Assembly: GCA_046563655.1 (NCBI GenBank) | Contig: CM102285.1 | Span: forward strand, 2,542,001-2,606,000 | Origin: Yuukianura sp. NJ FZ-2021 | Taxonomy: Eukaryota | DNA: 64,000 bases | Direction: 5' to 3' | Shown here: piece after piece, positions 1 to 64,000 of the stretch | Position numbering within the stretch: position 1 is the stretch's first letter | How the letters are laid out: every line of letters begins with the position of its first letter | Program-made: the position numbers and the translations under genes | The notes under the pieces: generated by a model | Databases searched by the model: none | What the model was told of the DNA's origin: nothing | Seen by the model: only the letters and a program-made list of their open reading frames with translations

Positions 1-2318
1 GGTAAAGAAGTCGGACTCTTCTCGAATGAATTCTTCCGGAATTCCAATAACGGATGCCCAGCACTGTCTTACTTTGTTGACCAAAATGCTGGTGTTTGAC
101 GCTTCAGTTTTTAGGAATCTAGCGGCGGTTGCGTTACGATCGATTTTTCCAGAAGCAGTTTTATAAAATTCGGAAACAAAGTGAATTTCAGCGGGAATCG
201 CGTGATGTTGAAGACGTTCGGAGAGAAAAGCATTTAAATTTTTCAGCGTCGGTGTATTTTCCAGATTTTCAACGAGACATACTGCAATCAACTGTTGCAC
301 ATTTTGAATTTTCCGTAAGACGACAATAGCGTGTTTAATTCCCGGGAATTTTTGAAGTACAGCCTCGACTTCTCCAAGTTCGAGTCGCATTCCATGAATT
401 TTAACTTGTGAATCTTTTCGTCCAATAACTGTTACCTCACCGTTGTTCCAAAAACCAACATCGCCTGTTTTGTACATTTTGGATCCTGGCTGAAATGGGT
501 TTGGCAACATCGGCTGTGCAATGTCTTTTCCAACGTATCCAGTCATGAGCCCCGCGCCGGAGACATAAATGTCTCCAGTCACCCCAATCGGAACAGGTTG
601 GCAATGGTTGTCCAAGATGTAAACAGAGACATTTGAAATTGGCGGCCCGACAGAAGGAAATTCGTAATTTTGGCCGCCTTTGTATATTTTTGTACAAATT
701 GCAAATGTTTCGGTGCTCCCGTATTCGTAAACGCAGCCAAAGTTTTTCTCTAACAAGTTCAAATTTTCCATTCTTTCTCCACCAAAATGGATCCACTTCA
801 GTTTTGAAAGTAATTGAGCATCATCTTTCCCTGCAACAAGATCGCCTGAAAAATTTCAGAGATCTGGAATTTCATTTTTTTCAAAAACACTTTAATATTT
901 CAAAAATTTGAAAAAAAAATTAAAAATAATTGCTTACGGGTAACTATGTTCGAGGCAAAGAAACTCGTGATTTCATGCTGGTAAATAAAAATTTTCAATT
1001 TTTGCAAATCGAGTCGCGTTGCTTCAGAAGGAATGTGCAAACTTCCTCCAACGAGAAATGTTACCCAAATATCACACAAAGCTGGAAGGAAGCCTGGAGG
1101 CACAATGAACATTGCGCGTAAAGTGGAGTCAACCTGCATATATTTGGCGGTAAAAAGCGTACGGTTCAAAATTGAATCTGATGTGAGAAGTACGGCTTTC
1201 GGTACTCCAGTTGACCCAGATGTAAAAAAACAGTACGGCGTATCGTTTCGGCAAGGATTTCCAACCGCAGTGACATCTTTTGCAGGCAAAGTGTTGTTCC
1301 AACCATCTTCAAACATTGCCGCTTCATTGATAAAAAAGGTGGAGTGATATTTTAAATCAATTTTTTGAATTCTATCGGACGTTGTGATAAGTGTAGGTTC
1401 TCCGAGTTTTGCCAGACATGCTTCAACTTGCGCCTTTGCATAAGTGCTGTGCAGCACCGCCACGGTTTTATTCAACATCAGAACGGCCAAACTGGCTATC
1501 ACGAATGGAGCTCCTTGAGGTAGATAAATAGCTACAAACTTGTTTTGTTCAATGTTTTGAATCTTGGCGGCATCCGAATTTCCAGTGGTGTTTAAATGCG
1601 TTTCTAGTTCTAATTTCAGTTTGACAACGCATGCGTAAAGGTCATTGTAAGAAAGCCGGACGTCATCTTCTTCAAGCTCTTGTACCAAAGCCAACTTCTG
1701 TCCATTTTCGACAACATTATTGAGGAATATGTCAAATAAATTTGCTGGCGCATCTTCAAGTGATATCTTCAAGTCGTTTGAATTGTAAGTTTGTACGACT
1801 AGTTTTTGCTCCCGTGCAGTGAGCATGGGCAGTTTGTCAATTTGTTCTTCTGGAAAACGGAGTCCGGTTTCTAATATTGTGATAACATGCCCGGGTAGGT
1901 TGGACACAAGCGTTGAATTGAGCTTTGTTTCACTAAAATTCACGACAAAACGTATATCCGTTTCAGTGGAAGTGATGCGCAGCACAATTGAAAATTTTTC
2001 AAGCGATTGATGAAGATTTGGCTCAGTTTTGCTTAAAAGTTGCGTTGACTCATTTCTCTGAATGTGAACTTGGTCCAAAGCGTTCCCAAACGTCATTCCA
2101 TCGGTGAAGTCAATTGAAATTTGGAAAATTAAGTTTTGAGTTTCAGAAGTTTGTGCTACCCCAAATTTTATAAATTCTTGCCCACTGTACCGATGCAATA
2201 CTATTCCGAACGCTGTCGTCACAATGTCAATTTTTGTTGCCACATCGCCATCATTCCACACAGTGCCGAAATCACGATCAAATGGCACTTCCATAACGTC
2301 TGTTTCGAGTTGATCCAT
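1..2318 (-). CDS. NRPS-like protein (partial condensation domain - adenylation domain - start of carrier domain), 3'-truncated by window edge; exons 2318-938 and 845-<1
   Basis: ORF 900-2345 gives a C-domain C-terminal segment (LHRYSGQ...LPMLT) and A3 motif FTSGSTGVPK. A phase-1 GT-AG intron (937-846) restores the frame, giving GGE, YGSTE, YKTGD, GRKDSQVKIHGMRLELGEVE, SGKIDR, then WASVIG...DFF of a PCP. Confidence 0.9.
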
Positions 2319-3395
2319 TTTGAAAACTGAAATTTTTAAGACCAATTTTTTTCAAAATTTCCTTAAAATGCTTATGCTTTCCAAAATAATGCTTTGTTTA
2401 CAGGAGCTGATAAGAATTAACATTACTGTTTCGGACAATGAGGTTACTTTATTTTGAAGGCGTCAATTTTATAGGAAGCTACAACGCATCTCAAGCTATT
2501 TTTTAATCCACGGTTGACGTCAATATCAACTACAATTACTTGAAAACGCGTTATCTGTTCTTTTAAATCTGCTAATTAATGGTTTAAATTAATGTTCGCA
2601 TAAGAAGAATCCACTTTCAAACAAAAATACACTTGAAGTAAACATTTCAGTAGCAGGCAAAAGCTGATCTTTGGATGATAATTTCACTTCGTCGAAGTAA
2701 GTTTTTTTCCCACATTAATTTTCAAGTAATAAGTACCGTGATCATTGTTGCGAGGCCAGTGTTTTACCTATTGTTGAAAAATATTAATTTGGAAATATTC
2801 TTATCCAAACTTATTCATACTTATTCAAATTTTTAGAGTATTAATTTTACTGACATTGGTATCCGGTAGAAGGGCGTGAGAATTATTGTCGGTAATATAT
2901 ATGTATAGAAACCATATTGTTTAACATTACATGGCAGCCTCGAGCGCCTCAGATTTTAAATTTGATCTAACCTTTTACGCTTCTGGCGATTTTTACATCT
3001 CAACTGCGCCGTTGAAATTCAAGTTAAAAATTTGTTTTGATGGAAACTTTTACACAAATGGTAGACTTAATATTTTGTGCTTAGGCAAATGCGATAATAT
3101 CACTGCCTAATTCTTCTAGGTTATGAGAGTTGGAAATAAATTCAAACCGCACCGGAACGTGGGAAGTGGTTAACTATAAGATTAGTTTAATTAAATTTAA
3201 TTAGTTTCGGTCTATGGGCAAGCAATTAACTCCTGTTTTACAAGATATTTACAAGTAGGAACCAGCAAATGAGAAACTGTGGAGCAAAAAGCGATTCGGT
3301 ACGAACATATATTCACTATTCCTAAAAGAAACTCAAAAGTTTATATAATTCTTTTTTTTTCAGTTGTGCTTGTTATCTCATAAAATTCATTAAAA

Positions 3396-3611
3396 ATGTT
3401 CAAATTCCAACTAGTACTGGCAGCGTTAATTTTGGCGTTTTGGATCAGCACTGAAGCCGAAGGATCTCTCTTCACAGCTACAGTTGGAAATTGCAAGCAT
3501 TGTGATAGCCATTGCAAATCAGTTGATCCTGACGCCGAAGAAATCGATTGCAAAAGTGCTCCTGGCGGAAAACATCACTGCAGTTGCGCAAACCTTATCA
3601 AGCTTGGTTGA
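3396..3611 (+). CDS. Secreted 71-aa cysteine-rich peptide, defensin-like (CS-alpha-beta-type spacing)
   Basis: Hydrophobic signal peptide ending TEAEG; mature part has 6 Cys with CxxCxxxC...C...CxC; paralogue at 4526. Confidence 0.75.
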   Translation: MFKFQLVLAALILAFWISTEAEGSLFTATVGNCKHCDSHCKSVDPDAEEIDCKSAPGGKHHCSCANLIKLG

Positions 3612-4525
3612 ATTCCTCGATGGTTCAATACAATATTGTATAACACCAGTAGTAATAGCTTATTTACATAATACCTTGAACTTGTACTTGGTACTTGTAA
3701 TATATACAATAAAATAATATGGTTTAGTAAAAGTATGCTGTAATTTTCAATGAAAGATTTATCATCAGAGCTGCCAAAAATATGTTCCAACTTGAGTAAA
3801 ATATTTATTCAAAATCTACATCAAAAACTGAAAATATTTATATAAATATTTCTCAAAATGGGAAGTATTAATATAAGTGAATTGTGTTAAGGTTGGAAAT
3901 CTGTATGAATTTTGCTAATAAACTCACTTAACTCGGAGGATAGAGATATAAGGACATAACTTTCTGTTATGAGAAAACCCCATAAAGGATTCGCAGGGAA
4001 AGCAGGATTATTTTTGAAGTAAAATTTCTGCCAAGATATCACTAAACATGAATTTTGTTTTCTAGTTATAATAACTCGTGGTCTAATGGTAAATAAAATT
4101 TGTCAGGTTGGATCCAGATTGAAGCTAGCAGAAGTTCAAAAAACAATCAACCCATTTAAAATCATTTAATTGAGAAACTGAATTAACCTCAGCCTACATT
4201 TTATTACAATGTAACTGTACAACCGCAAAAGGGGGCATGGAAAGTGGCTGTTCAAAAAGATTAGTTGAATTGCTCTTAATTATCCAGATATTACTAGGCT
4301 TTAAAATTCAGAATCTCCAGAGTTGTTACTTATAGAAGTAATTTTGGACAGTAAGGTGAGTAAGCTGCACATTTTACAAAATATGTTATTCACAGAAAAA
4401 AAATAGTAATTTTAAGAAAAAATGAAAGCAAGATTTTGAGGTTTTTCTTATTGATGGTTAATTTCGCGTAGTTTCAGATCAAGGAAGGGAAATCCATTTT
4501 TCAAAAAAAAAAAAAAAACTTGAAA

Positions 4526-4768
4526 ATGTTCAAGCAATTGGCTTGCATTGCCCTTCTTTTGGCAATCTGGGTGAACACGGAAGCGGAAGGTTCTCTCCTT
4601 GTCGCTAAGCTCAACGACTGCAACCAGTGCGATGAATTTTGCATCGCAATGAGTCAAATGGAAAGCTCCTGTGAACCAAGCTCAAACGGGAAAGTTAACT
4701 GCGAATGTTCTTCATCCATTCCGGAAATGTCCTGTGACGAATTTGGGTGCACCATGACTGGGAAATAA
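4526..4768 (+). CDS. Secreted 80-aa cysteine-rich peptide, paralogue of 3396-3611 with a C-terminal extension carrying 2 extra Cys
   Basis: Shared W..TEAEGSL leader and CxxCxxxC...CxC pattern; AATAAA near 4829. Confidence 0.75.
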   Translation: MFKQLACIALLLAIWVNTEAEGSLLVAKLNDCNQCDEFCIAMSQMESSCEPSSNGKVNCECSSSIPEMSCDEFGCTMTGK

Positions 4769-5889
4769 ATCTGCCCAAGAAAATGCAAAATTTTATGCAT
4801 AAACTCTGTTCAATCCTAAAAGTTGTCAGAATAAAATAAAGTCATTTCAAACAGAAATCTAAACAAAATTCTTTTCGCTTTCTAAGCTCAAGATGCTCTT
4901 GTTTTTCCTACTTCATATCTATCAGAGCTGTTTATGAGTTTACTTATACAATAATCAGGATTGTGGAGAGTGTTTTTTTTCTGTCAGAACAAAATCTTGG
5001 AAATTTTTTTAGATAAACAAAAACGAAAGTAACTTAAACGAGCAAATGCAAGGATGACAAAATGACGTCACGTTTGAGAAAATGCGTTTATGACATATTT
5101 TTTTGAAAACAAATGTTATTTGTATGTTTTATACTTAAAATTAAAAACTAGAGCTAGCCATTAATCAACATCATTGTCGTCATCATCCGGATAAAAATGA
5201 TTCCAAAGAGGATCTTTTCCACGCAAAATGAAAACATTACATACTACGCTTTTTTCCTAAAGTATGGACCGATAACCCACACAGAACGAGTCAGTATACA
5301 AATAAAACAGGAGCTTGAATGACGAAAATAACCTACGCATTGGCATTGTCCTGCGTTTGAGCATGGCTTTCTTTCCCGCTCATTTCTTCTGGAAATGAAT
5401 ACTGGGTGCGCCCAGTTAAAAAAAAGTAATAGTACTTATGACAAGGCGTCGTATCACAAGCATTAGTAACTTTAGTCATAAAGGTCAATCACAATCACTC
5501 AACAACTTTGAGCATATGCATCTGTCCTGGTAAGAGAGTCGGCGTTAAGTGCAGGAAATCAGTAGAAAAGTGTAGTTTTGAGGATCGTCTTTGTACTTTC
5601 ATGTTGATTAGAAGCAGTATGAACACTATGCTATGACTATGTTAAAGATACCAAAGTCTTCCTTATCAGAAACTAAAGTTAGTTCAGTTGTCAATGATTG
5701 CCAAGAAAATCTTTTAAAGTTCTGTTGTTCATCCTATCCAGAACAAACTGGACTTTTTTTTAATTAACTTTATCCGTTTTACGTCATCTCTTGTACTAAT
5801 CCACCTACTCATTCTCCGCAAGTGTAAGACGCAGACATGATTCTGGTACATCCCGTGGTCATACGAAATTGCATTGTGTCCAGTGAAAA

Positions 5890-8800
5890 ATGGAATCCGA
5901 CGACGTCGAAGCCAACTCGGAATCGGAACTCTTATTTAACCAAACACCTACACAAGGTGAAAATACATTTAGTGACAAAATCAAAATAAAGCCAAATCTT
6001 AAATTTTGAATTTTTTTCTCAATAATTTTTGTTGTACAGGAACCTCAAGAAAGCCGTTCTACAACTATGGCGGTCTCAATCGAATTCCCAAGCAACACAC
6101 TACACCACCATCCCCTCCATCGTCTGCTTTTGAAGCAAATCTCACCAGTTTCAAAAAATTGGCAAGCAAACTTGGATTTGGATTGGCGGACAGTGGATTA
6201 CCATCGTCACCAGAGTCGCGCATGACTCTAGGTCTCATCAATGTGATTCCTGACGAAGAACAAGCTGGTCCAGTGGGATTTGGAACAGTAAGTTAGGCAT
6301 TTATTAGTAATTTTAGCAAAACCAAAATTTTGGAGAAAATGTAACTTCGTAGACTATTCTAATTTGAAAATTTTTTCATGATTTCTAAGTTTTTAAAAGT
6401 TACAGAAAATGAACAATTTCAGGCACCTTTGACGCCTAGCAGGTACATTCGTCGATTAAGCATCCTTGGTCCACGTCCTCAACCAATTGAAGAAGTGACT
6501 TCCAGGAGTTCAGTAGATGAACAGTGGAAAATGAATTACAAGGAAGCTGCAATTTACTTGGAAGAAGGAAACAACAATGAAGAATTTTGCAGTCATCCAA
6601 AAAGGACAGAATCGCTGCCAGCATATTTAATGGCACACACGCGGTGGTTCTATCTAGTGGACTTCACTGTTTCGTTGCTACTGCTCTGTTTAACTATGAT
6701 TGAAGCGCCGACGATTTCAACACTAAACGTAATTAAATAAAAAACAACATAATTTTAGAATATAGACGTAATTTTCTGCCTAAGCACATCAGAACTTTTA
6801 GTTTTCTCAACTTACCCCAACTTTGTTGTTTATGTTTTCCTCTAGGTGGCGCCAACTATCCAAGCTTCGTTGGAGCTAACATTTTTGTACACAATTGGAC
6901 TCGGTGTGATAATTAAGACGAGATGGCTTGGACTGCGGAAAACTTTACTGCACCACCGCACACTGTTCAAAATTATCGTACTGTTGCTCATGACAACAGA
7001 AGCAATCGTCATTCTAGTCAGAGGAGTCACGCACTTTCGGATTTCTCGGTGTCTCCGCCCCGTTTTTATTCTTGACAATCGGCATCTCCGAGGAGTTCGA
7101 AGATTCGCACGACAAGTGAGTCCTAGATGCATCTTTGCAACTTTCAAAATTTTAAATTCTAATTTAATTTTTCTAAAAATCTTTTAATTTCAGATTCTGC
7201 AATGCATGCCTCCAATTCTAGACATGTTGGTTCTCCTCTTCTTTTTCATTTTCATCTTCAGTTTACTTGGACATTTTTTATTTGGAGGAAATCGGGTTGA
7301 TCCGTTCTTCCGTACAGTTGAAGATTCATTTGTCAACTTGTTCATTTTGTTAACAACGGCAAATTATCCGGATATCATGATGGAATCATATTACAAGAAA
7401 CCACTCAACGTCCTCTTCTTTGTGTGTTACCTCGGAGTAGTTCTTTACTTTTTTACTAATCTGGTAAGAGTTTTGAAAATTTCGAAAACTTTATTATAAT
7501 CGATTTCTTTCTCGCAAAAAAACGCACTTTTCTAAAAAATTATGCATTTTTATTTTCAGTTATTGGCAGTCGTCTATGACAACTTTACGGCTGTCGAGCA
7601 AGAAAAATTGCGCAAACTCGTTCTGCACAAAAGAAAAGCATGCCAGAAAGCATACCATTTGCTCGTCTCTAAAGCGAACAATCACGGCATAATTTTCCGA
7701 CACTTCTGTGGAATGGTCATGGTCTACAAACCAAATAAACGTAAGTTTTTCAACTAAAATGAATGTTTCCAAGTTTTTTGAAACTGTAAATTGTTTCAAA
7801 ATTCTAAACAGCACTTCGTGACATTTATTTAATGTTTCGTGCCATGGACCATTCTCAAGATGGGTATCTGAACAAGGAAGAATTTTGCAGATTTTTTGAA
7901 TACATTGAGCACCGATGGAGTCCGCTTCTCACGGTTCCTCAAAAACCGTGGAAACATTTTAAGCGCTTTGGAATTCTGATGGTCCAATTCTTGGATTCGA
8001 AATACTCGGATTACCTCTTCAGTAAGTTCTTCTTAGCAAAAAATTTGAAAGTATTTTGGAAAAATTTTTATCGAATTTTTTTCAGATTCTCTGGTTATAA
8101 TCAACACTATTTTGATGCTTGACCGTTGGATGAGTGATGCGCGTGAGCCAACATGGGATTCCTGCCTGTTTGCGTTTTTATTCTCGGTGGAATTGACGTT
8201 AAAAACGATCACGTGGGGAAAGCTACGCATTTTGAGTTCTGGATGGCAAATATATGACCTTCTAGCGACAATTGCTTTTGCGTTTGCCACCGTCCTTAGC
8301 CTATTTCTTCCAAAATGTGGTGAAGTTTTGTTTTTTATGCGACCACTTCGTCTCGTTCGTCTTTTCAAATTGAAAAAACGCTACAGAAATGTCCTTGGAA
8401 CTCTATTTGTACTGTTAATTCCAATGGCTTCTGCGTCAGTCATACTAGTTTTCCTTTACTACTTCTTCGCTATCATCGGAATGGAAATTTTCAGAGGAAT
8501 TGATCTCAGAAATTGCTGCAATGGAACTCTAATTGAGTCATATTTTACTACACCCGAAGATGAAGACACTTTTGCACTACGATTTTACTTGAACACTTTC
8601 AGCGTAAGTAAGGAAGTTTATTTCGCAATACCGTATTTCCTGGCAAATGACACAATTTTTATATTAAAACTCTTGGAAAACTGACACATATTTTGAAAAT
8701 CCAAGTTCAAGTTTTTGAATTACATTGAATTTTTTTATGTTTTTCAGAATATTTTTCAAAGTTATGTGACGCTATTTGAACTGATGGTGGTGAACAACTG

Positions 8801-9218
8801 GTATGTGATTATGGAAGGTCACGTGCGTGTGACGTCACGATGGAGCAGAATCTACTTTTTTCTATTTTACTTGTCGACGATGATTTTGCTCAACATTGTA
8901 GTAGCATTTATTTTGGATTCGTTTCTGTTTCGTATGCGCTACAAACGCACAATTAACAAGTCCGCGGAAGACAAACTCCTGCGCACGGAGGTTCTTCTTA
9001 ATTCAGATGAAATCAATTTCTGTTACCATCAGCTATTTCAAAATGAACAACGACGAGCAGAAATTCTGGAGGCATATGGAGCTGACTTGACCAGAGCTGG
9101 AACAATTACGTACGTTGGCAAAGGAAAGAGGACTAAAGAAATTTTGTTTAAAAGAGTTTGCAAATCCGAAGTTTCTGACTGGATAAAAAACAGCGAAGAA
9201 ATGTTTCCAAAAACTTAG
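5890..9218 (+). CDS. TPCN1: Two-pore channel 1 (about 846 aa); exons 5890-5956, 6040-6287, 6423-6728, 6846-7115, 7194-7463, 7560-7740, 7812-8021, 8086-8603, 8748-9218
   Basis: WKMNYKEAAIYLEEG N-terminal signature; pore motifs LLTTANYPD and LMVVNNW; S4 RPLRLVRLFKLKKRYR; all nine exons join in frame with GT-AG sites. Confidence 0.93.
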
Positions 9219-9296
9219 TGCTTTATATAAGCTTAAATGTTACATAAATTTAATTATAGATAGTAACCAATTTTCCTGCAAATATGAAATTTTTAA

Positions 9297-9309
9297 AATA
9301 AACTTTATT
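9297..9309. terminator. Back-to-back polyadenylation signals (AATAAA-C-TTTATT) between convergent TPC1 and riboflavin synthase-RibD genes
   Basis: Palindromic AATAAA on both strands, about 80 nt after the TPC1 stop and about 190 nt after the RibD stop. Confidence 0.45.
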
Positions 9310-9502
9310 TTTTTCTTTCCAGGTTTTTTTTTAACTTTTTTTTTCAAGCTGGCCAGTTTTTCGTTTTTCTAAATTCTAAATTCTGAACCTTCTTATTAAA
9401 TTCTTGCTAAATTCAAATTTCCATTGCGATTACTAGCAATGGTTATGCCATCGATTATTCTAGTAGACGTGGCTTGCAGCGTCAAGATTATTCATTTCCA
9501 AC

Positions 9503-11522
9503 CTAAGGTTTCTCGTCTCTCAAGTATTCCGTACAAACGTCATTTTCATGCACAGAAATATTGAAAAGTTTCCAAAAATTTTGAATTCTTGAGCTCCCTT
9601 TATCATTTGCAGCCATTTTTACTTCACCCCACCCCGGAGTATTTTTGTCATGTAAAATTGGAGCGTGGTAAATGACCAGTTGATTTACGTGACCTTGAGA
9701 AAGCAGAGCTGATCCAAACGTAGCTCCGCCTTCGACCAAAACTTGAAGAATACCGCGTCGACCAAGGTCGGTCAAGACTAAGCCGAACTCGACATGACCG
9801 GCAACCTGCTTCACCTTGGTTACATGTACTCCACTAGCGTACCACTCCAGTGGTACCAAGGCGTCACTGGATGTAAAAATTTCAGTTGGAGCCATTCCGG
9901 TATTCAAAAGGTTCGAACCCAAAGTGAACGGTTTCGATCCAATCACGACTCGTAAAGGCTGAACGAAATTTTGATCGTCGAATCCGAGCGGAAAGCTCCG
10001 CACCGTCAAACTCGGATTATCTTCAACAGCCGTTCCACTACCGACGATAATTGCTTGTGAAGTAGCGCGAAATCTGCAGTGACTGTCGTTTCTAGCAGCC
10101 TTACCACTCACCCATTGTTGGGTTGGATCAGGATTTGTCATTTTGCCGTTCATAGTTGTGGCCAATTTCAAAACTACCCAGGGAATTCCGGTTTTACGGT
10201 GATGCAGATAAGGACATAGGGATTCTGCTGCTTCTTTTTCTAGTACTCCAGTAACAACAGAAATTCCAGCATCGAGCAACCTCTTGGAACCAGATCCAGA
10301 CACTTTCTCATCAGGATCAATCAGACCTATTACAACACGGGCTATCTTGTGCTGGATTAAAAGCAAATCACACGGTCCAGTTCGTCCGTAGTGGCAACAT
10401 GGTTCCAAAGTTGTGTAGCAAGTGGCGCCATCTAGACGATATGCTTGGTCAGTTGCAATTGCATTATTTATTGCGTTTACTTCTGCATGTGGTTCTCCTG
10501 CCTTCCGGTGGTAGCCTTCGGTAATGACATTTCCGTAAGCATCAGTGATTACGCAACTGCAAAACATAGAAAGAAATTTTCTACTTCATTTTACACAACA
10601 AAAAAATATAATTTTTTTTTAATAAAAAATTTTTTTATAAAAAGCTTAGAATGAGCAAAACTTTTAATGTATTACATAGAATTTACTAATAGTAAATTAT
10701 GCAAAATATTCTAATATTTATTAATATTTATATATTCTATACTAATGTATTAAATATTAATATTTTGGCATACCCAACCCAAGGGTTTGGAGCGGAAGTG
10801 AGACGACCAAGTTCTCCTAACTTAATTGCACGATGCATCATTTTTTCATCTAAAGATTTTTGAAATTCTGCAACGGATTGCTGCTTCCCAGACCGCGTGA
10901 CTTCTTGACCTTGGTCAAACTCAACATTGACCTCGTGTCCTTCCTTCCAGAATTGGATTATAGTGTGATGCAGAGTGTACGGTATTATGGATACCCTCAC
11001 CTTGTTATTCTTGATTTCAGCTACAGTCAATGACACTCCGTCAAGGGCAATGCTTCCTTTTGTAGTAACTTGGTTTCCTAGGCAATCGTGTCCACTAAGG
11101 TCTACCCATACCGAAGTACTTCCGTCTTCAAGCGTAGTTAGTTGCGTAATGGGTGCAACTCCATGAACATGTCCAAGCACCATGTGACCGCCCAAGTGAT
11201 CTCCAAATTTCAAAGCTTTCTCCAAGTTGACAAAAGTGTAACCAGCTAAGGTGTTGAAATCAAGTTGAGAAATTTCATGAAAATTCAAATTCGTTTTTGC
11301 TATCGTGCTAAGATTCGTTTTGGATCGCGACTCTTCCATGACGAAAAACACTACTGTGTCATCAGTAGAGTCCAGAACGGTTAAACAGCAGCCGTTGACA
11401 GCAATGGAGTCGCCTGTAGTGCAGTTGATGAAACACGGTGTGGAAGTTTTTACAAAAATTTGATTTGTATTTGGATTGAACATGGCTTTGCCAATAGCAG
11501 TCACGAGTCCTGTAAACACCAT
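9503..11522 (-). CDS. ribE-ribD: Riboflavin synthase fused to bifunctional RibD deaminase/reductase (600 aa); exons 11522-10774 and 10556-9503
   Basis: MVFTGLV start, GDSIAVNGCCLTV, VNLE..GGH.V.GHV, KGSIALDGVSLTV. The phase-2 intron 10773-10557 (GTATGC...TTGCAG) rebuilds PNPWVG|CVI. Then HAE, PCCHYGRTGPC, DNPSLTVR and VEGG. Confidence 0.93.
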
Positions 11523-11849
11523 GGTAAATTCAGCTCGATGCTCAAAAGCTTTAAAAAATAATTCACTACTAAGTTTCTTGGCAGTTGAAATGAGGTTCAA
11601 AATTTTACGTTAACTTTTCGAAAATCCCAACGCAGCGAAAACTTTAGACTTACAACTGATGCCAACAAGTACAACTAATGACAAATATGTGTGCATTAGG
11701 CGCTTGTAATTAGTTTGATTATTAAACTAATAAGCTTCACTACTTGAATTAGTAAAGGATTACAAAGTGGGTACAGGAATGAATGCTATATGTTTAATGT
11801 TTATGCTCTCTCACTCTCATCAGAATCGCCTGATTTGTATGTGGTCTCA

Positions 11850-12296
11850 ATTTTGACTAAAAAACATTCAAAATCAAAGTCCAGCGTCGACAAATTTTTG
11901 AAGAAAAACGCTTTGTTTCATAGTTAAAAAATGCAATGTCTTAAGTTGACTTTGTTGCTATGTATGTGGCGATGACAATCTTTTTAATTATTAAAAAAGA
12001 GTTTTCCGTATACAAATTGACTTTTAATGAATTGGGGCACCATCATTAAAAGTTAATTTGTATTGATAGTTTGTGAATAACTACCTTCCCGACACGTCAT
12101 ACTCAACTAAATTCAGAATTCACGACCCAAATTTTGAACCAATCACTTAAATTCAAAACGGAAACCTCAAATTAGAATTTAAATTATAACTACCCACGGA
12201 ATTCTTAAGCACAAACTCAGCTTTAAAAACCCAAATTCAGAGCTGAAACTCCAGTTTGAAACCAAAATGGACTCAAGTGCTCCAAAACTCGCTTCC
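11850..12296 (+). repeat. Copy 1 of a duplicated promoter/5'UTR/start-codon block (copy 2 at about 13605-14049)
   Basis: Colinear similarity by eye, from ttttgactaaaaa...caaagtcca through gctgaaactccagttt...ccaaaatggactcaa; boundaries approximate. Confidence 0.85.
12010..12063. promoter_or_regulatory. 21-bp inverted repeat with 12-nt loop upstream of ribH
   Basis: atacaaattgacttttaatga-N12-tcattaaaagttaatttgtat (one mismatch, G-T). The repeat is directly visible; a regulatory role is inferred. Confidence 0.5.
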
Positions 12297-12785
12297 TCAT
12301 CTTCGGCTAAATATTTCAAATCCATACCTGTTCTTCCACAAATTTGTCAAGACAAAACCAAATTGAAGATTGGAATCGTAAGAGCAGGTTGGAACGGCGG
12401 CTTGGTTGATCCATTTGTAGCTGCCCTAAAGAAATGTTTGGCAGAGAATGGAATTGGATTGGAGCAAATCACGGAGATTCTAGTGCCGGGCTCATTTGAA
12501 ATTCCACTGGCTGCGAAAAACTTGAGCTCATCTGTCGATGCTGTAATCGCCGTGGGAGTTCTATTGAAGGGAGAAACTTTGTACTTTGAAATGATTTGCG
12601 AGTCGATCGTCCATGCCCTGATGAAGACTCAATTGGACACGGGCGTTCCAATTGTCAATGCTGTTTTCAACTGCTTGACGGAGGCCCAGGCGCACACGCG
12701 GTGCAATCCAACAAGTCAGTTGGTAGAATCGCTTGTGGCTACAGCAATATATATGGCGGCATTAAAACAGAAGACACTCGCTTGA
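12267..12785 (+). CDS. ribH: Stand-alone lumazine synthase-like protein (172 aa), with His-to-Tyr change in the GETxH motif
   Basis: KIGIVRAGWN, VPGSFEIP, GETLYFE, TGVPI, QAHTR; AATAAA at 12861. Confidence 0.9.
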   Translation: MDSSAPKLASSSSAKYFKSIPVLPQICQDKTKLKIGIVRAGWNGGLVDPFVAALKKCLAENGIGLEQITEILVPGSFEIPLAAKNLSSSVDAVIAVGVLLKGETLYFEMICESIVHALMKTQLDTGVPIVNAVFNCLTEAQAHTRCNPTSQLVESLVATAIYMAALKQKTLA

Positions 12786-13763
12786 AAAATTCCTACATTG
12801 TAAACTAATACTTATAGTATTAGGTTACATTAGAACGCACAACTATAAAACTCAGAGTGTAATAAAAAGTCTTGAGATTTTGGGTAGTTTTTATTTCCGT
12901 CATCGGTATTATTTTGGTTTGCCGTGCAAACTCAGATTTTCTTGAATCTTGTTTTTTTTTTTTTTTTACAAATTACAGATACCCTCTAAAAGTTTAAAGG
13001 TATTTTTTTAACCCTTGAATTTTTGAAATTTTTTGAAATAAAAAGTTCTTTGATTCTGCAGAGCCTGTAAATCTGAGGAATCTTTAAGAAATCATTCTAA
13101 AATTGCAAAATTGCAAACACTCTGCATAGTTGAAACCAAAATTAAAGGGGTCACTCACTCTTTCTTTTCCTAATTCCTGCTCAATTAGGAAGGCAATTTT
13201 GGCAACTTAGGTTCTGTAGTGATATGTTATGTTGTTATGTTATGGTATGCCAAATAGTAGCCTTATACTATCTCATTTGTGACTCCATATCTAATTATGC
13301 ATTTCCGATATCATTTTCGTCATATCTCTACACTTCAAAATCTTAGGTCACGTTGGTTTAGATGTGAATTTAACATTTCTTGGTAATAAATGATTTCTTT
13401 TTAAATAAAAACTCCTCAAGAGGTATGCTCAGTACAGATATGCTTCAATTAGTTTAAAAATTGATCTTTATCAAACACGAAGGCACAAAATTTCAAAAGA
13501 AGTTTCAAAAAATTCGCAATTTCATTGGTGCATAAAATCAAAATCCCACATTAGGGGGTAAAGAAATAAAATAAAAACAACTCTCAGTTTACAATATTTT
13601 CAATTTCGACTAAAAACTGCTCAAATTCAAAGTCCAATGTCAACAAATTTTTGCAGGAAAACGTTTTGTTTCATAATTTAAGGAATCGGGATAGCTTATG
13701 TTCACGGTTTTGCTATGTGGCCATGACAATCTTTCTAATTCTAAAAAAAAAAGAGATTTCCTT

Positions 13764-13817
13764 ATACAAATTGACTTTTAATGAATTTGGGTCACCTCAT
13801 TAAAAGTCAATTTGTAT
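13764..13817. promoter_or_regulatory. Perfect 21-bp inverted repeat with 12-nt loop upstream of ribBA-ribH
   Basis: atacaaattgacttttaatga-atttgggtcacc-tcattaaaagtcaatttgtat. A regulatory role is inferred. Confidence 0.5.
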
Positions 13818-14019
13818 TTACTGCTTGTGAATAATTACCTTCCTGACAACTCAAATTCAACTAAATCCACAATTCACAACCCAAATTTTAAAACCAAGCA
13901 CTCAAATTCAAAATCGAAACCTCAAATTAAGAGTTAAAATTAAAACTACGCATTTTTGAAACACAAACTCACCTTTTAAAAAGCAAAACAAAAAGCTGAA
14001 ACTCCAGTTTAAAGCCAAA

Positions 14020-15870
14020 ATGGACTCAACTGGTCCAAAATTCGCTTCAATTCCAGAAGCACTGGATGATTTCCGTGCCGGAAAATTTCTTATTGTAGTC
14101 GACGATGAAAACCGAGAAAACGAGTGTGATCTAATACTGGCAGCTCAGTTTGCTTGTCCAGCCAAAGTTGCATTTTGTGTTAACTACACCACTGGCATTT
14201 TGTGTGCTCCAATGACAGCTCTCCGAGCAAGTAAACTTCAACTACCAATGATGGTCCATGCCAATCAAGATCCAAATCGCACAGCATTTACAGTCACTAC
14301 TGACTCAGTTGACACTTCTACTGGAGTCAGTGCTTCAGACAGGTCAGTGACCTTTAAGCAATTGGCAGATCCAGAGGTCAAGGCACGTCAGTTCCGGCGA
14401 CCCGGACATATTTTCCCGCTGATTGCTCGTGCTGGCGGTGTGCTAGAACGGCCTGGTCACACCGAAGCGGCTGTAGATCTTTGTAAGCTATCTGGCTTAT
14501 CTCCGGTTGGTCTGATTGGAGAACTCGTCAATAAAGATGGGACGATGAAAAGATTAAGAGATGGCGCTGCATTTGGAATGAAACACAACATTAAGTTGAT
14601 TAGCATTGAACAACTCATATCCTACAGGCTGTCGAACCATAGCCTCAAAGTAGAAGATTTTGGAGCTTCAAATTTCAAATTTCAAAATTCGTACGGAGTC
14701 GAACTCGTTTCGGAATGCAAAATACCGGTTTGTTTGCGAGAAACCGATTTTGGAACATGGGCACTCAAGTGCTTCTTTTCCCATTTGGACGGAAGACATC
14801 ACGTGGCCCTGGAACTAGGTGACTTTTCGGAACAACCCGTCTTGACACGAGTGCATTCGGAATGCTTCACGGGAGATGTGATTGGATCACAACGTTGTGA
14901 CTGTGGCGAACAATTGTACAGATCAATTCAAATGATTGCCGCAGAGGGCCGCGGATTTCTTTTGTACAATGTTGGACACGAGGGAAGAGGAATTGGGCTT
15001 GCAAATAAAATTTTGGCCTATCATTTGCAACAAACTAAAAACATGGACACTTTTGCAGCAAATGAGGCTCTTGGATTTTGTGATGACTCGAGAAACTATG
15101 ATACTGCCAAGGCCATTTTGAAATTTGTGGGCATTGAAAAAATACATCTCATCACGAGCAACAAGGAGAAAGTGCGGGGTTTTCAAAATTTTGTTGATGC
15201 TGTTATTCCATTGGATGGAACGCCCAATCCACACAACCATGCATATTTGAAAGCAAAGAAAGAAAAGAATAGAAATGGCGCCAAGGATGAAACAGTTTTG
15301 TCTAATTTTGGTTCAATTCCGAATCAGGCCATCTCTTCGTCGGAATCGGCAGATATTTCATCCAGTAATGTTCCAGAGCGGGAAGATTTGAGTAAACATT
15401 TCAAATCTGTACCCGTTCTTCCCGAAATTTGTAAGGACACAACCAAACTGAAGATTGGTATTGTACGAGCCAGTTGGAACGACGGGTTGATTGGTCCATT
15501 TGTATCAGCACTTAAGAAAAATTTGGTCGAAAACGGAATTCAGTTGGAACAGATCACGGAAATTCTAGTGCCGGGATCGTTTGAAATTCCGCTTGTTGCG
15601 AAAACTTTGAGTTCTTCAGTGGATGCTGTAATTGCAGTTGGAATTTTAGTGAAGGGAGAAACTTTGCACTTTGAAATGATTTCCGCATCGGTGGTTCATG
15701 CTTTGATGAAGATTCAACTGGACACAGGCGTTCCAATCGTGAATGCTGTTTTCAACTGTTTGACGGAGGCCCAGGCGCATACGCGGTGCAATCCAACAAG
15801 TCAGTTGGTAGAATCGCTTGTGGCTACGGCAATATACATGGCGGCGTTAAAACAGAAGTCATTCACTTAA
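14020..15870 (+). CDS. ribBA-ribH: Trifunctional DHBP synthase - GTP cyclohydrolase II - lumazine synthase fusion (616 aa, intronless)
   Basis: RibB: DDENRENECD, TAFTV, RPGHIFPL, GHTEA. RibA: RVHSECFTGD..SQRCDCGEQL, HEGRGIGL. Ser-rich linker. RibH: GSFEIP, GETLHFE. Confidence 0.95.
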   Translation: MDSTGPKFASIPEALDDFRAGKFLIVVDDENRENECDLILAAQFACPAKVAFCVNYTTGILCAPMTALRASKLQLPMMVHANQDPNRTAFTVTTDSVDTSTGVSASDRSVTFKQLADPEVKARQFRRPGHIFPLIARAGGVLERPGHTEAAVDLCKLSGLSPVGLIGELVNKDGTMKRLRDGAAFGMKHNIKLISIEQLISYRLSNHSLKVEDFGASNFKFQNSYGVELVSECKIPVCLRETDFGTWALKCFFSHLDGRHHVALELGDFSEQPVLTRVHSECFTGDVIGSQRCDCGEQLYRSIQMIAAEGRGFLLYNVGHEGRGIGLANKILAYHLQQTKNMDTFAANEALGFCDDSRNYDTAKAILKFVGIEKIHLITSNKEKVRGFQNFVDAVIPLDGTPNPHNHAYLKAKKEKNRNGAKDETVLSNFGSIPNQAISSSESADISSSNVPEREDLSKHFKSVPVLPEICKDTTKLKIGIVRASWNDGLIGPFVSALKKNLVENGIQLEQITEILVPGSFEIPLVAKTLSSSVDAVIAVGILVKGETLHFEMISASVVHALMKIQLDTGVPIVNAVFNCLTEAQAHTRCNPTSQLVESLVATAIYMAALKQKSFT

Positions 15871-16006
15871 AAAAAGCCAGCATAATAAACTATTTATGCC
15901 TTCGCGCAAATGTAAGAGAACAGAAAATTTTCAACAAAAATTATTTTTAAAAACCCTGAATTTTGCCATTATGTTTTGCTGTAACATTTACAATGTCCAC
16001 CACTAG

Positions 16007-16160
16007 TTACAACAAGATGGAGGAATGTTGGCGTGAAGAACCTGTGCACCGCCCACCCTTTGCAGAACTTGTTGCCTTCTGCAGAAAAATTCACCACAAT
16101 GAGAAAACTTTGTATATATTTAACATCCCAGTGATTACTAGCTTACAGCTATTAAAATAA
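16007..16160 (+). pseudogene. Isolated exon resembling tyrosine-kinase subdomain XI
   Basis: After CTAG acceptor: YNKMEECWREEPVHRPPFAELV, matching Y.xM..CW...P..RP.F..L; no other kinase exons seen in the window. Confidence 0.6.
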
Positions 16161-16447
16161 GTGTTCTTCCAGCTTGTTAAAAATTAAAGCTAATCTGTAA
16201 ATTTAATGGAAATCAAAAACTCTTGTGCAGTAACGATCAAAGTTTTAGCTGGAAGTTATTTTTAATAAAGGGTATAAGTGTTAGCCTGAACAACCTTGAA
16301 CAAAGATTTGAATACAACATTGTCCAATGGATCATTCCATACTGTATAACCTTATTGCTTCAAAATTTATTGCCTTCCGGTTTTAGTTTTTGGTTAATGC
16401 ATGTTAGAATTTATCAATGCCATTTTTTGAGGCACTGCGGTGCTGAT

Positions 16448-16924
16448 TTACTCCTTTGTATTTAGCGCCTTTTGAATCCATACTGCAAACTCGTTCACAG
16501 AAATTCTGCCATCGTGATCAGTGTCAGCGTCTTTCAAAAGTTGTTCGTAGCTTGAATCCTTGAGTCGCTGATCATGCGTAACGACAAATTGCAGGAAGTA
16601 GTCAAATTCTTCACGCGAAATATATCCATCTCCATCTTTGTCGTAAACTCTTGCGGCTGTTAGCATTGCGGCTGCCGTATCATGAAGCAACTGCATGAAC
16701 TCCATGTAGAGTTCCAACGGTAACCTGCCACCATAAAATTTCTCAAAGAATCCAACGTAGTTTTCTACTTGTTCTGGCGTCCGATCCCAATCCATTTGCT
16801 TGATGACTTCGAAAAAGTCACTTGTTGCAACTGATTCACCATCAAAAGTTGGCATCGACCGGTACGTCTGCTTGAGTTCTTCTAATTCCGAAGCTGAGAG
16901 AGGTTTCGTGTAGTCACGCGGCAT
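16448..16924 (-). CDS. Calmodulin-like EF-hand protein A (158 aa)
   Basis: Canonical loops DKDGDGYISREE and DTDHDGRISVNE in the C-lobe; N-lobe loops degenerate; ATG at 16924 aligns with paralogues. Confidence 0.88.
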   Translation of the reverse strand: MPRDYTKPLSASELEELKQTYRSMPTFDGESVATSDFFEVIKQMDWDRTPEQVENYVGFFEKFYGGRLPLELYMEFMQLLHDTAAAMLTAARVYDKDGDGYISREEFDYFLQFVVTHDQRLKDSSYEQLLKDADTDHDGRISVNEFAVWIQKALNTKE

Positions 16925-17759
16925 CCTAGAAACCAAAATTTTCTTTGACAATTTTCAGTTTTGAAACAAATTGTTCAAATTTCACGTAATCCTGTTGAGG
17001 GTATAACGACTGACTCTTCTTGACCTGAATGATTGAGATTTAAAGGGAATAATTTTGCTAAATGTTATTCAATTAGCGTAAACCACTGATTCCAAAACCG
17101 CAAAACACGTAACAAATGTGGTGTTACAATGATACAGAATGTTTAACAAAAGAGTGGTTTTTTAAACTGATATGTGTTTTCTGAGTCTTGAATTATGTAG
17201 AACAGCATACGACATGACTTCCTCAAATTCTTCCCGCAAAATAAATCAATCGTTGCTTTTCTCGGATGACGCGCTCCAGTCTGCATTATATCCGCCGTAT
17301 CATAAAGTTGCTGAACACAATACAAAAATCTGGACAGATATACTGCCAGCATAACTTCTCGAAGTAGGAGACAAATAACGTTGACTTCTTCTGGGCTTCG
17401 CATGCTCTTTAGTTGCTGTATTCCTGTAGGGTAACGGGATATGCGGTAGTCTGGTGGCATTTTACAGAATTTAACTTGCCGCAAAAATTACAACTATAGA
17501 AGTTGCTCCACTGATATGTATGTTAACAAGAATAATAACAAAACAGACCACTTAACTTTAATAATTTTTTTAATTAGAGTAAACCGCTAATACCAAAACC
17601 AGACAAAGGTTTGCCGTAATCTGGAGGCATCCTTCCAAAAAGGAAGCAGACTTTTGATTGGAGTTAAACGAAAAACTTTAGTAGACTTAAGAAAAAGAAT
17701 CCGTGCAGAATAAAATGGACTTGTGTGTTACTTTTGCTGAGAATAAATAAAAGAACAAC

Positions 17760-17835
17760 CTTTATTAAGTATCGTCAGATACTTATAGGCATCGTCTTGT
17801 CCGTCCGTTCATCCGTCTGTCCGTCCGTCCGTCTG
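17760..17835. repeat. Hairpin plus (GTCC/GTCT)n microsatellite resembling a DINE-1/Helentron-associated element end
   Basis: taagtatc-gtca-gatactta stem after a T-run, followed by gtccgtccgttcatccgtctgtccgtccgtccgtct. Confidence 0.5.
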
Positions 17836-18745
17836 AAGTCCCTTGAATATAAAAATTTTTTACTGTGAACCAGACCTTGCTAAGTCCTTGATCTCACCAT
17901 GCTTATTTATATCGTTTTTGCAAGAAGTTTATTTTATTTTTTTTTTAAGAAGTAATTGACCCAATTCGCTCTAACACGATGATTTCTAAACCATAAAGCT
18001 TAATTTAACTAATAAAACCAGTACAAGATACTGTTTCTTAGCGGTGTTTTGTTTTTTTGGAAGGTGTTTTCCAAACTGAAAAATACCTCAGTCTACTTAT
18101 TGAGCGCTAACATAGAAATTATCATTTTTTTTCAAATTTTATATAGAAGCCTTATGGAGCAAATGTTTTTGAAAAGCTAAGTTTTTTCATAAGCTCTGTT
18201 TTTGGAAGCGGAAAAAGCAACAACAGAAACCACTTTCTAAGAAAAGACAATAACCTGTAATATTTTTAGAGTCACACAATCATTTCAAAACAAATGAAAC
18301 CACGAAGTTTATTGAATTAGTGTAACCACTTTAAGAAATGTTGTTTTCATGTATTCATTGCTGAAAGAACGAAGCGAACAATTGTAACTAATGACATTTC
18401 GGTAAAACTCCGCTAATTTTAATCAATATAACTCATGTAGTGTTTTTGTCCCTGCTAGTGATAATATTTGTGAACACCCATAAATGTCATTGAAAAAAAG
18501 GACCTCTGATTAAAAAAAAAAAACAAAGTGCTGTTTTTTTAAAATTTATCTAGGATTTTATTTACAATTTATTTAACAGGAATTAACTGATCCGTGATTG
18601 CTTGGTCGACGAGAAGTCAAAATTTCATTTCACAAGTCATTGTTAGCTTAAAGCGTTTTTTTTCTGTTTCTTTGAAAATATGTACTCAAAAATAAAGTTG
18701 TAGTTACGCGAGTTGATCAATTTAGGTTGTCATTTCTTTATTGCC

Positions 18746-19213
18746 TCAATTTATCATAGCTCTAATCGAATCCGCAAAATCTTCCACGCTCACTTTGCCC
18801 CCATGTTCAGCGTCTGCTTTTTCAAAAACTTCTGCAAAGTCGTTCCCCTGCAACCTCGGATCATGCGCGACGATGATACCTTTAAATTCTTCGAAATCTT
18901 CTTTGGACAGCAGTCCATCTCCATTTGTGTCGTACGGCTTAGCTCGAACCTTCATCACTGCAGCCGTGTCGTAGATATTTGCCAAGCTTTCTTGAACGAT
19001 ATGCAACGGAAATCTTCCTCCATAAAATCTTGCAGAGTAAGTCCTGTACGCCTCCACTTGTTCTGGACTTCTCTCCCATCCTATTTTCTGCCAGAAATCT
19101 GCCGTATCAGCGCCTGCAATCGAATTGTCTTCAAAACTCGGCATGGAACGAAAAGCTTCTGCGATTTCCTCCAAGTCTGAAGTGGAAAGCGGTTTTGTGA
19201 AATCTATCGGCAT
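18746..19213 (-). CDS. Calmodulin-like EF-hand protein B (155 aa)
   Basis: MPIDFTKPL start; loops DTNGDGLLSKED and degenerate DAEHGGKVSVED; TATA-like TTTATAAA about 80 nt upstream. Confidence 0.88.
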   Translation of the reverse strand: MPIDFTKPLSTSDLEEIAEAFRSMPSFEDNSIAGADTADFWQKIGWERSPEQVEAYRTYSARFYGGRFPLHIVQESLANIYDTAAVMKVRAKPYDTNGDGLLSKEDFEEFKGIIVAHDPRLQGNDFAEVFEKADAEHGGKVSVEDFADSIRAMIN

Positions 19214-20391
19214 TCTGGAGAAGTTGAACTTTGAAGTTTTCTGCAGACGGAAATCTACAACTAAACTTGGAAAATAGACTGAAGGTCTTTTTATAAAGGC
19301 TGGTGCTATTGATAGTTTCAGTTGAATTGTAAAGAAACTACGCAACTTGAGTTAAAATATTAGGACAGAGAAGGTCAAGTTGCCTGCTCGCTAAACTTTT
19401 AAGCAATAAACAACAGTCGACACGCCTTCGAAATTCTGCCAAAAAACAAAAATTTGAATTTTGAAAATAATAATTTGTCGAAAATTTATCCACTGGAAGA
19501 ACATTTATCATTTGACTAACAAAACTGTGCGCCTGTAAACACACCCCGTGCAATGCAAACATTGACACATTACTATTGCATAATGCATAAACAATTTACT
19601 CTCAAGGCCGAACGCCCTAAACTGGAATTCAGGAAACATACGATCCAAAGACTCAAACATGGCATCGAAAGGTCAGCATTATTCGAGAAATTTCTGAAAT
19701 TTTGCAAAATATGAAGAAAAACCATATTATGTGTATAATTTCGGGGCATTTGGAAAAAATTCAAAATCTTGTCAATTTATGAAAACAAAAATACATGGAG
19801 AGTAATTACGAGGAAAAAGGAGCCGATCCACTGAGAATTGAAAAACAGACCATCCGTGTCATTTTTTAAAGCCTGTTTAGTCCAATACTAACATTTCTCA
19901 GCAGATTTCCAAACTTTTGCCTAGTTTAGTTCTGATTTGAAAACCATCGATGAATTTCATTAACCAATCTGAAAATATTAGTATGACGAACGGTTTCAGC
20001 ATTGAATTTTACAACATTTGGAGTTTATGTGGAATTACCAATATGAAATTATCGTTTCTTGCGTCAGTACTTCTAGTTACACTAATGAAATTTTCGCGAC
20101 ATTAATAAAGAGAAAGTGTATAAATATATTAGGAGTTTTTTTGACATTTTATTTCTTTCAGTTTTAAAATAAAACAATTACAATTATTGAGTTTAATTCC
20201 AATTGAGTTTAGATTAAACAATAACATGTTTAATTATATTTGTTCTAACTTTTTTTGGTGTCATAAACATTAACATAAAATATTTTGCTACTTTAACGCA
20301 ACAATTTCTCAGAGGAATAAATTCTTAAACGAAAAAACTTCTCTCAGCGGCGAGCTATTCGATGTGCTGCTTACAAGAATCCCCATAAATC

Positions 20392-20862
20392 TTACTGCAG
20401 CGTGGTATTGATCGAATCAGCAAATTTTTTCAAGCTCACTTTGCCATCATGGTTGGTGTCTGCATCGTTGATGACTTCCGCAAAGTCCTTGTCCTTCAAT
20501 CTGGGATCGTGAGTGACTATAGTATTTTTTATTTCCTCAAAATCCTCTCTGGAAACCAGCCCAGCGCCGTTTTTGTCGTACACTCTGCTGCCAATCAGCA
20601 CTGATGCTGCTGTGTCATGTGCCTGTGCCATGGATTCCATAAAAAGTTCTAGCGAAAACCTCCCTTCAAAAAACTTGTCAAAATATGCGCTGTACGCAGC
20701 AAGTTGTTCCGGAGTTCGCTCCCAGCCAATTTTGCTGAACAACTCAGCCGAGTCGCTACTGTTACAAATTGAGCCGTTTTCAAATGTCGGCAACGATCGA
20801 AAAATTTCTGCCATTTCTTCCAGGTCTGCAGCGGCAAGCGGTTTTGTAAAATCTCGTGACAT
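20392..20862 (-). CDS. Calmodulin-like EF-hand protein C (156 aa)
   Basis: Paralogue; loops DKNGAGLVSRED and DTNHDGKVSLKK. Confidence 0.88.
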   Translation of the reverse strand: MSRDFTKPLAAADLEEMAEIFRSLPTFENGSICNSSDSAELFSKIGWERTPEQLAAYSAYFDKFFEGRFSLELFMESMAQAHDTAASVLIGSRVYDKNGAGLVSREDFEEIKNTIVTHDPRLKDKDFAEVINDADTNHDGKVSLKKFADSINTTLQ

Positions 20863-21459
20863 TTTTGCAATTTTTGTTTACCTTTCCTTGTTTAGGGGCA
20901 GGGTTGAAATTCAGCAACTGATTAAAAATTGGCATTTAGCCCTTTTATACAGCTTTGCTTAATGATAATTTTGAAACTACGCAACTAAACTAACTTTAAA
21001 TGCGCTGATGTACACAAGGTCACAGATCACTCGTTACATAAGTTGTACATCCATAAAATCACAAACGTTTTTTTAACATTCGGTCAAATTGTTAAAACAT
21101 ATTGTATATATGTAATGTAGATAAAACATAAAAAATTTAAAAAAAATGTACAGAAAAACAACAAATAATCACACCCAAAAATAAAATCGGAAAATGAATA
21201 ATATCTTTTGTAATTTTATTTTCTTTTGGTTAATAAATGTTTCCACGCCCACTTCTCCTAGTGACAAATTTATATCCTTGTTCTTTCTCAAAAATTTTGA
21301 ATTTTTATTTATTGATTGGCTCGAATTCATGATATTGTGGATTAAGCTAGTAGCAACTACTAAATACATGCAATAAAGTTTTTTCAAATCTATAGCATGT
21401 GTTTTTCAAATGCTATTGAAGCAAAGCTACTACTCATGTTGCGATTCGACGCGTTGATT

Positions 21460-21933
21460 TCAGTCTGACTTTAGCGCAGTTTTAATCAAAGCAGCAAATT
21501 CTGCCAAGCTGACTTTCCCGCTATGATTGACATCTGCATCTGTCATGAGCCGAACAAAAGCCGCTTCCTTCAACTTTGGCTCATGCGTGATCATAGTTTT
21601 TTCCAGTACACTAAAATCCTCTTTAGAGACCAGACCGTCCCCGTTTATGTCGAACACTCTGGCTCCGATTAACATAAGTTCTGCTGGATCTTGAACGATT
21701 GCCATTCCTTCTTGGAAGATTTGGAAAGGAATCCTCCCGCCAAATTTTGTTTCATAGTAGGAGCTGTATGCAGAGATTTGTTCTGGGGTCCGATCCCACT
21801 CAATTTTCTTGAAAAACTGAGCCAATTCACTAACTGAGATTGATTCATCTTCAAACGACGGCATCGACCTAAAGGATTCTGCGATTTCCTCCAAATCCGA
21901 ATTGGAAAGAGGTTTTGTGAAATCTCTAGTCAT
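21460..21933 (-). CDS. Calmodulin-like EF-hand protein D (157 aa)
   Basis: Paralogue; loops DINGDGLVSKED and DVNHSGKVSLAE. Confidence 0.88.
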   Translation of the reverse strand: MTRDFTKPLSNSDLEEIAESFRSMPSFEDESISVSELAQFFKKIEWDRTPEQISAYSSYYETKFGGRIPFQIFQEGMAIVQDPAELMLIGARVFDINGDGLVSKEDFSVLEKTMITHEPKLKEAAFVRLMTDADVNHSGKVSLAEFAALIKTALKSD

Positions 21934-23023
21934 TTTCCAAATTTAATTTTAATTTTGCGGATTTAAGAGAAAAAAAAAGTTGCAAATTAAATCAGTAACT
22001 AATCAAAAGAAACACACGTTTGGTCTACTTTATATGCGACCTTCCATGGCTTGCTTCCTTTAAAGATTAAAACATTTCCAAACCAAGTTCATGTAATTAC
22101 TGAACCGACACAGTATGATAACATAAGCGCCGTCGTATACTTAAGTGTCACTTTAAATCTCAAGTCAACTGAAACCACATCTGCCTGATTCCGGATTTGA
22201 GTTTGCTTTAAATTTTGGGAGTGGAAATGCTCAATTCATTTACAAAGAACTGAATCAGCGTATCTTTTAAGATTTACATATCCTTTACAATATTGTCAAA
22301 AAATATTGAGCAATCCTGGAAATTTATTGTCTAAAAAGTAACTACTTGTCATATAACTACTACTACTTCTCATTTTATTTTGTTGCGAAAACTCTCCTAT
22401 TCGTCCCGCCTCATTACCAATTTCCCACTATTCTCGTCCATCATTGTCAAGTTAAAAGAAGGTTTTCATGAAACATTGAATTTTACGAGAATTTTTCTAA
22501 ATTGAATAACAAAATTTGGATCTTAACGCCTCGCGTTTGAGGGATTGAAAGAAGTTACAACATACAACACTAGTAAAGTTAATTTCAGTGTTTGTCCGAT
22601 TACGTAACAGGATTCCGTGACTACTAAGATGATTTACAGAACATACAACAAACCCCTACACATACGAAAATCGTTTGAAAATAAAACAATGTTAGTTTCA
22701 AAATTTAAAAAAAAAACCTAAGTATTGATGTCTTTATTAGATAAATGTTTTTCTTGAGGCCATTTTGACTTAAAATTTCATTCTTGGCATTGTGCGAATG
22801 AAGGTAAAATAAATAAAACGTTCAAACAATGTATTCTTGTGCCACTGAAATTGTTAAAGGCAATTGTAATAACATTTTATTGACACCGTCAAGAGAAGTA
22901 AAAGTTGATTGATAAAGGAAAGGTGAAGCGTAGAATGAAAAATTTTTAGCAGTAACTTGAGTTCGTTCTTTTAGCTGTTCTTCGGAACTGTTTTTTTAGC
23001 TGGATTCTACTACAACAGTAAAA

Positions 23024-26000
23024 ATGCGCTGCCAAATTCAAAATTTTGTTGCCTCGTGGTTAATTTTCATTTTGAATGTTCAAGTTTCTATTTTGCAAGA
23101 TACGGAGCCCGTTGTGCCAGGGGATCCATTAGAACCATTTAAGTTCATGTCGGCTCCACACAAAACACATCATGGCAACTTCATTCGAAAGGCAATGGAC
23201 ATAATTTTGTCAAAAGGACTTTATCAACGCAAACCATTAGAAAAGCTCGTATTTTTAGAACCAGATCAAATTGTGAAGCAATTTGATTTTTCCCTCGGAG
23301 AAGAAGGCGTTAGTCAAGAAGAACTGCTCAAAATAATTGAAAAACTGTTTGAAATTAGCCCTAAACCAGGTCACAGGTACAGACTGAGCAAACGCGTGAG
23401 TGGATTGGATCCACTGGCAGTCGCTGGTGACTGGATGGCAGCTACCATGAGCAATCTTGTCGTTACGTATCAAGTTGCCCCAATCTGGACCATGATGGAA
23501 ATCAAAATGGTTGAATACTTATCAAAACAGATTCAATGGGAAGCGACTGGCGATGGAGTGCCAACGAGTGGGACAGGCGCAGCAAATGCCATGGCGCTGG
23601 CAGTTGCCAGGCATCATGTCGATCCAACAACGAGAGACATTGGATTGTTTCATTATAAACTAAGGCAATTGGTGTTTTATGTTTCTGAGCATGCTTCCAT
23701 TTCATGGAAAACGGCAGCTATTTATGATGGATTTGGACTTGAGGCTATTCATGAAATTGCAGTTGACGAATGGGGCCGAATGGATCCGGGAGAACTCGAT
23801 AGACAAATTGAAAGTGACAAGAATGCTGGCCGTGTACCGGTTATGGTAGTTGCAACGGCGGGGACTCCGAGCTTAGGGGTCATTGACCCTATTGACCAAA
23901 TTGCATCAGTTTGCCAGAAGTTTAAGATTTGGCTACACGTCGACGCAGAACTGGCAGGCGGATACTTATTTAGTCCAGATCCAACGGACAAATTTCGGTC
24001 GAAGCTAGCTGGTATTCAGTGGTAAGTTTTTTAGTAAAAGGGATCTTATTCTAACCAAATTCTGATTCAAAATATAACTTGACAAAATTAAAAGAATTTC
24101 TTAATATATTATTATAAAAATATATTTTACTTTGTAAAACTTTCGTAGGGCGGACTCCGTTTCGATTTCAATGTGGCTGTTCTCCGCTCCATATCCCAAC
24201 TCCATGCTACTCACAAAGAATCCAGACGCACTTCAAAAAACCTTTGGACTCCATGCCCCCTACGTGTTTACTGGAATTGACAACTACAACATGTCATACG
24301 ACATGGGTGACCATACTATCCAAACAAGTCGCAGACCAGAAATTGCCAAAATTTGGTTCGCAGCAGCCCGCGTAAGTTTCCAAAAACTGCACACCAAAAT
24401 TTTGTCTATCCCCAACATCAATTTCAAACAAAAAAAATAGTTAAAAAAAATGCTTTCACATTTTTTGAAATTGTAGGGAGAACAGAACAGTTTTAATTTA
24501 TTTAATGGACAGGACGAAATCAAACTCAAGTTTATAGAATTATTGAAAAAAAGTAATGGATTTCTCCTTTTAAAAACGTCCGAAGATTCAATCCCTTGGC
24601 AAGTTCCGTTTGTAAACTTCTACTACATTCCTCAACAATACCAAGGAGTAGACGAAGCACATCTTGCCGACTTTGCAGAAGTTTTAACCAAAACATCGTA
24701 TGTTATAAAACATGAACTTCAACGGCAAGGTTTAGCTGACATCTCAGTCACTGTATTGCCGCAATCCGACAAACCAGCTTGTTTGACCATAGCGTTCAAA
24801 CATAATCGGCTGAGTGATGCTGAGTTGACTTGGTTAGCAGCAACTATTCAGCAAATTGGTGATAATCCAGCTGTAGCTGGGTTGGCCCATATCAAGGGTT
24901 CAGAAGACAATAGTATAACGGATCCTTATCCTACATTTCCGGCAAAAGAGAAATACTGTGGCATGATGAAAAAGATGCTCGACGTTGCGTACACGGAAGG
25001 AATTTTTTTCAATCGAGACGAGCGTTGTTTTAATTTGAAACAACCGGACTTTTTCAATGACGTTTCAAATTTTGATTTCCACTTACCATATGCTGACGGT
25101 GAAGACCTGTCTAACAAATTTACGGTTTTATTTAAACGTATCATTCAGTATTCACCACATTGGGCACATCCGTACTTTATTTATCAACTTGCAGCAGGGT
25201 AACCTGTTATTTTATGCAAGTTTTCATAAACTCAAAGAAATAAGTTCAAAACTTGAAATTTTTTGAAAAATTGATACAGACTGGATCCTTATACGCTTGT
25301 AGCTGACTATATTGTACCTGTTTTGAACACACCGATGATATCGTACCGTGATGGATCAGCCCCTTTTATGCTAATGGAGAAGGAAGTTGTGAAACAAATT
25401 TTGAAACGAGTTTATAATTCAGAAGAGGGAGATGGAACTATTACAGATGGAGGTTCAATGGGAAATCAAATTGCAATTGCATTGGCAAAATACAATTTTG
25501 CCAAAGAAAATTTTAAAACTTGTGGAACTAGTGCACATGGCGGTAAAAAGTACATCATTTTTACTTCGGAGGACGCGCATTACTCTACCAAAAAAGGGGC
25601 CATGTTGCAAGGCATGTCAGAAAAATATTTAAGCTATAATTTGACACATATGTAGAAACTTTGTTGATCAAAAAATTTTATTCTAGGAATTGGCCAGAAT
25701 TACACAATTGATGTACAGTCAACTGATGTTGGCAGAATGAGGGTTGATAGCCTCAAAATAGCGATAGAAAAAGCCATAACAGAAGGCAACATTCCACTCA
25801 TGATAGTTGTTACAACTGGTAATTTTTTTTGGATTGTTTAAATTTTTTAAATTTATTTAAATTTTTTAAATTTTTAATCTTTTGTTGTTACAAGTGGTTT
25901 ATGAAAATTTTTTTTTTTTAATTTTTGTGCTGTTGTCTTTATCCGCGTCTGTGTTTAAAGGGACTACAATTTACGGTGCGATTGACAACGTTGATGAGAT

Positions 26001-27371
26001 TGTTGAAGTGGCTAAGAAGTACAAGATTTGGGTTCACGTTGACGGAATGTTTGGAGGACTCCTTGTAATGTCGGATAATCAAATTGAAAAATTCCACGGA
26101 ATTGAGCAGTAAGTTAAGTTGCATATCAGAAACTAAATTACAACAACGAAAAAGAAAGAGAAAAATTGCAACATAATTTGCAACATAACAAAAAATAGCA
26201 TCTTTTATATTTTTTTTTATGTAAAAAAAAGGAAACAGAATTTCTGTTTCCAAACCGCTTATTTTTACGTCCATTTTTAGAACGAACTTTTGTGTTCGTC
26301 GTTTTTGATTGCGACGCTTGTGTGGAAAAACTTACTTTTTTCAGAAACAAGTCCGTTTACTTTGTGTACAAAATTTCATGATAATTTCTATGATAAATTG
26401 ATAAGGCAGGCGTGTGAGATTTTTCAAATTTAAAAATGCCTTCTAGTAAAAATAGCCAAAGTGTAACTCGAAAATGTTCTTGCAGGGTAGATTCTTGGGG
26501 AGCAGATTTGCACAAGCTAATGGGATCTGCCATGGTTTGTACCGTTTTAGTAACAAAACACAAAGGCATCTTGCGAAAAACCTTTCAACTTGCTGATGAA
26601 AGTCAAGAAAATGTATGGATAGACAAAACAGACAGCATTCCAGAGGAGTTGAGTTTGGTCGGTAGACATTTGCAGTTGGACAAAAGAAACAACGTTTTCA
26701 AATTTTGGTTGCTCTGGAAAGCAAAGGTTAGCGAAACTATACAATTTTGTGTTTGTTCACTTAAATGTAAGAATTGTACGTTTTTGTACAGGGAAGGAAA
26801 GGCATGGAAGCTCATGTTGACACAATCATGGACAACGCTAACTTTCTAGTTTCCGAAATTAAAAAACGGAAAAATGTTGGATTTGAACTTATACTTGAAC
26901 ATTACGACTTGACCAACATATGTTTTCGCTACATTCCGCCCTACTTAAATCCAGACATAAACAACAAAGTAAATCGCACTAGCGACGATTGGGCAAAACA
27001 AATGGACATGGTAAGCAAAACTGGTAAATTTTTTTTAATTTTTCGGTATAGTTTTTTAAAGCCAAACCCTTATTTTGTCATAGTATACGTTCTCAGTGGA
27101 AAAGGAATTTGTCAAAAACGGCATTACGTCCTTTGTCACACAGAAGCGACATTCTGCCGGCGGCGACAGTCCAATGTTTATAAAATTTGTGATGATGGGA
27201 TCTGCTTTGACGCAAGACGACATTCGATACTTGTTGAATGCCATTGCATTTCACGGAAGTCAAATCAAAGCTGAACCGAGCAGCAGAGCACGGCAAGGAG
27301 CTTTTGACGACTATGTAAGAGGCAAATTTGAGCCGTTTGGAAATTTGCCCAGATACTATCGAGTTGCTTAG
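23024..27371 (+). CDS. Signal-peptide-bearing double-domain group II PLP decarboxylase (GAD/CSAD-like), copy 1, 1100 aa; exons 23024-24021, 24149-24371, 24477-25198, 25280-25611, 25687-25818, 25961-26108, 26486-26726, 26792-27010, 27084-27371
   Basis: Two GAD-like repeats (WLHVDAELAGG and WVHVDGMFGG; DSWGADLHKLMG; VFKFWLLWKAKG; TNICFRYIPP). Exon phases are consistent; intron 4 needs a GC donor. Confidence 0.88.
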
Positions 27372-27913
27372 GATTCCGTTCCAGCGTTATAACGCAAGGG
27401 AAAAGGTTGTTTACATCGAAATTTTGTTTCTCTTTCCTTAACAGGTTATACCATAACTCCCGTTTTAAAAGAATTGGTTTGAATTTTTTTTTGATTCGTC
27501 GACCTCGCGCTATGTAACACAAACAGGATTCGTACAAAATTCCTACAAAATTTTTTTCCACTTATTTTTCAAAAAAGTGAGTTATGGCATAACCTGCTGG
27601 CGCATTTGTATAGCAACCTTGGCAAGGGACGTGTGCATTCCTCTTCTGATTCCTAAACTATTTTACAGAATTTAAAAGTCAAACCAAGTTTATATATCAA
27701 TGTATGCACAAAACCAACTTAAGGTAACTGTTTAAAAAAATCGATAATCAGTGGGTACACTTTTTTTATCCTGTCATTCTACGCTGAGTCATATAAAAAT
27801 GTACACAGGTAATAGGATAACTAAATATGAAAAAAAAACACGTAAATTCTATGACTTAGCTACGGACATCGCCATGCCATTTCCAACAAAATGTTTTCTG
27901 CTGTGATAAAAAT

Positions 27914-28417
27914 CAAGGCAACTAAACAAAAAGACACACCGCATTACTAAGGTAGTCTCACGAGCGGTTTTTTCAAGTTTTTTGGTGAAATTTTTTAGTG
28001 GGGCGGATTGTTTGTTATTAACATTTCTCTGACATCGTTTTCCTTCCCGAAATCGTTGGATGCAGTACAATGTAAATCCGTCCATTGTAACCACCCAATG
28101 CTGCCGATCATCGGACCGGTAGTTTAGCTTGGTTTCAGGATTGGAAATGGAATACTATACAAGCTGGATGCTTATAATTACTAAAAATTCAATCCAACTC
28201 CACGCAAATAGTCCAATATATGTGTCAATTACCCAACACTGTTTACCAGTAGCGCCTCATGGTTACCTCAACCAACCATTTCACGATTTTTTAAAATTCT
28301 TATCCCCTTGGTTACTGGGGCGCACCGCCCCACTAAAAAAGTTTCACAAAAAAACTCGAAAAAACCGCTCGTGAGACTACCTTATAATGCGGTGTGTCTT
28401 TTTGTTTAGTTGCCTTG
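27914..28417. mobile_element. MITE with long terminal inverted repeats (CAAGGCAACTAAAC...), 8-bp TSD ATAAAAAT
   Basis: TIRs of roughly 90 bp; ATAAAAAT at 27906-27913 and 28418-28425; no coding capacity. Confidence 0.9.
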
Positions 28418-28425
28418 ATAAAAAT

Positions 28426-28895
28426 CAAGGCAACTAAACAAAAAGACACACGCGCTTTCTAAGGTAGTCTCACGAGCTGTTTTTTAATTGTTTTTTGCGA
28501 AAGTATATAGTGGGGTGGTATCCAAGGCGATAAGTTCGTGTTGAAGTTGGTTGAAGTAACAATATGTGTTACTTGTAACCAGTGCTCGATATTTGGCACA
28601 AAATCAACTAATTTGCCATTGAGTTGCAATGAATTCGTAGTAGCTATAAGCCTAAAACTTGTATAATTCCATTTTCCAATCCTAAAACCGATTTAAACTA
28701 CAGGTTTGATGAGTGGTTACACTGGGTGGTTACAGTGAATGAATTTGTTTTGCACTCCAACCGAAGGAAAACGTTTGCACAAAAAGGTTAAAAACAAACA
28801 ATCCACCCCGCTATATACTTTCGCCAAAACAACTGAAAAAACCGCTCGTGAGACTACCTTAGTAATGCGTTGTGTCTTTTTGTTTAGTTACCTTG
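28426..28895. mobile_element. Second, diverged MITE of the same family in opposite orientation, same TSD
   Basis: Same TIR; interior is the reverse-complement homologue of 27914-28417; third ATAAAAAT at 28896-28903. Confidence 0.9.
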
Positions 28896-29860
28896 ATAAA
28901 AATCAGTCAATATAAACATTTTTTGCCTATCATCGCCCCTGATTACTCAATTTCAATTTATTTTTCGCATTATTCGGCGTTAGTTTTACGTTGAAAGTTG
29001 ACCACAGGGTGAAATTTGGGCCAACGTTTAGAATGGGAAATGCATTTTGGCCCAAATCCAATTCATTTCCAAACTCGTTTTTTTGCAGATACTTTTTAAG
29101 TTATTTTAAGTAATATTCCGATGAGATTGTTGAATGTCAGCGGTGAGTTTACTTATAGCTTGACAAAAAATTCTGTAATTGTAAATTAGATACACGAGTT
29201 TCCAATAAAGAACTGACTCATTCATCAGGACAAACAACTGGGATAGCCTTGAGCCCAAAAATGTATTAGTTAAATGCCCTTTGAAGTTTGCCTCACAATA
29301 GTTTTTTTTTAATTGTAGTTTACTATTTTAACTCTACTTTGCACCGACAGCAGACTTTTGAATAATTTAAACGTTCTTTACGCGTCTAATTTTCAAAAAT
29401 TTTGGTTCAAAATATTTTGTTGCTGGTTTCTGAAGAAGCCTAGTTACGCATATTTTTGATGTAAGATACGCTGTCACTGGGCGGTTTTAACCCAAAAACC
29501 GAAATTTGGGCATTGTGGGTTTCCACTCGCCTCTGTTGCAGTTGCTCAATTTATATTATGAGGTCACCATAAAAACAACTTTACTTTTCTAATTTGCATT
29601 GTGAAATTTATATGCCAAACGGTGGAGTTATAACGTTTCTACAGATTTTTTCATTCTTCGGTTCTCTTGCGTCAAGAGCAAACCGTTTTTTTTCTTACAT
29701 CAAAACAATGTGTATCTAATATATTTCTTTAGAAAACAGGCACGAAAAATATTCGAACGAAAATTTTTTGAAAATTAGGCTCAGTTTCTGAAAATTTTGT
29801 GAAGCGTAAATTGACCAAAACTGCATCCTTGTCAGAGTTCTCCGACGCTGCAGAGTGAAA

Positions 29861-32800
29861 ATGGACAATCAGAGTTGGAGAGTTGGAATATTGCTAATTT
29901 TCGTCGCACAATTCCTAATCGCTGACACAAAACGTCCCATTCCACCGGCGGATCCAAAAACACCATTCAAGTTCCAGTCGAGTCCAGCGAAGTCGCTACA
30001 TGGAGATTTCATTAGAAAAGCGATGGACTTAATTCTGGAAAAAGGACTCTATCAAAACAAGTCATTGGAAAAACTTGTATTTTTAGAACCAGATGAAATT
30101 GTGAAACAATTTGATTTTTCCCTCGGAGAAGAAGGCGTTAGTCAAGAAGAACTGCTCAAAATAATTGAAAAACTGTTTGAAATTAGTCCCAAGCCGGGGC
30201 ACAGGTTTAGATTAAGCAAGCGTGTGGCTGGATTGGATCCGTTAGCAGTCGCTGGTGATTGGATGGCGACTACAATGAGTAACAGCCTGCTTGTCTATTT
30301 ATGGGGACCCATTTTTTCGTTAATGGAAATCAAAATGACAGAATACTTATCAAGACAAATTGGTTGGGATAATACTGGAGACGGAGTGTCAACTAGTGGC
30401 GCAGGCGTAGCCAATTCCATGGCACTAGCAGTTGCCATGTACCATGTTGATCCGAAAACGAAAGACATTGGTTTATTTCATTACAAACAAAAGCAATTGG
30501 TCTTCTATGTTTCTGAACAAGCTTCCATTTCATGGAAAACGGCAGCTATTTATGATGGATTTGGACTAGAAGCTATTCATGAAATTGCAGTTGACAAATG
30601 GGGCCGAATGGATCCGATTGAGCTAAATAGACAAATTACACAAGACAAGCTGATTGGGCGTTCACCGGTAATGGTAGTTGCAACTGCTGGAACTCCAGTT
30701 CTCGGGGTCATTGACCCCATTGCCCAAATTGCAGTTATTTGCAAGATTCATAAGATTTGGCTCCACGTTGACGCAGAACTCGCAGGCGGGTATTTATTTA
30801 CCCCCAATTCCCATAATAATTTTAGGACCAATAAGCTACCTGGCATTCGTTGGTGAGCGAGAGTTTGGTTACACTTTCATGATTGTTTTTTTAATTTGAA
30901 AATTCAAATTTCAAATTCAAGAAAAACAATTTTACCAATTAAAATAACGCAAACTTGGAATAAACTTTAGTTTAACTATTTTTTTTTTCAAAAAGGGCAG
31001 ACTCCATTTCCATTTCGATGTGGCTCTTCTCAGCTCCATATCCAAATTCAATGCTGCTCACCCAAAATCCGGATGCACTTCAAAAGAGTTTTGGGCTGCG
31101 CTCAACCTACGTATTTACTGGACTAGAATTATACAAATTTATTTACGACGTAGGTGACCACACTATACAAACCACCCGCAGACCTGAGATAGCCAAAATT
31201 TGGTTTGCAGCAGCCCGCGTAAGTCACCGAAAGTTACAAATTTACTGTCTGGATCCCGCAGCTCGAGTAAATCGATTTGACTATACTCGTGACATTCAAT
31301 TGCTAAAAGAAAATAGTTTCCTAAAGTTTTGTCAAAATATGTAAATGAAGTGGATAATTGTAATTTTTAGGGCGAGATAAACAGTGATGAGTTGTTTAAA
31401 GCGCAGGACGATATCAAACGCAAGTTTCTCGTTTTATTGGGCAGTATCCCAGGATTTGTTCGAGTAAAAGCGGCGTATGACGCCATTCGTCTCCAAGTTC
31501 CTCTTGTGTCATTTTACTACATTCCGAAAGAAGTCCGAGAAAAAACAATTGACACCGAATTCACGAAAACTGTTTCAGAAAGAATGCGTGCAGTGAAGTA
31601 TCAACTGCAGCGACGTGGGTTAGCAGACGTTTCAATTTCCAAAATTCCACACACTCCAGACTGCTTGACAATTGCATTCAAAAATTCAAGACTCAGCTCA
31701 GCAGAACTAAATTGGTTGGTGACAACTATCGCAACACTGGGTGAAAACCCCTCTGCGGAGGTCGTTCCCTACAATCAAAACCCAGCAGACGCAAATACAG
31801 AAAAGTTTCCAACGTTTCCATCGCAACAAATATATTCTACGCTGTTGGAGAGCATACTAAATATTTCTTACGACGAAGGTATATTTTTCAGCCGAAAACA
31901 AAAGGTTTTTGATTTCAAACAACCAGGAGCTTTGATTACTGATGAACATTCCCATTTCTTCGATTTACCTCATAATGGAACCAATGTGCACAAGAAGTTT
32001 GAGGAATCGTTTAAATATATTATTAAGTACACGACACATTTGGGTCACCCCTACTTCATTTACCAGCTGGGTTCCGGGTAACGGCTAACTTTCTCTTGCA
32101 ACAGTCAAATCTGTAGAGCGAAGCGAACGAAAATATGCATTTCTCACAAGCAACTTTTTGGGTATTTCCGCAGCTTCTCAAAAGAAATTAAATTCACAAA
32201 ATTCCCAAAATGGTAATATGGCATTGCATTTGAAGCGTTCAGTTGAAAAAGTTTGTAACCAGAGAAACAAATACGAGGTGTAATGTTTTTCGTTCACCTC
32301 ACTGTATACCAAACAAATTTGAAAACTGTTGTTTTATAATACCATTTTCCAAATGCAGATGAATTTTTTGTTCCAGACTGGATCCTTATACGATTGTTGC
32401 CGACTACATAGTACCAGTTCTGAACACTCCGATGATATCGTATTATGATGGATCAGCTCCATTTGTGTTAATGGAAAAAGAACTTGTAAAACAAATGTTG
32501 AAACGAGTTTACAATTCAGAAGAGGGAGATGGAACTATTGCGGATGGAGGTTCAATGGGAAATCAAATTCCAATTGCAATGGCCAAGTATCACTTTCACA
32601 AAGAAAACTTTAAAAACTACGGAACTAGCGTAAATGGAGGCAAGAAATATATTGTTTACATGTCTGGAGACGCGCACTACTCTACAAAAAAAGGAGCCAT
32701 GTTCCAAGGTTTAAGCGTCAACTTCTGGAATTGTAAGGAATATTATTAACAAGCATTGTTTACTTTTAGGGATTGGTCTGAACCATACAATTGAAGTAGA

Positions 32801-34133
32801 GTCAAACAACATTGGTCAAATGAGAGTTGACAAACTAAAGGAATCTATTCAAAAAACCATAACTGATGGAAACATTCCACTTATGATTGTAGTAACGACT
32901 GGTAATTTTTAACAAAACGATAAATATTTAAAAAATATTACTTAAAAAACATCTTTTTATCACAGGAACAACAGTTTATGGTGCGGTAGATCCGGTTCTT
33001 GAAATTGTTAAAGTTGCAAGGGAATTTAGAATTTGGGTTCACGTTGATGGAATGTTTGGGGGACTAGCAGCACTGTCGGACACTCATATAAAAAAATACA
33101 AAGGAATTGAACTGTAAGATTAATTTAATAAGGTTTATTATTATTTATCTTATTTTTATTATATTTATTTATCTTTATTAATAAACGTATTCTCTAAAAT
33201 GCATTAACTAACACAACGGTAATTATCAATCAGTCGATTTGTAATTAATGGCGCACGTTATTTGAAACGTTTTGTGACAGGTCCGACTCTTGGGGAGCTG
33301 ATCTACACAAACTGATGGGATCTACTATGGTTTCCACTATACTGATAACTAGACACAAAAACATACTGAGGCGTACATTCCAGCTTCCTGATGAAAGCCA
33401 GGAAATTGATTGGACAGGACAAGGATCAAGTATTCCAGAAGACATGATTATGCTCGGTAGACATGCGCAGTTGGACAAAAGAAACAGCGTATTCAAATTT
33501 TGGTTACTCTGGAAGGCCAAGGTTACGTAAATTTCAGAGATTTCAGATGATACTTACGCTTACTGTCCTTTTTAAAAAAATGAATGTTTTTGAATCACAG
33601 GGCCGCAAAGGTTTGGCAGCACACGTAGACAAAATCATGAGCAACAAAGACTTCCTAATTGCCGAAGTTCGGAAACGAAAACGCCGAGGTTTCGAACTTG
33701 TTCTGGATGATTTCGAATTGACTAACGTCTGTTTCCGGTACATTCCGCCATACTTGAATCCTTATATCAATGATAAAGTTAACCGATCTACGGAAGCGTG
33801 GGCCAAGGAAATGGACATCGTAAGAATAAAAAAAATCTTTACCGTCAATTCCTTTGAAAATGGTCAATTTTTCTGAGGAAATCCTAATTTCCATTACTTT
33901 TTCAATAGTTCACGTTCTCTATCCAGAAAGAATTTGTAAAGAACGGCATTATTTCGTTTGTGACTCAACGGAGACATTCTGCAGCCGGCGACAGTTTTCG
34001 GTTTATTAAATTTGCATTGATGGGGTCGGCTATTACACATGACGACATTCGATTCCTGCTGAATGCAATTGAGTTCTACGGAAAGAAAATCAGAATTAAC
34101 ATTTTTTTGAAATGTAATATCGGACGTCGATAA
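29861..34133 (+). CDS. Double-domain secreted-type PLP decarboxylase, copy 2 (9 exons, shortened C-terminal tail)
   Basis: Same exon layout and motifs as copy 1; DSWGADLHKLMG; last exon from 33909 ends at TAA 34131-34133. Confidence 0.85.
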
Positions 34134-35454
34134 ATACGGAATAGAATATTTTTATCCACATGAGCAAGTTACCACGATTCATAGCCGGCAATTCAAAAGC
34201 CGACCTAACCAACAATTTCAAAAGCCAATAATGCCAAAGACGCTAATCCTACAGCAGACAACGAAAGCCATAATTCACATTAGACTAATCTAACCTGGGT
34301 TAATCACGCTTAATCTATAATGAAATAGCATAACCAGCTTATATAATAAAAAGATTTTAATTTTATGGGCTACTCAGATTGGCAACTTTATGATTGTCAT
34401 TTTTTTTTGAAATTGTCGCGTTTTGAATTATTGGCTATCACCAGCCACGACTTGAAAATTTCCTCAAATAATATTCTGTTCAGGATGTCTCAGCAAATTT
34501 TTCCTTGGCGTCTAACGTTTTGCGCTAAATCCTTTACGGACAACAAGTGTCAAATTGAAAATTTTTCGACTTAAAAAAAAGAAACAAAAAATGCAATCCC
34601 TTCGGCAAGGCTTTGTTACTAAACTAATAAATTGAATTGCACTCTGATTTCAAGGTTTACTTGCAGCAACAGAGAATTTATTTTAAATCCACTTTCTCAA
34701 CATAAAAAGTTAATGTTGACAAACACTGAAACAGAATATTTGATCGATTCGGCCCAAATACATTCCCGTTGGTCAGAATTTATGAAACTACGGTTGGCTT
34801 TCGTCAATCTTTCGTCAGGTTACAGTAAATGATGCGTCCAGTGCGAACCATTCATAACATAATTGGTTCAACTCAAAAACCAATTATTTCTTACGTCTTT
34901 CGAAGTTTCTTGAATAAGAATTTTAAAAAATACAATGTAGTATTTCAGCTCTCTATTAGCCTTTTGAATAACTTATTCTGATTGAAGATTTTTGTAACGT
35001 CAATTACAATTGAAACTATCAAAACTACATCATTAAGGCACATCTGACTTAGGTTTTGTCTTACACTCCCTTCGTTCTTTCTCTCAAAAACACAAAATTG
35101 TTTTTTAGTTAAGATTGGATTTCAACGTCTTATATTATGAGACCTTGAATTCTACTTGAATCTATTTGAAGTACGGCCCTTCCAGGAACTCTTATAAGAC
35201 TCTCATAAAAGGACCATGGAAGGGTCTACTTTTGTGGCTAACCTTTAGAAAAGAGTTCCTTCATCAATCTTCTCTTCTGACACTTGAACTGGCCAGTAGA
35301 CTCACTTCTTTCTTTTTTCAACAATTCGAATAAACATCACCAAAACACTTTAATCTAGAAGGGGCCTCTAGAAGTATTAAGAATATTATTTCATCCGTGT
35401 AAGCGTTTGCATCCTTTTAAGGAGTTGTGCTACCCATTTATATTCATCGTCAAG

Positions 35455-38400
35455 ATGTGCCTTCAGACTTTGAGATTTGGTGCTCTGTTACTCATTTTCA
35501 TCGCCCAATTCCTAACCGTTGCCACAAAACGATTCATCCCACCAGCGGATCCAAAAACACCATTCAAGTTCCAATCGAGTCCAGTGAAGTCACTACATGG
35601 AGATTTCATTAGAAAAGCGATGGACTTAATTCTAGAAAAAGGACTCTATCAGAACAAGTCATTGGAAAAACTTGTATTTTTAGAACCAGATGAAATTGTG
35701 AAACAATTCGATTTTTCCCTCGGAGAAGAAGGCGTTAGTCAAGAAGAACTGCTCAAAATAATTGAAAAACTGTTTGAAATTAGTCCCAAGCCGGGGCACA
35801 GGTTTAGATTGAGCAAGCGCGTGGCTGGATTGGATCCGTTAGCAGTCGCTGGTGATTGGATGGCAACTACCATGAGCAACAACTTGCTTGTCTATCTATG
35901 GGGACCCATTTTTTCGTTAATGGAAATCAAAATGACGGAATACTTATCAAGACAAATTGGTTGGGATAATACTGGAGACGGAGTGTCAACTAGTGGCGCA
36001 GGCGTAGCCAATTCCATGGCACTAGCAGTTGCAATGTATCATGTTGATCCGAAAACGAGAGACATTGGTTTATTTCATTACAAACAAAAGCAATTGGTTT
36101 TCTATGTTTCTGAACATGCTTCCATTTCATGGAAAACGGCAGCAATTTACAACGGATTTGGACTTAATGCTATTCACGAAATTGCAGTTGACGGATGGGG
36201 CCGAATGGATCCGATTGAGCTAAATAGACAAATTACACAAGACAAGCTGATTGGGCGTTCACCGGTAATGGTAGTTGCAACTGCTGGAACTCCAGTTCTC
36301 GGAGTCATCGATCCCATTGATCAAATTGCTGCAATTTGTAAGACGCATAGAATTTGGCTCCACGTTGACGCAGAGCTCGCAGGCGGATATTTATTCACAC
36401 CCAATTCACACAATAATTTCAGAGCCAATAAGCTATCTGGCATCCGCTGGTGAGTAAACTTTGGTTTAAATTTTCATGATTTTTTTTTAATTTGAAGACA
36501 GAAAAACTTGCAGTGTAACATTTGAACAAAAACATTAACTGACCAGTGTAAAGATTAATTTGATTTTTTTTTTAAAGCGCGGACTCTATTTCCATTTCGA
36601 TGTGGCTCTTCTCCGCTCCATATCCAAATTCAATGTTGCTCACTCAAAATCCAGATGCACTACATAAGACATTCGGGCTGCGCTCAACCTACGTATTTAC
36701 TGGACTAGAATTATACAACTCTACTTATGACGTAGGTGACCACACGATTCAAACGAGTCGTAGACCAGAGATAGCAAAAATTTGGTTTGCAGCAGCCCGC
36801 GTAAGTCACCGAAAGTTACAAATGTACTCTCAGTCCGTCTAGATTCAGCAGCGCGAGTAAATCGATTTGACTAGACTCATGACGCTCAATTGAAATAGAA
36901 GGTAGTCTGTTAAAGGTTTCAAAATAGGTAAATGAAGTAAACTATTTTTAATTTTTAGGGCGAGCTAAACAATGATGAGTTGTTTAAAGCACAGGATGAT
37001 ATCAAACGCAAGTTTCTCCTTTTATTGGGCAGTGCTCCAGGATTTGTTCGAGTAAAAGCGGCGTTTGACGCCATCCGTTTTCAAGTTCCTCTAGTGTCGT
37101 TTTACTACATTCCGAAGGAAGTCCGAGAAAAAACAATTGACACCGAATTCACTAAAACTGTTTCAGAAAGAATGCATGCAGTAAAGTATCAACTGCAGCG
37201 GCGTGGGTTAGCAGACGTTTCAATTTCTCAAGTTCCAAACACTCCAGACTGCTTGACAATTGCATTCAAAAATTCAAGACTCAGTTCAGCAGAACTAAAT
37301 TGGTTGGTGACAACTATCGGTTCACTGGGTGAAAACCCTTCTGCGGAGGTCGTTCCTTACAATCAAAGCTCAGCAGACGCAAATACCGAAAAGGTTCCAA
37401 CCTTTCCATCGCAGCAAATTTATTCCAACCTGTTGAAGGCGATGCTGAATATTGCTTACGACGAAGGAATATTTTTCAGCCGAAAACAAAAGGTTTTTGA
37501 TTTCAAACAACCAGAAACTTTGATTAATGGTGAACATTCCCATTTCTTCGATTTACCTCATAATGGAACTAATGTGCACAAGAAGTTTGAGGAATCGTTC
37601 AAATATATTATTAAGTACACGACGCATTTGGGTCACCCATACTTCATTTACCAGCTGGGTTCAGGGTAACGGCGGACTTTATTTTGCAAGAGTCAAATAT
37701 TTGGAGCGAAACGAGCGAAAATATACACACACTAATGTACTTTTTTTTTGTTTATTTTGGCAACTTATCAAAGAAAAAATTTCACTCAATGCCCAAAATT
37801 GTAACTTTCTCAAGTTTTCTCTTGATAAAGTTGTGTTGTTGCCGCTGTAGTTTAAATGGTAAACGTGGAAAGAGGGAGATGTGTAGTTTTCGTGCACCTC
37901 GCTGTATGCCAAACCAATATGAATACCTATTCTTTTGTAATTCTATACTTTAAAAGCTGAAGAATTCTTTGTTTTAGACTGGATCCTTATACGCTTGTTG
38001 CTGACTACATTGTACCAGTTTTGAACACTCCGATGATATCGTATTATGATGGATCAGCTCCATTTGTGTTCATGGAAAAAGAACTTGTAAAACAAATGTT
38101 AAAACGCATATACAACACAGAAGAGGGAGACGGAACTATTGTAGATGGAGGTTCAATGGGAAACCAAATACCGATTGCAATGGCGAAGTATTACGTGCAC
38201 AACGAGAATTTTAAAAACGAAGGTTCAAGTGAAAATGGAGGCAAAAAGTACATTGTTTACATGTCTGGAGACGCTCACTATTCCAGCATAAAAGGAGCAA
38301 TGCTACAAGGTTATAACTATAAATTTCCATGTTTAAAATTTATTGAAGAATGGAGTCTCTTTAGGAATTGGTAAAATGCATGCAGTTCAAGTAGAGTCAA

Positions 38401-39835
38401 ACAATATTGGTCAAATGAGGGTTGGTAAACTAGAAGAAGCTATTCAAAAGACGATAAGAGACGGAAACATTCCACTGATGATTGTAGTAACGACTGGTAA
38501 TTTTGATTTAGTATTTTATCTTCATGAGCACATACATCCTAAACAGTTTTGCTGCAGGAACAACAGTTTATGGTGCCATTGATCCGGTTCAGGAAATCAT
38601 CACAGTCGCCAAGCAATACAAAATTTGGGTTCATGTTGATGGGATGTTTGGAGGACTAGCAGCAATGTCAAACACTCATTTCAAAAAATTCAAAGGAATT
38701 GAGCTGTAGGTTTTATGTACTATTATATTATATAATAACAATTATTACACCATTTGTTTTTAGAAATTCAGAAATTTAGAAACCTATTTAATACGCATAG
38801 TACACTACGTTAAAGCTCTGCGAAACATACAACACATTATAACTAGCGGTAAAACTGCTCTTTTAGGTCAGACTCTTGGGGAGCTGATGTGCACAAACTG
38901 ATGGGATCTACTATGGTTTCTACTATACTGATAACCAGACACAAAAACATGCTGAGGCATACTTTCCAGCTTCCTGATGAAAGTCAGGAAATTGACTGGA
39001 CAGCCCAAAGAGCTGGTACTCCAGAAGACATGAATTTAGTTGGTAGGCATGCGCAGTTGGACAAAAGAAACAATGTATTCAAATTTTGGTTACTCTGGAA
39101 GGCAAAGGTTATGCAAATTTCAGAAATTTCAGATGATGCATACTATACTTTTTAACAAATGAAATTTTTTGAAAAACAGGGTCGCAAAGGTCTGGAAGCA
39201 CACGTAGACAAAATCATGAGCAACAAAGATTTCCTAATTGCCGAACTTCGGAAACGAAAACGCCGAGGTTTCGAACTTGTCCTGGATGATTTCGAATTGA
39301 CCAACGTTTGTTTCCGTTACATTCCGCCATACTTGAATCCATATAGCAACGATAAATTGAACCGATCTTCCGAAGATTGGGTCAAGGAAATGGACATCGT
39401 AAGAATAAGAAAACAGTATTAACAGTCAATTTCTTTGAAAATTGTCAGTTTCAAAGAACAAATTCTAATCTCATTCCACTTTTTCAATAGTTCACGTTCT
39501 CTATCCAGGAAGAATTTGTGAAGAACGGCATTATTTCATTTGTGACCCAAAGGCGATATGCAGCTTCTGGTGACAGTTTTCTGTTTATCAAATTTGCAAT
39601 GATGGGATCTTCTTTGACGCACGACGACATTCGATATCTGCTGGATTCAATTGAATTCTATGGAAAGCAAATCCGAGTTACTAAGCAAAATGGAGTTGTA
39701 GCAGCGGATGTCAACAAATGCGAAAAAGAAGATGATCCATTTGGAAATATTCTCAAATTCTATTCCGTTCACCAAGTCTGTAGAAATAATTCTTGCATGG
39801 TGTCTAACCTCTCGTGGAAAAATGGCTATGAATAA
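35455..39835 (+). CDS. Double-domain secreted-type PLP decarboxylase, copy 3 (9 exons)
   Basis: ORF pieces 35407-39835 are colinear with copy 1; DSWGADVHKLMG. Confidence 0.87.
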
Positions 39836-40310
39836 GAAATGCAATAGGTCACACTCAACTTCATGCTTTCATGTTACCTTTGTCGTCATTTCGCTGTCAA
39901 ATTCAAAAAGAACTCACATGTAATTTATATTATTATAAAAGTTTTAGTTATGAAACTAATTCATATTCATCCAATTGTGGGCTTCGGGGGCTGTCAAAAC
40001 TTCTGCTTTTCTAATGTCACTTTACAGTGACATGCTATAAATCAAGCTACTCTATGACCAGAAATAACAAAGCTACCTTCCACAACGACTACTACTATAT
40101 TTTCCATATTTTATTTGAAAAAAAAAACTTGCTAATCCAACATATTGAAAGCCAGAGTGTCTGTCGCATACAGGTCGTGCCTTTGACAAAAATAATACTT
40201 TTTCTATCAAGGTAAAAATAAATTGTAAAAACAGAGCAATTGTTCAATCGAGATTTTCAATTAGTAGTAACATACTAAACATTTCTGCCTACGTTTGTGT
40301 TAAACTGAAG

Positions 40311-43300
40311 ATGCGCAAGCATATTGGTTTGAGATTTGGCGCTCTGTTGCTAATTCTTATCTCGCAAGGTCAAATTGCGGTTTTGGAGGACACAGAACCC
40401 ATTCCGCCAGAAGAACCACAAAAACCGTTCAAGTTCATGTCGGGTACGGCCAAGCAACTACATGCAGATTTCATTAGAAAGGCTTTAGACATAATTCTGG
40501 AAAAAGGACTATTTCAGAGCAAGCCATTGGACAAACTTATATTTTTCGAACCAGATGAAATTATAAGAAAATTTGATTTTTCCCTCGGAGAAGAAGGCGT
40601 TAGTCAAGAAGAACTGCTCAAAATAATTGAAAAACTGTTTGAAATTAGTCCCAAGCCGGGGCACAGGTTTAGATTGAGTAAACGCGTGGCTGGATTGGAT
40701 CCATTAGCAGTTGCTGGTGATTGGATGGCAACTACCATGAGTAACAACGTCGTCAGCTACTTGGTTTCACCTATCTGGACCCTCATGGAGATCAAAATGA
40801 CGGAGTACTTGTGCAAACAAATTGGATGGAAAAAGACTGGAGATGGAGTATCAACTAGTGGCGCAGGCGTAGCCAATTCCATGGCTTTGGCAACTGCTAT
40901 GCATCATGTCGATCCTAAAACAAGAGACATTGGCTTATTTCATTATAAACAAGACCAATTAGTGTTTTATGTTTCAAAGCATGCTTCTCTCTCATGGAAA
41001 ACAGCAGCAATTTATGACGGATTTGGACTTGGGGCTATTCATGAAATTGCAGTTGACGAATGGGGCCGAATGGATTCGATTGACTTGGGGAAGAAAATTG
41101 TACTTGACAAAAAGTTCGGGCGAATACCAGTTATGGTAGTGGCAACAGCGGGAACTCCGATTTTGGGAGTCATTGACCCCATCGATAGAATTGCATCAGT
41201 TTGCCGCAAATATAAAATTTGGCTTCACGTCGACGCAGAACTGGCGGGCGGATATTTATTTACCTCAGACACAAATGATGATTTTCGGTTCAAGTTAAAC
41301 GGCATCCGAAGGTAAACGGCAAACACTGCGTACACAGCTTTGGAGCAAAATTTTTGATGTTGTTCAGAACCAGGTTTAAGGCTATTGTGGTCACCATTTT
41401 TGTTTTATTTAAAAAGAGCGGACTCGGTTACAGTTTCTATGTGGCTCTTCTCAGCGCCATACACAAACTCAATGTTGCTAACTCGGAACCGTGATGCACT
41501 TCAAAATACGTTTGGACTACACCCCACATACGTTTATACGGGAGTCGACACATACAACATGTCATATGACAGAGGCGACCATACTATTCAGACGAGTCGC
41601 AGACCAGAAATTGCGAAAATTTGGTTTTCAGCTTCACGGGTAAGCAGAGGCTCCATTTACTTTTTATATACCATGCAAACGTATCTGTACAGTTACAGCT
41701 TACATACTTTTGGCGGCAATTACGGTTTGGTTTGATTACTCAACTTATGCAAACGTTTTTTTTTTAATTCCTAGGGAGAGCAGAACAGCCATGCATTGTT
41801 TAAAGCACAGGACGAAATGAAGCGCGAGTTTATAAATATATTGGAAACTACACCAGGATTTGTGCTGGTCAAAACGTCGACGGCGCCAATCGCTCACCAG
41901 ATTCCACTAGTATCATTCTACTACGTTCCAAGAGACTTCACCGACCGAGGAAAGTGTATCGGACACTTCAAACGATTAGTTGGCAAAAGGATGCGCGAGG
42001 TGAAGTACCAACTTCAACGACGTGGATTAGCTGATGTTTCAATTTCCAAAATTAAGCATACTCCAGACTGCTTGACAATTGTGTTCAAAAATGGAAGGCT
42101 TACCTCGGCAGAACTGAATTGGCTAGTTAGAACTATTCGGACACTGGGAGAGAATCCATTTGCGGAAGGAGTTACATACGATCAAAATCCAGTAGACGCA
42201 AATACAGGAAATTATCCAACATTTCCATCGCAACAAATCTACGCCGACTTGATGAAATCCATGCTAAACATTGCTTTTGACGAGGGAATTTTCTTTAGCC
42301 GCAAGGAAAAAGTTTTTGATTTCAGAAAACCAGAGCTTTTGAGTAACCGTGAAAATTTTGATTTCAATTTGCCGTATAATGGGACAGACTTGGACAGAAA
42401 GTTAAAGGAGTCATTCCGATCTATTATATATTATTCGCCTCATTGGGCTCATCCGTACTTCATTTACCAATTGGGAGCAGGGTAACAAAGTCATATTTTA
42501 CCACTAACACGGGACAAATTATGCTAAACAAAGAAGCTTGGAAATTTTTTGATTTTATTTGATTTTACATATTTCCTTTTCAAAATTAATCTCTTGTCGA
42601 AAATGTTTAGTTTGGATCCGTATACGACCGTTGCCGACTACGTTGTACCAGTTTTGAACACTCCGATGATATCGTATTACGATGGATCAGCTCCATTTGT
42701 GTTCATGGAGAAAGAACTTGTCAAACAAATGTTAAAACGAGTGTACAATTCAGAAGAAGGAGATGGAACTATTACAGATGGGGGTTCTATGGCAAATCAA
42801 ATGCCAATTGCAATGGCCAAGTACAACCTTGACAAAGAAAACTTTAAAAATCACGGAACTAGTGTAACTAGAGGCAAGAAGTATATTGTGTACTTGTCGG
42901 CCGACGGCCACTACTCTACAAAAAAGGGAGCCATATTGCAAGGTTAAAAAAAGAAATTTGAGTGGTTCAGTTTCCAAAATATATTGAAATATTTAACATC
43001 CTTTAGGAATTGGTCAAAACCATACCATTGAAATAGAGTCAAACAATATTGGTAAAATGAAAGCTCATAAGCTAAAGAACGCTATTGAAAAAACAATAGC
43101 AGATGGAAACATTCCACTTATGGTGGTCGTAACTACTGGTAATTGTATTGTTAATTTACCAATTTGACTAATTTACATTATCTAACAATGTCGTATGATA
43201 TTTATGGCAATGTTTGTTAATTTCTTACTAGTTTATTTTAGGAACGACAATATATGGTGCAATTGATCCTGTACATGAAATAGCCAAAGTTACGAGGCAT

Positions 43301-44644
43301 TACAAAGTTTGGCTTCATGTTGATGGAATGTTTGGAGGACTTATCGTTTTGTCAGATACGCATGCCAAAATTTTCCGCGGAATTGAGCTGTAAACTATAA
43401 CTTATTTGTTCTAGTACATAACTTAATTTGAGTTAGAATTTATTAGATGAGTACTGTAATTTACAGAACGGATTCCTGGGGAGCAGACTTGCATAAATTA
43501 ATGGGATCGAATTTCGTATGCACAATTTTAGTGAGCAAACACAAGGACATCCTGAGGCATACGTTCAAGCTTTCTGACGAAAGTCAGGAAGATGATTGGA
43601 GAGACCGAAAGAATGGCATAACGGACGACTTGAATTTGGTTGGTAGACATACGCAGTTGGACAAAAGAAACAATGTGCTTAAATTTTGGTTACTCTGGAA
43701 AGCAAAGGTTAGTTAAAACCAAGGTTCGTAAACAAAAAAATGTTTTTCTACAACAGGTTGCCCAAAAAACGTGGGTTTTCAATTTTATGCAAAAATGTTC
43801 AAAAATGAAACCGGTTGACCTCCGTTTCTATGAAAATTTTTTTTCACTGTAGTCGTAGCCCACCAGTTGGGGAAAAAGTTATACAGAAAAAATTTAAACA
43901 AAAGACAACAACATTTTTCGAAACCCTGGGTTATTGGACCACCTGTTGTAGGAAATACAACTCGGTTGTCAAGGAACCTTGGCTTACGTTGAAATTTCGA
44001 TTATACGAAATGAATTTTTTGAAAACGCAATGAATTTTTTTAAATATAGGGCCGGAAAGGCTTGGAGGCACATGTAGACAAAATCATGAGCAACAAAGAT
44101 TTCCTAATTACCGAACTTCGAAAACGGAAAAACGAAGGTTTTGAGCTCGTCCTGAATGATTTTGAATTGACAAACGTCTGTTTCCACTACATTCCGCCAT
44201 ATTTGAATCCAGATTTCAATGACAACGTGAATCGATCTTCCAAACAATTGGGTTTGGAAATGGACAAGGTAAAGTGACGTGAAACTGGCACAAGCGGGTG
44301 GATTTAAAAAAAAACAATCCATTACATATAATTTTTGTACTTCTCAACAGTTTACGTTCTCCCTTGAAAAAGAATTTACGAGGAACGGTATAATTTTATT
44401 CGTTACACAAAGGCGAAATTCCGCTGCTGGAAACAGTTTGTTGTTCATCAAATTTGTTATGATGGGATCTGCTCTGACTCACAACGACATTCGATTTATG
44501 CTGGATGCCGTTGCATACTACGGAAGTAAAATCATAGTTGGTCGAAGCATCATGAGATCGGAGGTTAGTGACAAATGTAGCATAGAAAAATTCGATCCAT
44601 TCGGAAACCTGCCCAAATATTTTCCTGTCGGTCAAGATTTATAA
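40311..44644 (+). CDS. Double-domain secreted-type PLP decarboxylase, copy 4 (9 exons)
   Basis: Colinear with copy 1; DSWGADLHKLMG. Confidence 0.87.
43742..43958. mobile_element. Small MITE-like element in intron 7 of decarboxylase copy 4
   Basis: Imperfect TIR ctacaacaggttgcccaa...ttggaccacctgttgtag; related termini at 56561-56762; this intron is longer than in the paralogues. Confidence 0.65.
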
Positions 44645-45133
44645 AATACCTCGGATTGCAAATAAAACCAATTTTGTAACACTTTAGCAAGTGAAACATA
44701 AAATTGCACTTTTTTCGCGTAAAAGGACAATATGATTTTCGTTGGAGAAGCTTCAAGTGCATAATTTACAATTACAAAGGCGATCATAATTGAATGACGT
44801 GGGTGAATAAAAAAGTTCAAGGAGAATGAGTTAAACTACCAGTTTAATGTGCTTGTTAAAGTTGCGCGCTTGTATACGAGTGTCTCCTGGCTGTAACTGA
44901 ATGACGCATCAGGAGGACAAACAAAATAGATATTTATCAAATTGCTTTGAACACAAAAAACCAACAACAAATATTTTTTACACTTTTGAAGTTCATTTGA
45001 CAAGAATTCGGTGTTTTTATGTTGAGTTGTGCTTTGAAAACAGGCTTTTGGATAACATAAGATTTTTGTAACGTCGACTACTAAAAAGGCATCCTTGACG
45101 GAGTTCTGTGAAACTTTCATGTTTAGAGTGAAG

Positions 45134-48100
45134 ATGCACAATCGGAGTTTGAGATTGGGCGTCGTTGTGCTAGCATTCATCGCGCAAGTCAGATTCGTTG
45201 TCTCGCAAGACGCAAAACCCCCAGTTCCACCAGTGGATCCAAAAACACCATTTAAGTACCAATCGATTCCATCAAAGACACTTCATGGAGACTTTATTAG
45301 AAAAGCGATGGACTTAATTCTGGAAAAAGGACTCTATCAGAACAAGTCATTGGAAAAACTCGTATTTTTAGAACCAGATGAAATTGTGAAACAATTTGAC
45401 TTTTCCCTCGGAGAAGAAGGCGTTAGTCAAGAAGAACTGCTCAAAACAATTGAACAACTGTTTGAAATTAGTCCCAAGCCGGGGCACAGGTTTAGATTGA
45501 GCAAGCGTGTGGCTGGATTGGATCCGTTAGCAGTCGCTGGTGATTGGATGGCGACTACAATGAGTAACCTCCCGCTTGTCTATTTATTTGGGCCAGTTTT
45601 TTCATTAATGGAAATCAAAATGACGGAATATTTATCAAGACAAATTGGTTGGGATAAAACTGGAGATGGAGTGTCAACCAGTGGCGCAGGCGTAACCAAT
45701 TCCATGGCACTAGCAGTTGCCATGTACCATGTTGATCCGAAGACGAAAGACATTGGTTTATTTCATTACAAACAAAAGCAATTGGTTTTCTATGTTTCTG
45801 AACATGCTTCCATTTCATGGAAAACGGCAGCAATTTATGATGGATTTGGCCTTGAGGCTATTCACGAAATTGCAGTTGACAAATGGGGCCGAATGGATCC
45901 GATTGAGCTAAATAGACAAATTACACAAGACAAGCTAATTGGGCGTACACCGGTAATGGTAGTTGCAACAGCTGGAACTCCAGTTTTAGGGGTCATCGAT
46001 CCCATTGCCCAAATTGCAGTTATTTGCAAGATTCATAACATTTGGCTTCACGTTGACGCAGAACTCGCAGGCGGATATTTATTCACACCCAATTCACACA
46101 ATAATTTTATAGCTAATAAGCTTCCTGGCATCCGTTGGTGAGCGAGCGTTGGTTACATTTTCATGAACTTTTTTTTAGTTTGAAAATTCAAATTTCAAAT
46201 TCAAGAAAACACTTTTAACATTCAAAAAAACGCAAACTTGGAACAAACATTAGTTTAATTATTTCTTTTTCAAAAAGGGCGGACTCCATTTCCATTTCGA
46301 TGTGGCTGTTCTCAGCTCCATATCCAAATTCAATGCTGCTCACTCAAAATCCAGACGCACTACATAAGACATTTGGGCTGCGCTCAACCTACGTATTTAC
46401 AGGACTAGAATTATACAACTCGACTTATGACGTAGGAGATCACACTATTCAAACGAGCCGTAGACCAGAGATAGCCCAAATTTGGTTTGCAGCAGCCCGC
46501 GTAAGTCCGTGAAAGTTACAAATTTACTCGTGACATTCAATTGGCAAAAGAAAGTAGTGTCTTAAAGTTTTGTCAAAATATGTAAATGAAGTGGATATTT
46601 TTAGGGCGAGATAAACAGTGATGAGTTGTTTAAAGCGCAGGACGATATCAAACGCAAGTTTCTCGTTTTATTGGGCAGTGCTCCAGGATTTGTTCGAGTA
46701 AAAGCGGCGTTTGACGCCATCCGTTTTCAAGTTCCTCTAGTGTCATTCTACTACATTCCGAAGGAAGTCCGAGAAAAAACAATCGACACCGAATTCACGA
46801 AAACTGTTTCAGAAAGAATGCATGCAGTAAAGTACCAACTGCAGCGACGTGGGTTAGCAGACGTTTCAATTTCCAAAATTCCACACACTCCAGACTGCTT
46901 GACAATTGCATTCAAAAATTCAAGACTCAGTTCAGCAGAACTAAATTGGTTGGTGACAACTATAAGAACACTGGGTGAAAACCCATCTGCTGATGGTGTT
47001 ACTTGCAATCAAAACCCAGCAGACGAAAATACCGAAAAGTTTCCAACGTTTCCATCCCAGCAAATTTATTCCAACCTGTTGAAGACGATGCTCAATGTTG
47101 CTTACGACAGAGGAATATTTTTCAGCCGAAAACAAAAGGTTTTTGATTTCAAACAACCAGAAACGTTGCTTAATGGTGAAGATTCCCATTTCTTCGCATT
47201 GCCTCATAATGGAACTAATCTGCACAACAAGTTTGAGGAATCGTTCAAATCTATTATTAAGTACTCGCCTCATTTGGGTCATCCCTACTTCGTCTACCAG
47301 CTTGCTTCCGGGTAACGGCTAACTTTATTTCGCCACCGTCAGTAATATTTAGAGCAAAAAAACGACTTACATAGTTTTCGTGCAACTCACTGTGTGCCAA
47401 TAAATAAGTTTAAAAACCTATTGATTTGTAATGCTATTTTTTAAACGCCCAGAAATTTTTGTTCCAGACTGGATCCTTATACGCTTGTTGCTGACTACAT
47501 TGTACCAGTTTTGAACACTCCGATGATATCGTATTATGATGGATCAGCTCCATTTGTGTTAATGGAGAAAGAACTTGTAAAACAAATGTTAAAACGCATT
47601 TACAATACGGATGAGGGAGACGGAACTGTCTTGGATGGAGGTTCAATGGCAAACCAAATGTCGATTGCAATGGCGAAGTACTACGTCGATAAAGAGAATT
47701 TTAGAAACAAAGGCGTTAGTGCAAAAGAAGGCAAGAAGTACATTGTTTACTTCTCTGCAGATGCCCACTACTCTACAAAAAAAGGAGCCATGTTTCAAGG
47801 TTATAACTCAAAATGCTCATGTTTAATATTTATTGAAAAATAGCGTTTCTTTAGGACTTGGACAAAGCCATGCAGTTGAAGTAGAGTCAAACGATATTGG
47901 TCAAATGCGTGTTGATAAGCTGAAAGAAGCTATTCAGAAGACGTTAACGGACGGAAACATTCCACTAATGATTGTAGTAACGACTGGTAATAAAATATTC
48001 TAGCTTCATGAGCACGTGCATACAAAACAACTTTATGGTTGCTTGCTACTTTGTTGCAGGAACAACAGTTTATGGTGCCATTGATCCGGTTCAGGAAATT

Positions 48101-49160
48101 GTCACAGTCGCCAGACAATACAACATTTGGGTTCATGTTGATGGGATCTTAGGAGGACTAGCCGCAATGTCAAACACTCATATAAAAAAACACAAAGGAA
48201 TTGAGCTGTAGGTTCTCCAAATTATTTATTAGACATTTTTTGCCAAGTTTGTGTTATATGCTTATACAGTATACGATACATAATTAACTCAGCGCAACAT
48301 AGAGCACACTACAACTCACGGATAACCTAATGTTATAGATCGGACTCTTGGGCAACTAATACACACAAGCTAATGGGATCTACGATGGTTTGTACCTTAT
48401 TGATAACTAGACACAAAAACATCCTGAGGCATACTTTCAAGCTTCCCGATGAAAGTCAGGAAATTTACTTGACAGCACAACACGATGGTATTCCAGACGA
48501 CATGAATTTGGTCGGAAGACAAGTGCAATTGGACAAAAGAAACACCGTTTTTAAATTTTGGTTGCTTTGGAAAGCAAAGGTTACTTAAAACAAAGACATT
48601 TAGAATATGCGGGATGAATTCTTTTATAACCAGAATTTTTTTAAAATTTAGGGTCGCGAAGGTTTGGAAGCACATGTAGACAAAATCATGAGCAACAAAA
48701 ATTTTCTAATTGCCGAACTTCGGAAACGGAAACGCCAAGGTTTCGAGCTTGTCTTGGACGATTTCGAATTGACAAACGTCTGTTTCCGGTACATTCCGCC
48801 GTACTTGAATCCATATATGAACGATAAAGTGAACCGATCAACTGAACATTGGATTAAGGAAATGGACATTGTAAGATTAAAGAAAAGTTTAACTTTTTTG
48901 AGGAGGGTCTTTTTTATAGAGCAAATTTTAATTTCCGTATACTTTTTCAACAGTTTACATTTTCGCTTCAGAAAGAATTTGTGAAAAACGGCGTGATTTC
49001 ATTCATAACCCAACGGCGACATTCGGCTTTAGGTGACAGTTTTCTGTTTATCAAATTTCCAATGCATGGATCAGCTTTGACACACGACGACATTCGATAT
49101 CTGCTGAATGTAATCGAGTTCTACGGAAGTCAAATTAAAGTTAATCGTGGGGGACTGTAG
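45134..49160 (+). CDS. Double-domain secreted-type PLP decarboxylase, copy 5 (9 exons, early TAG in tail)
   Basis: Colinear with the other copies; DSWATNTHKLMG; HVDGILGG; stop TAG at 49158-49160. Confidence 0.85.
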
Positions 49161-49681
49161 TTAGGTCCTGATGTTGTCGACCAATGTGGAAAAGAAGATA
49201 TACTTGAAAACTTACCCAAATAATATTCTGTTCAGCACGTCTCGCAAAATTCTTGTTTGTTGTTTATTGTTTTGCACTCCTTTTATCAATCAAATCTCCT
49301 TCGTCAATAAGAAATGTAACCTCTCAGCAAAGTTTAGTTTTTATAGTTAGTCTACTAACTTTAATTGTACTTTGATTATGTAGAAAATGAACGCTTACTT
49401 CTATTGGCAGAATACTTATTTTGAATTCACTTTATCATCATAGAAAGTTAGTTTCGGTGCACAATTTATTTTAATACTTTTAACCTTTAATAACCTTTAA
49501 CAGGAGCTCTAATAACAATGGAAGATTTTGAAAATCCGTTTCTAATTTCTACGTTGTACTCTAAAGAATATGCTGGTGAATCCAACATTAAAATATAAAT
49601 TTCACACATCAATGAAACTCAATAAGCAATCCTTCTTTTTTTTTGTTTTTTCTTCGTTCTTATTCTTCGTTTTTTTTCAAT

Positions 49682-50410
49682 TTATTTTCCGATTATGCCC
49701 AAAACTAAGTCAAAAAATGGCATTGGATTCCATTGAACAAATGCATACGTGTCTAAACCACTATTTGAAGGTATCATTCTTCCTTCGCAGAGTCTCTTTA
49801 CTTGCTGAAATTTCACATCTTCAGATTGTTTCTGAGCCCCAACGACGTAATCCCAAGCAGGATTTGGGTTTATGTCATCATCATAGTAAGCACTAGGATC
49901 CGTTGTGTTTTTAGCGATGCCGTCTATGCAATTTTGAACCGTTGACCAACATCCCCTTTCGTTTTCACCTCTATTCGACATCTCCAAAGCAAAGTTGTAG
50001 CCGACTTTAACTACTGGATCTCTGGCTACTCTATGAGCGTTGATCAGTCCTCCCCACATTGTAAGACCAAGCAGCACATTTATCAATTCAATTTCAACAG
50101 CCGTTTTTCCACGCAATTCCAATCTGTTCACCCAATTCACAGTGTAGTGCAAAGCTTGTCTTGTTTTTGGCAACCAAATTATGCCACACGCTCTTTGTCG
50201 ATTGGCGCAAAATGCAACCTCAACTCGACTGGTAGCGGCGGCTACAATTTCCAGACCGGCCAGTGTTGCTTTTCCAACACGAGTAAAGAAGTCTCCCCAG
50301 CTCTCGGCTAACGAAAAAAAATTAATCTTATGTTAAGTTGAAAATTTAAATTGAACCATAGGTAGGTCTGTTTTCGATCAGTTAGGCCAATGAAAAGTGA
50401 ACTCACCCAT
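49682..50410 (-). CDS. Uncharacterised 209-aa protein; exons 50410-50407 and 50307-49682
   Basis: ATGG|GTGAGT micro-exon spliced to a TTAG| acceptor gives MAESWGDFFTRVGK... in frame with ORF 49682-50173; no family recognised. Confidence 0.65.
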
Positions 50411-52199
50411 TGTTACAGATGATTTTTAGAAAAACGGATTCAAAGGTACTAATTGGAGTGAATAAAAAATACTTTTGGAACTGTAGTTTTGAGAGTAGAT
50501 TTGCAGTTTATCTAATCTTGTGGCGTAAAATATTGTTTGATTTTGAATTTGTAAAATAAACATGAGCCAGAGGTTATTGATATTGCTGATATTCACGTTC
50601 ATTTAAAACCAAAAAGAATTAAAACTGAACCTTCTCAAGGTTATTCTAATACTGAAAAATTTTAAACGGTCAAATAGTGTGAGGCGTCTACAAAAACCTC
50701 CTCCTTTTTCGTGTGGTCAAGCCGATTAGGCTAGCCAATTAAGGCTATCATGAAATGAAATGTTTTGCATTGGAGCAATTACACGTTTAATTAGCGCAAA
50801 CACAGAATAAACCAGAGAGCTACGTTGGACAGCCATAACAACTGCATTAGCGTAACAAAAGAACAAAATATAAAAAGTGTTGATATCATGTGTTCTGAAA
50901 CTGCTTTCGAAGCAAATCTGGGTTTCAAACTTAGATTAGCAGAAGAAAAAATATACAAAAAACTATACGAGGTCAATTTTGAACCACGATTGAAAAATGT
51001 TTCTGTGATTTTAGGCAAACTTTCTTTTCATAATTACTTCACTACTGCGACTGCCACTTTCCTTCACCGTCGAGAACATATTTTTTGAAAAACGTTTCTA
51101 GCGCCTACCTTTGCTCGCTAAAAGTCATACTTATATACTGTGTAAGTTCAAAACCATTTCATAAATCTATGGAACTAAATCGCATTCGTGCTTTATCCTC
51201 CAAGATTTATTTGTGTGCTACTTATTTATTTGTATTTTTTATATTACATTTTAACAAAATATATTGTAGTTTTTATAATAAAAACTACAATATAGTTTGT
51301 TATAGTTTGTCTCTTTTTAGAAGGCACTTTTCAAATTTGAATCATATACTGGATGGTTCCAGTCGCCATTAAGGACCGTTAGGCCCAAGCCATCAGGCCC
51401 AATGAATTATGGCCCAAACCAATTAGGCCCTTTTGAAATTTTGGGTATGTGGAGAAAGTGTTTTTGAAAAACTGAGTTTTTCCATAATCGTGGAAACGGA
51501 AGCGAATAAACGACGAAAACAAAAAGCGCCTTCTAAAAAGAGACAAATAATAAAGTGTAATATGCCATATAATGCATAAATAAAGTCACTTTTATAATTT
51601 ATTCAGAAAGGAATCTTGTTGTACAATAAGAGAAACTTCAAATCATTGTTACTGGATTACCTTCCATCATAATGAAGGCTATGCATGGTCCTTGATGAAC
51701 TTTGTCAATTCGATCGGAAAATTAAGACAATACAATTATAATACGAACTATTAAGGAATTGTATCTGAAAATTAGACAACGGCGGAAAAATATTTGTGGC
51801 ATAGTGAAAGATGCAAGCATCAAAAATGTAAAAATGACAAGGAAAAGGTCAACCTATTGATTGGGAGGCGGTAAACCAGTTTATTAAAAGTTTATTCACA
51901 ATGTCAAATCCTTGTCCATTTCGTAAACTTGAAACTTACGTACTTACCTACGTGAAACTTACGTACGTAAACTTGAAACGTTGCATAACCGGTAATTAGA
52001 TTGGTTCCCACTAAATGTAGAAATTGTATTTTCAAGTACAAAAAGGAATGACACTAATAGTTTTCCAACATTTGCAAATAATTATTCAGAACGAATTAAA
52101 TCGTCAAATCATTTTGAGCGTGTTTTGTTTTTGGGTTTGATTAGGTTTTAGAGTTTTACTTTGAATCTGTCGTGTACCACAATTGCAGCTTCAATTGAA

Positions 52200-55100
52200 A
52201 TGCACGGTATGTTTTTTCAAATCTGAGAGAAATTTTGTATATAAAAATTTATAAAAAATAAATTGCTGTATAACGATGATGTTAATCTATTTTACTTCAT
52301 TCGTATCTTCCAGAACGTGCATGTTGGGTGACTTTGGTTGAAAATGATGCTGAAGGGTGGGCATCCGTTGTTCTGGCAAGGTCAATTCGGAGTACACTAA
52401 CGAAGTTTCCATTGACAATTGCAGTTAGTGAGCGTGTGTCGCAACCAATGCGGTTAGTTTCTTTTGAAAGTTTTTTTATGCATTAAAAAATTCCGAAATC
52501 ATTAATACGAGATCATGTTATTGGAATAATATATTAGTACGTGAAGTAGTACTCAATACATTTGCCGTCATTTTATCCGTGGTATACCAACATTTTCATA
52601 AAACAGTCCAAAATTCTTTCATTTTTCGTGCAATTTCGCTGCTATTTATGCTATATACAATTTATGGCGTTTCCGTCTGTACACGTGCTTTGGGGGAATT
52701 TAGAAACTACTTCGCTCAACCAGTCTGTTATCATCATCCAAGAAAGTTGCCAAGGTTTTCTTTAAGGTAATTTTCAATCCTTCCGTTTAATAGGAAGTGA
52801 TTAGTAGATTTCAAGGTTAAACATTTCCTTCTCAGATTAATTGGTTACCTTCATAATTGTTAACTCGTCGAGACAAAAAAGGTGACTGTTCACGGAAAGC
52901 TCATTGTCATATAATGACACAATGCTAACTTCTATTTTCCGTAAACTATTATTGTTTACAGCAATAATTTTTGTTTTTGCAGGTCACTATTACAACGAGA
53001 GTTTGATTTTGTTGCAAGATTTGACCTAAACGAAGTCGGTCTGCCAACGTGTAGCATTCTATGGCTCTGGACATTACGAGGATGGACGAAATGTGTCTAC
53101 GTCGACCCAAATTCATACGTAAGAATTGCTTCGTAAAATTTGAACAGCATTCTATGAAACTTATTTAACGTTGTTCGCGTGCCTACTTTTATACACATAA
53201 GTTAATGCTTGATTTGGTTTGACATACATTACTTTGAAAAATTTTTAAATTACATTTTTGTCACTATTTCTACACTTAAAACTTGGAAAAGAAAGTTTAA
53301 AAGCCATATTAAGAGTAAGTTAAACTTTTGTTCTTTGGTTTAAATCGGCTCTCTGTAGATGGTGAACTATTCGGACGATCTGTTTCAAAAACCGACATTT
53401 TCTGGTGTTGTAAATCAAAATGGAGTCGAACTATGTTCTAAGCACTTGTTCATTTTTCGTCCAAATGTTGACGAGTTTGAGAAACTTGTGCAATTAGCCA
53501 ACAACATTCAAGGTAAAAAAAAATGTAACGTATACTACTTGATGTGAATGAAATGTTACATCTCCTACAAGTATAAAAGTAAAATAATAACAAAATCCGT
53601 TGACAACCACATAAAAATTTCAAATTTAGGCGGAGTCCGAGCGATACTAAACCATCATTACAGCGCCTTACTTGCAAATTCGCAACATCAAATTAAGGCT
53701 GGGTTTTGGAAAAGTTGCAGAGAGTCTGAAATCAATTCAATGTATGTTGTTGCTTTTCTATTCAAGGTTGAAACGAATTTAAAATTTTCAACCTAACCTA
53801 ATTAAGCTTGTATGTCTAGTAAGTTGTTCGTTTTCTTGAAAAAACTGGGTAATTTGCATAGTTTTGTCGACAAATAATTGCTCTAAAAAATCATTTTTTT
53901 AAACGTGATTTTAGCGACTTTGCTTCAAATGTTATTCATTTTGGTGACATTTACTGGACAAAAATTTGGGAAGAAGAGGGAATTGAACTTGCATCAAATT
54001 GGTTCGACACTTTAGTGAATGACGTCATTCCAACGGTAAATCAGCTGAAGGTACAAATTTTAATTGCTTGTTGAGACTTTATTTTTGAATAAGTTTTTTA
54101 ATTGTATATATATATATATATATTGTACTTGACAAGCAGAATGAACGTACCAAAGCTGCTCTGTTGGCGTCATTGGAAGAACATGGACTGCTGAACTACG
54201 AAGCAACAGATAACCAACTGACGATTGCATCGATCCAGTACGATCAGCTACAAGATTTGAAACATTCAATTGCTGTAGTGGGTATGAGTTGTCGATTTCC
54301 TGGATCAAACAATGCAGATGAATTTTGGGAACTACTAACAAGTGGAAGAGATCCTATCAATCGATTTCCACAAAACCGTCCACGTCCACCAGCCAGAATA
54401 GACGAAGCAAACAATTTTGAAGCGGGATATCTCAAATGCCCAATTGATGAATTTGATGCTAAATTTTTTGGAATTAGTCCACGCGAAGCTCCGTTTGTGG
54501 ACCCACAACAAAGAATTTTGCTTGAAGTTATTTGGGAAAGCCTGGAAAATGCAAATATAAATCCACAAGGATTATATGAAAGCCCAACAGGAGTTTTCGT
54601 TGGAATTTGGCAACAGGAATATGATGACCAAATTTCAGGTTCAGCTCTCACTCCAGACGAAGTGCATCACAGATACTTAGGAAATGCGTTCAGTGCAACT
54701 GCGTCTCGTATTTCAAACTTTCTTGGCCTTTATGGACCAAACTACTCAATCGAGTAAGAGCAAAAAAAAACTTTGTTCTAAAATTTTGAATTCCTTTCTA
54801 GCTTTCAATAATTTTTTTTACATTCTTTAACAGGAGCGGTTGTTCAAGTAGCTCAAGCGCAATACATCTCGCTTGCCAAAGTTTGCGTAGAGGAGAGACC
54901 AAATTGTGCATCGCAAGTGGAGTTAATTTGGTTCTTCATTTTGCAAATCCATTTGGAGGTGACACCCTCGACTCAGTCGTGCTTGCAAGTGATTTTAGAT
55001 GTAAAACATTCGACGAGAGAGGTAACCCGTAACCCAAAATTATACAAAAAATTCTTATTATAGAAATACAAGGTAGAATACCCGCTTCTGAAAGCGGGGC

Positions 55101-58100
55101 TAGCTCATGTGGTAGTGTATGCTAACACAGATGGGAAAGCATATCAATTTTCGGAACCCACTATCACTTTGGGTACACGCTACCAATTGCGGGAACCCGA
55201 TACAACTTTGGGCACCCGCTAACAACTTTGGGCATCCGCTAACAATTTTGGGAATCCGCTACCACTTTGGGAACCCGCTACAAATTTGGGGAACTCACTT
55301 CCTGCGATGCTAATCATTGCGATAAGTCAATAAAGGCCAAACTTTACATGCCTCCACGCCGCGCCTCACGCCTATTTTTCGTTTGGCATTATGCAGGTCA
55401 CCGCCATAGGTCAAGGCTGAAAGGCCACACGTCATCGTGTTGCAAATTGATCGACTTCATTACACCTCTCCTTCTGAATGATATATCACACGCCTATTTT
55501 TCGTTTGAGTTTATGCGAGGTCACCGCTATAGGTATAGGTCAGGGGTCAAAGTCAATAGGTCATTATGTGATACACCAATCTAATTCATTTGATCTCTGC
55601 TTTCGGATGATATATCACATGCCTATGTTCAACTTTAAACTGGGTGAGCTCCCCGTTCGGGTTCAAGGGTCAAAGGTCACAGGTCAATATGTCACACATC
55701 AATCGACTGCATTAGACCTCTGCTTACGAATTACATATCACTTGCCTGTTCTTGGGATGATTTTGCGAGGTCATCGCGCCAGGTGAAGGGTCAAAGGTCA
55801 AGATGTCACATTTCTTCGGGGTGGCCTCCCGAAGAAAAGGACACCTCACTTGTCCAAATCGGTCAAGTAGTTTCGGGTGGAGTAGCAGGATATACACAGA
55901 CACAGATAAACAGGGTCTCAATTTTATATAAGTATATGCCATACTCCGTTTATTTTTGAATGGGGTCACTGCGGTAGGTCAAGGGCCAAAGGTCACATGT
56001 CAACATGTCATATACCAATCGACTCCACTTTGCGTCCTCTTTTGACTGATATGCTACACGCCTATGCTTCCTTTAATTTTGGATGGGGTCACTGCGCTAG
56101 GTCAAGGGTTAGGGTTGGGTCACAAAAAAGGTCACAGTCCAACATGTCATACATCAATCGACTTGATTTGACTTCTGCTTTCGAATGAGATGTCACTTGC
56201 CTGTGTTTCCTTTAATTTTGGCTTGGGTCATAGCGCTGGGTCAAGGGTCAAAGGTCGCAGGTCAATGTGTCATACATAAATCGACTGCATTTGACCTCTG
56301 CTTTCGAATGATATGTCACTCGCCTGTGTTGGGTATGATTTTGTGAGGTCATCGCGCTAGGTCAAAGGTCAAAGGTGACAGGTCAAGATGTGACATAGCC
56401 TATTCTCTGCGGGGTGACCTGACGAAGAAAAGGACACCTCACTTGTCCAAATCGGTAAAGTAGTTTCGGAGGAGGAGAGGAACATACACACAGATAAACA
56501 GGGTCTCGATTTTATATAAGTAGATGTATTCAAGGTGCTTTTACAACTAAAATACGACAAATTGTATTTCCTACAACAGGTTGCCCAATAACGCAGGGTT
56601 TGCCGGCCACTAGCTTCCTGCAAACAATTCCCCCCCCCCCCCATTCCTATTAAATTATATACAAATGATTATCTAGAAAGGCACGGCGACGCACCTTTTG
56701 CAAATTATTTGAGAAAATTAAAAACGTCGAGTTATTGGACAACCTGGTGTAGAATAAACAATTTGTTTACGAACCTTGTATGTATTATTCCATTTTATTA
56801 AAGCTACATTTACCATGTACATGTATTTGGATTTTCAGCCAATGGATTTGTCCGTGCCGAAGGCTGTGGCGCAGTCGTGCTCAAACCGTTTCAAGACGCC
56901 GTTCGTGATGGAGACAACGTTCTCGGTATAATTCGCGGAACTGCGTTGAACAATGACGGTCCTGCGTCAAGTTTTGGAACGCCAAATGGAAAGGCTCAAG
57001 AGCGAGTATTTCGAGAAGCTTTGGCTGATGCGGGAATCGAACCATGTGATGTGAGTGTAGTGGAAGCTCACGGTACAGGCACAATTGCTGGAGGTAATGT
57101 TGTAACTCCAAGTGTTTATTTTTAACCAACCTTGCTAAAATTTCCAAATTTGTTTTCAGACCCTACGGAAATGTATGCCATTGAACAAGTATATTCAAAA
57201 GGAAGAGTAGAACCACTATTTGTGAGTTCAGTAAAAACGAACATTGGACATGCAGAGGCATGTGCCGGAATGGCAGGGCTAATCAAAACCCTACTTTGTC
57301 TTAAACATAAAAAAGTCCCACCACATTTGCATCTCCAGAAACTGAATCCGAGAATCAATCTTGACAAAATTCCCGCCATTATTCCACAGCAACTCACAGA
57401 CTGGAAATCCGAAAAGCGAATTGCTGCTGTAAGCTCGTTCAGCATGAGTGGGACCAACGTGCACATAATTGTTCAAGAAACGCCCCAATTTATTGCTTTG
57501 GCTCGCAAAAACATTTCTTGTGCCAAAATTACACAATTGCAAATGGTCACAATTTCTGCCAAAACGGAAGAAGCACTAGAAGCTTTGTGTCAGAACTACA
57601 TTTCCCATTTTGAACATAATCCAAATCTAAACATAGCCGACGTCGCTCTTACGCTGAACACAGGAAGAGCAAATTTGCAGCATCGTATTGCCGTTATAGC
57701 GCAAGATACGGAAGAACTAAAGTCAAAGCTACTCAGCAGAACATATATCTCCGGAAAAGCGCCAACGCAAAAGCCGAAAATTATTTTCCTATTCACAGGT
57801 CAAGGTTCGCAGTATTTCGGAATGTGCAAGGAACTGTACAAATTTTCACCAGTATTTCAAACTGCACTGGACAAGTGTGATTTACTTTTTGAAAAATTCT
57901 TGAACTGCTCCTTAAAAGAAGTGATTTGGGGAGACGCTACTTTGTTAGACAAAACCGTATTTTGTCAACCGGCAATATTTTCAGTCCAATTTGCTCTTGT
58001 TCAACTTTGGAAGTCATTGGGTATTCGACCCGACGTGGTTTTAGGTCACTCCGTAGGAGAGTTCTGCGCATCAGTCTGCGCCGGTGTGCTATCACTGCAA

Positions 58101-61100
58101 GACGCCATGACTCTAGTTGTCACTAGAAGTCAATTAGTAAACTCACTTCAAGGCGGGAAAATGTTAGTAGTTAAAACTTCGCCAGCAGAAATTTACAAAT
58201 TGATCACAGAATTCAAAAATTTGAAAAACGACGCTTGGGTGGACGTTGCTGCTGAAAATTCTGTGCTAGAAGTCGTCGTATCTGGTACGCATGAAAATGT
58301 GGCTGCATTTGCCGATTTCTGCACAGCACGTCAACTGAAAACACAACTGATTGGAGCTGCGCATGCCTTTCACTCGCGATTAATGGAGCCAGTTTTAAGT
58401 GATTTCGGACAAAAAGCAGCAAAAATTGTTCCAAAAAATCCAAACTGTCGGTTTATCTCTGGAACTTTGGCGCGTAACTTGGAACTTCAAGATTTCGAGC
58501 CTTCTTATTGGATGAGACATCTACGAGACACAGTACGGTTCCACGATGCAATTAAATTTGTTTGTGAAGATGTTGATGAACCAAAAGTTTTCATTGAAAT
58601 TGGAGCCCAGCCTATTCTGACAAGTTTGACAATGGCAAATTTGGCCAACCCTTCAACAGAAACATTTTGTGCGTCAGTACGTAAAAATGAAAATGATTTA
58701 TCCTGTATGCTAAATTCTTTGTCCAAAATTTACCTCACTGGAATTGAAATTGACTGGAAACGATGGATTTCTGGAGGAAACAAAATTTCTTTACCGACGT
58801 ATCCGTTTCAACGTCAAAAATTTTGGATTCACTCTGATCACAAAGTCCAATTTGCTCATGTTTTGCATCCGCTACTTGGTCGCCAACTATCAACTCCCGC
58901 GCGCGACCAAATTTTTACTCATTTTATATCAACCAAAGAACTACCGTATATTGCCGATCACAAAGTGGCAGAAAAAGTTATTATTCCAGCAGCAGCTTAT
59001 TTGGAAACAATCATGGCTGCCGGTTGTCAAGTTCTGCAAGCCGGGAATGTTCAAGTGCCGTTTTGTGTAGAAAATTTGCAAGTTGAAGCTGCTTTAGAAC
59101 TTGTCAAATCATGTCAACTTCAAACAATTGTACGCACTGTTGGTGATACTGATGGCGTCAAATTTGAAATTGGGGTGCACAAGCAAGCGTCACGTGAGGA
59201 GTTGGACAAGTGGAAGCGACATGCTGTGGCGACATTTGCGTCAAGCTTTCAAGCCACTGCTTTAAGTAGCCTGGACATTCAAGCACTTCAAGGTAAAATG
59301 TCGCCAGTAGATACAATCAGTGAAGCCTATCAAACGTGCTCCGAAGCTGGTATTCAGTTTGGTCCAAGTTTTCAATCAATATCACGTGCGTGGAAGGGCA
59401 ATGAGGAACTTTTAACTGAAATTCGCTTACCTACTGATGCTGCTTCGTACATCTGTCACCCTATTGTTCTAGACGCAATGATTCAAACTTTTGCGCTTCG
59501 AACAGCATTTACATCAAAAACAAAATTTGAACTCCAACTACCAATCAGCATCAAGAGATTCACGTGGTTGTCGAAAGAAGCTACACAGAAAGTGTATGCC
59601 CATAGCCGCTGGAACGGAGATCTCCAGCAAGGTGGAACCGTTTATCTCTTGACAGATGCTGGACAAGTACTGGCAGTTATGGAAGGACTTGAACTGATTA
59701 CCACTTCAGTAGCAAGTTTCCTGCGTGCTTTAGACATAAATTCCAATGCACTACCAAGCTTCATGGAGGAAATTTGGAAAAAGTCAGACGACTTACTTAT
59801 TGGAAACACCAACCAATCAGAATCGGCTTCCCAAAATGCAGATTTCGTCGATCAACATCTTCAAATCAAATTTGCAACTATGGACCAGAAACAAGAAAAA
59901 TTGGAGGCAGCGCTAGAAATGGCACCAAATTCGAAAACTTGGCTTTTCATTTCTGATGGATCACCAGTTGAGGCAGCTTTGAGTAAGAAATTTAAACTTG
60001 CAGGACGGGAATGTTTAAGTTCTTTTGAAAATCAGGCAGAAATTCTGGAAGGAGTAATATTTTTCTGGACGGCTCCAGCAGTTGATGAAAATCAACAAAA
60101 GTGTCACGAACTACTAAACTTTTGTCAAAAATTTGTATCAACTTTTCAACAGGTCAATGTCAAACCAAAATTTGTTCTAGTGACACGCGGAGTTTACTAT
60201 TTGGGTGACTCAGGAGCTGGAAATCCAAATGCAGCAACTAGCGCTTCCTTCATTAGGTCATTTGCCAACGAACATCCAGATTTTCCAGTCATGTCAGTTG
60301 ACCTTGACCAAGATGAATCCAATACTGATAGAGAAGCAACTGAATTATTTGGAACCATTCTTTCAAACAATAAGGAAATGTTTAGAGCAATAAGGGAAGA
60401 CAAAGTTTATAATCAGCGATTAGTTTTGTTAGACAACAAAAACAACGGAATTTGTATGCCGAACTCAACAAGATTCAAAATTCAAAACCCGCCATCCAAA
60501 AGTTTAAACGATTTGCAAATTTCACCTGCCCCGAAAACAGAACCAACAGGAGATCAAGTCGAAGTGACAATTCGCGCTACGGCGCTAAACTTTCGTGATC
60601 TTTTTATGATTCTGCGTCCGGATGGATTCGAAGTGCCGGAATACCTTAACCCCGAACCGGGTTTCGACATTGCCGGTATCGTTTCGGCTATTGGTTCGAA
60701 CTGCACAAAATTTCAAGTTGGCGATTCTGTCATTGGTTGCGTTCTTGGTGGTGGCTTGGCATCTCACGTTGTTATTTCAGAAAAGCTACTCATGCGCAAA
60801 CCAGTTCAAATGACCTTCACTTCTGCAGCGACAATTCCAGTGGCATTCCTGACCGTGTTTTACTCATTTTTTGAATGTGCAAATTTGAAACGAGGAGATC
60901 GAGTGCTAATCCATGTAGCCACTGGTGGTGTTGGCTTGGCGGCAATTCAAATTGCAAAGCATGTTGGCGCTGAAATTTTTGCAACTGCTGGAAGTCGTCG
61001 AAAACGAGCTTACCTGAGTTCACTGGGAATCGAGTATGTCTACCACTCTAGAAATACAAACTTTGGCTCTGAAATTTTGAAAGACACAAACGGTGAAGGA

Positions 61101-64000
61101 GTTGACGTCGTTTTGAATTCTCTAACTGGTCCGAATTTCAAAGAAGCTTCACTTGGTGCATGTGTCAAAAATGCCAGATTTGTTGAAATTGGTAAAATTA
61201 ATATATGGACAGAAGATGATGTAAGAAAAATGCGTCCTGATGTTAAGTACTTCACGGTAGAACTGGTGGATACTGCGCGGGAAAATCCAAAATTGTTCAA
61301 AAAACTTGTAGACGCGGTTGATGCTGCTTTTGAACAAGGCATTTACCGAGGCATACAGCACGAAGTGTTTCCATTTGACATGATCAAAGAAGCCTTCTAC
61401 TACTTTCAAGAAGCAAAACACATTGGAAAAATTGTCGTGTCTATTCCAGAAACAAAAGTATCGCCCGAGGGCAAAATACTTTTTCAAAATGATCTTTTCC
61501 ATGCACAAAGTACGTATCTTATCACCGGTGGTTTAGGTGGTATTGGCTTGGAAGTTGCAAAATGGATGGCAGAGCGTGGAGCTAAAAATTTGGTCATCAC
61601 TGGACGAAAAGCACCGTCACAGTTAAAACTGGACGTCTTGACGATGTTGAATAACAAGGGATGTCGAACTGTAGTTTTACAGGCGGATGTTGGAGTCTAC
61701 GAAGAATGTGAATCACTGCTCAAAAACATCAAAGATTTGAACTTCCCACCACTTCGTGGCATTATGCACGCTGCTGGAGTTTTGGCGGATGCAATTGTAC
61801 TGAATCAGTCTTGGGAAAAATTTGAAACTGTTTTTCAACCGAAAGTTCGCGGAACTTGGAACTTGCATAATCTAACCCTGGATTACGAACTTGAATTTTT
61901 TACGTTATTCTCAAGCGTGGTTGCAATTTTTGGAGCTCCCGGGCAATCTAATCATGCAGCGGCTAATAGATTTTTGGATTCGTTTGCACACTACCGCCAT
62001 TCATTGGGACTTCCAGCTAACAGCATTAACTTTGGAGCTTGGGCTGATGTAAGCTGACAAAACAATATAACATCCAAGGTTGCTATAGCAAAGAAATAGT
62101 TTTCTTTTAACAGGTTAGGCAATTAGTCCTGTTTTCGAAAAATCTTGAGTCAAATATTTTTCCTACCTTTTTTTGTTTTTTTAATATCTTTTACTCCTTT
62201 TCTACTTTGAATTTGTCAATTCAAAAGCCATCTCTGCAAATTTTTTAACTCCTTTTATTATACCAACCGTGTTTGAAACTAGGTGAATTCAGTACTGAAA
62301 ATTTTTTGCAAAACAGCTTAAAACTCGAGTTATTGTCTAACCTTTTAAAGAAAAAAAATTTCTTTGTTTATCCACGGTATTCTTGATAATACCGATTTCA
62401 TATAAAATTAATATAATATATATCTTTAAATATTGTTGTTTTTGAATTTCAGGTTGGAGTTGCCGCGAACCTGAAAAGTTTCAAAGAAGGTACACTGGGA
62501 ATGCGCAGCTTTACACCCAGTCAAGGTCTACAATCAATGCAAAGAATATTTTGGACAAATCGACGCCAAGTGGCCGTCGCGGACGTTTTTGATTGGAGTC
62601 TTCTAAAGCAAATCAGTCGACTCGGTAACTATTTTGACCAAATAAAGTCTGAAGCCACTTTAACCATGAAGACAGCAGATGATGACAGCGTCATCACCGG
62701 GAAACTTCAAACTGCAACGCCGGAGGAGCGTCAACAAACGATTGAAAACTTTTTGGAGAATGCTCTCAAAGAAACACTGAGAATTCCCGACAACGAGCGG
62801 ATAGACCGAGATCAAAACTTTTCTGAAATCGGAGTCGACTCACTTATGGCCATGGAGTTGCGCAATCGAGTTCAAGGAATCTTGAACGGCAAACAATTGG
62901 CAGTGACTGCATTACAAGAAAATCGAACCATCAGAAGCCTTGCAACTCACATGTCAAAACTAATTTGTTCAGATGACACTCAACAACTTTCGGTAGAATC
63001 TCTCATTGCGCAAGACTCAATTCTTCCAGCCGAAATTCAGCCCACTGAAATCCCGCCTTCAAAACCGAGTCAATTTAAACAAGTTATGTTAACTGGTGCA
63101 ACTGGTCATCTCGGTATCAACTTAATTCCGGCGCTGCAAAACGAAAATCCAAATTTGTTTATTCACTGCATCGTGCGCGGCAAAAGTTCTGTAGACGCCG
63201 GTAACCGCTTGAAAGAAGCTGTGAACCAATATTCTCTCACCAACAAAATCAATTTTCAAAAAATTCGAATTTTGGCGGGAGATCTTTCACAGAAAAATTT
63301 CGGCTTACCGTCTCACGTATACGATTCACTCACACAGGAAATTGATGCCGTTATTCACTGCGCCGTAAAAGCAAATCATGTAGAAGAGTACAACGGATTT
63401 GGAGCAGAGAGTTTGCGCAGAGTGAACGTCGAAAGTACTCTGAATGTTCTACGTTTTTCAGCCGTTGGTAAAACAAAGGCAATACTCTACGCATCAACAC
63501 TACTAGCCGCTTCTCAAGTAGATGAAAACTGCGCATTAGTCGAAAACTTTCCAACCGCGCATGACTCTGTTTCTACAACAAGCAATGGCTACGTTTTGTC
63601 AAAATTTGTCTGTGAACGGCTAATGGCACAAGCACTACAACGTGGAATTCCAGTCACGGTCATTCGGTATGCAAACATCTTCGGCAACAGTGAAACCGGG
63701 TTCTTGCCTACCGAAAAGAGTCATGCCTGGAGAATCCTCACTTCTTGTATCCGTGTAATGAAGTTTCCAAGTCTAGGTCAAAATGGTGTTCCTATAATGG
63801 CGGTGGATACGGCTGCTGACGTCACGGCAAAAATCTTCCTCCAAGATTCCATGGAAACGGGAATGTACAACTTGACCAGCAGTTCGACAATTTCAGAAGA
63901 AGATATTGTTGCAGCATTTTCGGAATTTGGGGTAGACGGAGAATTTGTGCCGTACTTGGAGTGGCGGGATTTAGTTTTCAAAAACAAAGAGGACAATGAC
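52200..64000 (+). CDS. Glycogenin-like(GT8)-KS-AT-DH-ER-KR-ACP-thioester reductase type I PKS, 3'-truncated; exons 52200-52206, 52314-52452, 52983-53118, 53359-53512, 53630-53741, 53915-54050, 54140-54753, 54834-55021, 56839-57093, 57160-62048, 62453->64000
   Basis: KS: IAVVGMSCRFPG, ESGCSSS, HGTGT, NIGH. AT: GHSVG, HAFHS. DH: HKVAEKVIIP. ER: HVATGGVG. KR: TGGLGGIG. ACP: GVDSL. R: TGATGHLG, YVLSK. All splice phases are consistent. The PKS part is secure; the glycogenin join is a manual model. Confidence 0.85.
55125..55295. repeat. About 20-bp minisatellite (tttgggaacccgctaacaa-like), about 8 units
   Basis: Degenerate head-to-tail repeats without spacers. Confidence 0.8.
55350..56395. repeat. 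About 115-120-bp tandem repeats rich in GGTCA motifs, inside the Helitron
   Basis: Recurrent ggtcaagggtcaaaggtcacaggtcaa...atcaatcgact...ctctgctttcgaatgatatatcac. Confidence 0.8.
56561..56762. mobile_element. Small MITE-like element, termini related to 43742-43958
   Basis: attgtatttcctacaacaggttgcccaataac ... gttattggacaacctggtgtagaataaacaat, an imperfect TIR. Confidence 0.65.

Follow-up and report, generated by a model that had tools for sequence, protein, structure and literature searches.

A riboflavin-pathway module in a springtail-like genome, probably acquired ready-fused from a non-animal eukaryote or its giant virus

How does an animal chromosome come to carry the enzymes for making riboflavin? 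In the 64-kb stretch of DNA analyzed here (the window), a reading of the sequence alone had claimed RibA, RibB, RibD (deaminase and reductase), RibH and riboflavin synthase, carried by two fusion genes within positions 9503-15870. Pfam placed every one of these domains where that reading had put them, and the six activities each have strong Pfam and PDB matches. Both fusions stand, but the inventory was incomplete: a third gene, RibH2, had been overlooked. No prior report of a complete riboflavin pathway in an animal was found in the literature. The explanation that we consider probable is that a three-gene riboflavin module, now part of the nuclear DNA of a springtail-like hexapod, was horizontally acquired from a non-animal eukaryote, or its giant virus, already carrying both fused genes side by side.

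The rib genes of the window

The RibB-RibA-RibH fusion (14020..15870, plus strand) is intronless and encodes 616 aa, ending in a TAA stop. RibB (about 14041-14631) is followed on the same strand by RibA (about 14695-15270), a low-complexity linker of about 55 aa, and RibH (about 15436-15852). Pfam returned DHBP_synthase at E 5.3e-76 (profile positions 2-191 of 191), GTP_cyclohydro2 at 1.8e-49 and DMRL_synthase at 2.2e-34. In the PDB, the RibBA structure 4i14 aligned with aa 9-417 (E 1.2e-88), and lumazine synthases with aa 473-591. The RibA part retains three invariant cysteines (C282, C293 and C295), which presumably have a zinc role. In RibB, the motif RENEGDL reads RENECDL, with Cys36 (codon 14125-14127) at a position that is Gly in 118 of 118 homologues.

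The RibE-RibD fusion (600 aa) lies on the minus strand in two exons. Exon 1 (10774..11522), whose reading frame from the ATG at 11522 was confirmed, carries riboflavin synthase with its two lumazine-binding barrels (aa 1 to about 204), a linker, and the N-terminal ~21 aa of the deaminase of RibD up to PNPWVG. The ORF at 10737-11600 (minus strand) matched Lum_binding in two stretches (2.7e-31, Pfam), and PDB riboflavin synthases align from residue 1 (E 3.1e-28). Exon 2 (9503..10556, minus strand) carries the remaining deaminase, in which HAE and PC..C are retained, followed by the RibD_C reductase; the frame closes with TAG at 9503-9505. Here the ORF at 9503-10567 (minus strand) matched dCMP_cyt_deam_1 (2.8e-14) and RibD_C (5e-30) in Pfam, and PDB RibD matches reached E 2.5e-52. 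In the S-L-D-G motif of the reductase, the Asp found in 120 of 121 homologues is replaced by Asn386 (codon 10148-10150). A literature search found no text on this residue or on the RibB Gly-to-Cys position.

Between the exons lies a spliceosomal-type GT-AG intron of 217 nt (10557..10773, minus strand; GC 0.157), with donor GG/GTATGC at 10773 and acceptor TTTTGCAG/T at 10557. It interrupts the Gly codon of the PNPWVG/C motif, and the intron previously proposed inside PNPxVG/C is borne out by the sequence. With 10774-11522 spliced to 9503-10556, the CDS stays in frame over 1803 nt and the motif is restored (...PNPWVGCVITD...), and the predicted product is colinear with the uninterrupted homologue P0258, in a single HSP (residues 1-594 to 1-589) at 52% identity.

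RibH2 (12267..12785, plus strand) is a stand-alone lumazine synthase of 172 aa (Pfam DMRL_synthase 1.2e-33), in which a Tyr (12582-12584) replaces a conserved His found in 42 of 44 relatives.

Setting in the host genome

Does the module belong to the animal, or was DNA from a protist or other cobiont misjoined to arthropod sequence? On one side lies a multi-exon gene for the two-pore channel TPC1 (6471..9218, plus strand), traced by tblastn with residues 19-744 of the Orchesella protein; it shows five or more clear introns and a stretch with changing frame. Its top match among the 120 listed was TPC1 of the springtail Orchesella cincta (58% identity across 645 unmasked residues). In the tree the two are sisters (SH-aLRT 100) within Pancrustacea, in agreement with the earlier view of the host as an animal. 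TPC1 (stop codon 9216-9218) and RibE-RibD (stop codon 9503-9505) are convergent in the assembly sequence; the adjacency had been described correctly, but the gap of 285 nt recounts to 284. On the opposite side of the rib region are GAD/CSAD-like and EF-hand genes. The first EF-hand gene (16448..16951, minus strand; EF-hand_7 3.1e-14, Pfam) is followed by three additional copies, making a tandem array of four (16448-21942, minus strand). The taxonomy of the EF-hand gene is uninformative.

Since animal-type genes lie on both sides, an artefact would require two false joins. The TPC1 and RibE-RibD stop codons lie a mere 284 nt from each other. The window contains no N at all, and the composition of the rib region is indistinguishable from that of its flanks: GC3 is 0.39-0.46 in the rib genes and 0.38-0.45 in TPC1 and the EF-hand genes, and the tetranucleotide correlation with the remaining window is 0.966 (0.955-0.984 for other 6.4-kb segments outside the PKS). 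The closest named holders of these genes are, it is true, a patchy set of soil animals, the assemblies of which could carry cobiont DNA, and some of the sequences are short (contigs of 22-41 kb in Rotaria sordida, a scaffold of 218 kb in Schistocerca). The Ditylenchus pair, however, lies on a 4.84-Mb contig. Contamination or misassembly is therefore considered very unlikely.

Origin of the fusions

Where did the genes come from? The sequence-only reading had called them bacterial-type and horizontally acquired, with gene fusion in the host taking the operon's place. Horizontal acquisition agrees with genes that are foreign in type, intact and intron-bearing, with flank-like composition and a position between animal-type genes. 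"Bacterial-type" is apt for the deep ancestry (bifunctional RibBA, RibD) but not for the fusions, both of which fall in a eukaryote/giant-virus clade. Phylogenies had been proposed as a way of finding the donor. In a careful triple-fusion/RibBA tree of 32 eukaryote or giant-virus rows and 15 bacterial rows, the former split from bacterial RibBA at 100/100. The window's triple fusion falls inside a clade of 24 cellular-eukaryote rows (96/94), where it groups with Rotaria and P0007 at moderate support (86/91). In the RibD tree, the window belongs to a 9-row clade (support 97, starred) that includes the Ditylenchus RibE-RibD fusion and partners from contigs equal in size to those of triple-fusion proteins in the matching clade; the two fusions seem to move together as linked genes. 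Most close relatives are metagenome or Logan proteins, and no Collembola name appears among the 120 listed triple-fusion matches.

Could bacterial rib genes instead have moved directly into the animal and been fused there, replacing the operon? The bifunctional RibBA and RibD and the reductase Lys are of bacterial type (the latter according to PMC3631187), and the B-A-H order mirrors the ribBA-ribH adjacency of many bacterial loci. However, the same two fusions are present in Arcella, Eutreptiella, Ceratiomyxa, giant viruses, Rotaria sordida, Ditylenchus destructor, a Schistocerca scaffold, all of them members of the clade, and in many other sequences. (Arcella and Ceratiomyxa are Amoebozoa, and Eutreptiella is a euglenid.) A scan of 185,579 prokaryotic species gave 35-47% identity for its 80 best loci and never more than 47%, compared to 50-58% inside the eukaryote-type clade, and all 7 bacterial loci inspected had ribBA and ribH as distinct neighbouring genes, divided by a stop codon. 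Because the same fusions occur in other members of a clade from which bacteria are separated at 100/100, with such low prokaryotic identity and unfused bacterial loci, they appear to have been inherited from the donor rather than made by the host, and the placement and the identity gap together imply that they are older than the transfer. A direct bacterial origin, with fusion in the host, is thus highly improbable. More probably, the donor was protist-like rather than a bacterium and the genes were taken ready-fused, in a transfer of two adjacent genes from a non-animal eukaryote or its giant virus.

The locus still resembles a bacterial rib operon in its enzyme set, with bifunctional RibBA and RibD. 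The operon order in Bacillus subtilis is ribD-ribE-ribBA-ribH, and many of the bacterial loci examined have ribH directly after ribBA and ribD upstream. In contrast to the window, these loci consist of separate genes without introns, at 35-47% identity. The fusion has E before D, where the operon has D before E, and an Rfam search of 9000-17000 (E up to 1) matched no family and hence no FMN riboswitch. Giant-virus and protist fusions share the domain orders of the window and the same non-bacterial clade, and no stop interrupts the reading frames of the viral triple fusions L081, L096 and L097. They differ in having 38-39% identity to the window and in branching outside the 24-row clade. Penta-fusions (P0040, P0062 and P0071) begin with RibE-RibD and encode E-D-B-A-H as one polypeptide, whereas in the window, on an animal chromosome, the activities are divided between two genes, with a duplicate besides.

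Among animals, the RibB-RibA-RibH architecture is shared by Ditylenchus destructor, Rotaria sordida (e.g., CAF1226109.1) and Schistocerca gregaria (XP_049848135.1) at 46-57% identity; no paper discussing these proteins was found in the literature. In Ditylenchus, RibE-RibD and the triple fusion have consecutive protein accessions (KAI1723491.1 and KAI1723492.1) on one contig and share the window's clades in both trees. These animals represent other host phyla, and no stand-alone RibH duplicate is among their proteins in view. Was the module then present in early animals and lost from nearly all lineages since? All four animal rows (window, Rotaria, Ditylenchus and the Schistocerca scaffold) do share one 17-row clade, but its support is weak (86/52). 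Only three other animal species occur among the 120 listed matches, from a collection with thousands of annotated animal proteomes, and the matches listed include no other annotated bdelloid or springtail. Such vertical inheritance is extremely improbable.

The predicted pathway and the RibH duplicate

If horizontal transfer delivered the module, what would it do? Judging from domain content, RibA would convert GTP to the pyrimidine precursor, which the RibD half of RibE-RibD would deaminate and then reduce. Deamination would come first, since the reductase retains the bacterial/plant-type Lys that marks this order of steps (PMC3631187). The phosphate would be removed by an unlinked, non-dedicated host phosphatase; this step is performed by redundant, non-dedicated phosphatases, according to PMC13151069. 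RibB would supply the four-carbon unit from ribulose 5-phosphate, RibH would condense it with the pyrimidine to lumazine, and the RibE half would dismutate lumazine to riboflavin, on which the host's own kinase and FAD synthetase would then act. Together, the three rib genes are predicted to cover every dedicated step. Enzymatic function is likely, and we infer that the genes are expressed, that the enzymes are active and that the host is a B2 prototroph.

Alternatively, the module could be integrated but incomplete, with one or more steps crippled: a decaying relic, or genes with a reduced or altered function, for instance producing just lumazine or riboflavin-like pigments, or acting together with a symbiont. 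The earlier statement that core motifs are present is accurate for 164 of 167 invariant columns (82 of 83 against other triple fusions, 82 of 84 against other E-D fusions), but it missed three substitutions at near-invariant positions, any of which could weaken a step: the unique or near-unique RibB Cys36 and reductase Asn386, and the His lost from RibH2. There is also precedent in Hemiptera, where single transferred rib genes patch symbiont pathways (PMC4943190). On the other hand, the three frames (616, 600 and 172 codons) run through 1,388 codons without stop or frameshift in DNA of GC ~0.38. The terminal branches of the window do not exceed its relatives' branches in length (0.42 vs. 0.29-0.43 for the triple fusion; 0.58 vs. 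0.36-0.61 for RibD, with P0288 longer at 1.02). Purifying selection acts on the RibH paralogues, with dN/dS of 0.13 (NG86) or 0.18 (ML) at dS 0.49-0.62 over 157 codons. The reductase retains K380, T425, D429, E525 and G527, the last four of which, by spacing and motifs rather than a printed alignment to yeast RIB7, would correspond to yeast Thr79, Asp83, Glu180 and Gly182, reported as necessary for activity in the mutagenesis described in PMC3631187. A crippled pathway is thus unlikely, but not negligibly so.

The Hemiptera also offer the nearest likeness, foreign riboflavin-pathway genes in an arthropod nuclear genome that are read as vitamin provisioning. As tabulated in PMC4943190, these sap feeders have a transferred GTP cyclohydrolase and a fused deaminase/reductase (Planococcus citri) and a riboflavin synthase (psyllid), individual genes derived from bacteria that make up for steps missing from endosymbiont pathways. 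The window, in contrast, has all dedicated steps at one locus in pre-fused, eukaryote-type genes, and on paper would need no symbiont.

How did RibH2 arise? It is the product of a tandem duplication of the RibB-RibA-RibH gene, with RibB and RibA deleted in frame from this copy. Its protein is 84% identical to residues 458-615 of the fusion, and the duplication, at 83-84% identity, includes the promoter with 10 codons as well as the RibH part. The segment 11847..12295 (plus strand), which covers the upstream region of RibH2 and about 10 of its initial codons, matches its counterpart at the triple fusion (13600..14048, plus strand) in blastn at 83% over 340 nt and 84% over 76 nt, and repeat families D2, D3, D4, D7, D11 and D12 mark the same pair of segments. 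By the reading preferred here, duplication in place would have followed arrival, leaving an extra RibH-only subunit that probably assembles together with the fusion's own RibH part. The duplicated region carries a 54-nt palindrome (inverted repeat I1), once at 13764..13817, ~200-260 nt upstream of the triple-fusion ATG, and again at 12010-12063 upstream of RibH2. Its hairpin has a predicted energy of -19.1 kcal/mol (z -9.8), and none of 200 shuffles was equally stable.

Gene content of the riboflavin locus

The riboflavin (rib) genes of the window are a real feature of the locus, and they probably represent a transfer of vitamin genes into animals. The sequence-only reading had recognized RibA, RibB, RibD, RibH and riboflavin synthase in the form of two fusion genes, and searches against Pfam and the PDB recovered every one of these domains. 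The first fusion, RibE-RibD, lies on the minus strand in two exons. The two barrels of riboflavin synthase are encoded in exon 1 (10774-11522), which continues through a linker into the first part of RibD; the exon matches the Lum_binding profile in two stretches (2.7e-31), and solved riboflavin synthases match the RibE part from residue 1-2 (E 3.1e-28). Exon 2 (9503-10556) encodes the remainder of the deaminase (2.8e-14) and the RibD_C reductase (5e-30), and matches RibD structures with E-values down to 2.5e-52.

Between the exons is a 217-nt GT-AG intron (minus strand, GC 0.157), with the donor GTATGC preceded by GG and the acceptor TTTTGCAG followed by T. The intron had been placed inside the conserved PNPxVG|C motif, and the sequence bears this out: splicing restores the frame and PNPWVGC, and the PNPWVG motif of RibD is restored only in this way. 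The spliced gene is 1803 nt long and in frame, encoding 600 aa that include PNPWVGCVITD. (Without splicing, the RibE frame ends at 10737 and RibD is left without its N-terminal motif.) Residues 1-594 of the spliced product align with residues 1-589 of an uninterrupted homologue in a single HSP, end to end, at 52% identity.

The second fusion, RibB-RibA-RibH, is a single open frame of 616 aa on the plus strand (14020-15870). One chain carries the DHBP_synthase profile (positions 2-191 of 191, E 5.3e-76), then GTP_cyclohydro2 (9-156 of 165, E 1.8e-49) and, in the RibH part, DMRL_synthase (2-138 of 139, E 2.2e-34). The RibBA structure 4i14 matches aa 9-417 (E 1.2e-88), and lumazine synthases match aa 473-591. 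The RibB domain begins at about residue 8-13, and there is no N-terminal extension before it.

Are these enzymes intact? The frames of the rib genes are open, and the terminal branches of the window sequences are no longer than those of their relatives, either in a quick RibD tree or in a more careful tree of triple fusions and RibBA proteins. Of the 83 columns that do not vary among the other 25 triple fusions, the one in the window retains 82, including H147, T148, E149 and the three invariant RibA cysteines C282, C293 and C295, which presumably have a zinc role. H550 and R589 are retained in its RibH part. RibE-RibD likewise keeps 82 of 84 columns that are invariant in its relatives; N43, G44, C46, L47 and T48 of the riboflavin synthase are present, as are H273, A274 and E275 (HAE) and P302, C303 and C312 (PCxxC) of the deaminase, and K380, T425, D429, E525 and G527 of the reductase. 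The last four of these correspond to Thr79, Asp83, Glu180 and Gly182 of yeast RIB7 (a mapping from spacing and motifs, there being no printed yeast RIB7 alignment), which are reported to be needed for reductase activity (PMC3631187). The same text describes the lysine equivalent to K380 (Lys152 in E. coli RibD) as a marker of the bacterial and plant order of steps, in which deamination comes first (PMC3631187).

Two substitutions speak against full function. The Gly of the RibB motif RENEGDL, found in 118 of 118 homologues, is Cys in the window, and the Asp of the reductase motif S-L-D-G, found in 120 of 121 homologues, is Asn. The residue proposed as catalytic in E. coli RibD, Asp200, is a different one, and its counterpart here is D429. 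A literature search, which included PMC10366380, found no mention of either position. DHBP synthase is described as having two flexible loops that touch the substrate and the metal (PMC13151069).

An animal host and its flanking genes

The gene closest to RibE-RibD is a multi-intron two-pore channel gene, TPC1 (6471-9218), which ends 284 nt away. Among the 120 matches listed for a TPC1 exon, Orchesella cincta TPC1 was the best, followed by insects and then by a decapod and molluscs, and the window protein is 58% identical to that of Orchesella over 645 unmasked residues. In a 29-row tree (a quick LG+G4 tree, in which the branch of the window is long) the two are sisters (SH-aLRT 100) within Pancrustacea, and together are sister to insects. 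This placement indicates that the host is a non-insect hexapod, nearest to springtails among the taxa sampled.

The opposite flank carries, immediately next to the rib genes, four tandem EF-hand genes (16448-21942, minus), for which an Atlas look-up of the neighbour gave no taxonomic signal. Beyond these is a tandem array of about five two-exon genes for PLP-dependent decarboxylases (23000-47315, plus), nearest to animal GAD/CSAD/GADL1; Pfam matched two of the copies, and one copy matched GAD2 in the PDB (E 2.6e-43). Degenerate decarboxylase pieces are also present at 26418-27274 and 33448-33876. As assembled, the rib genes are thus physically linked with animal-type genes on both sides, and the window sequence is free of Ns. 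Among the sequencing runs listed for this stretch, three DNA runs of one sample, perhaps the source, contain 0.33-0.47 of the sampled words; two others contain small shares (0.14 and 0.08) that are not counted as evidence, and no RNA run is listed.

The rib genes also look like those of their host, having a GT-AG intron, a similar GC3 (0.39-0.46, vs 0.38-0.45 for TPC1 and the EF-hand genes) and a similar tetranucleotide profile: the correlation of 9503-15870 with the rest of the window is 0.966, and that of other 6.4-kb windows outside a polyketide synthase (PKS) gene is 0.955-0.984. Rfam gave no match over 9000-17000, and the rib region therefore appears to have no FMN riboswitch.

A non-ribosomal peptide synthetase (NRPS) fragment in two long open frames (1-2351, minus), with a weak Condensation match below the Pfam cut-off followed by AMP-binding and AMP-binding_C, sits upstream of TPC1, some 4 kb from its coding sequence. 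At the opposite end (54089-64000, plus) is a large reducing PKS in three long open frames, with KS/AT/DH/ER/KR/ACP and a terminal NAD-binding reductase domain. The PKS is the sole part of the window with an outlying tetranucleotide profile (0.887-0.944).

Origin of the fusions

Where did the two fusion genes come from? In a scan of 185,579 prokaryotic species, the best 80 loci come from many phyla and show 35-47% identity. A metagenome scan similarly returned 80 loci, nearly all of them bacterial ribBA/ribH operons at 36-47%, and the closest relatives of the triple fusion, at 50-58% identity, were not among them. Single tblastn HSPs covering residues 7-611 had the appearance of bacterial triple fusions, and these candidates were rejected: in 7 of 7 that were checked there is a stop near residue 400, so that ribBA and ribH are separate, adjacent genes in the same frame. 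(The Atlas contains a second cluster of three-domain proteins, with a 574-aa representative, which is labelled mostly Bacteria; the label is given as annotated.)

Named holders of the triple fusion are the bdelloid rotifer Rotaria sordida, the nematode Ditylenchus destructor, the locust Schistocerca gregaria (on a 218-kb scaffold), Arcella intermedia and Eutreptiella braarudii; the rotifer, nematode and locust are the only other animal species named among the 120 matches listed. The RibE-RibD fusion occurs in the amoebozoan Ceratiomyxa fruticulosa as well. In Ditylenchus, RibE-RibD and the triple fusion have consecutive accessions on a common 4.84-Mb contig, and contigs of matching size suggest four more candidate linked pairs among the database proteins (P0010/P0259, P0017/P0261, P0012/P0276 and P0015/P0288), although in two of the four the RibD partner (P0259, P0261) is not fused to RibE. 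A second RibE-RibD copy of D. destructor (P0378, KAI1723046.1, 777 aa) is located on a separate 4.93-Mb contig. Eight members of the Rotaria protein cluster (P0121-P0123, P0125, P0129, P0131, P0133 and P0134) were dropped, having no match to the fusion; what they share is confined to the adjoining host gene in a merged gene model.

The careful tree (47 rows, 576 columns, LG+C20 PMSF, with a bootstrap that had not quite settled) separates 15 bacterial RibBA rows from 32 rows of eukaryote or giant-virus type at 100/100. Arcella and Eutreptiella share a 24-row clade (96/94) with the window; inside it, support is weak (86/52) for the 17-row subclade in which the four animal rows all fall, and the window groups with Rotaria and the database protein P0007 at 86/91. 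In the quick RibD tree (92 rows) the window belongs to a 9-row clade (97) made up of the partners of the triple fusion's subclade, so that the two genes share a history at that level. The window genes are nested among non-animal sequences and their distribution in animals is patchy.

The initial interpretation, that fusion had taken the place of the operon inside the host, is accordingly not supported: the split from bacterial RibBA is 100/100 and the relatives are already fused. Fusion came before the transfer, and the donor probably belonged to the eukaryote-type lineage. A giant-virus donor was considered and is disfavoured. IMG/VR scans yielded three viral loci (L081, L096 and L097) that are true triple fusions like that of the window, yet are just 38-39% identical to it. 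Fusion has gone further in three other database proteins (P0040, P0062 and P0071), which join RibE-RibD-RibB-RibA-RibH, in that order, in one polypeptide of 1020-1048 aa; P0071 is sister to the giant-virus contig L097 at 100/100.

The locust protein (P0021, XP_049848135.1), called "RibBA-like" in RefSeq and encoded on a 218,639-bp scaffold, is a full RibB-RibA-RibH. Quick trees pair it with the Ditylenchus protein (SH-aLRT 87-91), a pairing that the careful tree does not resolve. It could represent a further transfer into an animal, or it could be cobiont DNA on an unplaced scaffold.

A probable vitamin pathway in an animal and its duplicated last domain

Riboflavin is regarded as a vitamin across the animals. 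A search of full-text articles turned up no genome of a springtail, rotifer, nematode or other animal described as encoding a complete riboflavin pathway, though these genes may appear in supplementary tables of horizontal transfer surveys of springtails, rotifers and nematodes; orthologues are present, unremarked, in the public protein sets of three other animals. The cases described before, in Hemiptera, concern individual rib genes of bacterial origin that mend a symbiont's pathway (PMC4943190), and in a tubeworm paper riboflavin is ascribed to symbionts and stated to be known solely from plants and microbes (PMC11568676). What would be new here is a module that is complete, linked and intron-bearing and that is under selection in a hexapod living free in soil; the notable points are that it is complete, that its origin is eukaryotic and pre-fused, and that it recurs among soil animals.

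With the help of a host phosphatase, the two fusion proteins would convert GTP and ribulose 5-phosphate to riboflavin in the cytosol. (Elsewhere, the dephosphorylation step is carried out by redundant, non-dedicated phosphatases; PMC13151069.) If so, the animal would be independent of both diet and symbionts for vitamin B2. The evidence points to a eukaryote-to-animal (or virus-mediated) transfer in which the whole pathway moved as one pre-fused unit, and soil fauna may have seen such a transfer repeatedly. A broader scenario, attractive but so far short of probable, is that a ready-made two-gene eukaryotic B2 cassette, RibE-RibD beside RibB-RibA-RibH, moved horizontally into several soil micro-animals of separate lineages (a springtail-like hexapod, a bdelloid rotifer and a plant-parasitic nematode), making these the first animals with de novo riboflavin synthesis without microbial partners, and that in the hexapod a duplicate reduced to RibH, which assembles together with the fusion enzyme, later tuned it. 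This bears on why some soil arthropods need riboflavin provisioning of the Wolbachia type and others might not, and the compact two-gene eukaryotic pathway offers a study system.

The duplicate, RibH2, had been overlooked in the sequence-only reading. It lies between the other two rib genes (12267-12785, plus) and encodes a putative lumazine synthase of 172 aa that matches DMRL_synthase over its full length (1.2e-33). Its RibH part (12308-12807) is 84% identical to 15393-15892 in both nucleotides and amino acids, while 11847-12295, comprising about 450 nt of upstream sequence and the first ten codons, is 83-85% identical to 13600-14048; no RibB or RibA remnants were found between the two duplicated blocks. 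This arrangement argues that the fusion gene was duplicated in tandem in its entirety, promoter included, and that one duplicate then lost codons ~11-454 in frame. Over 157 codons, the RibH copies differ with a dS of 0.49-0.62 and a dN of 0.08, giving a dN/dS of 0.13 (NG86) or 0.18 (ML), and judging from these ratios both have long been under purifying selection in this genome.

Why keep a second RibH? In lumazine synthases, which are oligomers, the active sites lie where subunits meet. RibH2 consists of the RibH domain only, is 84% identical to that of the fusion and is under selection; most plausibly it assembles together with the fusion's RibH part into mixed oligomers. Such assemblies would relieve crowding by the bulky RibBA heads, or adjust the stoichiometry. 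Alternatively, RibH2 may have a purely catalytic or ligand-binding role. It retains six of the seven invariant RibH columns; at the seventh, the conserved His, which is catalytic in lumazine synthases, is replaced by Tyr, a further change that counts against function. This residue is His in 42 of 44 relatives, and the triple fusion keeps it. The mixed assembly remains the preferred reading. Both copies of the duplicated promoter contain a 54-nt near-perfect palindrome (12010-12063 and 13764-13817), some 200-260 nt before the start codons of RibH2 and RibB-RibA-RibH, with a predicted hairpin of -19.1 kcal/mol (z -9.8), which could be a regulatory site or the remnant of a small mobile element.

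Follow-up and report, generated by a model that had tools for sequence, protein, structure and literature searches.

The window analysed here is a stretch of 64,000 nucleotides from Yuukianura sp. NJ FZ-2021 (assembly GCA_046563655.1, contig CM102285.1, positions 2,542,001 to 2,606,000). It carries five tandem, intact eukaryotic genes of nine exons each on the forward strand between positions 23024 and 49160. The genes are direct repeats (n = 5, spacings of 6828, 5597, 4865 and 4823 bp) and encode proteins of 1070 to 1113 aa, each made of two Pyridoxal_deC (GAD/CSAD-like) halves. The two outer positions, already given by a previous reading of the sequence alone (hereafter the sequence-only reading), coincide with the ATG that opens copy 1 and the stop codon that closes copy 5. 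The genes and the segment at their N-terminus are as follows.

23024 to 27371, forward strand: copy 1, 1100 aa; exons 23024-24021, 24149-24371, 24477-25198, 25280-25611, 25687-25818, 25961-26108, 26486-26726, 26792-27010, 27084-27371
29861 to 34133, forward strand: copy 2, 1072 aa; exons 29861-30852, 30996-31218, 31371-32077, 32377-32708, 32770-32901, 32966-33113, 33281-33521, 33601-33819, 33909-34133
35455 to 39835, forward strand: copy 3, 1113 aa; exons 35455-36449, 36578-36800, 36959-37665, 37978-38309, 38365-38496, 38558-38705, 38867-39107, 39180-39398, 39491-39835
40311 to 44644, forward strand: copy 4, 1098 aa; exons 40311-41311, 41417-41639, 41775-42481, 42611-42942, 43007-43138, 43242-43389, 43467-43707, 44050-44268, 44351-44644
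45134 to 49160, forward strand: copy 5, 1070 aa; exons 45134-46137, 46278-46500, 46605-47311, 47468-47799, 47855-47986, 48060-48207, 48339-48579, 48652-48870, 48954-49160
35455 to 35529, forward strand: N-terminal hydrophobic segment of copy 3, signal-peptide-like or membrane-anchor-like, present in all five copies

We built the nine-exon models by hand from stop-to-stop open reading frames and from GT-AG sites kept in place and phase across the five copies. All eight intron positions and phases are conserved between the copies and 39 of the 40 introns are GT-AG, the exception being intron 4 of copy 1, which has a GC donor at 25612. No internal stop is found in any of the five models (about 1100 codons each). 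The C-terminal tails of copies 2 and 5 are shortened.

The Pfam scan of exon pieces returned matches limited to PF00282 and PF00266. PF00282 is found in half 1 with exon 1 (2.2e-39) and exon 2 (6.3e-09) and in half 2 with exon 4 (1.1e-07) and exon 6 (1.1e-09), while the match of exon 8 in half 2 (2.6e-05) lies under the curated cut-off. The two halves meet within exon 3.

36959 to 37665, forward strand: junction exon of copy 3, one open frame that covers the small domain at the C-terminus of half 1, about 25 linker residues and the segment with which half 2 begins
24477 to 25198, 31371 to 32077, 41775 to 42481 and 46605 to 47311, forward strand: junction exons of copies 1, 2, 4 and 5

The same junction exon is present in a metagenome contig (L002). 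Since half 1 ends, the linker runs and half 2 begins within a single exon, both in the five copies and in L002, the fusion is real. For ten paralogue pairs dN/dS ranges from 0.13 to 0.23 in half 1 and from 0.13 to 0.25 in half 2; both halves are under purifying selection of equal strength. It is conceivable that two neighboring genes were wrongly merged or that the copies are decaying pseudogenes, given that the models are hand-made, and given the GC donor and the shortened tails. Against this stand the continuous junction exon and the lack of internal stops in every copy, a dN/dS well under 1 for both halves, the same structure in an independent contig that is about 54 % identical and database gene models of 907 to 1103 aa from other species that share it, leaving such an artefact very improbable.

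Half 1 and half 2 are 24.7 % identical over 438 aa (E of 4e-31). Both introns of half 1 match two introns of half 2 in alignment position and phase, one at GI../.DS in phase 2 and the other at ..R/G versus ..K/G in phase 0 (slashes mark the introns).

In PLP decarboxylases the roles of the His that stacks on PLP and of the Asp that contacts its pyridine nitrogen are established. The active-site positions of the two halves align to those of GAD65, GADL1, GAD67 and DfoJ in phmmer searches against the PDB, and are listed here for copy 3.

36121 to 36123, forward strand: half-1 Ser codon at the PLP-stacking His position (other copies 23696-23698, 30524-30526, 40986-40988, 45809-45811)
36579 to 36611, forward strand: half-1 ADSISISMWLF, which replaces the ..NPHK.. 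Schiff-base motif and has no Lys
36690 to 36692, forward strand: half-1 catalytic-loop Tyr370, equivalent to GAD67 Tyr434 (other copies 24261-24263, 31108-31110, 41529-41531, 46390-46392)
38276 to 38278, forward strand: half-2 PLP-stacking His742 (other copies 25578-25580, 32675-32677, 42909-42911, 47766-47768)
38895 to 38897, forward strand: half-2 Schiff-base Lys856 of the HK motif (other copies 26514-26516, 33309-33311, 43495-43497, 48367-48369)

The sequence-only reading had described a complementary loss of active-site parts, and the gene models bear this out. Half 1 has lost the Schiff-base Lys and the stacking His in all five copies, with a Ser at the His position and no Lys in ADS..SMWLF, and has kept the PLP Asp and the catalytic loop, that is the Tyr and the following D-x-G-D-H-T-I-Q-T-x-R-R. 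Half 2 keeps (A/G)HYS, HVDG and HK in all five copies and has DESQE at the expected Tyr site. Every motif string that had been quoted is found in five of five copies, aside from minor variants (QASIS in copy 2, HASLS and YVYTG in copy 4). The fusion, the complementary residue pattern, its conservation and selection on both halves are direct observations.

The sections of PMC3546353 consulted describe GAD as an obligate dimer in which the loop with Tyr434 reaches the Lys405-PLP site of the partner, so the premise of the sequence-only reading is correct on this point. We consider it likely that the five genes encode single-chain pseudo-heterodimers of a GAD/CSAD-like group II decarboxylase having one surviving shared site. 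Two protomers would have been joined head to tail when a gene that already had introns was duplicated internally long ago, and the halves would fold onto each other like the subunits of an ordinary dimer, as a homologue model and analogy suggest. One of the two symmetric sites would survive, with the PLP pocket (phosphate loop, stacking His, Asp and His-Lys) in half 2 and the closing catalytic loop with its proton-donating Tyr supplied in trans by half 1. The reciprocal site would be dead on both sides, half 1 having no His and Lys and half 2 no Tyr loop. Each chain would be expected to bind one PLP and to perform decarboxylase chemistry.

The same architecture is shared by two metagenome contigs (L001 and L002) and five database proteins; of the latter, four carry springtail names (Allacma fusca, Orchesella dallaii). 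The genes are apparently confined to springtails. In all 11 full-length members the complete PLP site is found only in half 2. Half 1 of these tandem proteins has the stacking His in none, the Asp in 11, the Lys in three and the Tyr in six, compared to half 2 with His, Asp and His-Lys in 11 each and Tyr in none. The D-x-G-D..Q-T-x-R-R stretch past the loop is present in 11 of 11 half 1s and intact in 0 of 11 half 2s. The partial contig L001 has the half-1 pattern with the Tyr retained.

Only the clade of the window's proteins retains the half-1 Tyr, in 7 of 7 half-1 sequences including L001 and L002, and its half 2s keep His, Asp and Lys (6 of 6). This Tyr is replaced by Val or Leu in P0005, P0162, P0007, P0161 and P0008 (5 of 11), leaving these members with no Tyr in either half. 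Consequently Tyr donation cannot explain the retention of half 1 across the whole family; in these five, either the chemistry differs or half 1 is retained for another reason. The half-1 Lys is retained in three Allacma proteins and, together with the Asp kept in all 11, makes some ligand binding by half 1 possible.

An unbiased scan considered the 38 columns whose conservation reaches 85 % or more among 113 single-domain homologues. Half 1 alone has lost G157, H196, T253, G282, H309 and K310, which correspond to the PLP site, and half 2 alone has lost Y339, R362, G143 and P125. Column N115 is kept in 0 of 11 half 1s and 7 of 11 half 2s, a pattern that contradicts the complementation scheme if N115 acts in trans. 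In a quick tree the half 1s group in a single clade with an SH-aLRT of 99, and a clade supported at 100 unites all half 1s and half 2s, pointing to a single old duplication. Another candidate fused relative, P0001, was rejected as it is an unrelated aminotransferase-decarboxylase fusion.

To look at the arrangement of the halves, we used an AlphaFold2 model of the Orchesella homologue P0162, which is about 35 % identical to the window's proteins. The folding alignment has 124 rows, only five of them over half 1 because all single-domain rows fall on half 2. MAFFT misplaces the window's exon fragments and the single-domain homologues. The model reaches a mean pLDDT of 86.0 and a pTM of 0.90; only the linker and the half-2 loop are of low confidence. 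VIA-align places human P-protein (6i33_A) over residues 18 to 1072 of the model (742 aligned, Z of 19.8, rmsd of 3.7 Å, 12 % identity in the structural alignment), and places GAD67 (3vp6_A, Z of 28.2) and the PLP-binding beta subunit 1wyt_B on half 2. Foldseek against the PDB, which matches single halves and is silent on packing, aligns half 2 of the model with CSAD 2jis_B at a TM of 0.94 on target. For this homologue of the window's proteins the predicted P-protein-like packing supports the proposed intramolecular dimer, with the caveat that AlphaFold may be reproducing homodimers of this fold that it has learned.

Alternatively, two chains may associate half 2 to half 2, creating two sites that have no Tyr, and half 1 to half 1, in which case half 1 would serve as a regulatory or scaffolding pseudoenzyme domain with no catalytic input. 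Fold-type-I enzymes form homodimers readily, and the absence of the half-1 Tyr from five members shows that its donation is not universal. This arrangement would nevertheless make it pointless for dead half 1s to keep the post-loop stretch in every member while it degenerates in every half 2, and the complementary pattern recurs in two other tandem proteins, P0144 and P0047, described below. The confident P0162 model with its P-protein-like halves and the short linker of the window's proteins likewise argue for pairing within the chain, and we find the inter-chain arrangement unlikely.

A second alternative accepts the pseudo-dimer and questions the reaction: the proteins may be aldehyde synthases, decarboxylation-dependent transaminases or enzymes of another PLP reaction, or may act on an unusual non-acidic substrate. 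Column R471, an Arg in 95 % of the 113 single-domain relatives, is Arg in 0 of 11 half 1s and 0 of 11 half 2s; the half 2s of the window's clade have Lys there, and the CSAD alignment shows the same replacement in P0162. We take R471 to be the Arg of the ..FFR.. motif in the C-terminal domain that binds the acid group of the substrate, and with Lys in its place in half 2 a substrate other than Glu, Asp or cysteine sulfinate is conceivable. Altered chemistry would also agree with the relatives that have no Tyr at all, with the signal-like N-terminus, which is unusual among this family, and with GAD65 lacking the Tyr, which yields succinic semialdehyde and not GABA according to the portion of PMC3546353 that deals with it. 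Conversely, the window's clade has each decarboxylation residue once and the nearest solved relatives are all decarboxylases. On balance we consider a departure from simple decarboxylation improbable, to about the same degree as pairing between chains.

The closest proteins in sequence and fold are GAD65/GAD67, CSAD and GADL1 (exon 1 matches GAD65 2okk at 5.4e-42), with which the Lys, His, Asp and loop-Tyr positions align. Those enzymes are built from two identical chains of about 500 aa each and have two equal sites; the window's proteins are fused, diverged protomers with one complete site, have the near-invariant Arg R471 replaced and carry an N-terminal hydrophobic segment. This segment is also found in both metagenome relatives and is absent from the four complete database homologues. 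Judged from its sequence, it suggests a secreted or lumenal enzyme.

The sequence-only reading knew of no description of such an architecture, which overstates its novelty: P-protein and single-chain serine palmitoyltransferase are both described single-chain pseudo-heterodimers of fold type I. P-protein (GLDC/GcvP) also exists in a split alpha-beta form in some bacteria and archaea. As far as the material consulted in PMC7259800 goes, it has about 1000 aa in two homologous halves, the N-terminal one lacking the Schiff-base Lys and the C-terminal one binding PLP. The window's proteins resemble it in having one chain, two fold-type-I halves with the dead half first and the Lys in the C-terminal half and, in the P0162 model only, halves packed as a dimer. 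Unlike P-protein they give no match to the GDC-P profile (Pfam, exon pieces) and match PF00282 instead; given this family membership, the nearest relatives named above and the 12 % identity to 6i33_A, their origin is independent. P-protein works with lipoyl-H-protein, whereas nothing suggests this for the window's proteins, and a trans-acting Tyr loop that is lost in complementary fashion is particular to group II decarboxylases.

LCB1 of serine palmitoyltransferase has no PLP lysine. The coccolithovirus enzyme is, in the extract of PMC5371807 used here, a fold-type-I PLP enzyme with LCB2 and LCB1 fused in a single gene. It belongs to another family (alpha-oxoamine synthases) and joins long-separate genes instead of arising by internal duplication, the likeness being one of description only. 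The single-chain shared-site design known from P-protein is apparently undescribed for the group II decarboxylase family, and a literature search outside subscription journals and supplementary files found no papers dealing with tandem Pyridoxal_deC proteins or with the springtail genes described here.

Fold-type-I PLP enzymes are as a rule obligate homodimers whose two active sites are shared between the subunits. The fused protomers of this family, and those of P0144 and P0047, have abandoned one site, each half dropping exactly the parts that belonged to it. This amounts to a natural complementation experiment, which supports from sequence alone a catalytic loop that acts in trans. The built-in asymmetric scaffold would separate the roles of the two subunits, which is impossible with a homodimer, and the relatives lacking the Tyr in both halves are candidates for altered chemistry. 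Five paralogues with signal-like N-termini point to an unexplored part of amine metabolism. More speculatively, and a shade less plausible to us than either alternative above, the five signal-bearing tandem decarboxylases, which have an NRPS-like gene on one side and a highly reducing PKS with a terminal reductase on the other, may belong to a biosynthetic locus encoded by the animal and act as secreted or lumenal enzymes that make an unusual amine for a springtail-specific metabolite, with self-fusion of a group II decarboxylase driving complementary decay to one site as a rule.

The search for tandem decarboxylases that had been suggested found two more, P0144 (metagenome, DOPA-decarboxylase-like) and P0047 (an uncharacterized protein of Ptychodera flava). 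Both belong to the aromatic-amino-acid decarboxylase branch rather than to GAD/CSAD and represent independent duplications. In P0144 the Tyr loop survives in half 1, which has neither His nor Lys; half 2 has both residues and a deleted loop. From its half-2 body and half-1 loop phmmer assembles one DOPA decarboxylase. P0047 is the mirror image, with the halves in reverse order, and its duplication appears young since its halves are still very alike.

The sequence is eukaryotic, its decarboxylase region consisting of short open frames with GT-AG introns between them, and a repeat search of the window resolves this region into five direct copies of a 4.4-kb unit with spacings of 6828, 5597, 4865 and 4823 bp. 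We built gene models from stop-to-stop frames by taking all frame-compatible GT..AG pairs and keeping those whose protein position and phase were shared by all five copies. The resulting models have nine exons in each copy, no internal stops and lengths of 1100, 1072, 1113, 1098 and 1070 codons, and the array runs from a first ATG at 23024 to a last stop at 49160, both coordinates agreeing with the sequence-only reading. Protein identity among the five copies is 65-88 %. Introns are GT-AG in 39 of 40 cases. The exception is intron 4 of copy 1, which has GC at position 25612 where the other four copies have GT; copy 1, the most diverged of the five, has either a splice defect here or a GC-AG intron.

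Exons 1 and 2 cover positions 1-326 of the Pfam profile PF00282 (Pyridoxal_deC), and exons 4, 6 and 8 match it a second time at positions 53-374; we refer to the N-terminal and C-terminal matches as half 1 and half 2. Exon 3 is one unbroken frame of about 236 codons in all five copies, and in each it encodes, in order, the small C-terminal domain of half 1, a linker of about 25 residues and the N-terminal segment of half 2. The proposal that both halves belong to one chain is borne out by this junction, which lies inside the single exon 3 frame in every copy. Half 1 and half 2 of copy 3 share 24.7 % identity over 438 residues (E 4e-31), and both half-1 introns match two of the six half-2 introns in aligned position and phase. 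Such shared intron positions and phases indicate that the fused gene originated by tandem duplication of an intron-bearing gene followed by fusion.

The two halves differ in the active-site residues they retain. When compared to the PDB with phmmer, exon 1 matches GAD65 at 5.4e-42, together with GADL1 and CSAD, and the half-1 motif S-E-H-A-S-I-S aligns with S-E-H-S-H-F-S of GAD65, so the ring-stacking His is replaced by Ser while the Asp of H-V-D is retained. The GADL1 match of exon 2 (1.2e-07) covers the catalytic loop and retains the Tyr and the downstream Y-D-x-G-D..I-Q-x-S-R-R-P; upstream of the loop, the A-D-S..S-M-W-L-F segment has no Lys. On the half-2 side, the H-K of exon 7 aligns with the H-K of GAD67, the loop region gives no alignment at all, and comparison to DfoJ places Glu or Ser in the Tyr column. 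The earlier description of half 1 as lacking the Schiff-base Lys and the stacking His but keeping the catalytic loop is therefore fully confirmed by the alignments to GAD65 and GADL1, with the codons located in all five copies, as is that of half 2 as keeping H-K with no recognisable loop.

A complete HMMER search with exon 1 as query against 1.84 billion representatives returned 4818 matches at E up to 0.001. With two or three matched stretches, proteins of 1103, 1065 and 907 aa rank highest; two of them are from Allacma fusca and labelled 'Glutamate decarboxylase' in UniRef. Two more relatives came from a profile search, one a third Allacma protein and the other a 1072-aa protein of Orchesella dallaii with 64 % identity to P0005, another of the tandem database homologues. 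Scanning metagenome contigs revealed L002, where a 1094-aa model reproduces the nine-exon structure and every one of the 8 intron positions and phases, and a partial contig, L001. These tandem relatives align end to end with the proteins of the window, and those that carry a species name are springtails, so the window may itself come from a springtail. The search for tandem Pyridoxal_deC proteins suggested by the sequence-only reading was thus productive, yielding the Allacma, Orchesella and L002 relatives and also two unrelated proteins, P0144 and P0047.

A quick maximum-likelihood tree with SH-aLRT support was made from the half 1s and half 2s of 11 tandem proteins (the five copies, L002 and five database homologues) and other sequences. 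All eleven half 1s fall into a single clade (99), their half-2 counterparts group with support of 86 and have the 477-aa protein P0012 as sister, and all these halves come together with support of 100. This grouping indicates a single duplication that would have preceded the split of these lineages.

Across the 11 tandem proteins, half 1 has the stacking His in none, and the Asp and the stretch after the loop in all. A half-1 Lys is present in three, the Allacma proteins, which have D-K in place of H-K in an otherwise dead half, and the half-1 loop Tyr in six, the five window copies and L002. Half 2 has the His, the Asp and the His-Lys pair in 11/11 and neither the Tyr nor an intact stretch after the loop in any. 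To place these residues among other conserved positions, we aligned the halves with 113 single-domain homologues, a set excluding tandem proteins, P0012 and anything outside 440-560 aa, and scanned the 38 columns with conservation of 85 % or more. At least 9 of the 11 proteins keep 27 of these columns in half 1 and 30 in half 2. Lost in half 1 only are G157 of the phosphate loop, H196, T253, G282, H309, K310 and also N115; lost in half 2 only are Y339, R362, G143 and P125; R169 and R471 are lost in both, the latter being Arg in 95 % of single-domain relatives and Lys in half 2. Half 1 has thus lost the parts that make up the PLP pocket, and the losses in half 2 are centred on the loop that acts in trans.

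Two observations run counter to the complementary scheme. N115 is lost in half 1 and mostly retained in half 2, and the loop Tyr is replaced by Val or Leu in half 1 of the Orchesella-type and Allacma proteins. The database homologues P0005, P0162, P0007, P0161 and P0008 consequently have no catalytic-loop Tyr in either half, which suggests altered chemistry in these relatives outside the clade of the window. In GAD65, removal of the Tyr is described as giving succinic semialdehyde instead of GABA (PMC3546353).

Nei-Gojobori dN/dS over 10 paralogue pairs is 0.13-0.23 in half 1 and 0.13-0.25 in half 2. For the linker, 9 pairs have values of 0.18-0.71 and the remaining pair is saturated. By this measure half 1 is not in decay.

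The two unrelated tandem proteins, both found among the exon 1 HMMER matches, are group II decarboxylases of the aromatic type that arose independently and show complementary loss of the same kind. Half 1 of P0144 (946 aa, metagenome) has an N-P-S-Y-L loop without the His and Lys, and its half 2 has the His and Lys with the loop deleted. With phmmer, DOPA decarboxylase (7xin) is rebuilt from P0144 residues 474-781, then 284-339, then 824-929, that is, from the half-2 body and the half-1 loop. In P0047 (979 aa, Ptychodera flava) the order is reversed, with the live PLP half in first place: half 1 retains His and Lys but lacks the Tyr, and half 2 has Asn, Q-I replacing H-K, and the Tyr. Its halves are still nearly identical over long stretches, which marks it as a young example. 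That three independent fusions converge on this complementary outcome is the strongest comparative argument for one composite site per chain.

GAD is described as an obligate dimer in which both monomers build each active site, the catalytic loop with Tyr434 reaching the Lys405-PLP site in trans (PMC3546353). To look at pairing within a chain we used an AlphaFold model of the Orchesella homologue P0162, made with a 124-row alignment in which half 1 was covered by five tandem proteins only. The model has a mean pLDDT of 86.0 and a pTM of 0.90, and its confidence drops only at the termini, in the linker (about 531-569) and in the half-2 loop (899-921). In Foldseek, CSAD, GADL1 and GAD67 each match one half (TM 0.90-0.94 on target). 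VIA-align places GAD67 (3vp6_A) on residues 567-1068 (Z 28.2), 8zpi_B on 13-522 (Z 26.6) and the PLP-binding beta subunit 1wyt_B on half 2 (Z 15.1), and human glycine decarboxylase P-protein (6i33_A) on 18-1072, with 742 residues superposed at 3.7 A (Z 19.8). Since a single rigid superposition spans both halves, the halves of this homologue are predicted to pack as the N- and C-terminal halves of P-protein do, and this packing may partly echo homodimers learned by AlphaFold. The proposed mechanism of one composite site per chain is supported by the comparative and modelling evidence.

The design has precedents in other families. Glycine decarboxylase (GLDC), described as unusual among fold-type-I enzymes, occurs either as a single chain exceeding 1000 aa or as an alpha-beta pair; its two parts are homologous, and Gln replaces the active-site Lys of the N-terminal part (PMC7259800). 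A coccolithovirus serine palmitoyltransferase has the LCB1 and LCB2 subunits in one fused gene (PMC5371807). The suggestion that the architecture was undescribed is therefore too broad, and it apparently stands for this family, as our literature search found no paper on tandem Pyridoxal_deC proteins or these springtail genes. P-protein and the window's proteins both have two homologous halves per chain, but the latter belong to the GAD/CSAD branch of group II decarboxylases; sequence comparison and modelling support a convergent, P-protein-like single-chain pseudo-heterodimer.

The five copies, L002 and L001 have a hydrophobic N-terminal stretch resembling a signal peptide. The best 12-residue Kyte-Doolittle mean is 2.27-2.97 in the six full-length models compared to at most 1.30 in the four complete database homologues, where the stretch is absent. 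Proteins of the window's clade may accordingly be secreted or lumenal. After half 2, a short tail motif (F/A)-F-G-N-(L/I)-(P/L)-x-(Y/F) is shared by copies 1, 3 and 4 and L002. The database homologues lack it, as do the models of copies 2 and 5, which terminate sooner.

C-terminal tails
Window 27300-27371
Window 39700-39835
Window 44560-44644
L002 7440-7548

Elsewhere in the window, long unbroken ORFs for a complete riboflavin pathway lie at 9503-15870. Animals do not normally make riboflavin, so this cluster may have been horizontally acquired. A large type I polyketide synthase (54089-64000, plus strand) begins 5 kb downstream of the decarboxylase array, an NRPS-like ORF lies at the opposite end of the window, and a 216-codon open frame directly after copy 5 (49682-50332, minus strand) has no Pfam match. 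Four single-exon genes for EF-hand proteins of about 160-200 aa stand in tandem at 16448-21942 on the minus strand.

Neighbouring genes in the window
900-2351, minus strand, NRPS-like AMP-binding ORF
6363-9218, plus strand, exons of an Ion_trans cation-channel gene
9503-10585, minus strand, RibD-like deaminase/reductase
10737-11609, minus strand, riboflavin synthase
12183-12785, plus strand, lumazine synthase
13960-15870, plus strand, fusion of DHBP synthase, GTP cyclohydrolase II and lumazine synthase
16448-16954, minus strand, EF-hand gene
18746-19351, minus strand, EF-hand gene
20392-20877, minus strand, EF-hand gene
21460-21942, minus strand, EF-hand gene
54089-54757, plus strand, polyketide synthase KS
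57126-62057, plus strand, polyketide synthase KS C-terminus with AT-DH-ER-KR
62417-64000, plus strand, polyketide synthase ACP and terminal NAD_binding_4 reductase, continuing past the window end

Follow-up and report, generated by a model that had tools for sequence, protein, structure and literature searches.

The stretch of DNA analysed here, 64,000 nucleotides of Yuukianura sp. NJ FZ-2021 (hereafter the window), carries an eleven-exon gene model in which six small exons (the leader exons, spanning 52200-54035) precede the exons of a polyketide synthase (PKS). All six leader exons have GT-AG borders and join the KS exon at 54140 in frame, and the spliced model runs for 2,721 codons without a stop up to the end of the window at 64000. 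An earlier note on this DNA had proposed that the six small exons splice in frame into the KS exon; this was confirmed by the GT-AG borders and by the reading frame, which is stop-free in all four pairings of the donors 54035 and 54050 with the acceptors 54137 and 54140. The GC content is 0.37-0.57 in the exons vs 0.22-0.32 in the six introns bounding the leader exons. The N-terminus M-H-E, which arises from exon 1, is the same as that of P0285, the closest relative of the window leader. The features of the gene are listed in Table 1.

Table 1. Exons of the leader-PKS gene model and the intron at the joint (positions in the window)
Feature	Position	Strand	Description
Leader exon 1	52200..52206	+	7 nt, ATGCACG, start codon; phase 1 intron; donor GTATGT
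Leader exon 2	52314..52452	+	139 nt; GT8 N-terminal beta-alpha-beta; WVTL..ND, VSQPMR; phase 2, ends inside Arg codon
Leader exon 3	52983..53118	+	136 nt; degenerate DxD (VDPNSY) at end; phase 0
Leader exon 4	53359..53512	+	154 nt; DDLF motif and strand/helix in place of FNSG; phase 1
Leader exon 5	53630..53741	+	112 nt; degenerate DGGDQG..LN (QGGVRAILN) and shortened acceptor-loop region; phase 2; GT-AG, in frame
Leader exon 6	53915..54035	+	121 nt; alternative in-frame donor 54050; IHFG motif, last helix; phase 0; joint to PKS
Fusion intron	54036..54139	+	104 nt, GC 0.23, GTAAAT..CAG, tandem CAG acceptor 54137/54140
Exon 7	54140..54753	+	linker of about 43 residues, then KS N-terminal half; PF00109, E=1.8e-42, at residues 43-204
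Exon 8	54834..55021	+	KS active-site Cys (SGCSSS)
Exon 9	56839..57093	+	KS first catalytic His (EAHGTGT)
Exon 10	57160..62048	+	4,889 nt; KS end (NIGHAEA), AT (GHSVGE, HAFH), DH, ER, KR; Pfam
Exon 11	62453..64000	+	continues past the window; ACP (DSL), thioester-reductase (R) domain; PF00550, PF07993

As to the start of translation, the ORF of the KS exon (54089-54757) contains no in-frame ATG upstream of the conserved GMSCRFPG, and therefore the start codon comes from the leader. The locus could otherwise be read as two genes, one for a degenerate glycogenin-like protein of about 236 residues ending at the stop codon at 54074, and the other for a PKS with transcription of its own, starting from the AT-rich spacer of 104 bp, in which case the in-frame splice would exist only on paper. 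Indeed, unspliced read-through past donor 54035 meets this stop 13 codons on, the spacer includes an AATAAG as well as a run of (TA)n, and unfused short forms are found elsewhere, namely Orchesella dallaii models of 183-252 residues and one metagenomic ORF of 221 residues (P0285); such unfused forms or isoforms of the leader may be real. However, a PKS beginning independently would be deprived of the conserved start of its KS, and the first ATG (54141) lies in another frame, with a stop after 17 codons. In addition, the frame is preserved by every one of the four donor/acceptor pairings, and four other genes, belonging to two species and coming from different annotation sources, have leader and KS within a single model. 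We regard two separate genes as quite improbable, and suppose that the leader and the synthase would be expressed in this organism from a single transcript.

The synthase is a single-module, fully reducing type I PKS with the domain order KS-AT-DH-ER-KR-ACP-R. Its KS domain, recognized by Pfam PF00109 and PF02801, has a complete Cys-His-His triad (SGCSSS, EAHGTGT, NIGHAEA), and the other Pfam matches of the PKS part are PF00698, PF21089/PF14765, PF00107/PF08240, PF08659, PF00550, and PF07993. The microbial character ascribed to this PKS in the earlier note was borne out: among the matches listed for the KS exon the best are bacterial, with identities of up to 47%, and the PKS part is poor in introns compared with the leader (four in 7.5 kb of coding sequence vs six in 0.67 kb). 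Judging from these sequence comparisons, the PKS part is best read as being of bacterial ancestry and horizontally acquired. It resembles the fully reducing type I modules of cyanobacteria, proteobacteria, and actinobacteria in the arrangement KS-AT-DH-ER-KR-ACP, in the intact KS, AT, and ACP motifs and in 34-49% sequence identity, whereas these bacterial modules have neither introns nor a GT8 leader; Pfam PF01501 is absent from all matches listed, 120 in each of the two PKS searches. In the Pfam search of exon 7, PF00109 was the sole match and no docking domain was found in the linker. Docking or coiled-coil domains and GNAT-type loading domains are among the other additions to PKS N-termini, which stand ahead of the first KS and may aid assembly or the handling of the starter. 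To our knowledge, none of them has the GT-A glycosyltransferase fold, and we know of none derived from exons of a host gene. According to a passage of an earlier report (PMC5490193), springtails possess about 30 clusters of type I PKS genes, most of them horizontally acquired.

The leader, about 220-223 residues long, is a genuine homologue of glycogenin (GT8), far beyond chance. The alignment with glycogenin, made by eye in the earlier note, stood up in blastp of the spliced leader against F. candida glycogenin-1 (P0241, XP_021960471.1; 85 bits, E=3e-20, 29% identity over 173 residues); in a separate comparison, a profile built from 33 glycogenins gave 79.8 bits for residues 4-159 of the leader. 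When P0285 and P0241 were used as queries in tblastn, exons 2, 3, and 4 were matched colinearly and no other place in the window was hit (exon 2, E=1e-9 with P0285 and E=1e-4 with P0241; exons 3 and 4, E=7e-10 and E=2e-4, respectively, with P0285). Even singly, exons 3 and 4 retrieve glycogenin from 177,635 PDB sequences in phmmer at E of about 0.7-1.5, glycogenin-2 being ranked second (E=0.71) for exon 3 and glycogenin-1, residues 111-154, making up 12 of the 15 matches of exon 4; exons 2, 5, and 6, searched singly in the same way, retrieved no glycogenin. Exon 5 was placed in the family alignment, and the comparison of exon 6 with the C-terminal segment of glycogenin was not significant (1.2 bits, a score reached by 98 of 1000 shuffles). 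Pfam PF01501 (Glyco_transf_8) matched neither the single exons, nor residues 1-226 of the F. candida protein P0145, nor P0285. At the same time, the window leader is clearly related to the leader of P0145 (E=4e-14, z=22 over 1000 shuffles), whose residues 1-226 match 19 glycogenin sequences of the PDB with E from 1e-8 to 2e-6, and it is alignable through residue 197 to P0285, which is 34% identical. The description of the leader as a whole glycogenin holds for the catalytic domain, but not for the C-terminal third of glycogenin, which is absent.

As for the fold, relatives with 26-34% identity served as proxies for the window leader. The model of P0285 (pLDDT 87.6) is glycogenin-like, with TM scores of 0.84-0.87 and E of about 2e-22, while the model of P0145 residues 1-226 agrees with glycogenin over its first 146-150 residues or so, with a TM score of about 0.52. 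The relatives of the leader are, consequently, predicted to have a GT-A fold superposable on that of glycogenin. In the model of P0145, residues 157-226 have pLDDT below 50, and conservation is likewise poor in this C-terminal third of the F. candida leader. Such weak modelling and conservation of this third would fit relaxed constraint.

Several motifs of the domain are still present in the window leader (WVTL..ND, SLR, VS..MR, KCV, DDLF, and HF.G), and others are lost. According to the family alignment, the DxD motif (human D102-x-D104) is replaced by D-P-N, the numbering being based on this alignment and on the correspondence of residue 5 of exon 4 to residue 111 of chain 7q0b_E. The DGGDQG segment, whose human residues D160, D163, and Q164 we take to be catalytic, reads Q-G-G-V-R-A. 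The FNSG motif is lost together with its Asn, about 13 residues are gone from the loop ahead of the KLHCW helix, and the acceptor loop of the self-glucosylated Tyr195 is shortened or deleted, with no alignable Tyr in the window leader. The family alignment thus confirms two of the earlier observations, the change of DxD to DPN and the loss of the autoglucosylated Tyr region. The proposed resemblance of the EEHG..Y..D segment to the glycogen-synthase-binding tail proved to be at chance level: a 26-instance profile of the binding motif (W-E-x-G-x-x-D-Y-x-G-x-D-x-F) scored -2.3 bits against the linker, and 518 of 1000 shuffles did equally well. Targeting of the synthase to glycogen or glycogen synthase is likewise unsupported, the likeness of the tail being that of chance and the glycogen-anchoring Tyr being gone. 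The other role considered in the earlier note, dimerisation of the enzyme by this domain, would be conceivable at best. From its sequence, the leader is to be regarded as catalytically degenerate and not as a working glycogenin.

In principle, the domain might still bind a ligand, such as a UDP-sugar or another nucleotide, e.g., that contained in an acyl-CoA starter, or might have become catalytic in a new way, e.g., glycosylating the polyketide. The best conserved half is the N-terminal, nucleotide-binding one (WVT..ND/DD, SLR, VS..MR), the His of HF.G is retained in the window, and the F. candida copy P0265 has a D-x-D. However, in the window other residues have replaced the second DxD Asp, the FNSG Asn and, in DGGDQG, the two Asp and the Gln, i.e., residues to which we assign catalytic roles in glycogenin. 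We give this possibility very little chance.

The phases of the introns after leader exons 1-6 are 1, 2, 0, 1, 2, and 0. Three human GYG1 intron positions, c.7|8, c.143|144, and c.318|319, correspond to the coding positions 7|8, 146|147, and 282|283 of the window gene and are identical to them in codon position and phase; a further human intron is presumably located at c.481. The three matching human positions are taken from passages in which c.7 is given as the exon 1 donor site and c.319 as the exon 4 acceptor site (PMC10792954) and in which exon 2 ends at c.143 in phase 2 (PMC5735306). The earlier note had suggested that the 7-nt first coding exon and the phases 1, 2, 0, 1, 2 match human GYG1, and on the basis of these passages this holds for three of the five introns internal to the GT8 domain (PMC5735306, PMC10792954). 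Because these three positions are common to the window gene and human GYG1, the leader appears to come from an intron-bearing copy of an animal gene, and its derivation from an animal glycogenin gene is supported. To sum up the comparison with animal glycogenin (GYG1/GYG2), the leader shares with it the homology of the catalytic domain, the predicted GT-A fold of the relatives and the three intron positions and phases; in contrast to it, the leader has DPN for DxD and QGGVRA for DGGDQG, has lost FNSG and the Tyr loop, has no glycogen-synthase-binding motif and forms part of a PKS rather than a protein of its own.

The nearest named relatives of both the leader and the PKS belong to springtails, where leader and KS are found in one protein in three F. 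candida records, P0145 ('PpsC'), P0299/P0304 (XP_035716828.1/OXA63741.1), and P0265 (OXA47680.1, named 'Glycogenin-1, partial'), and in one Orchesella dallaii record, P0253 (CAL8122466.1). In each of these single models, as in the window gene, a GT8 domain of about 220 residues that has degenerated leads through a short linker into the KS; the arrangement is therefore conserved and is found beyond the window. P0145, P0299, and P0253 have lost the second Asp of DxD, whereas P0265 keeps D-x-D. The leaders are only 26-30% identical to that of the window, and the KS domains 43-46%. By their KS domains, the window gene, P0145, and P0304 are grouped in one clade with SH-like support of 1.0. Two metagenomic PKSs within the KS clade (P0125 and P0128) have no leader in their called ORFs, which counts against the explanation preferred below. 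A scan of metagenomes with the start of the large exon gave one locus at 35% identity, with no leader-like sequence, and a word-indexed search with region 1-226 of P0145 among proteins of 1,295-4,122 residues returned only P0145 itself. A neighbouring decarboxylase exon, looked up in the Protein Atlas, gave clusters of bacterial type only. In the GT8 tree, the terminal branches of the fused leaders amount to 2.5-6.3 changes per column, and the origin of the degenerate forms could not be placed there because their branches are long. The statement that no example of such a fusion had been described stands insofar as our literature search found no paper describing a glycogenin or GT8 leader fused to a PKS; however, the architecture is present, without comment, in public records of two springtails.

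Taken together, these data make it probable that we are dealing with one fused gene, a bacterial-type PKS with 5' exons from a copy of the host glycogenin gene, kept as a non-catalytic N-terminal domain. A horizontally acquired PKS would have been domesticated via the capture of six short 5' exons of a genomic copy of the host glycogenin gene. The start codon comes from these exons, as the promoter and the 5' UTR presumably do, and they would encode a GT8 domain of about 220 residues with the GT-A fold, devoid of the residues for glucosyl transfer and self-glucosylation. The fusion would predate the diversification of this PKS family in springtails and would have been retained since. Most likely, the synthase has kept the domain at its N-terminus as a module that folds but does not catalyse. 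Such a module could serve as a structural cap, in regulation or in docking, or possibly as a residual nucleotide-binding site.

We consider it unlikely that a genuine fusion matters solely for the promoter, 5' UTR, and ATG captured with it, and that what is left of GT8 is a neutrally decaying extension with no role in the enzyme. The very long terminal branches of the fused leaders, the unmodelled C-terminal part of the P0145 leader, the variation of the linker in length and sequence between the genes and the disappearance of the catalytic motifs would all agree with such decay. Yet a neutral extension of 220 residues would be expected to shorten or to be interrupted, whereas the frame has remained open throughout the six exons of the window gene and likewise in no fewer than four other genes at only 26-30% identity. 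In addition, the alignments A1-A3, comprising fused, short, and true glycogenin forms, show little or no variation in the columns T, S-L, D..F, and P, and P0285 has a confident full-domain predicted fold. A bolder version of the preferred reading, i.e., of exon capture followed by retention of the domain, is that the capture was the initial event through which a bacterial megasynthase could be expressed in springtails, and that the dead GT8 domain became an obligatory N-terminal module (e.g., one capping the dimer of KS domains or gating the starter by nucleotide/CoA binding), inherited by a whole family of animal PKSs; we put this forward tentatively, and regard it as possible but rather doubtful.

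The conversion of a bacterial gene into a working animal gene, with a promoter, a start codon, and introns, is rarely visible, and here the join is preserved: an intron-rich, probably host-derived 5' part, with intron positions as old as the split of the human and arthropod lineages, is spliced to an intron-poor synthase of the bacterial type. For polyketide enzymology, an architecture in which the first KS is preceded by a predicted GT-A pseudoenzyme is one not described so far; the possible roles of this pseudoenzyme include assembly, regulation, and ligand binding. If exon capture was indeed the founding event and the GT8 domain was reused as a module, the latter would be a new type of PKS domain, and the locus would offer a concrete, testable route for the domestication of horizontally acquired biosynthetic genes by animals.

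As to the differences between the window gene and its fused relatives, the leaders of F. candida are more decayed than that of the window in their C-terminal half, and the linkers are variable. Moreover, P0145 has no R domain in its Pfam list, whereas the window PKS has one.

In the window, 52200-54757 reads, from its sequence, as the start of a eukaryotic gene, in which six small exons (52200-54035, ~223 residues; hereafter the leader) precede the ketosynthase (KS) exon of a single-module type I polyketide synthase (PKS). As the earlier note had proposed, the small exons splice in frame into the KS exon: the leader introns, including the fusion intron, are all GT..AG, with phases 1,2,0,1,2,0. 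In the last leader exon there are two in-frame donors, 54035 and 54050, separated by 15 nt, and across the fusion intron the KS exon has a tandem CAG acceptor at 54137/54140; since all four donor/acceptor pairs keep the frame open, up to four predicted isoforms, with linkers differing by 1-6 residues, are possible. Extended to the window end, the model comprises 11 exons, whose 2,721 codons contain no stop, the GC content being 0.37-0.57 in exons and 0.22-0.32 in introns apart from intron 8. Pfam recognizes KS, AT, DH, ER, KR, ACP and terminal reductase domains, and the motifs of the KS (Cys/His/His), AT (GHSVGE and HAFH) and ACP (DSL) are intact. The leader carries six introns in 0.67 kb of coding sequence, versus four in 7.5 kb of the PKS part. 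Intron 8 (55022-56838; 1.8 kb, GC 0.43) contains tandem repeats with periods of 19/39/59 nt (55145-55290) and 123-139 nt (55988-56386), and is probably an inserted repetitive element.

Taken singly, the leader exons are too short to give a GT8 match in Pfam. Against the PDB, glycogenin-2 ranks second for exon 3 (E=0.71) and glycogenin-1 accounts for 12 of the 15 matches of exon 4 (E 0.7-1.5), colinear with the exon 3 match; exons 2, 5 and 6 retrieved no glycogenin. The decisive link between leader and glycogenin is, as judged by alignment, P0145, a Folsomia candida PKS ranking 25th among the 120 listed matches to the large PKS exon of the window. Its first ~226 residues are colinear with the leader (E=5e-49 for leader plus KS, 428 aa; E=4e-14 for the leader alone, 26% identity over 157 aa, Smith-Waterman z=22 in 1000 shuffles), and against the PDB these residues retrieve 19 glycogenin sequences (E=1.1e-8 to 2.1e-6) among 24 matches, the next being another GT8 protein at E=0.56. 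Exhaustive phmmer with the same residues against 1.84 billion representatives (E<=0.001) yielded 64 proteins, the query itself and 63 others. The homology put forward in the earlier note is borne out by the spliced leader itself, which matches F. candida glycogenin-1 (XP_021960471.1) with 85 bits (E=3e-20, 29% identity over 173 aa), glycogenins of copepod, tardigrade, beetle, fly and amphioxus with comparable scores, and a profile of 33 glycogenins, chosen from the 63 matches by a DGGDQ-type motif with the other 30 left out, with 79.8 bits over residues 4-159. In tblastn against the 64 kb, F. candida glycogenin-1 and P0285, a 221-aa metagenomic ORF, gave matches only to exons 2, 3 and 4, and these agree with the predicted borders. 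Alignments with two of the glycogenins extend to residue 222-235; exon 6 alone scores 1.2 bits against the last glycogenin segment (98 of 1000 shuffles as high). The linker, considered as a glycogen-synthase-binding tail, scored -2.3 bits against a profile of 26 motif instances (518 of 1000 shuffles as high), so that its suggested weak likeness to that tail is at chance level. Because the tail likeness fails and exon 6 is not significant, what had been called a whole degenerate glycogenin is the catalytic domain only.

The fold was modelled for two relatives as proxies. P0285, the closest relative of the leader (34% identity over 203 aa, E=1.5e-40), was modelled with pLDDT 87.6, and the model superposes on glycogenin across the entire domain (TM 0.84-0.87, E ~2e-22). 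For residues 1-226 of P0145 (pLDDT 73.8; first ~150 residues good, 157-226 below 50) the top structural match is also glycogenin (E=2e-13, TM ~0.52). For these two relatives the models point to the glycogenin fold for which the earlier note had proposed a check.

Published descriptions of human GYG1 variants place c.7 at the exon 1 donor site and c.319 at the exon 4 acceptor site (PMC10792954), and c.143+3G>C within intron 2, skipping of exon 2 causing a frameshift from codon 3 (PMC5735306; also PMC13737462, PMC7046021). From these borders, therefore, human c.7|8 (phase 1), c.143|144 (phase 2) and c.318|319 (phase 0) correspond to leader positions 7|8, 146|147 and 282|283, the leader having one additional codon near the N-terminus. 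In both genes the intron interrupts the Arg codon of the common MR motif between its second and third bases, and human Val107 aligns with Met95. These published variant positions verify that three of the five internal introns lie at identical sites. The fourth coincides with c.481|482, a presumed human border for which literature searches gave no confirmation. The claimed agreement with GYG1, including the 7-nt first exon, stands for three borders. Because intron positions are shared with human GYG1, the comparison shows the leader, as judged from the gene model, to derive from an animal glycogenin gene in its genomic form, introns included.

The family alignment (human numbering via the PDB match of exon 4) displays the losses noticed earlier: D-P-N stands in place of DxD, and the loop that in glycogenin holds the self-glucosylated Tyr is shorter and offers no Tyr to align. 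Furthermore, the FNSG turn is replaced, QGGVRA stands in place of DGGDQG, and the His of HF.G is retained. The catalytic roles of these residues are those they have in glycogenin, in agreement with the titles under which mutants of Asp159, Asp162 and Tyr194/195 are deposited in the PDB. Because DxD, FNSG, DGGDQG and the Tyr loop are lost, the leader is with high probability enzymatically dead. Catalysis would thus have been lost and the fold kept, at least in the N-terminal half; our preferred guess for the present role is a structural or assembly one, the alternatives being putative residual nucleotide binding, and no role at all.

A single fused transcript is predicted, and we consider it very likely. 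In the KS exon, no in-frame ATG (frame 54089-54757) precedes the conserved GMSCRFPG, and the first ATG of an independent PKS transcript would be out of frame; the spacer between leader and KS is only 104 bp, with composition and borders like those of other introns. The join recurs in the protein model of P0145 and, for a single locus, in those of two annotation sources (XP_035716828.1 and OXA63741.1); OXA47680.1 of F. candida, named 'Glycogenin-1, partial', ends in the KS start, and in CAL8122466.1 of Orchesella dallaii the leader continues into EPIAIIGMSCR. Against a fusion we counted short models of 183-252 aa in O. dallaii, the 221 aa of P0285, and the stop at 54074 that read-through of the 54035 donor would reach. 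In a FastTree KS tree (71 rows: 71 candidates minus one short match plus the window), the window, P0145 and OXA63741.1 share a clade (support 1.0), which also takes in two metagenomic PKSs, P0125 and P0128, called without a leader. These are uninterrupted ORFs of 2,585 and 2,595 aa found among the listed matches to the large exon, beginning 11-42 residues ahead of the KS and lacking a GT8 leader as called. They may stem from the donor lineage or be animal genes in which gene calling missed the leader exons.

The best listed matches of the KS exon are bacterial (up to 47% identity), and over its whole length the KS shares 43-50% identity with KSs of bacteria and of springtails. The genome paper of F. 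candida reports 30 type I PKS clusters and attributes most of them to horizontal transfer (PMC5490193), and one F. candida PKS is mentioned elsewhere as horizontally acquired (PMC10764717). The most economical reading would be that a PKS gained by horizontal transfer became fused to 5' exons from a copy of the glycogenin gene, and that the join was then passed down through a gene family. Of the capture of a host glycogenin copy as promoter and leader, the origin of the leader and its supply of the start codon are shown here, while the promoter is inferred only. Among the papers listed by full-text search on polyketide synthase with glycogenin, GT8, Folsomia candida or Collembola, none on a glycogenin-PKS architecture was found, and the word glycogenin is absent from the genome paper (PMC5490193); the same architecture is nevertheless present in public springtail protein records. 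The novelty is one of recognition, not of data, the sequences being already public.

Features of the predicted leader-PKS gene and its neighbourhood in the window
Feature	Position	Strand	Remark
NRPS fragment: condensation domain end and adenylation domain	1-2351, continues past window start	-	
RibD deaminase/reductase	9503-10585	-	riboflavin set
Riboflavin synthase	10737-11609	-	riboflavin set
Lumazine synthase	12183-12785	+	riboflavin set
DHBP synthase-GTP cyclohydrolase II-lumazine synthase fusion	13960-15870	+	riboflavin set
Four similar tandem ORFs, ~160-200 aa	16448-21942	-	one scanned: EF-hand protein
Tandem array of ~5 multi-exon pyridoxal-dependent decarboxylase-like genes	23000-49000	+	hydrophobic N-terminus each
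Open frame, 216 codons	49682-50332	-	directly upstream of PKS gene; no Pfam match
Coding exon 1	starts 52200, 7 nt	+	ATGCACG, donor GTATGT
Leader exons 2-6	five exons, 112-154 nt each	+	between 7-nt exon and KS exon
KS exon	from 54140, 614 nt	+	linker at 5' end, then KS

The riboflavin-pathway genes (9503-15870) are long uninterrupted ORFs within an intron-bearing eukaryotic contig; animals do not usually carry such a set, which may be a further acquired block. One decarboxylase-like exon falls among bacterial-type clusters in the Protein Atlas.
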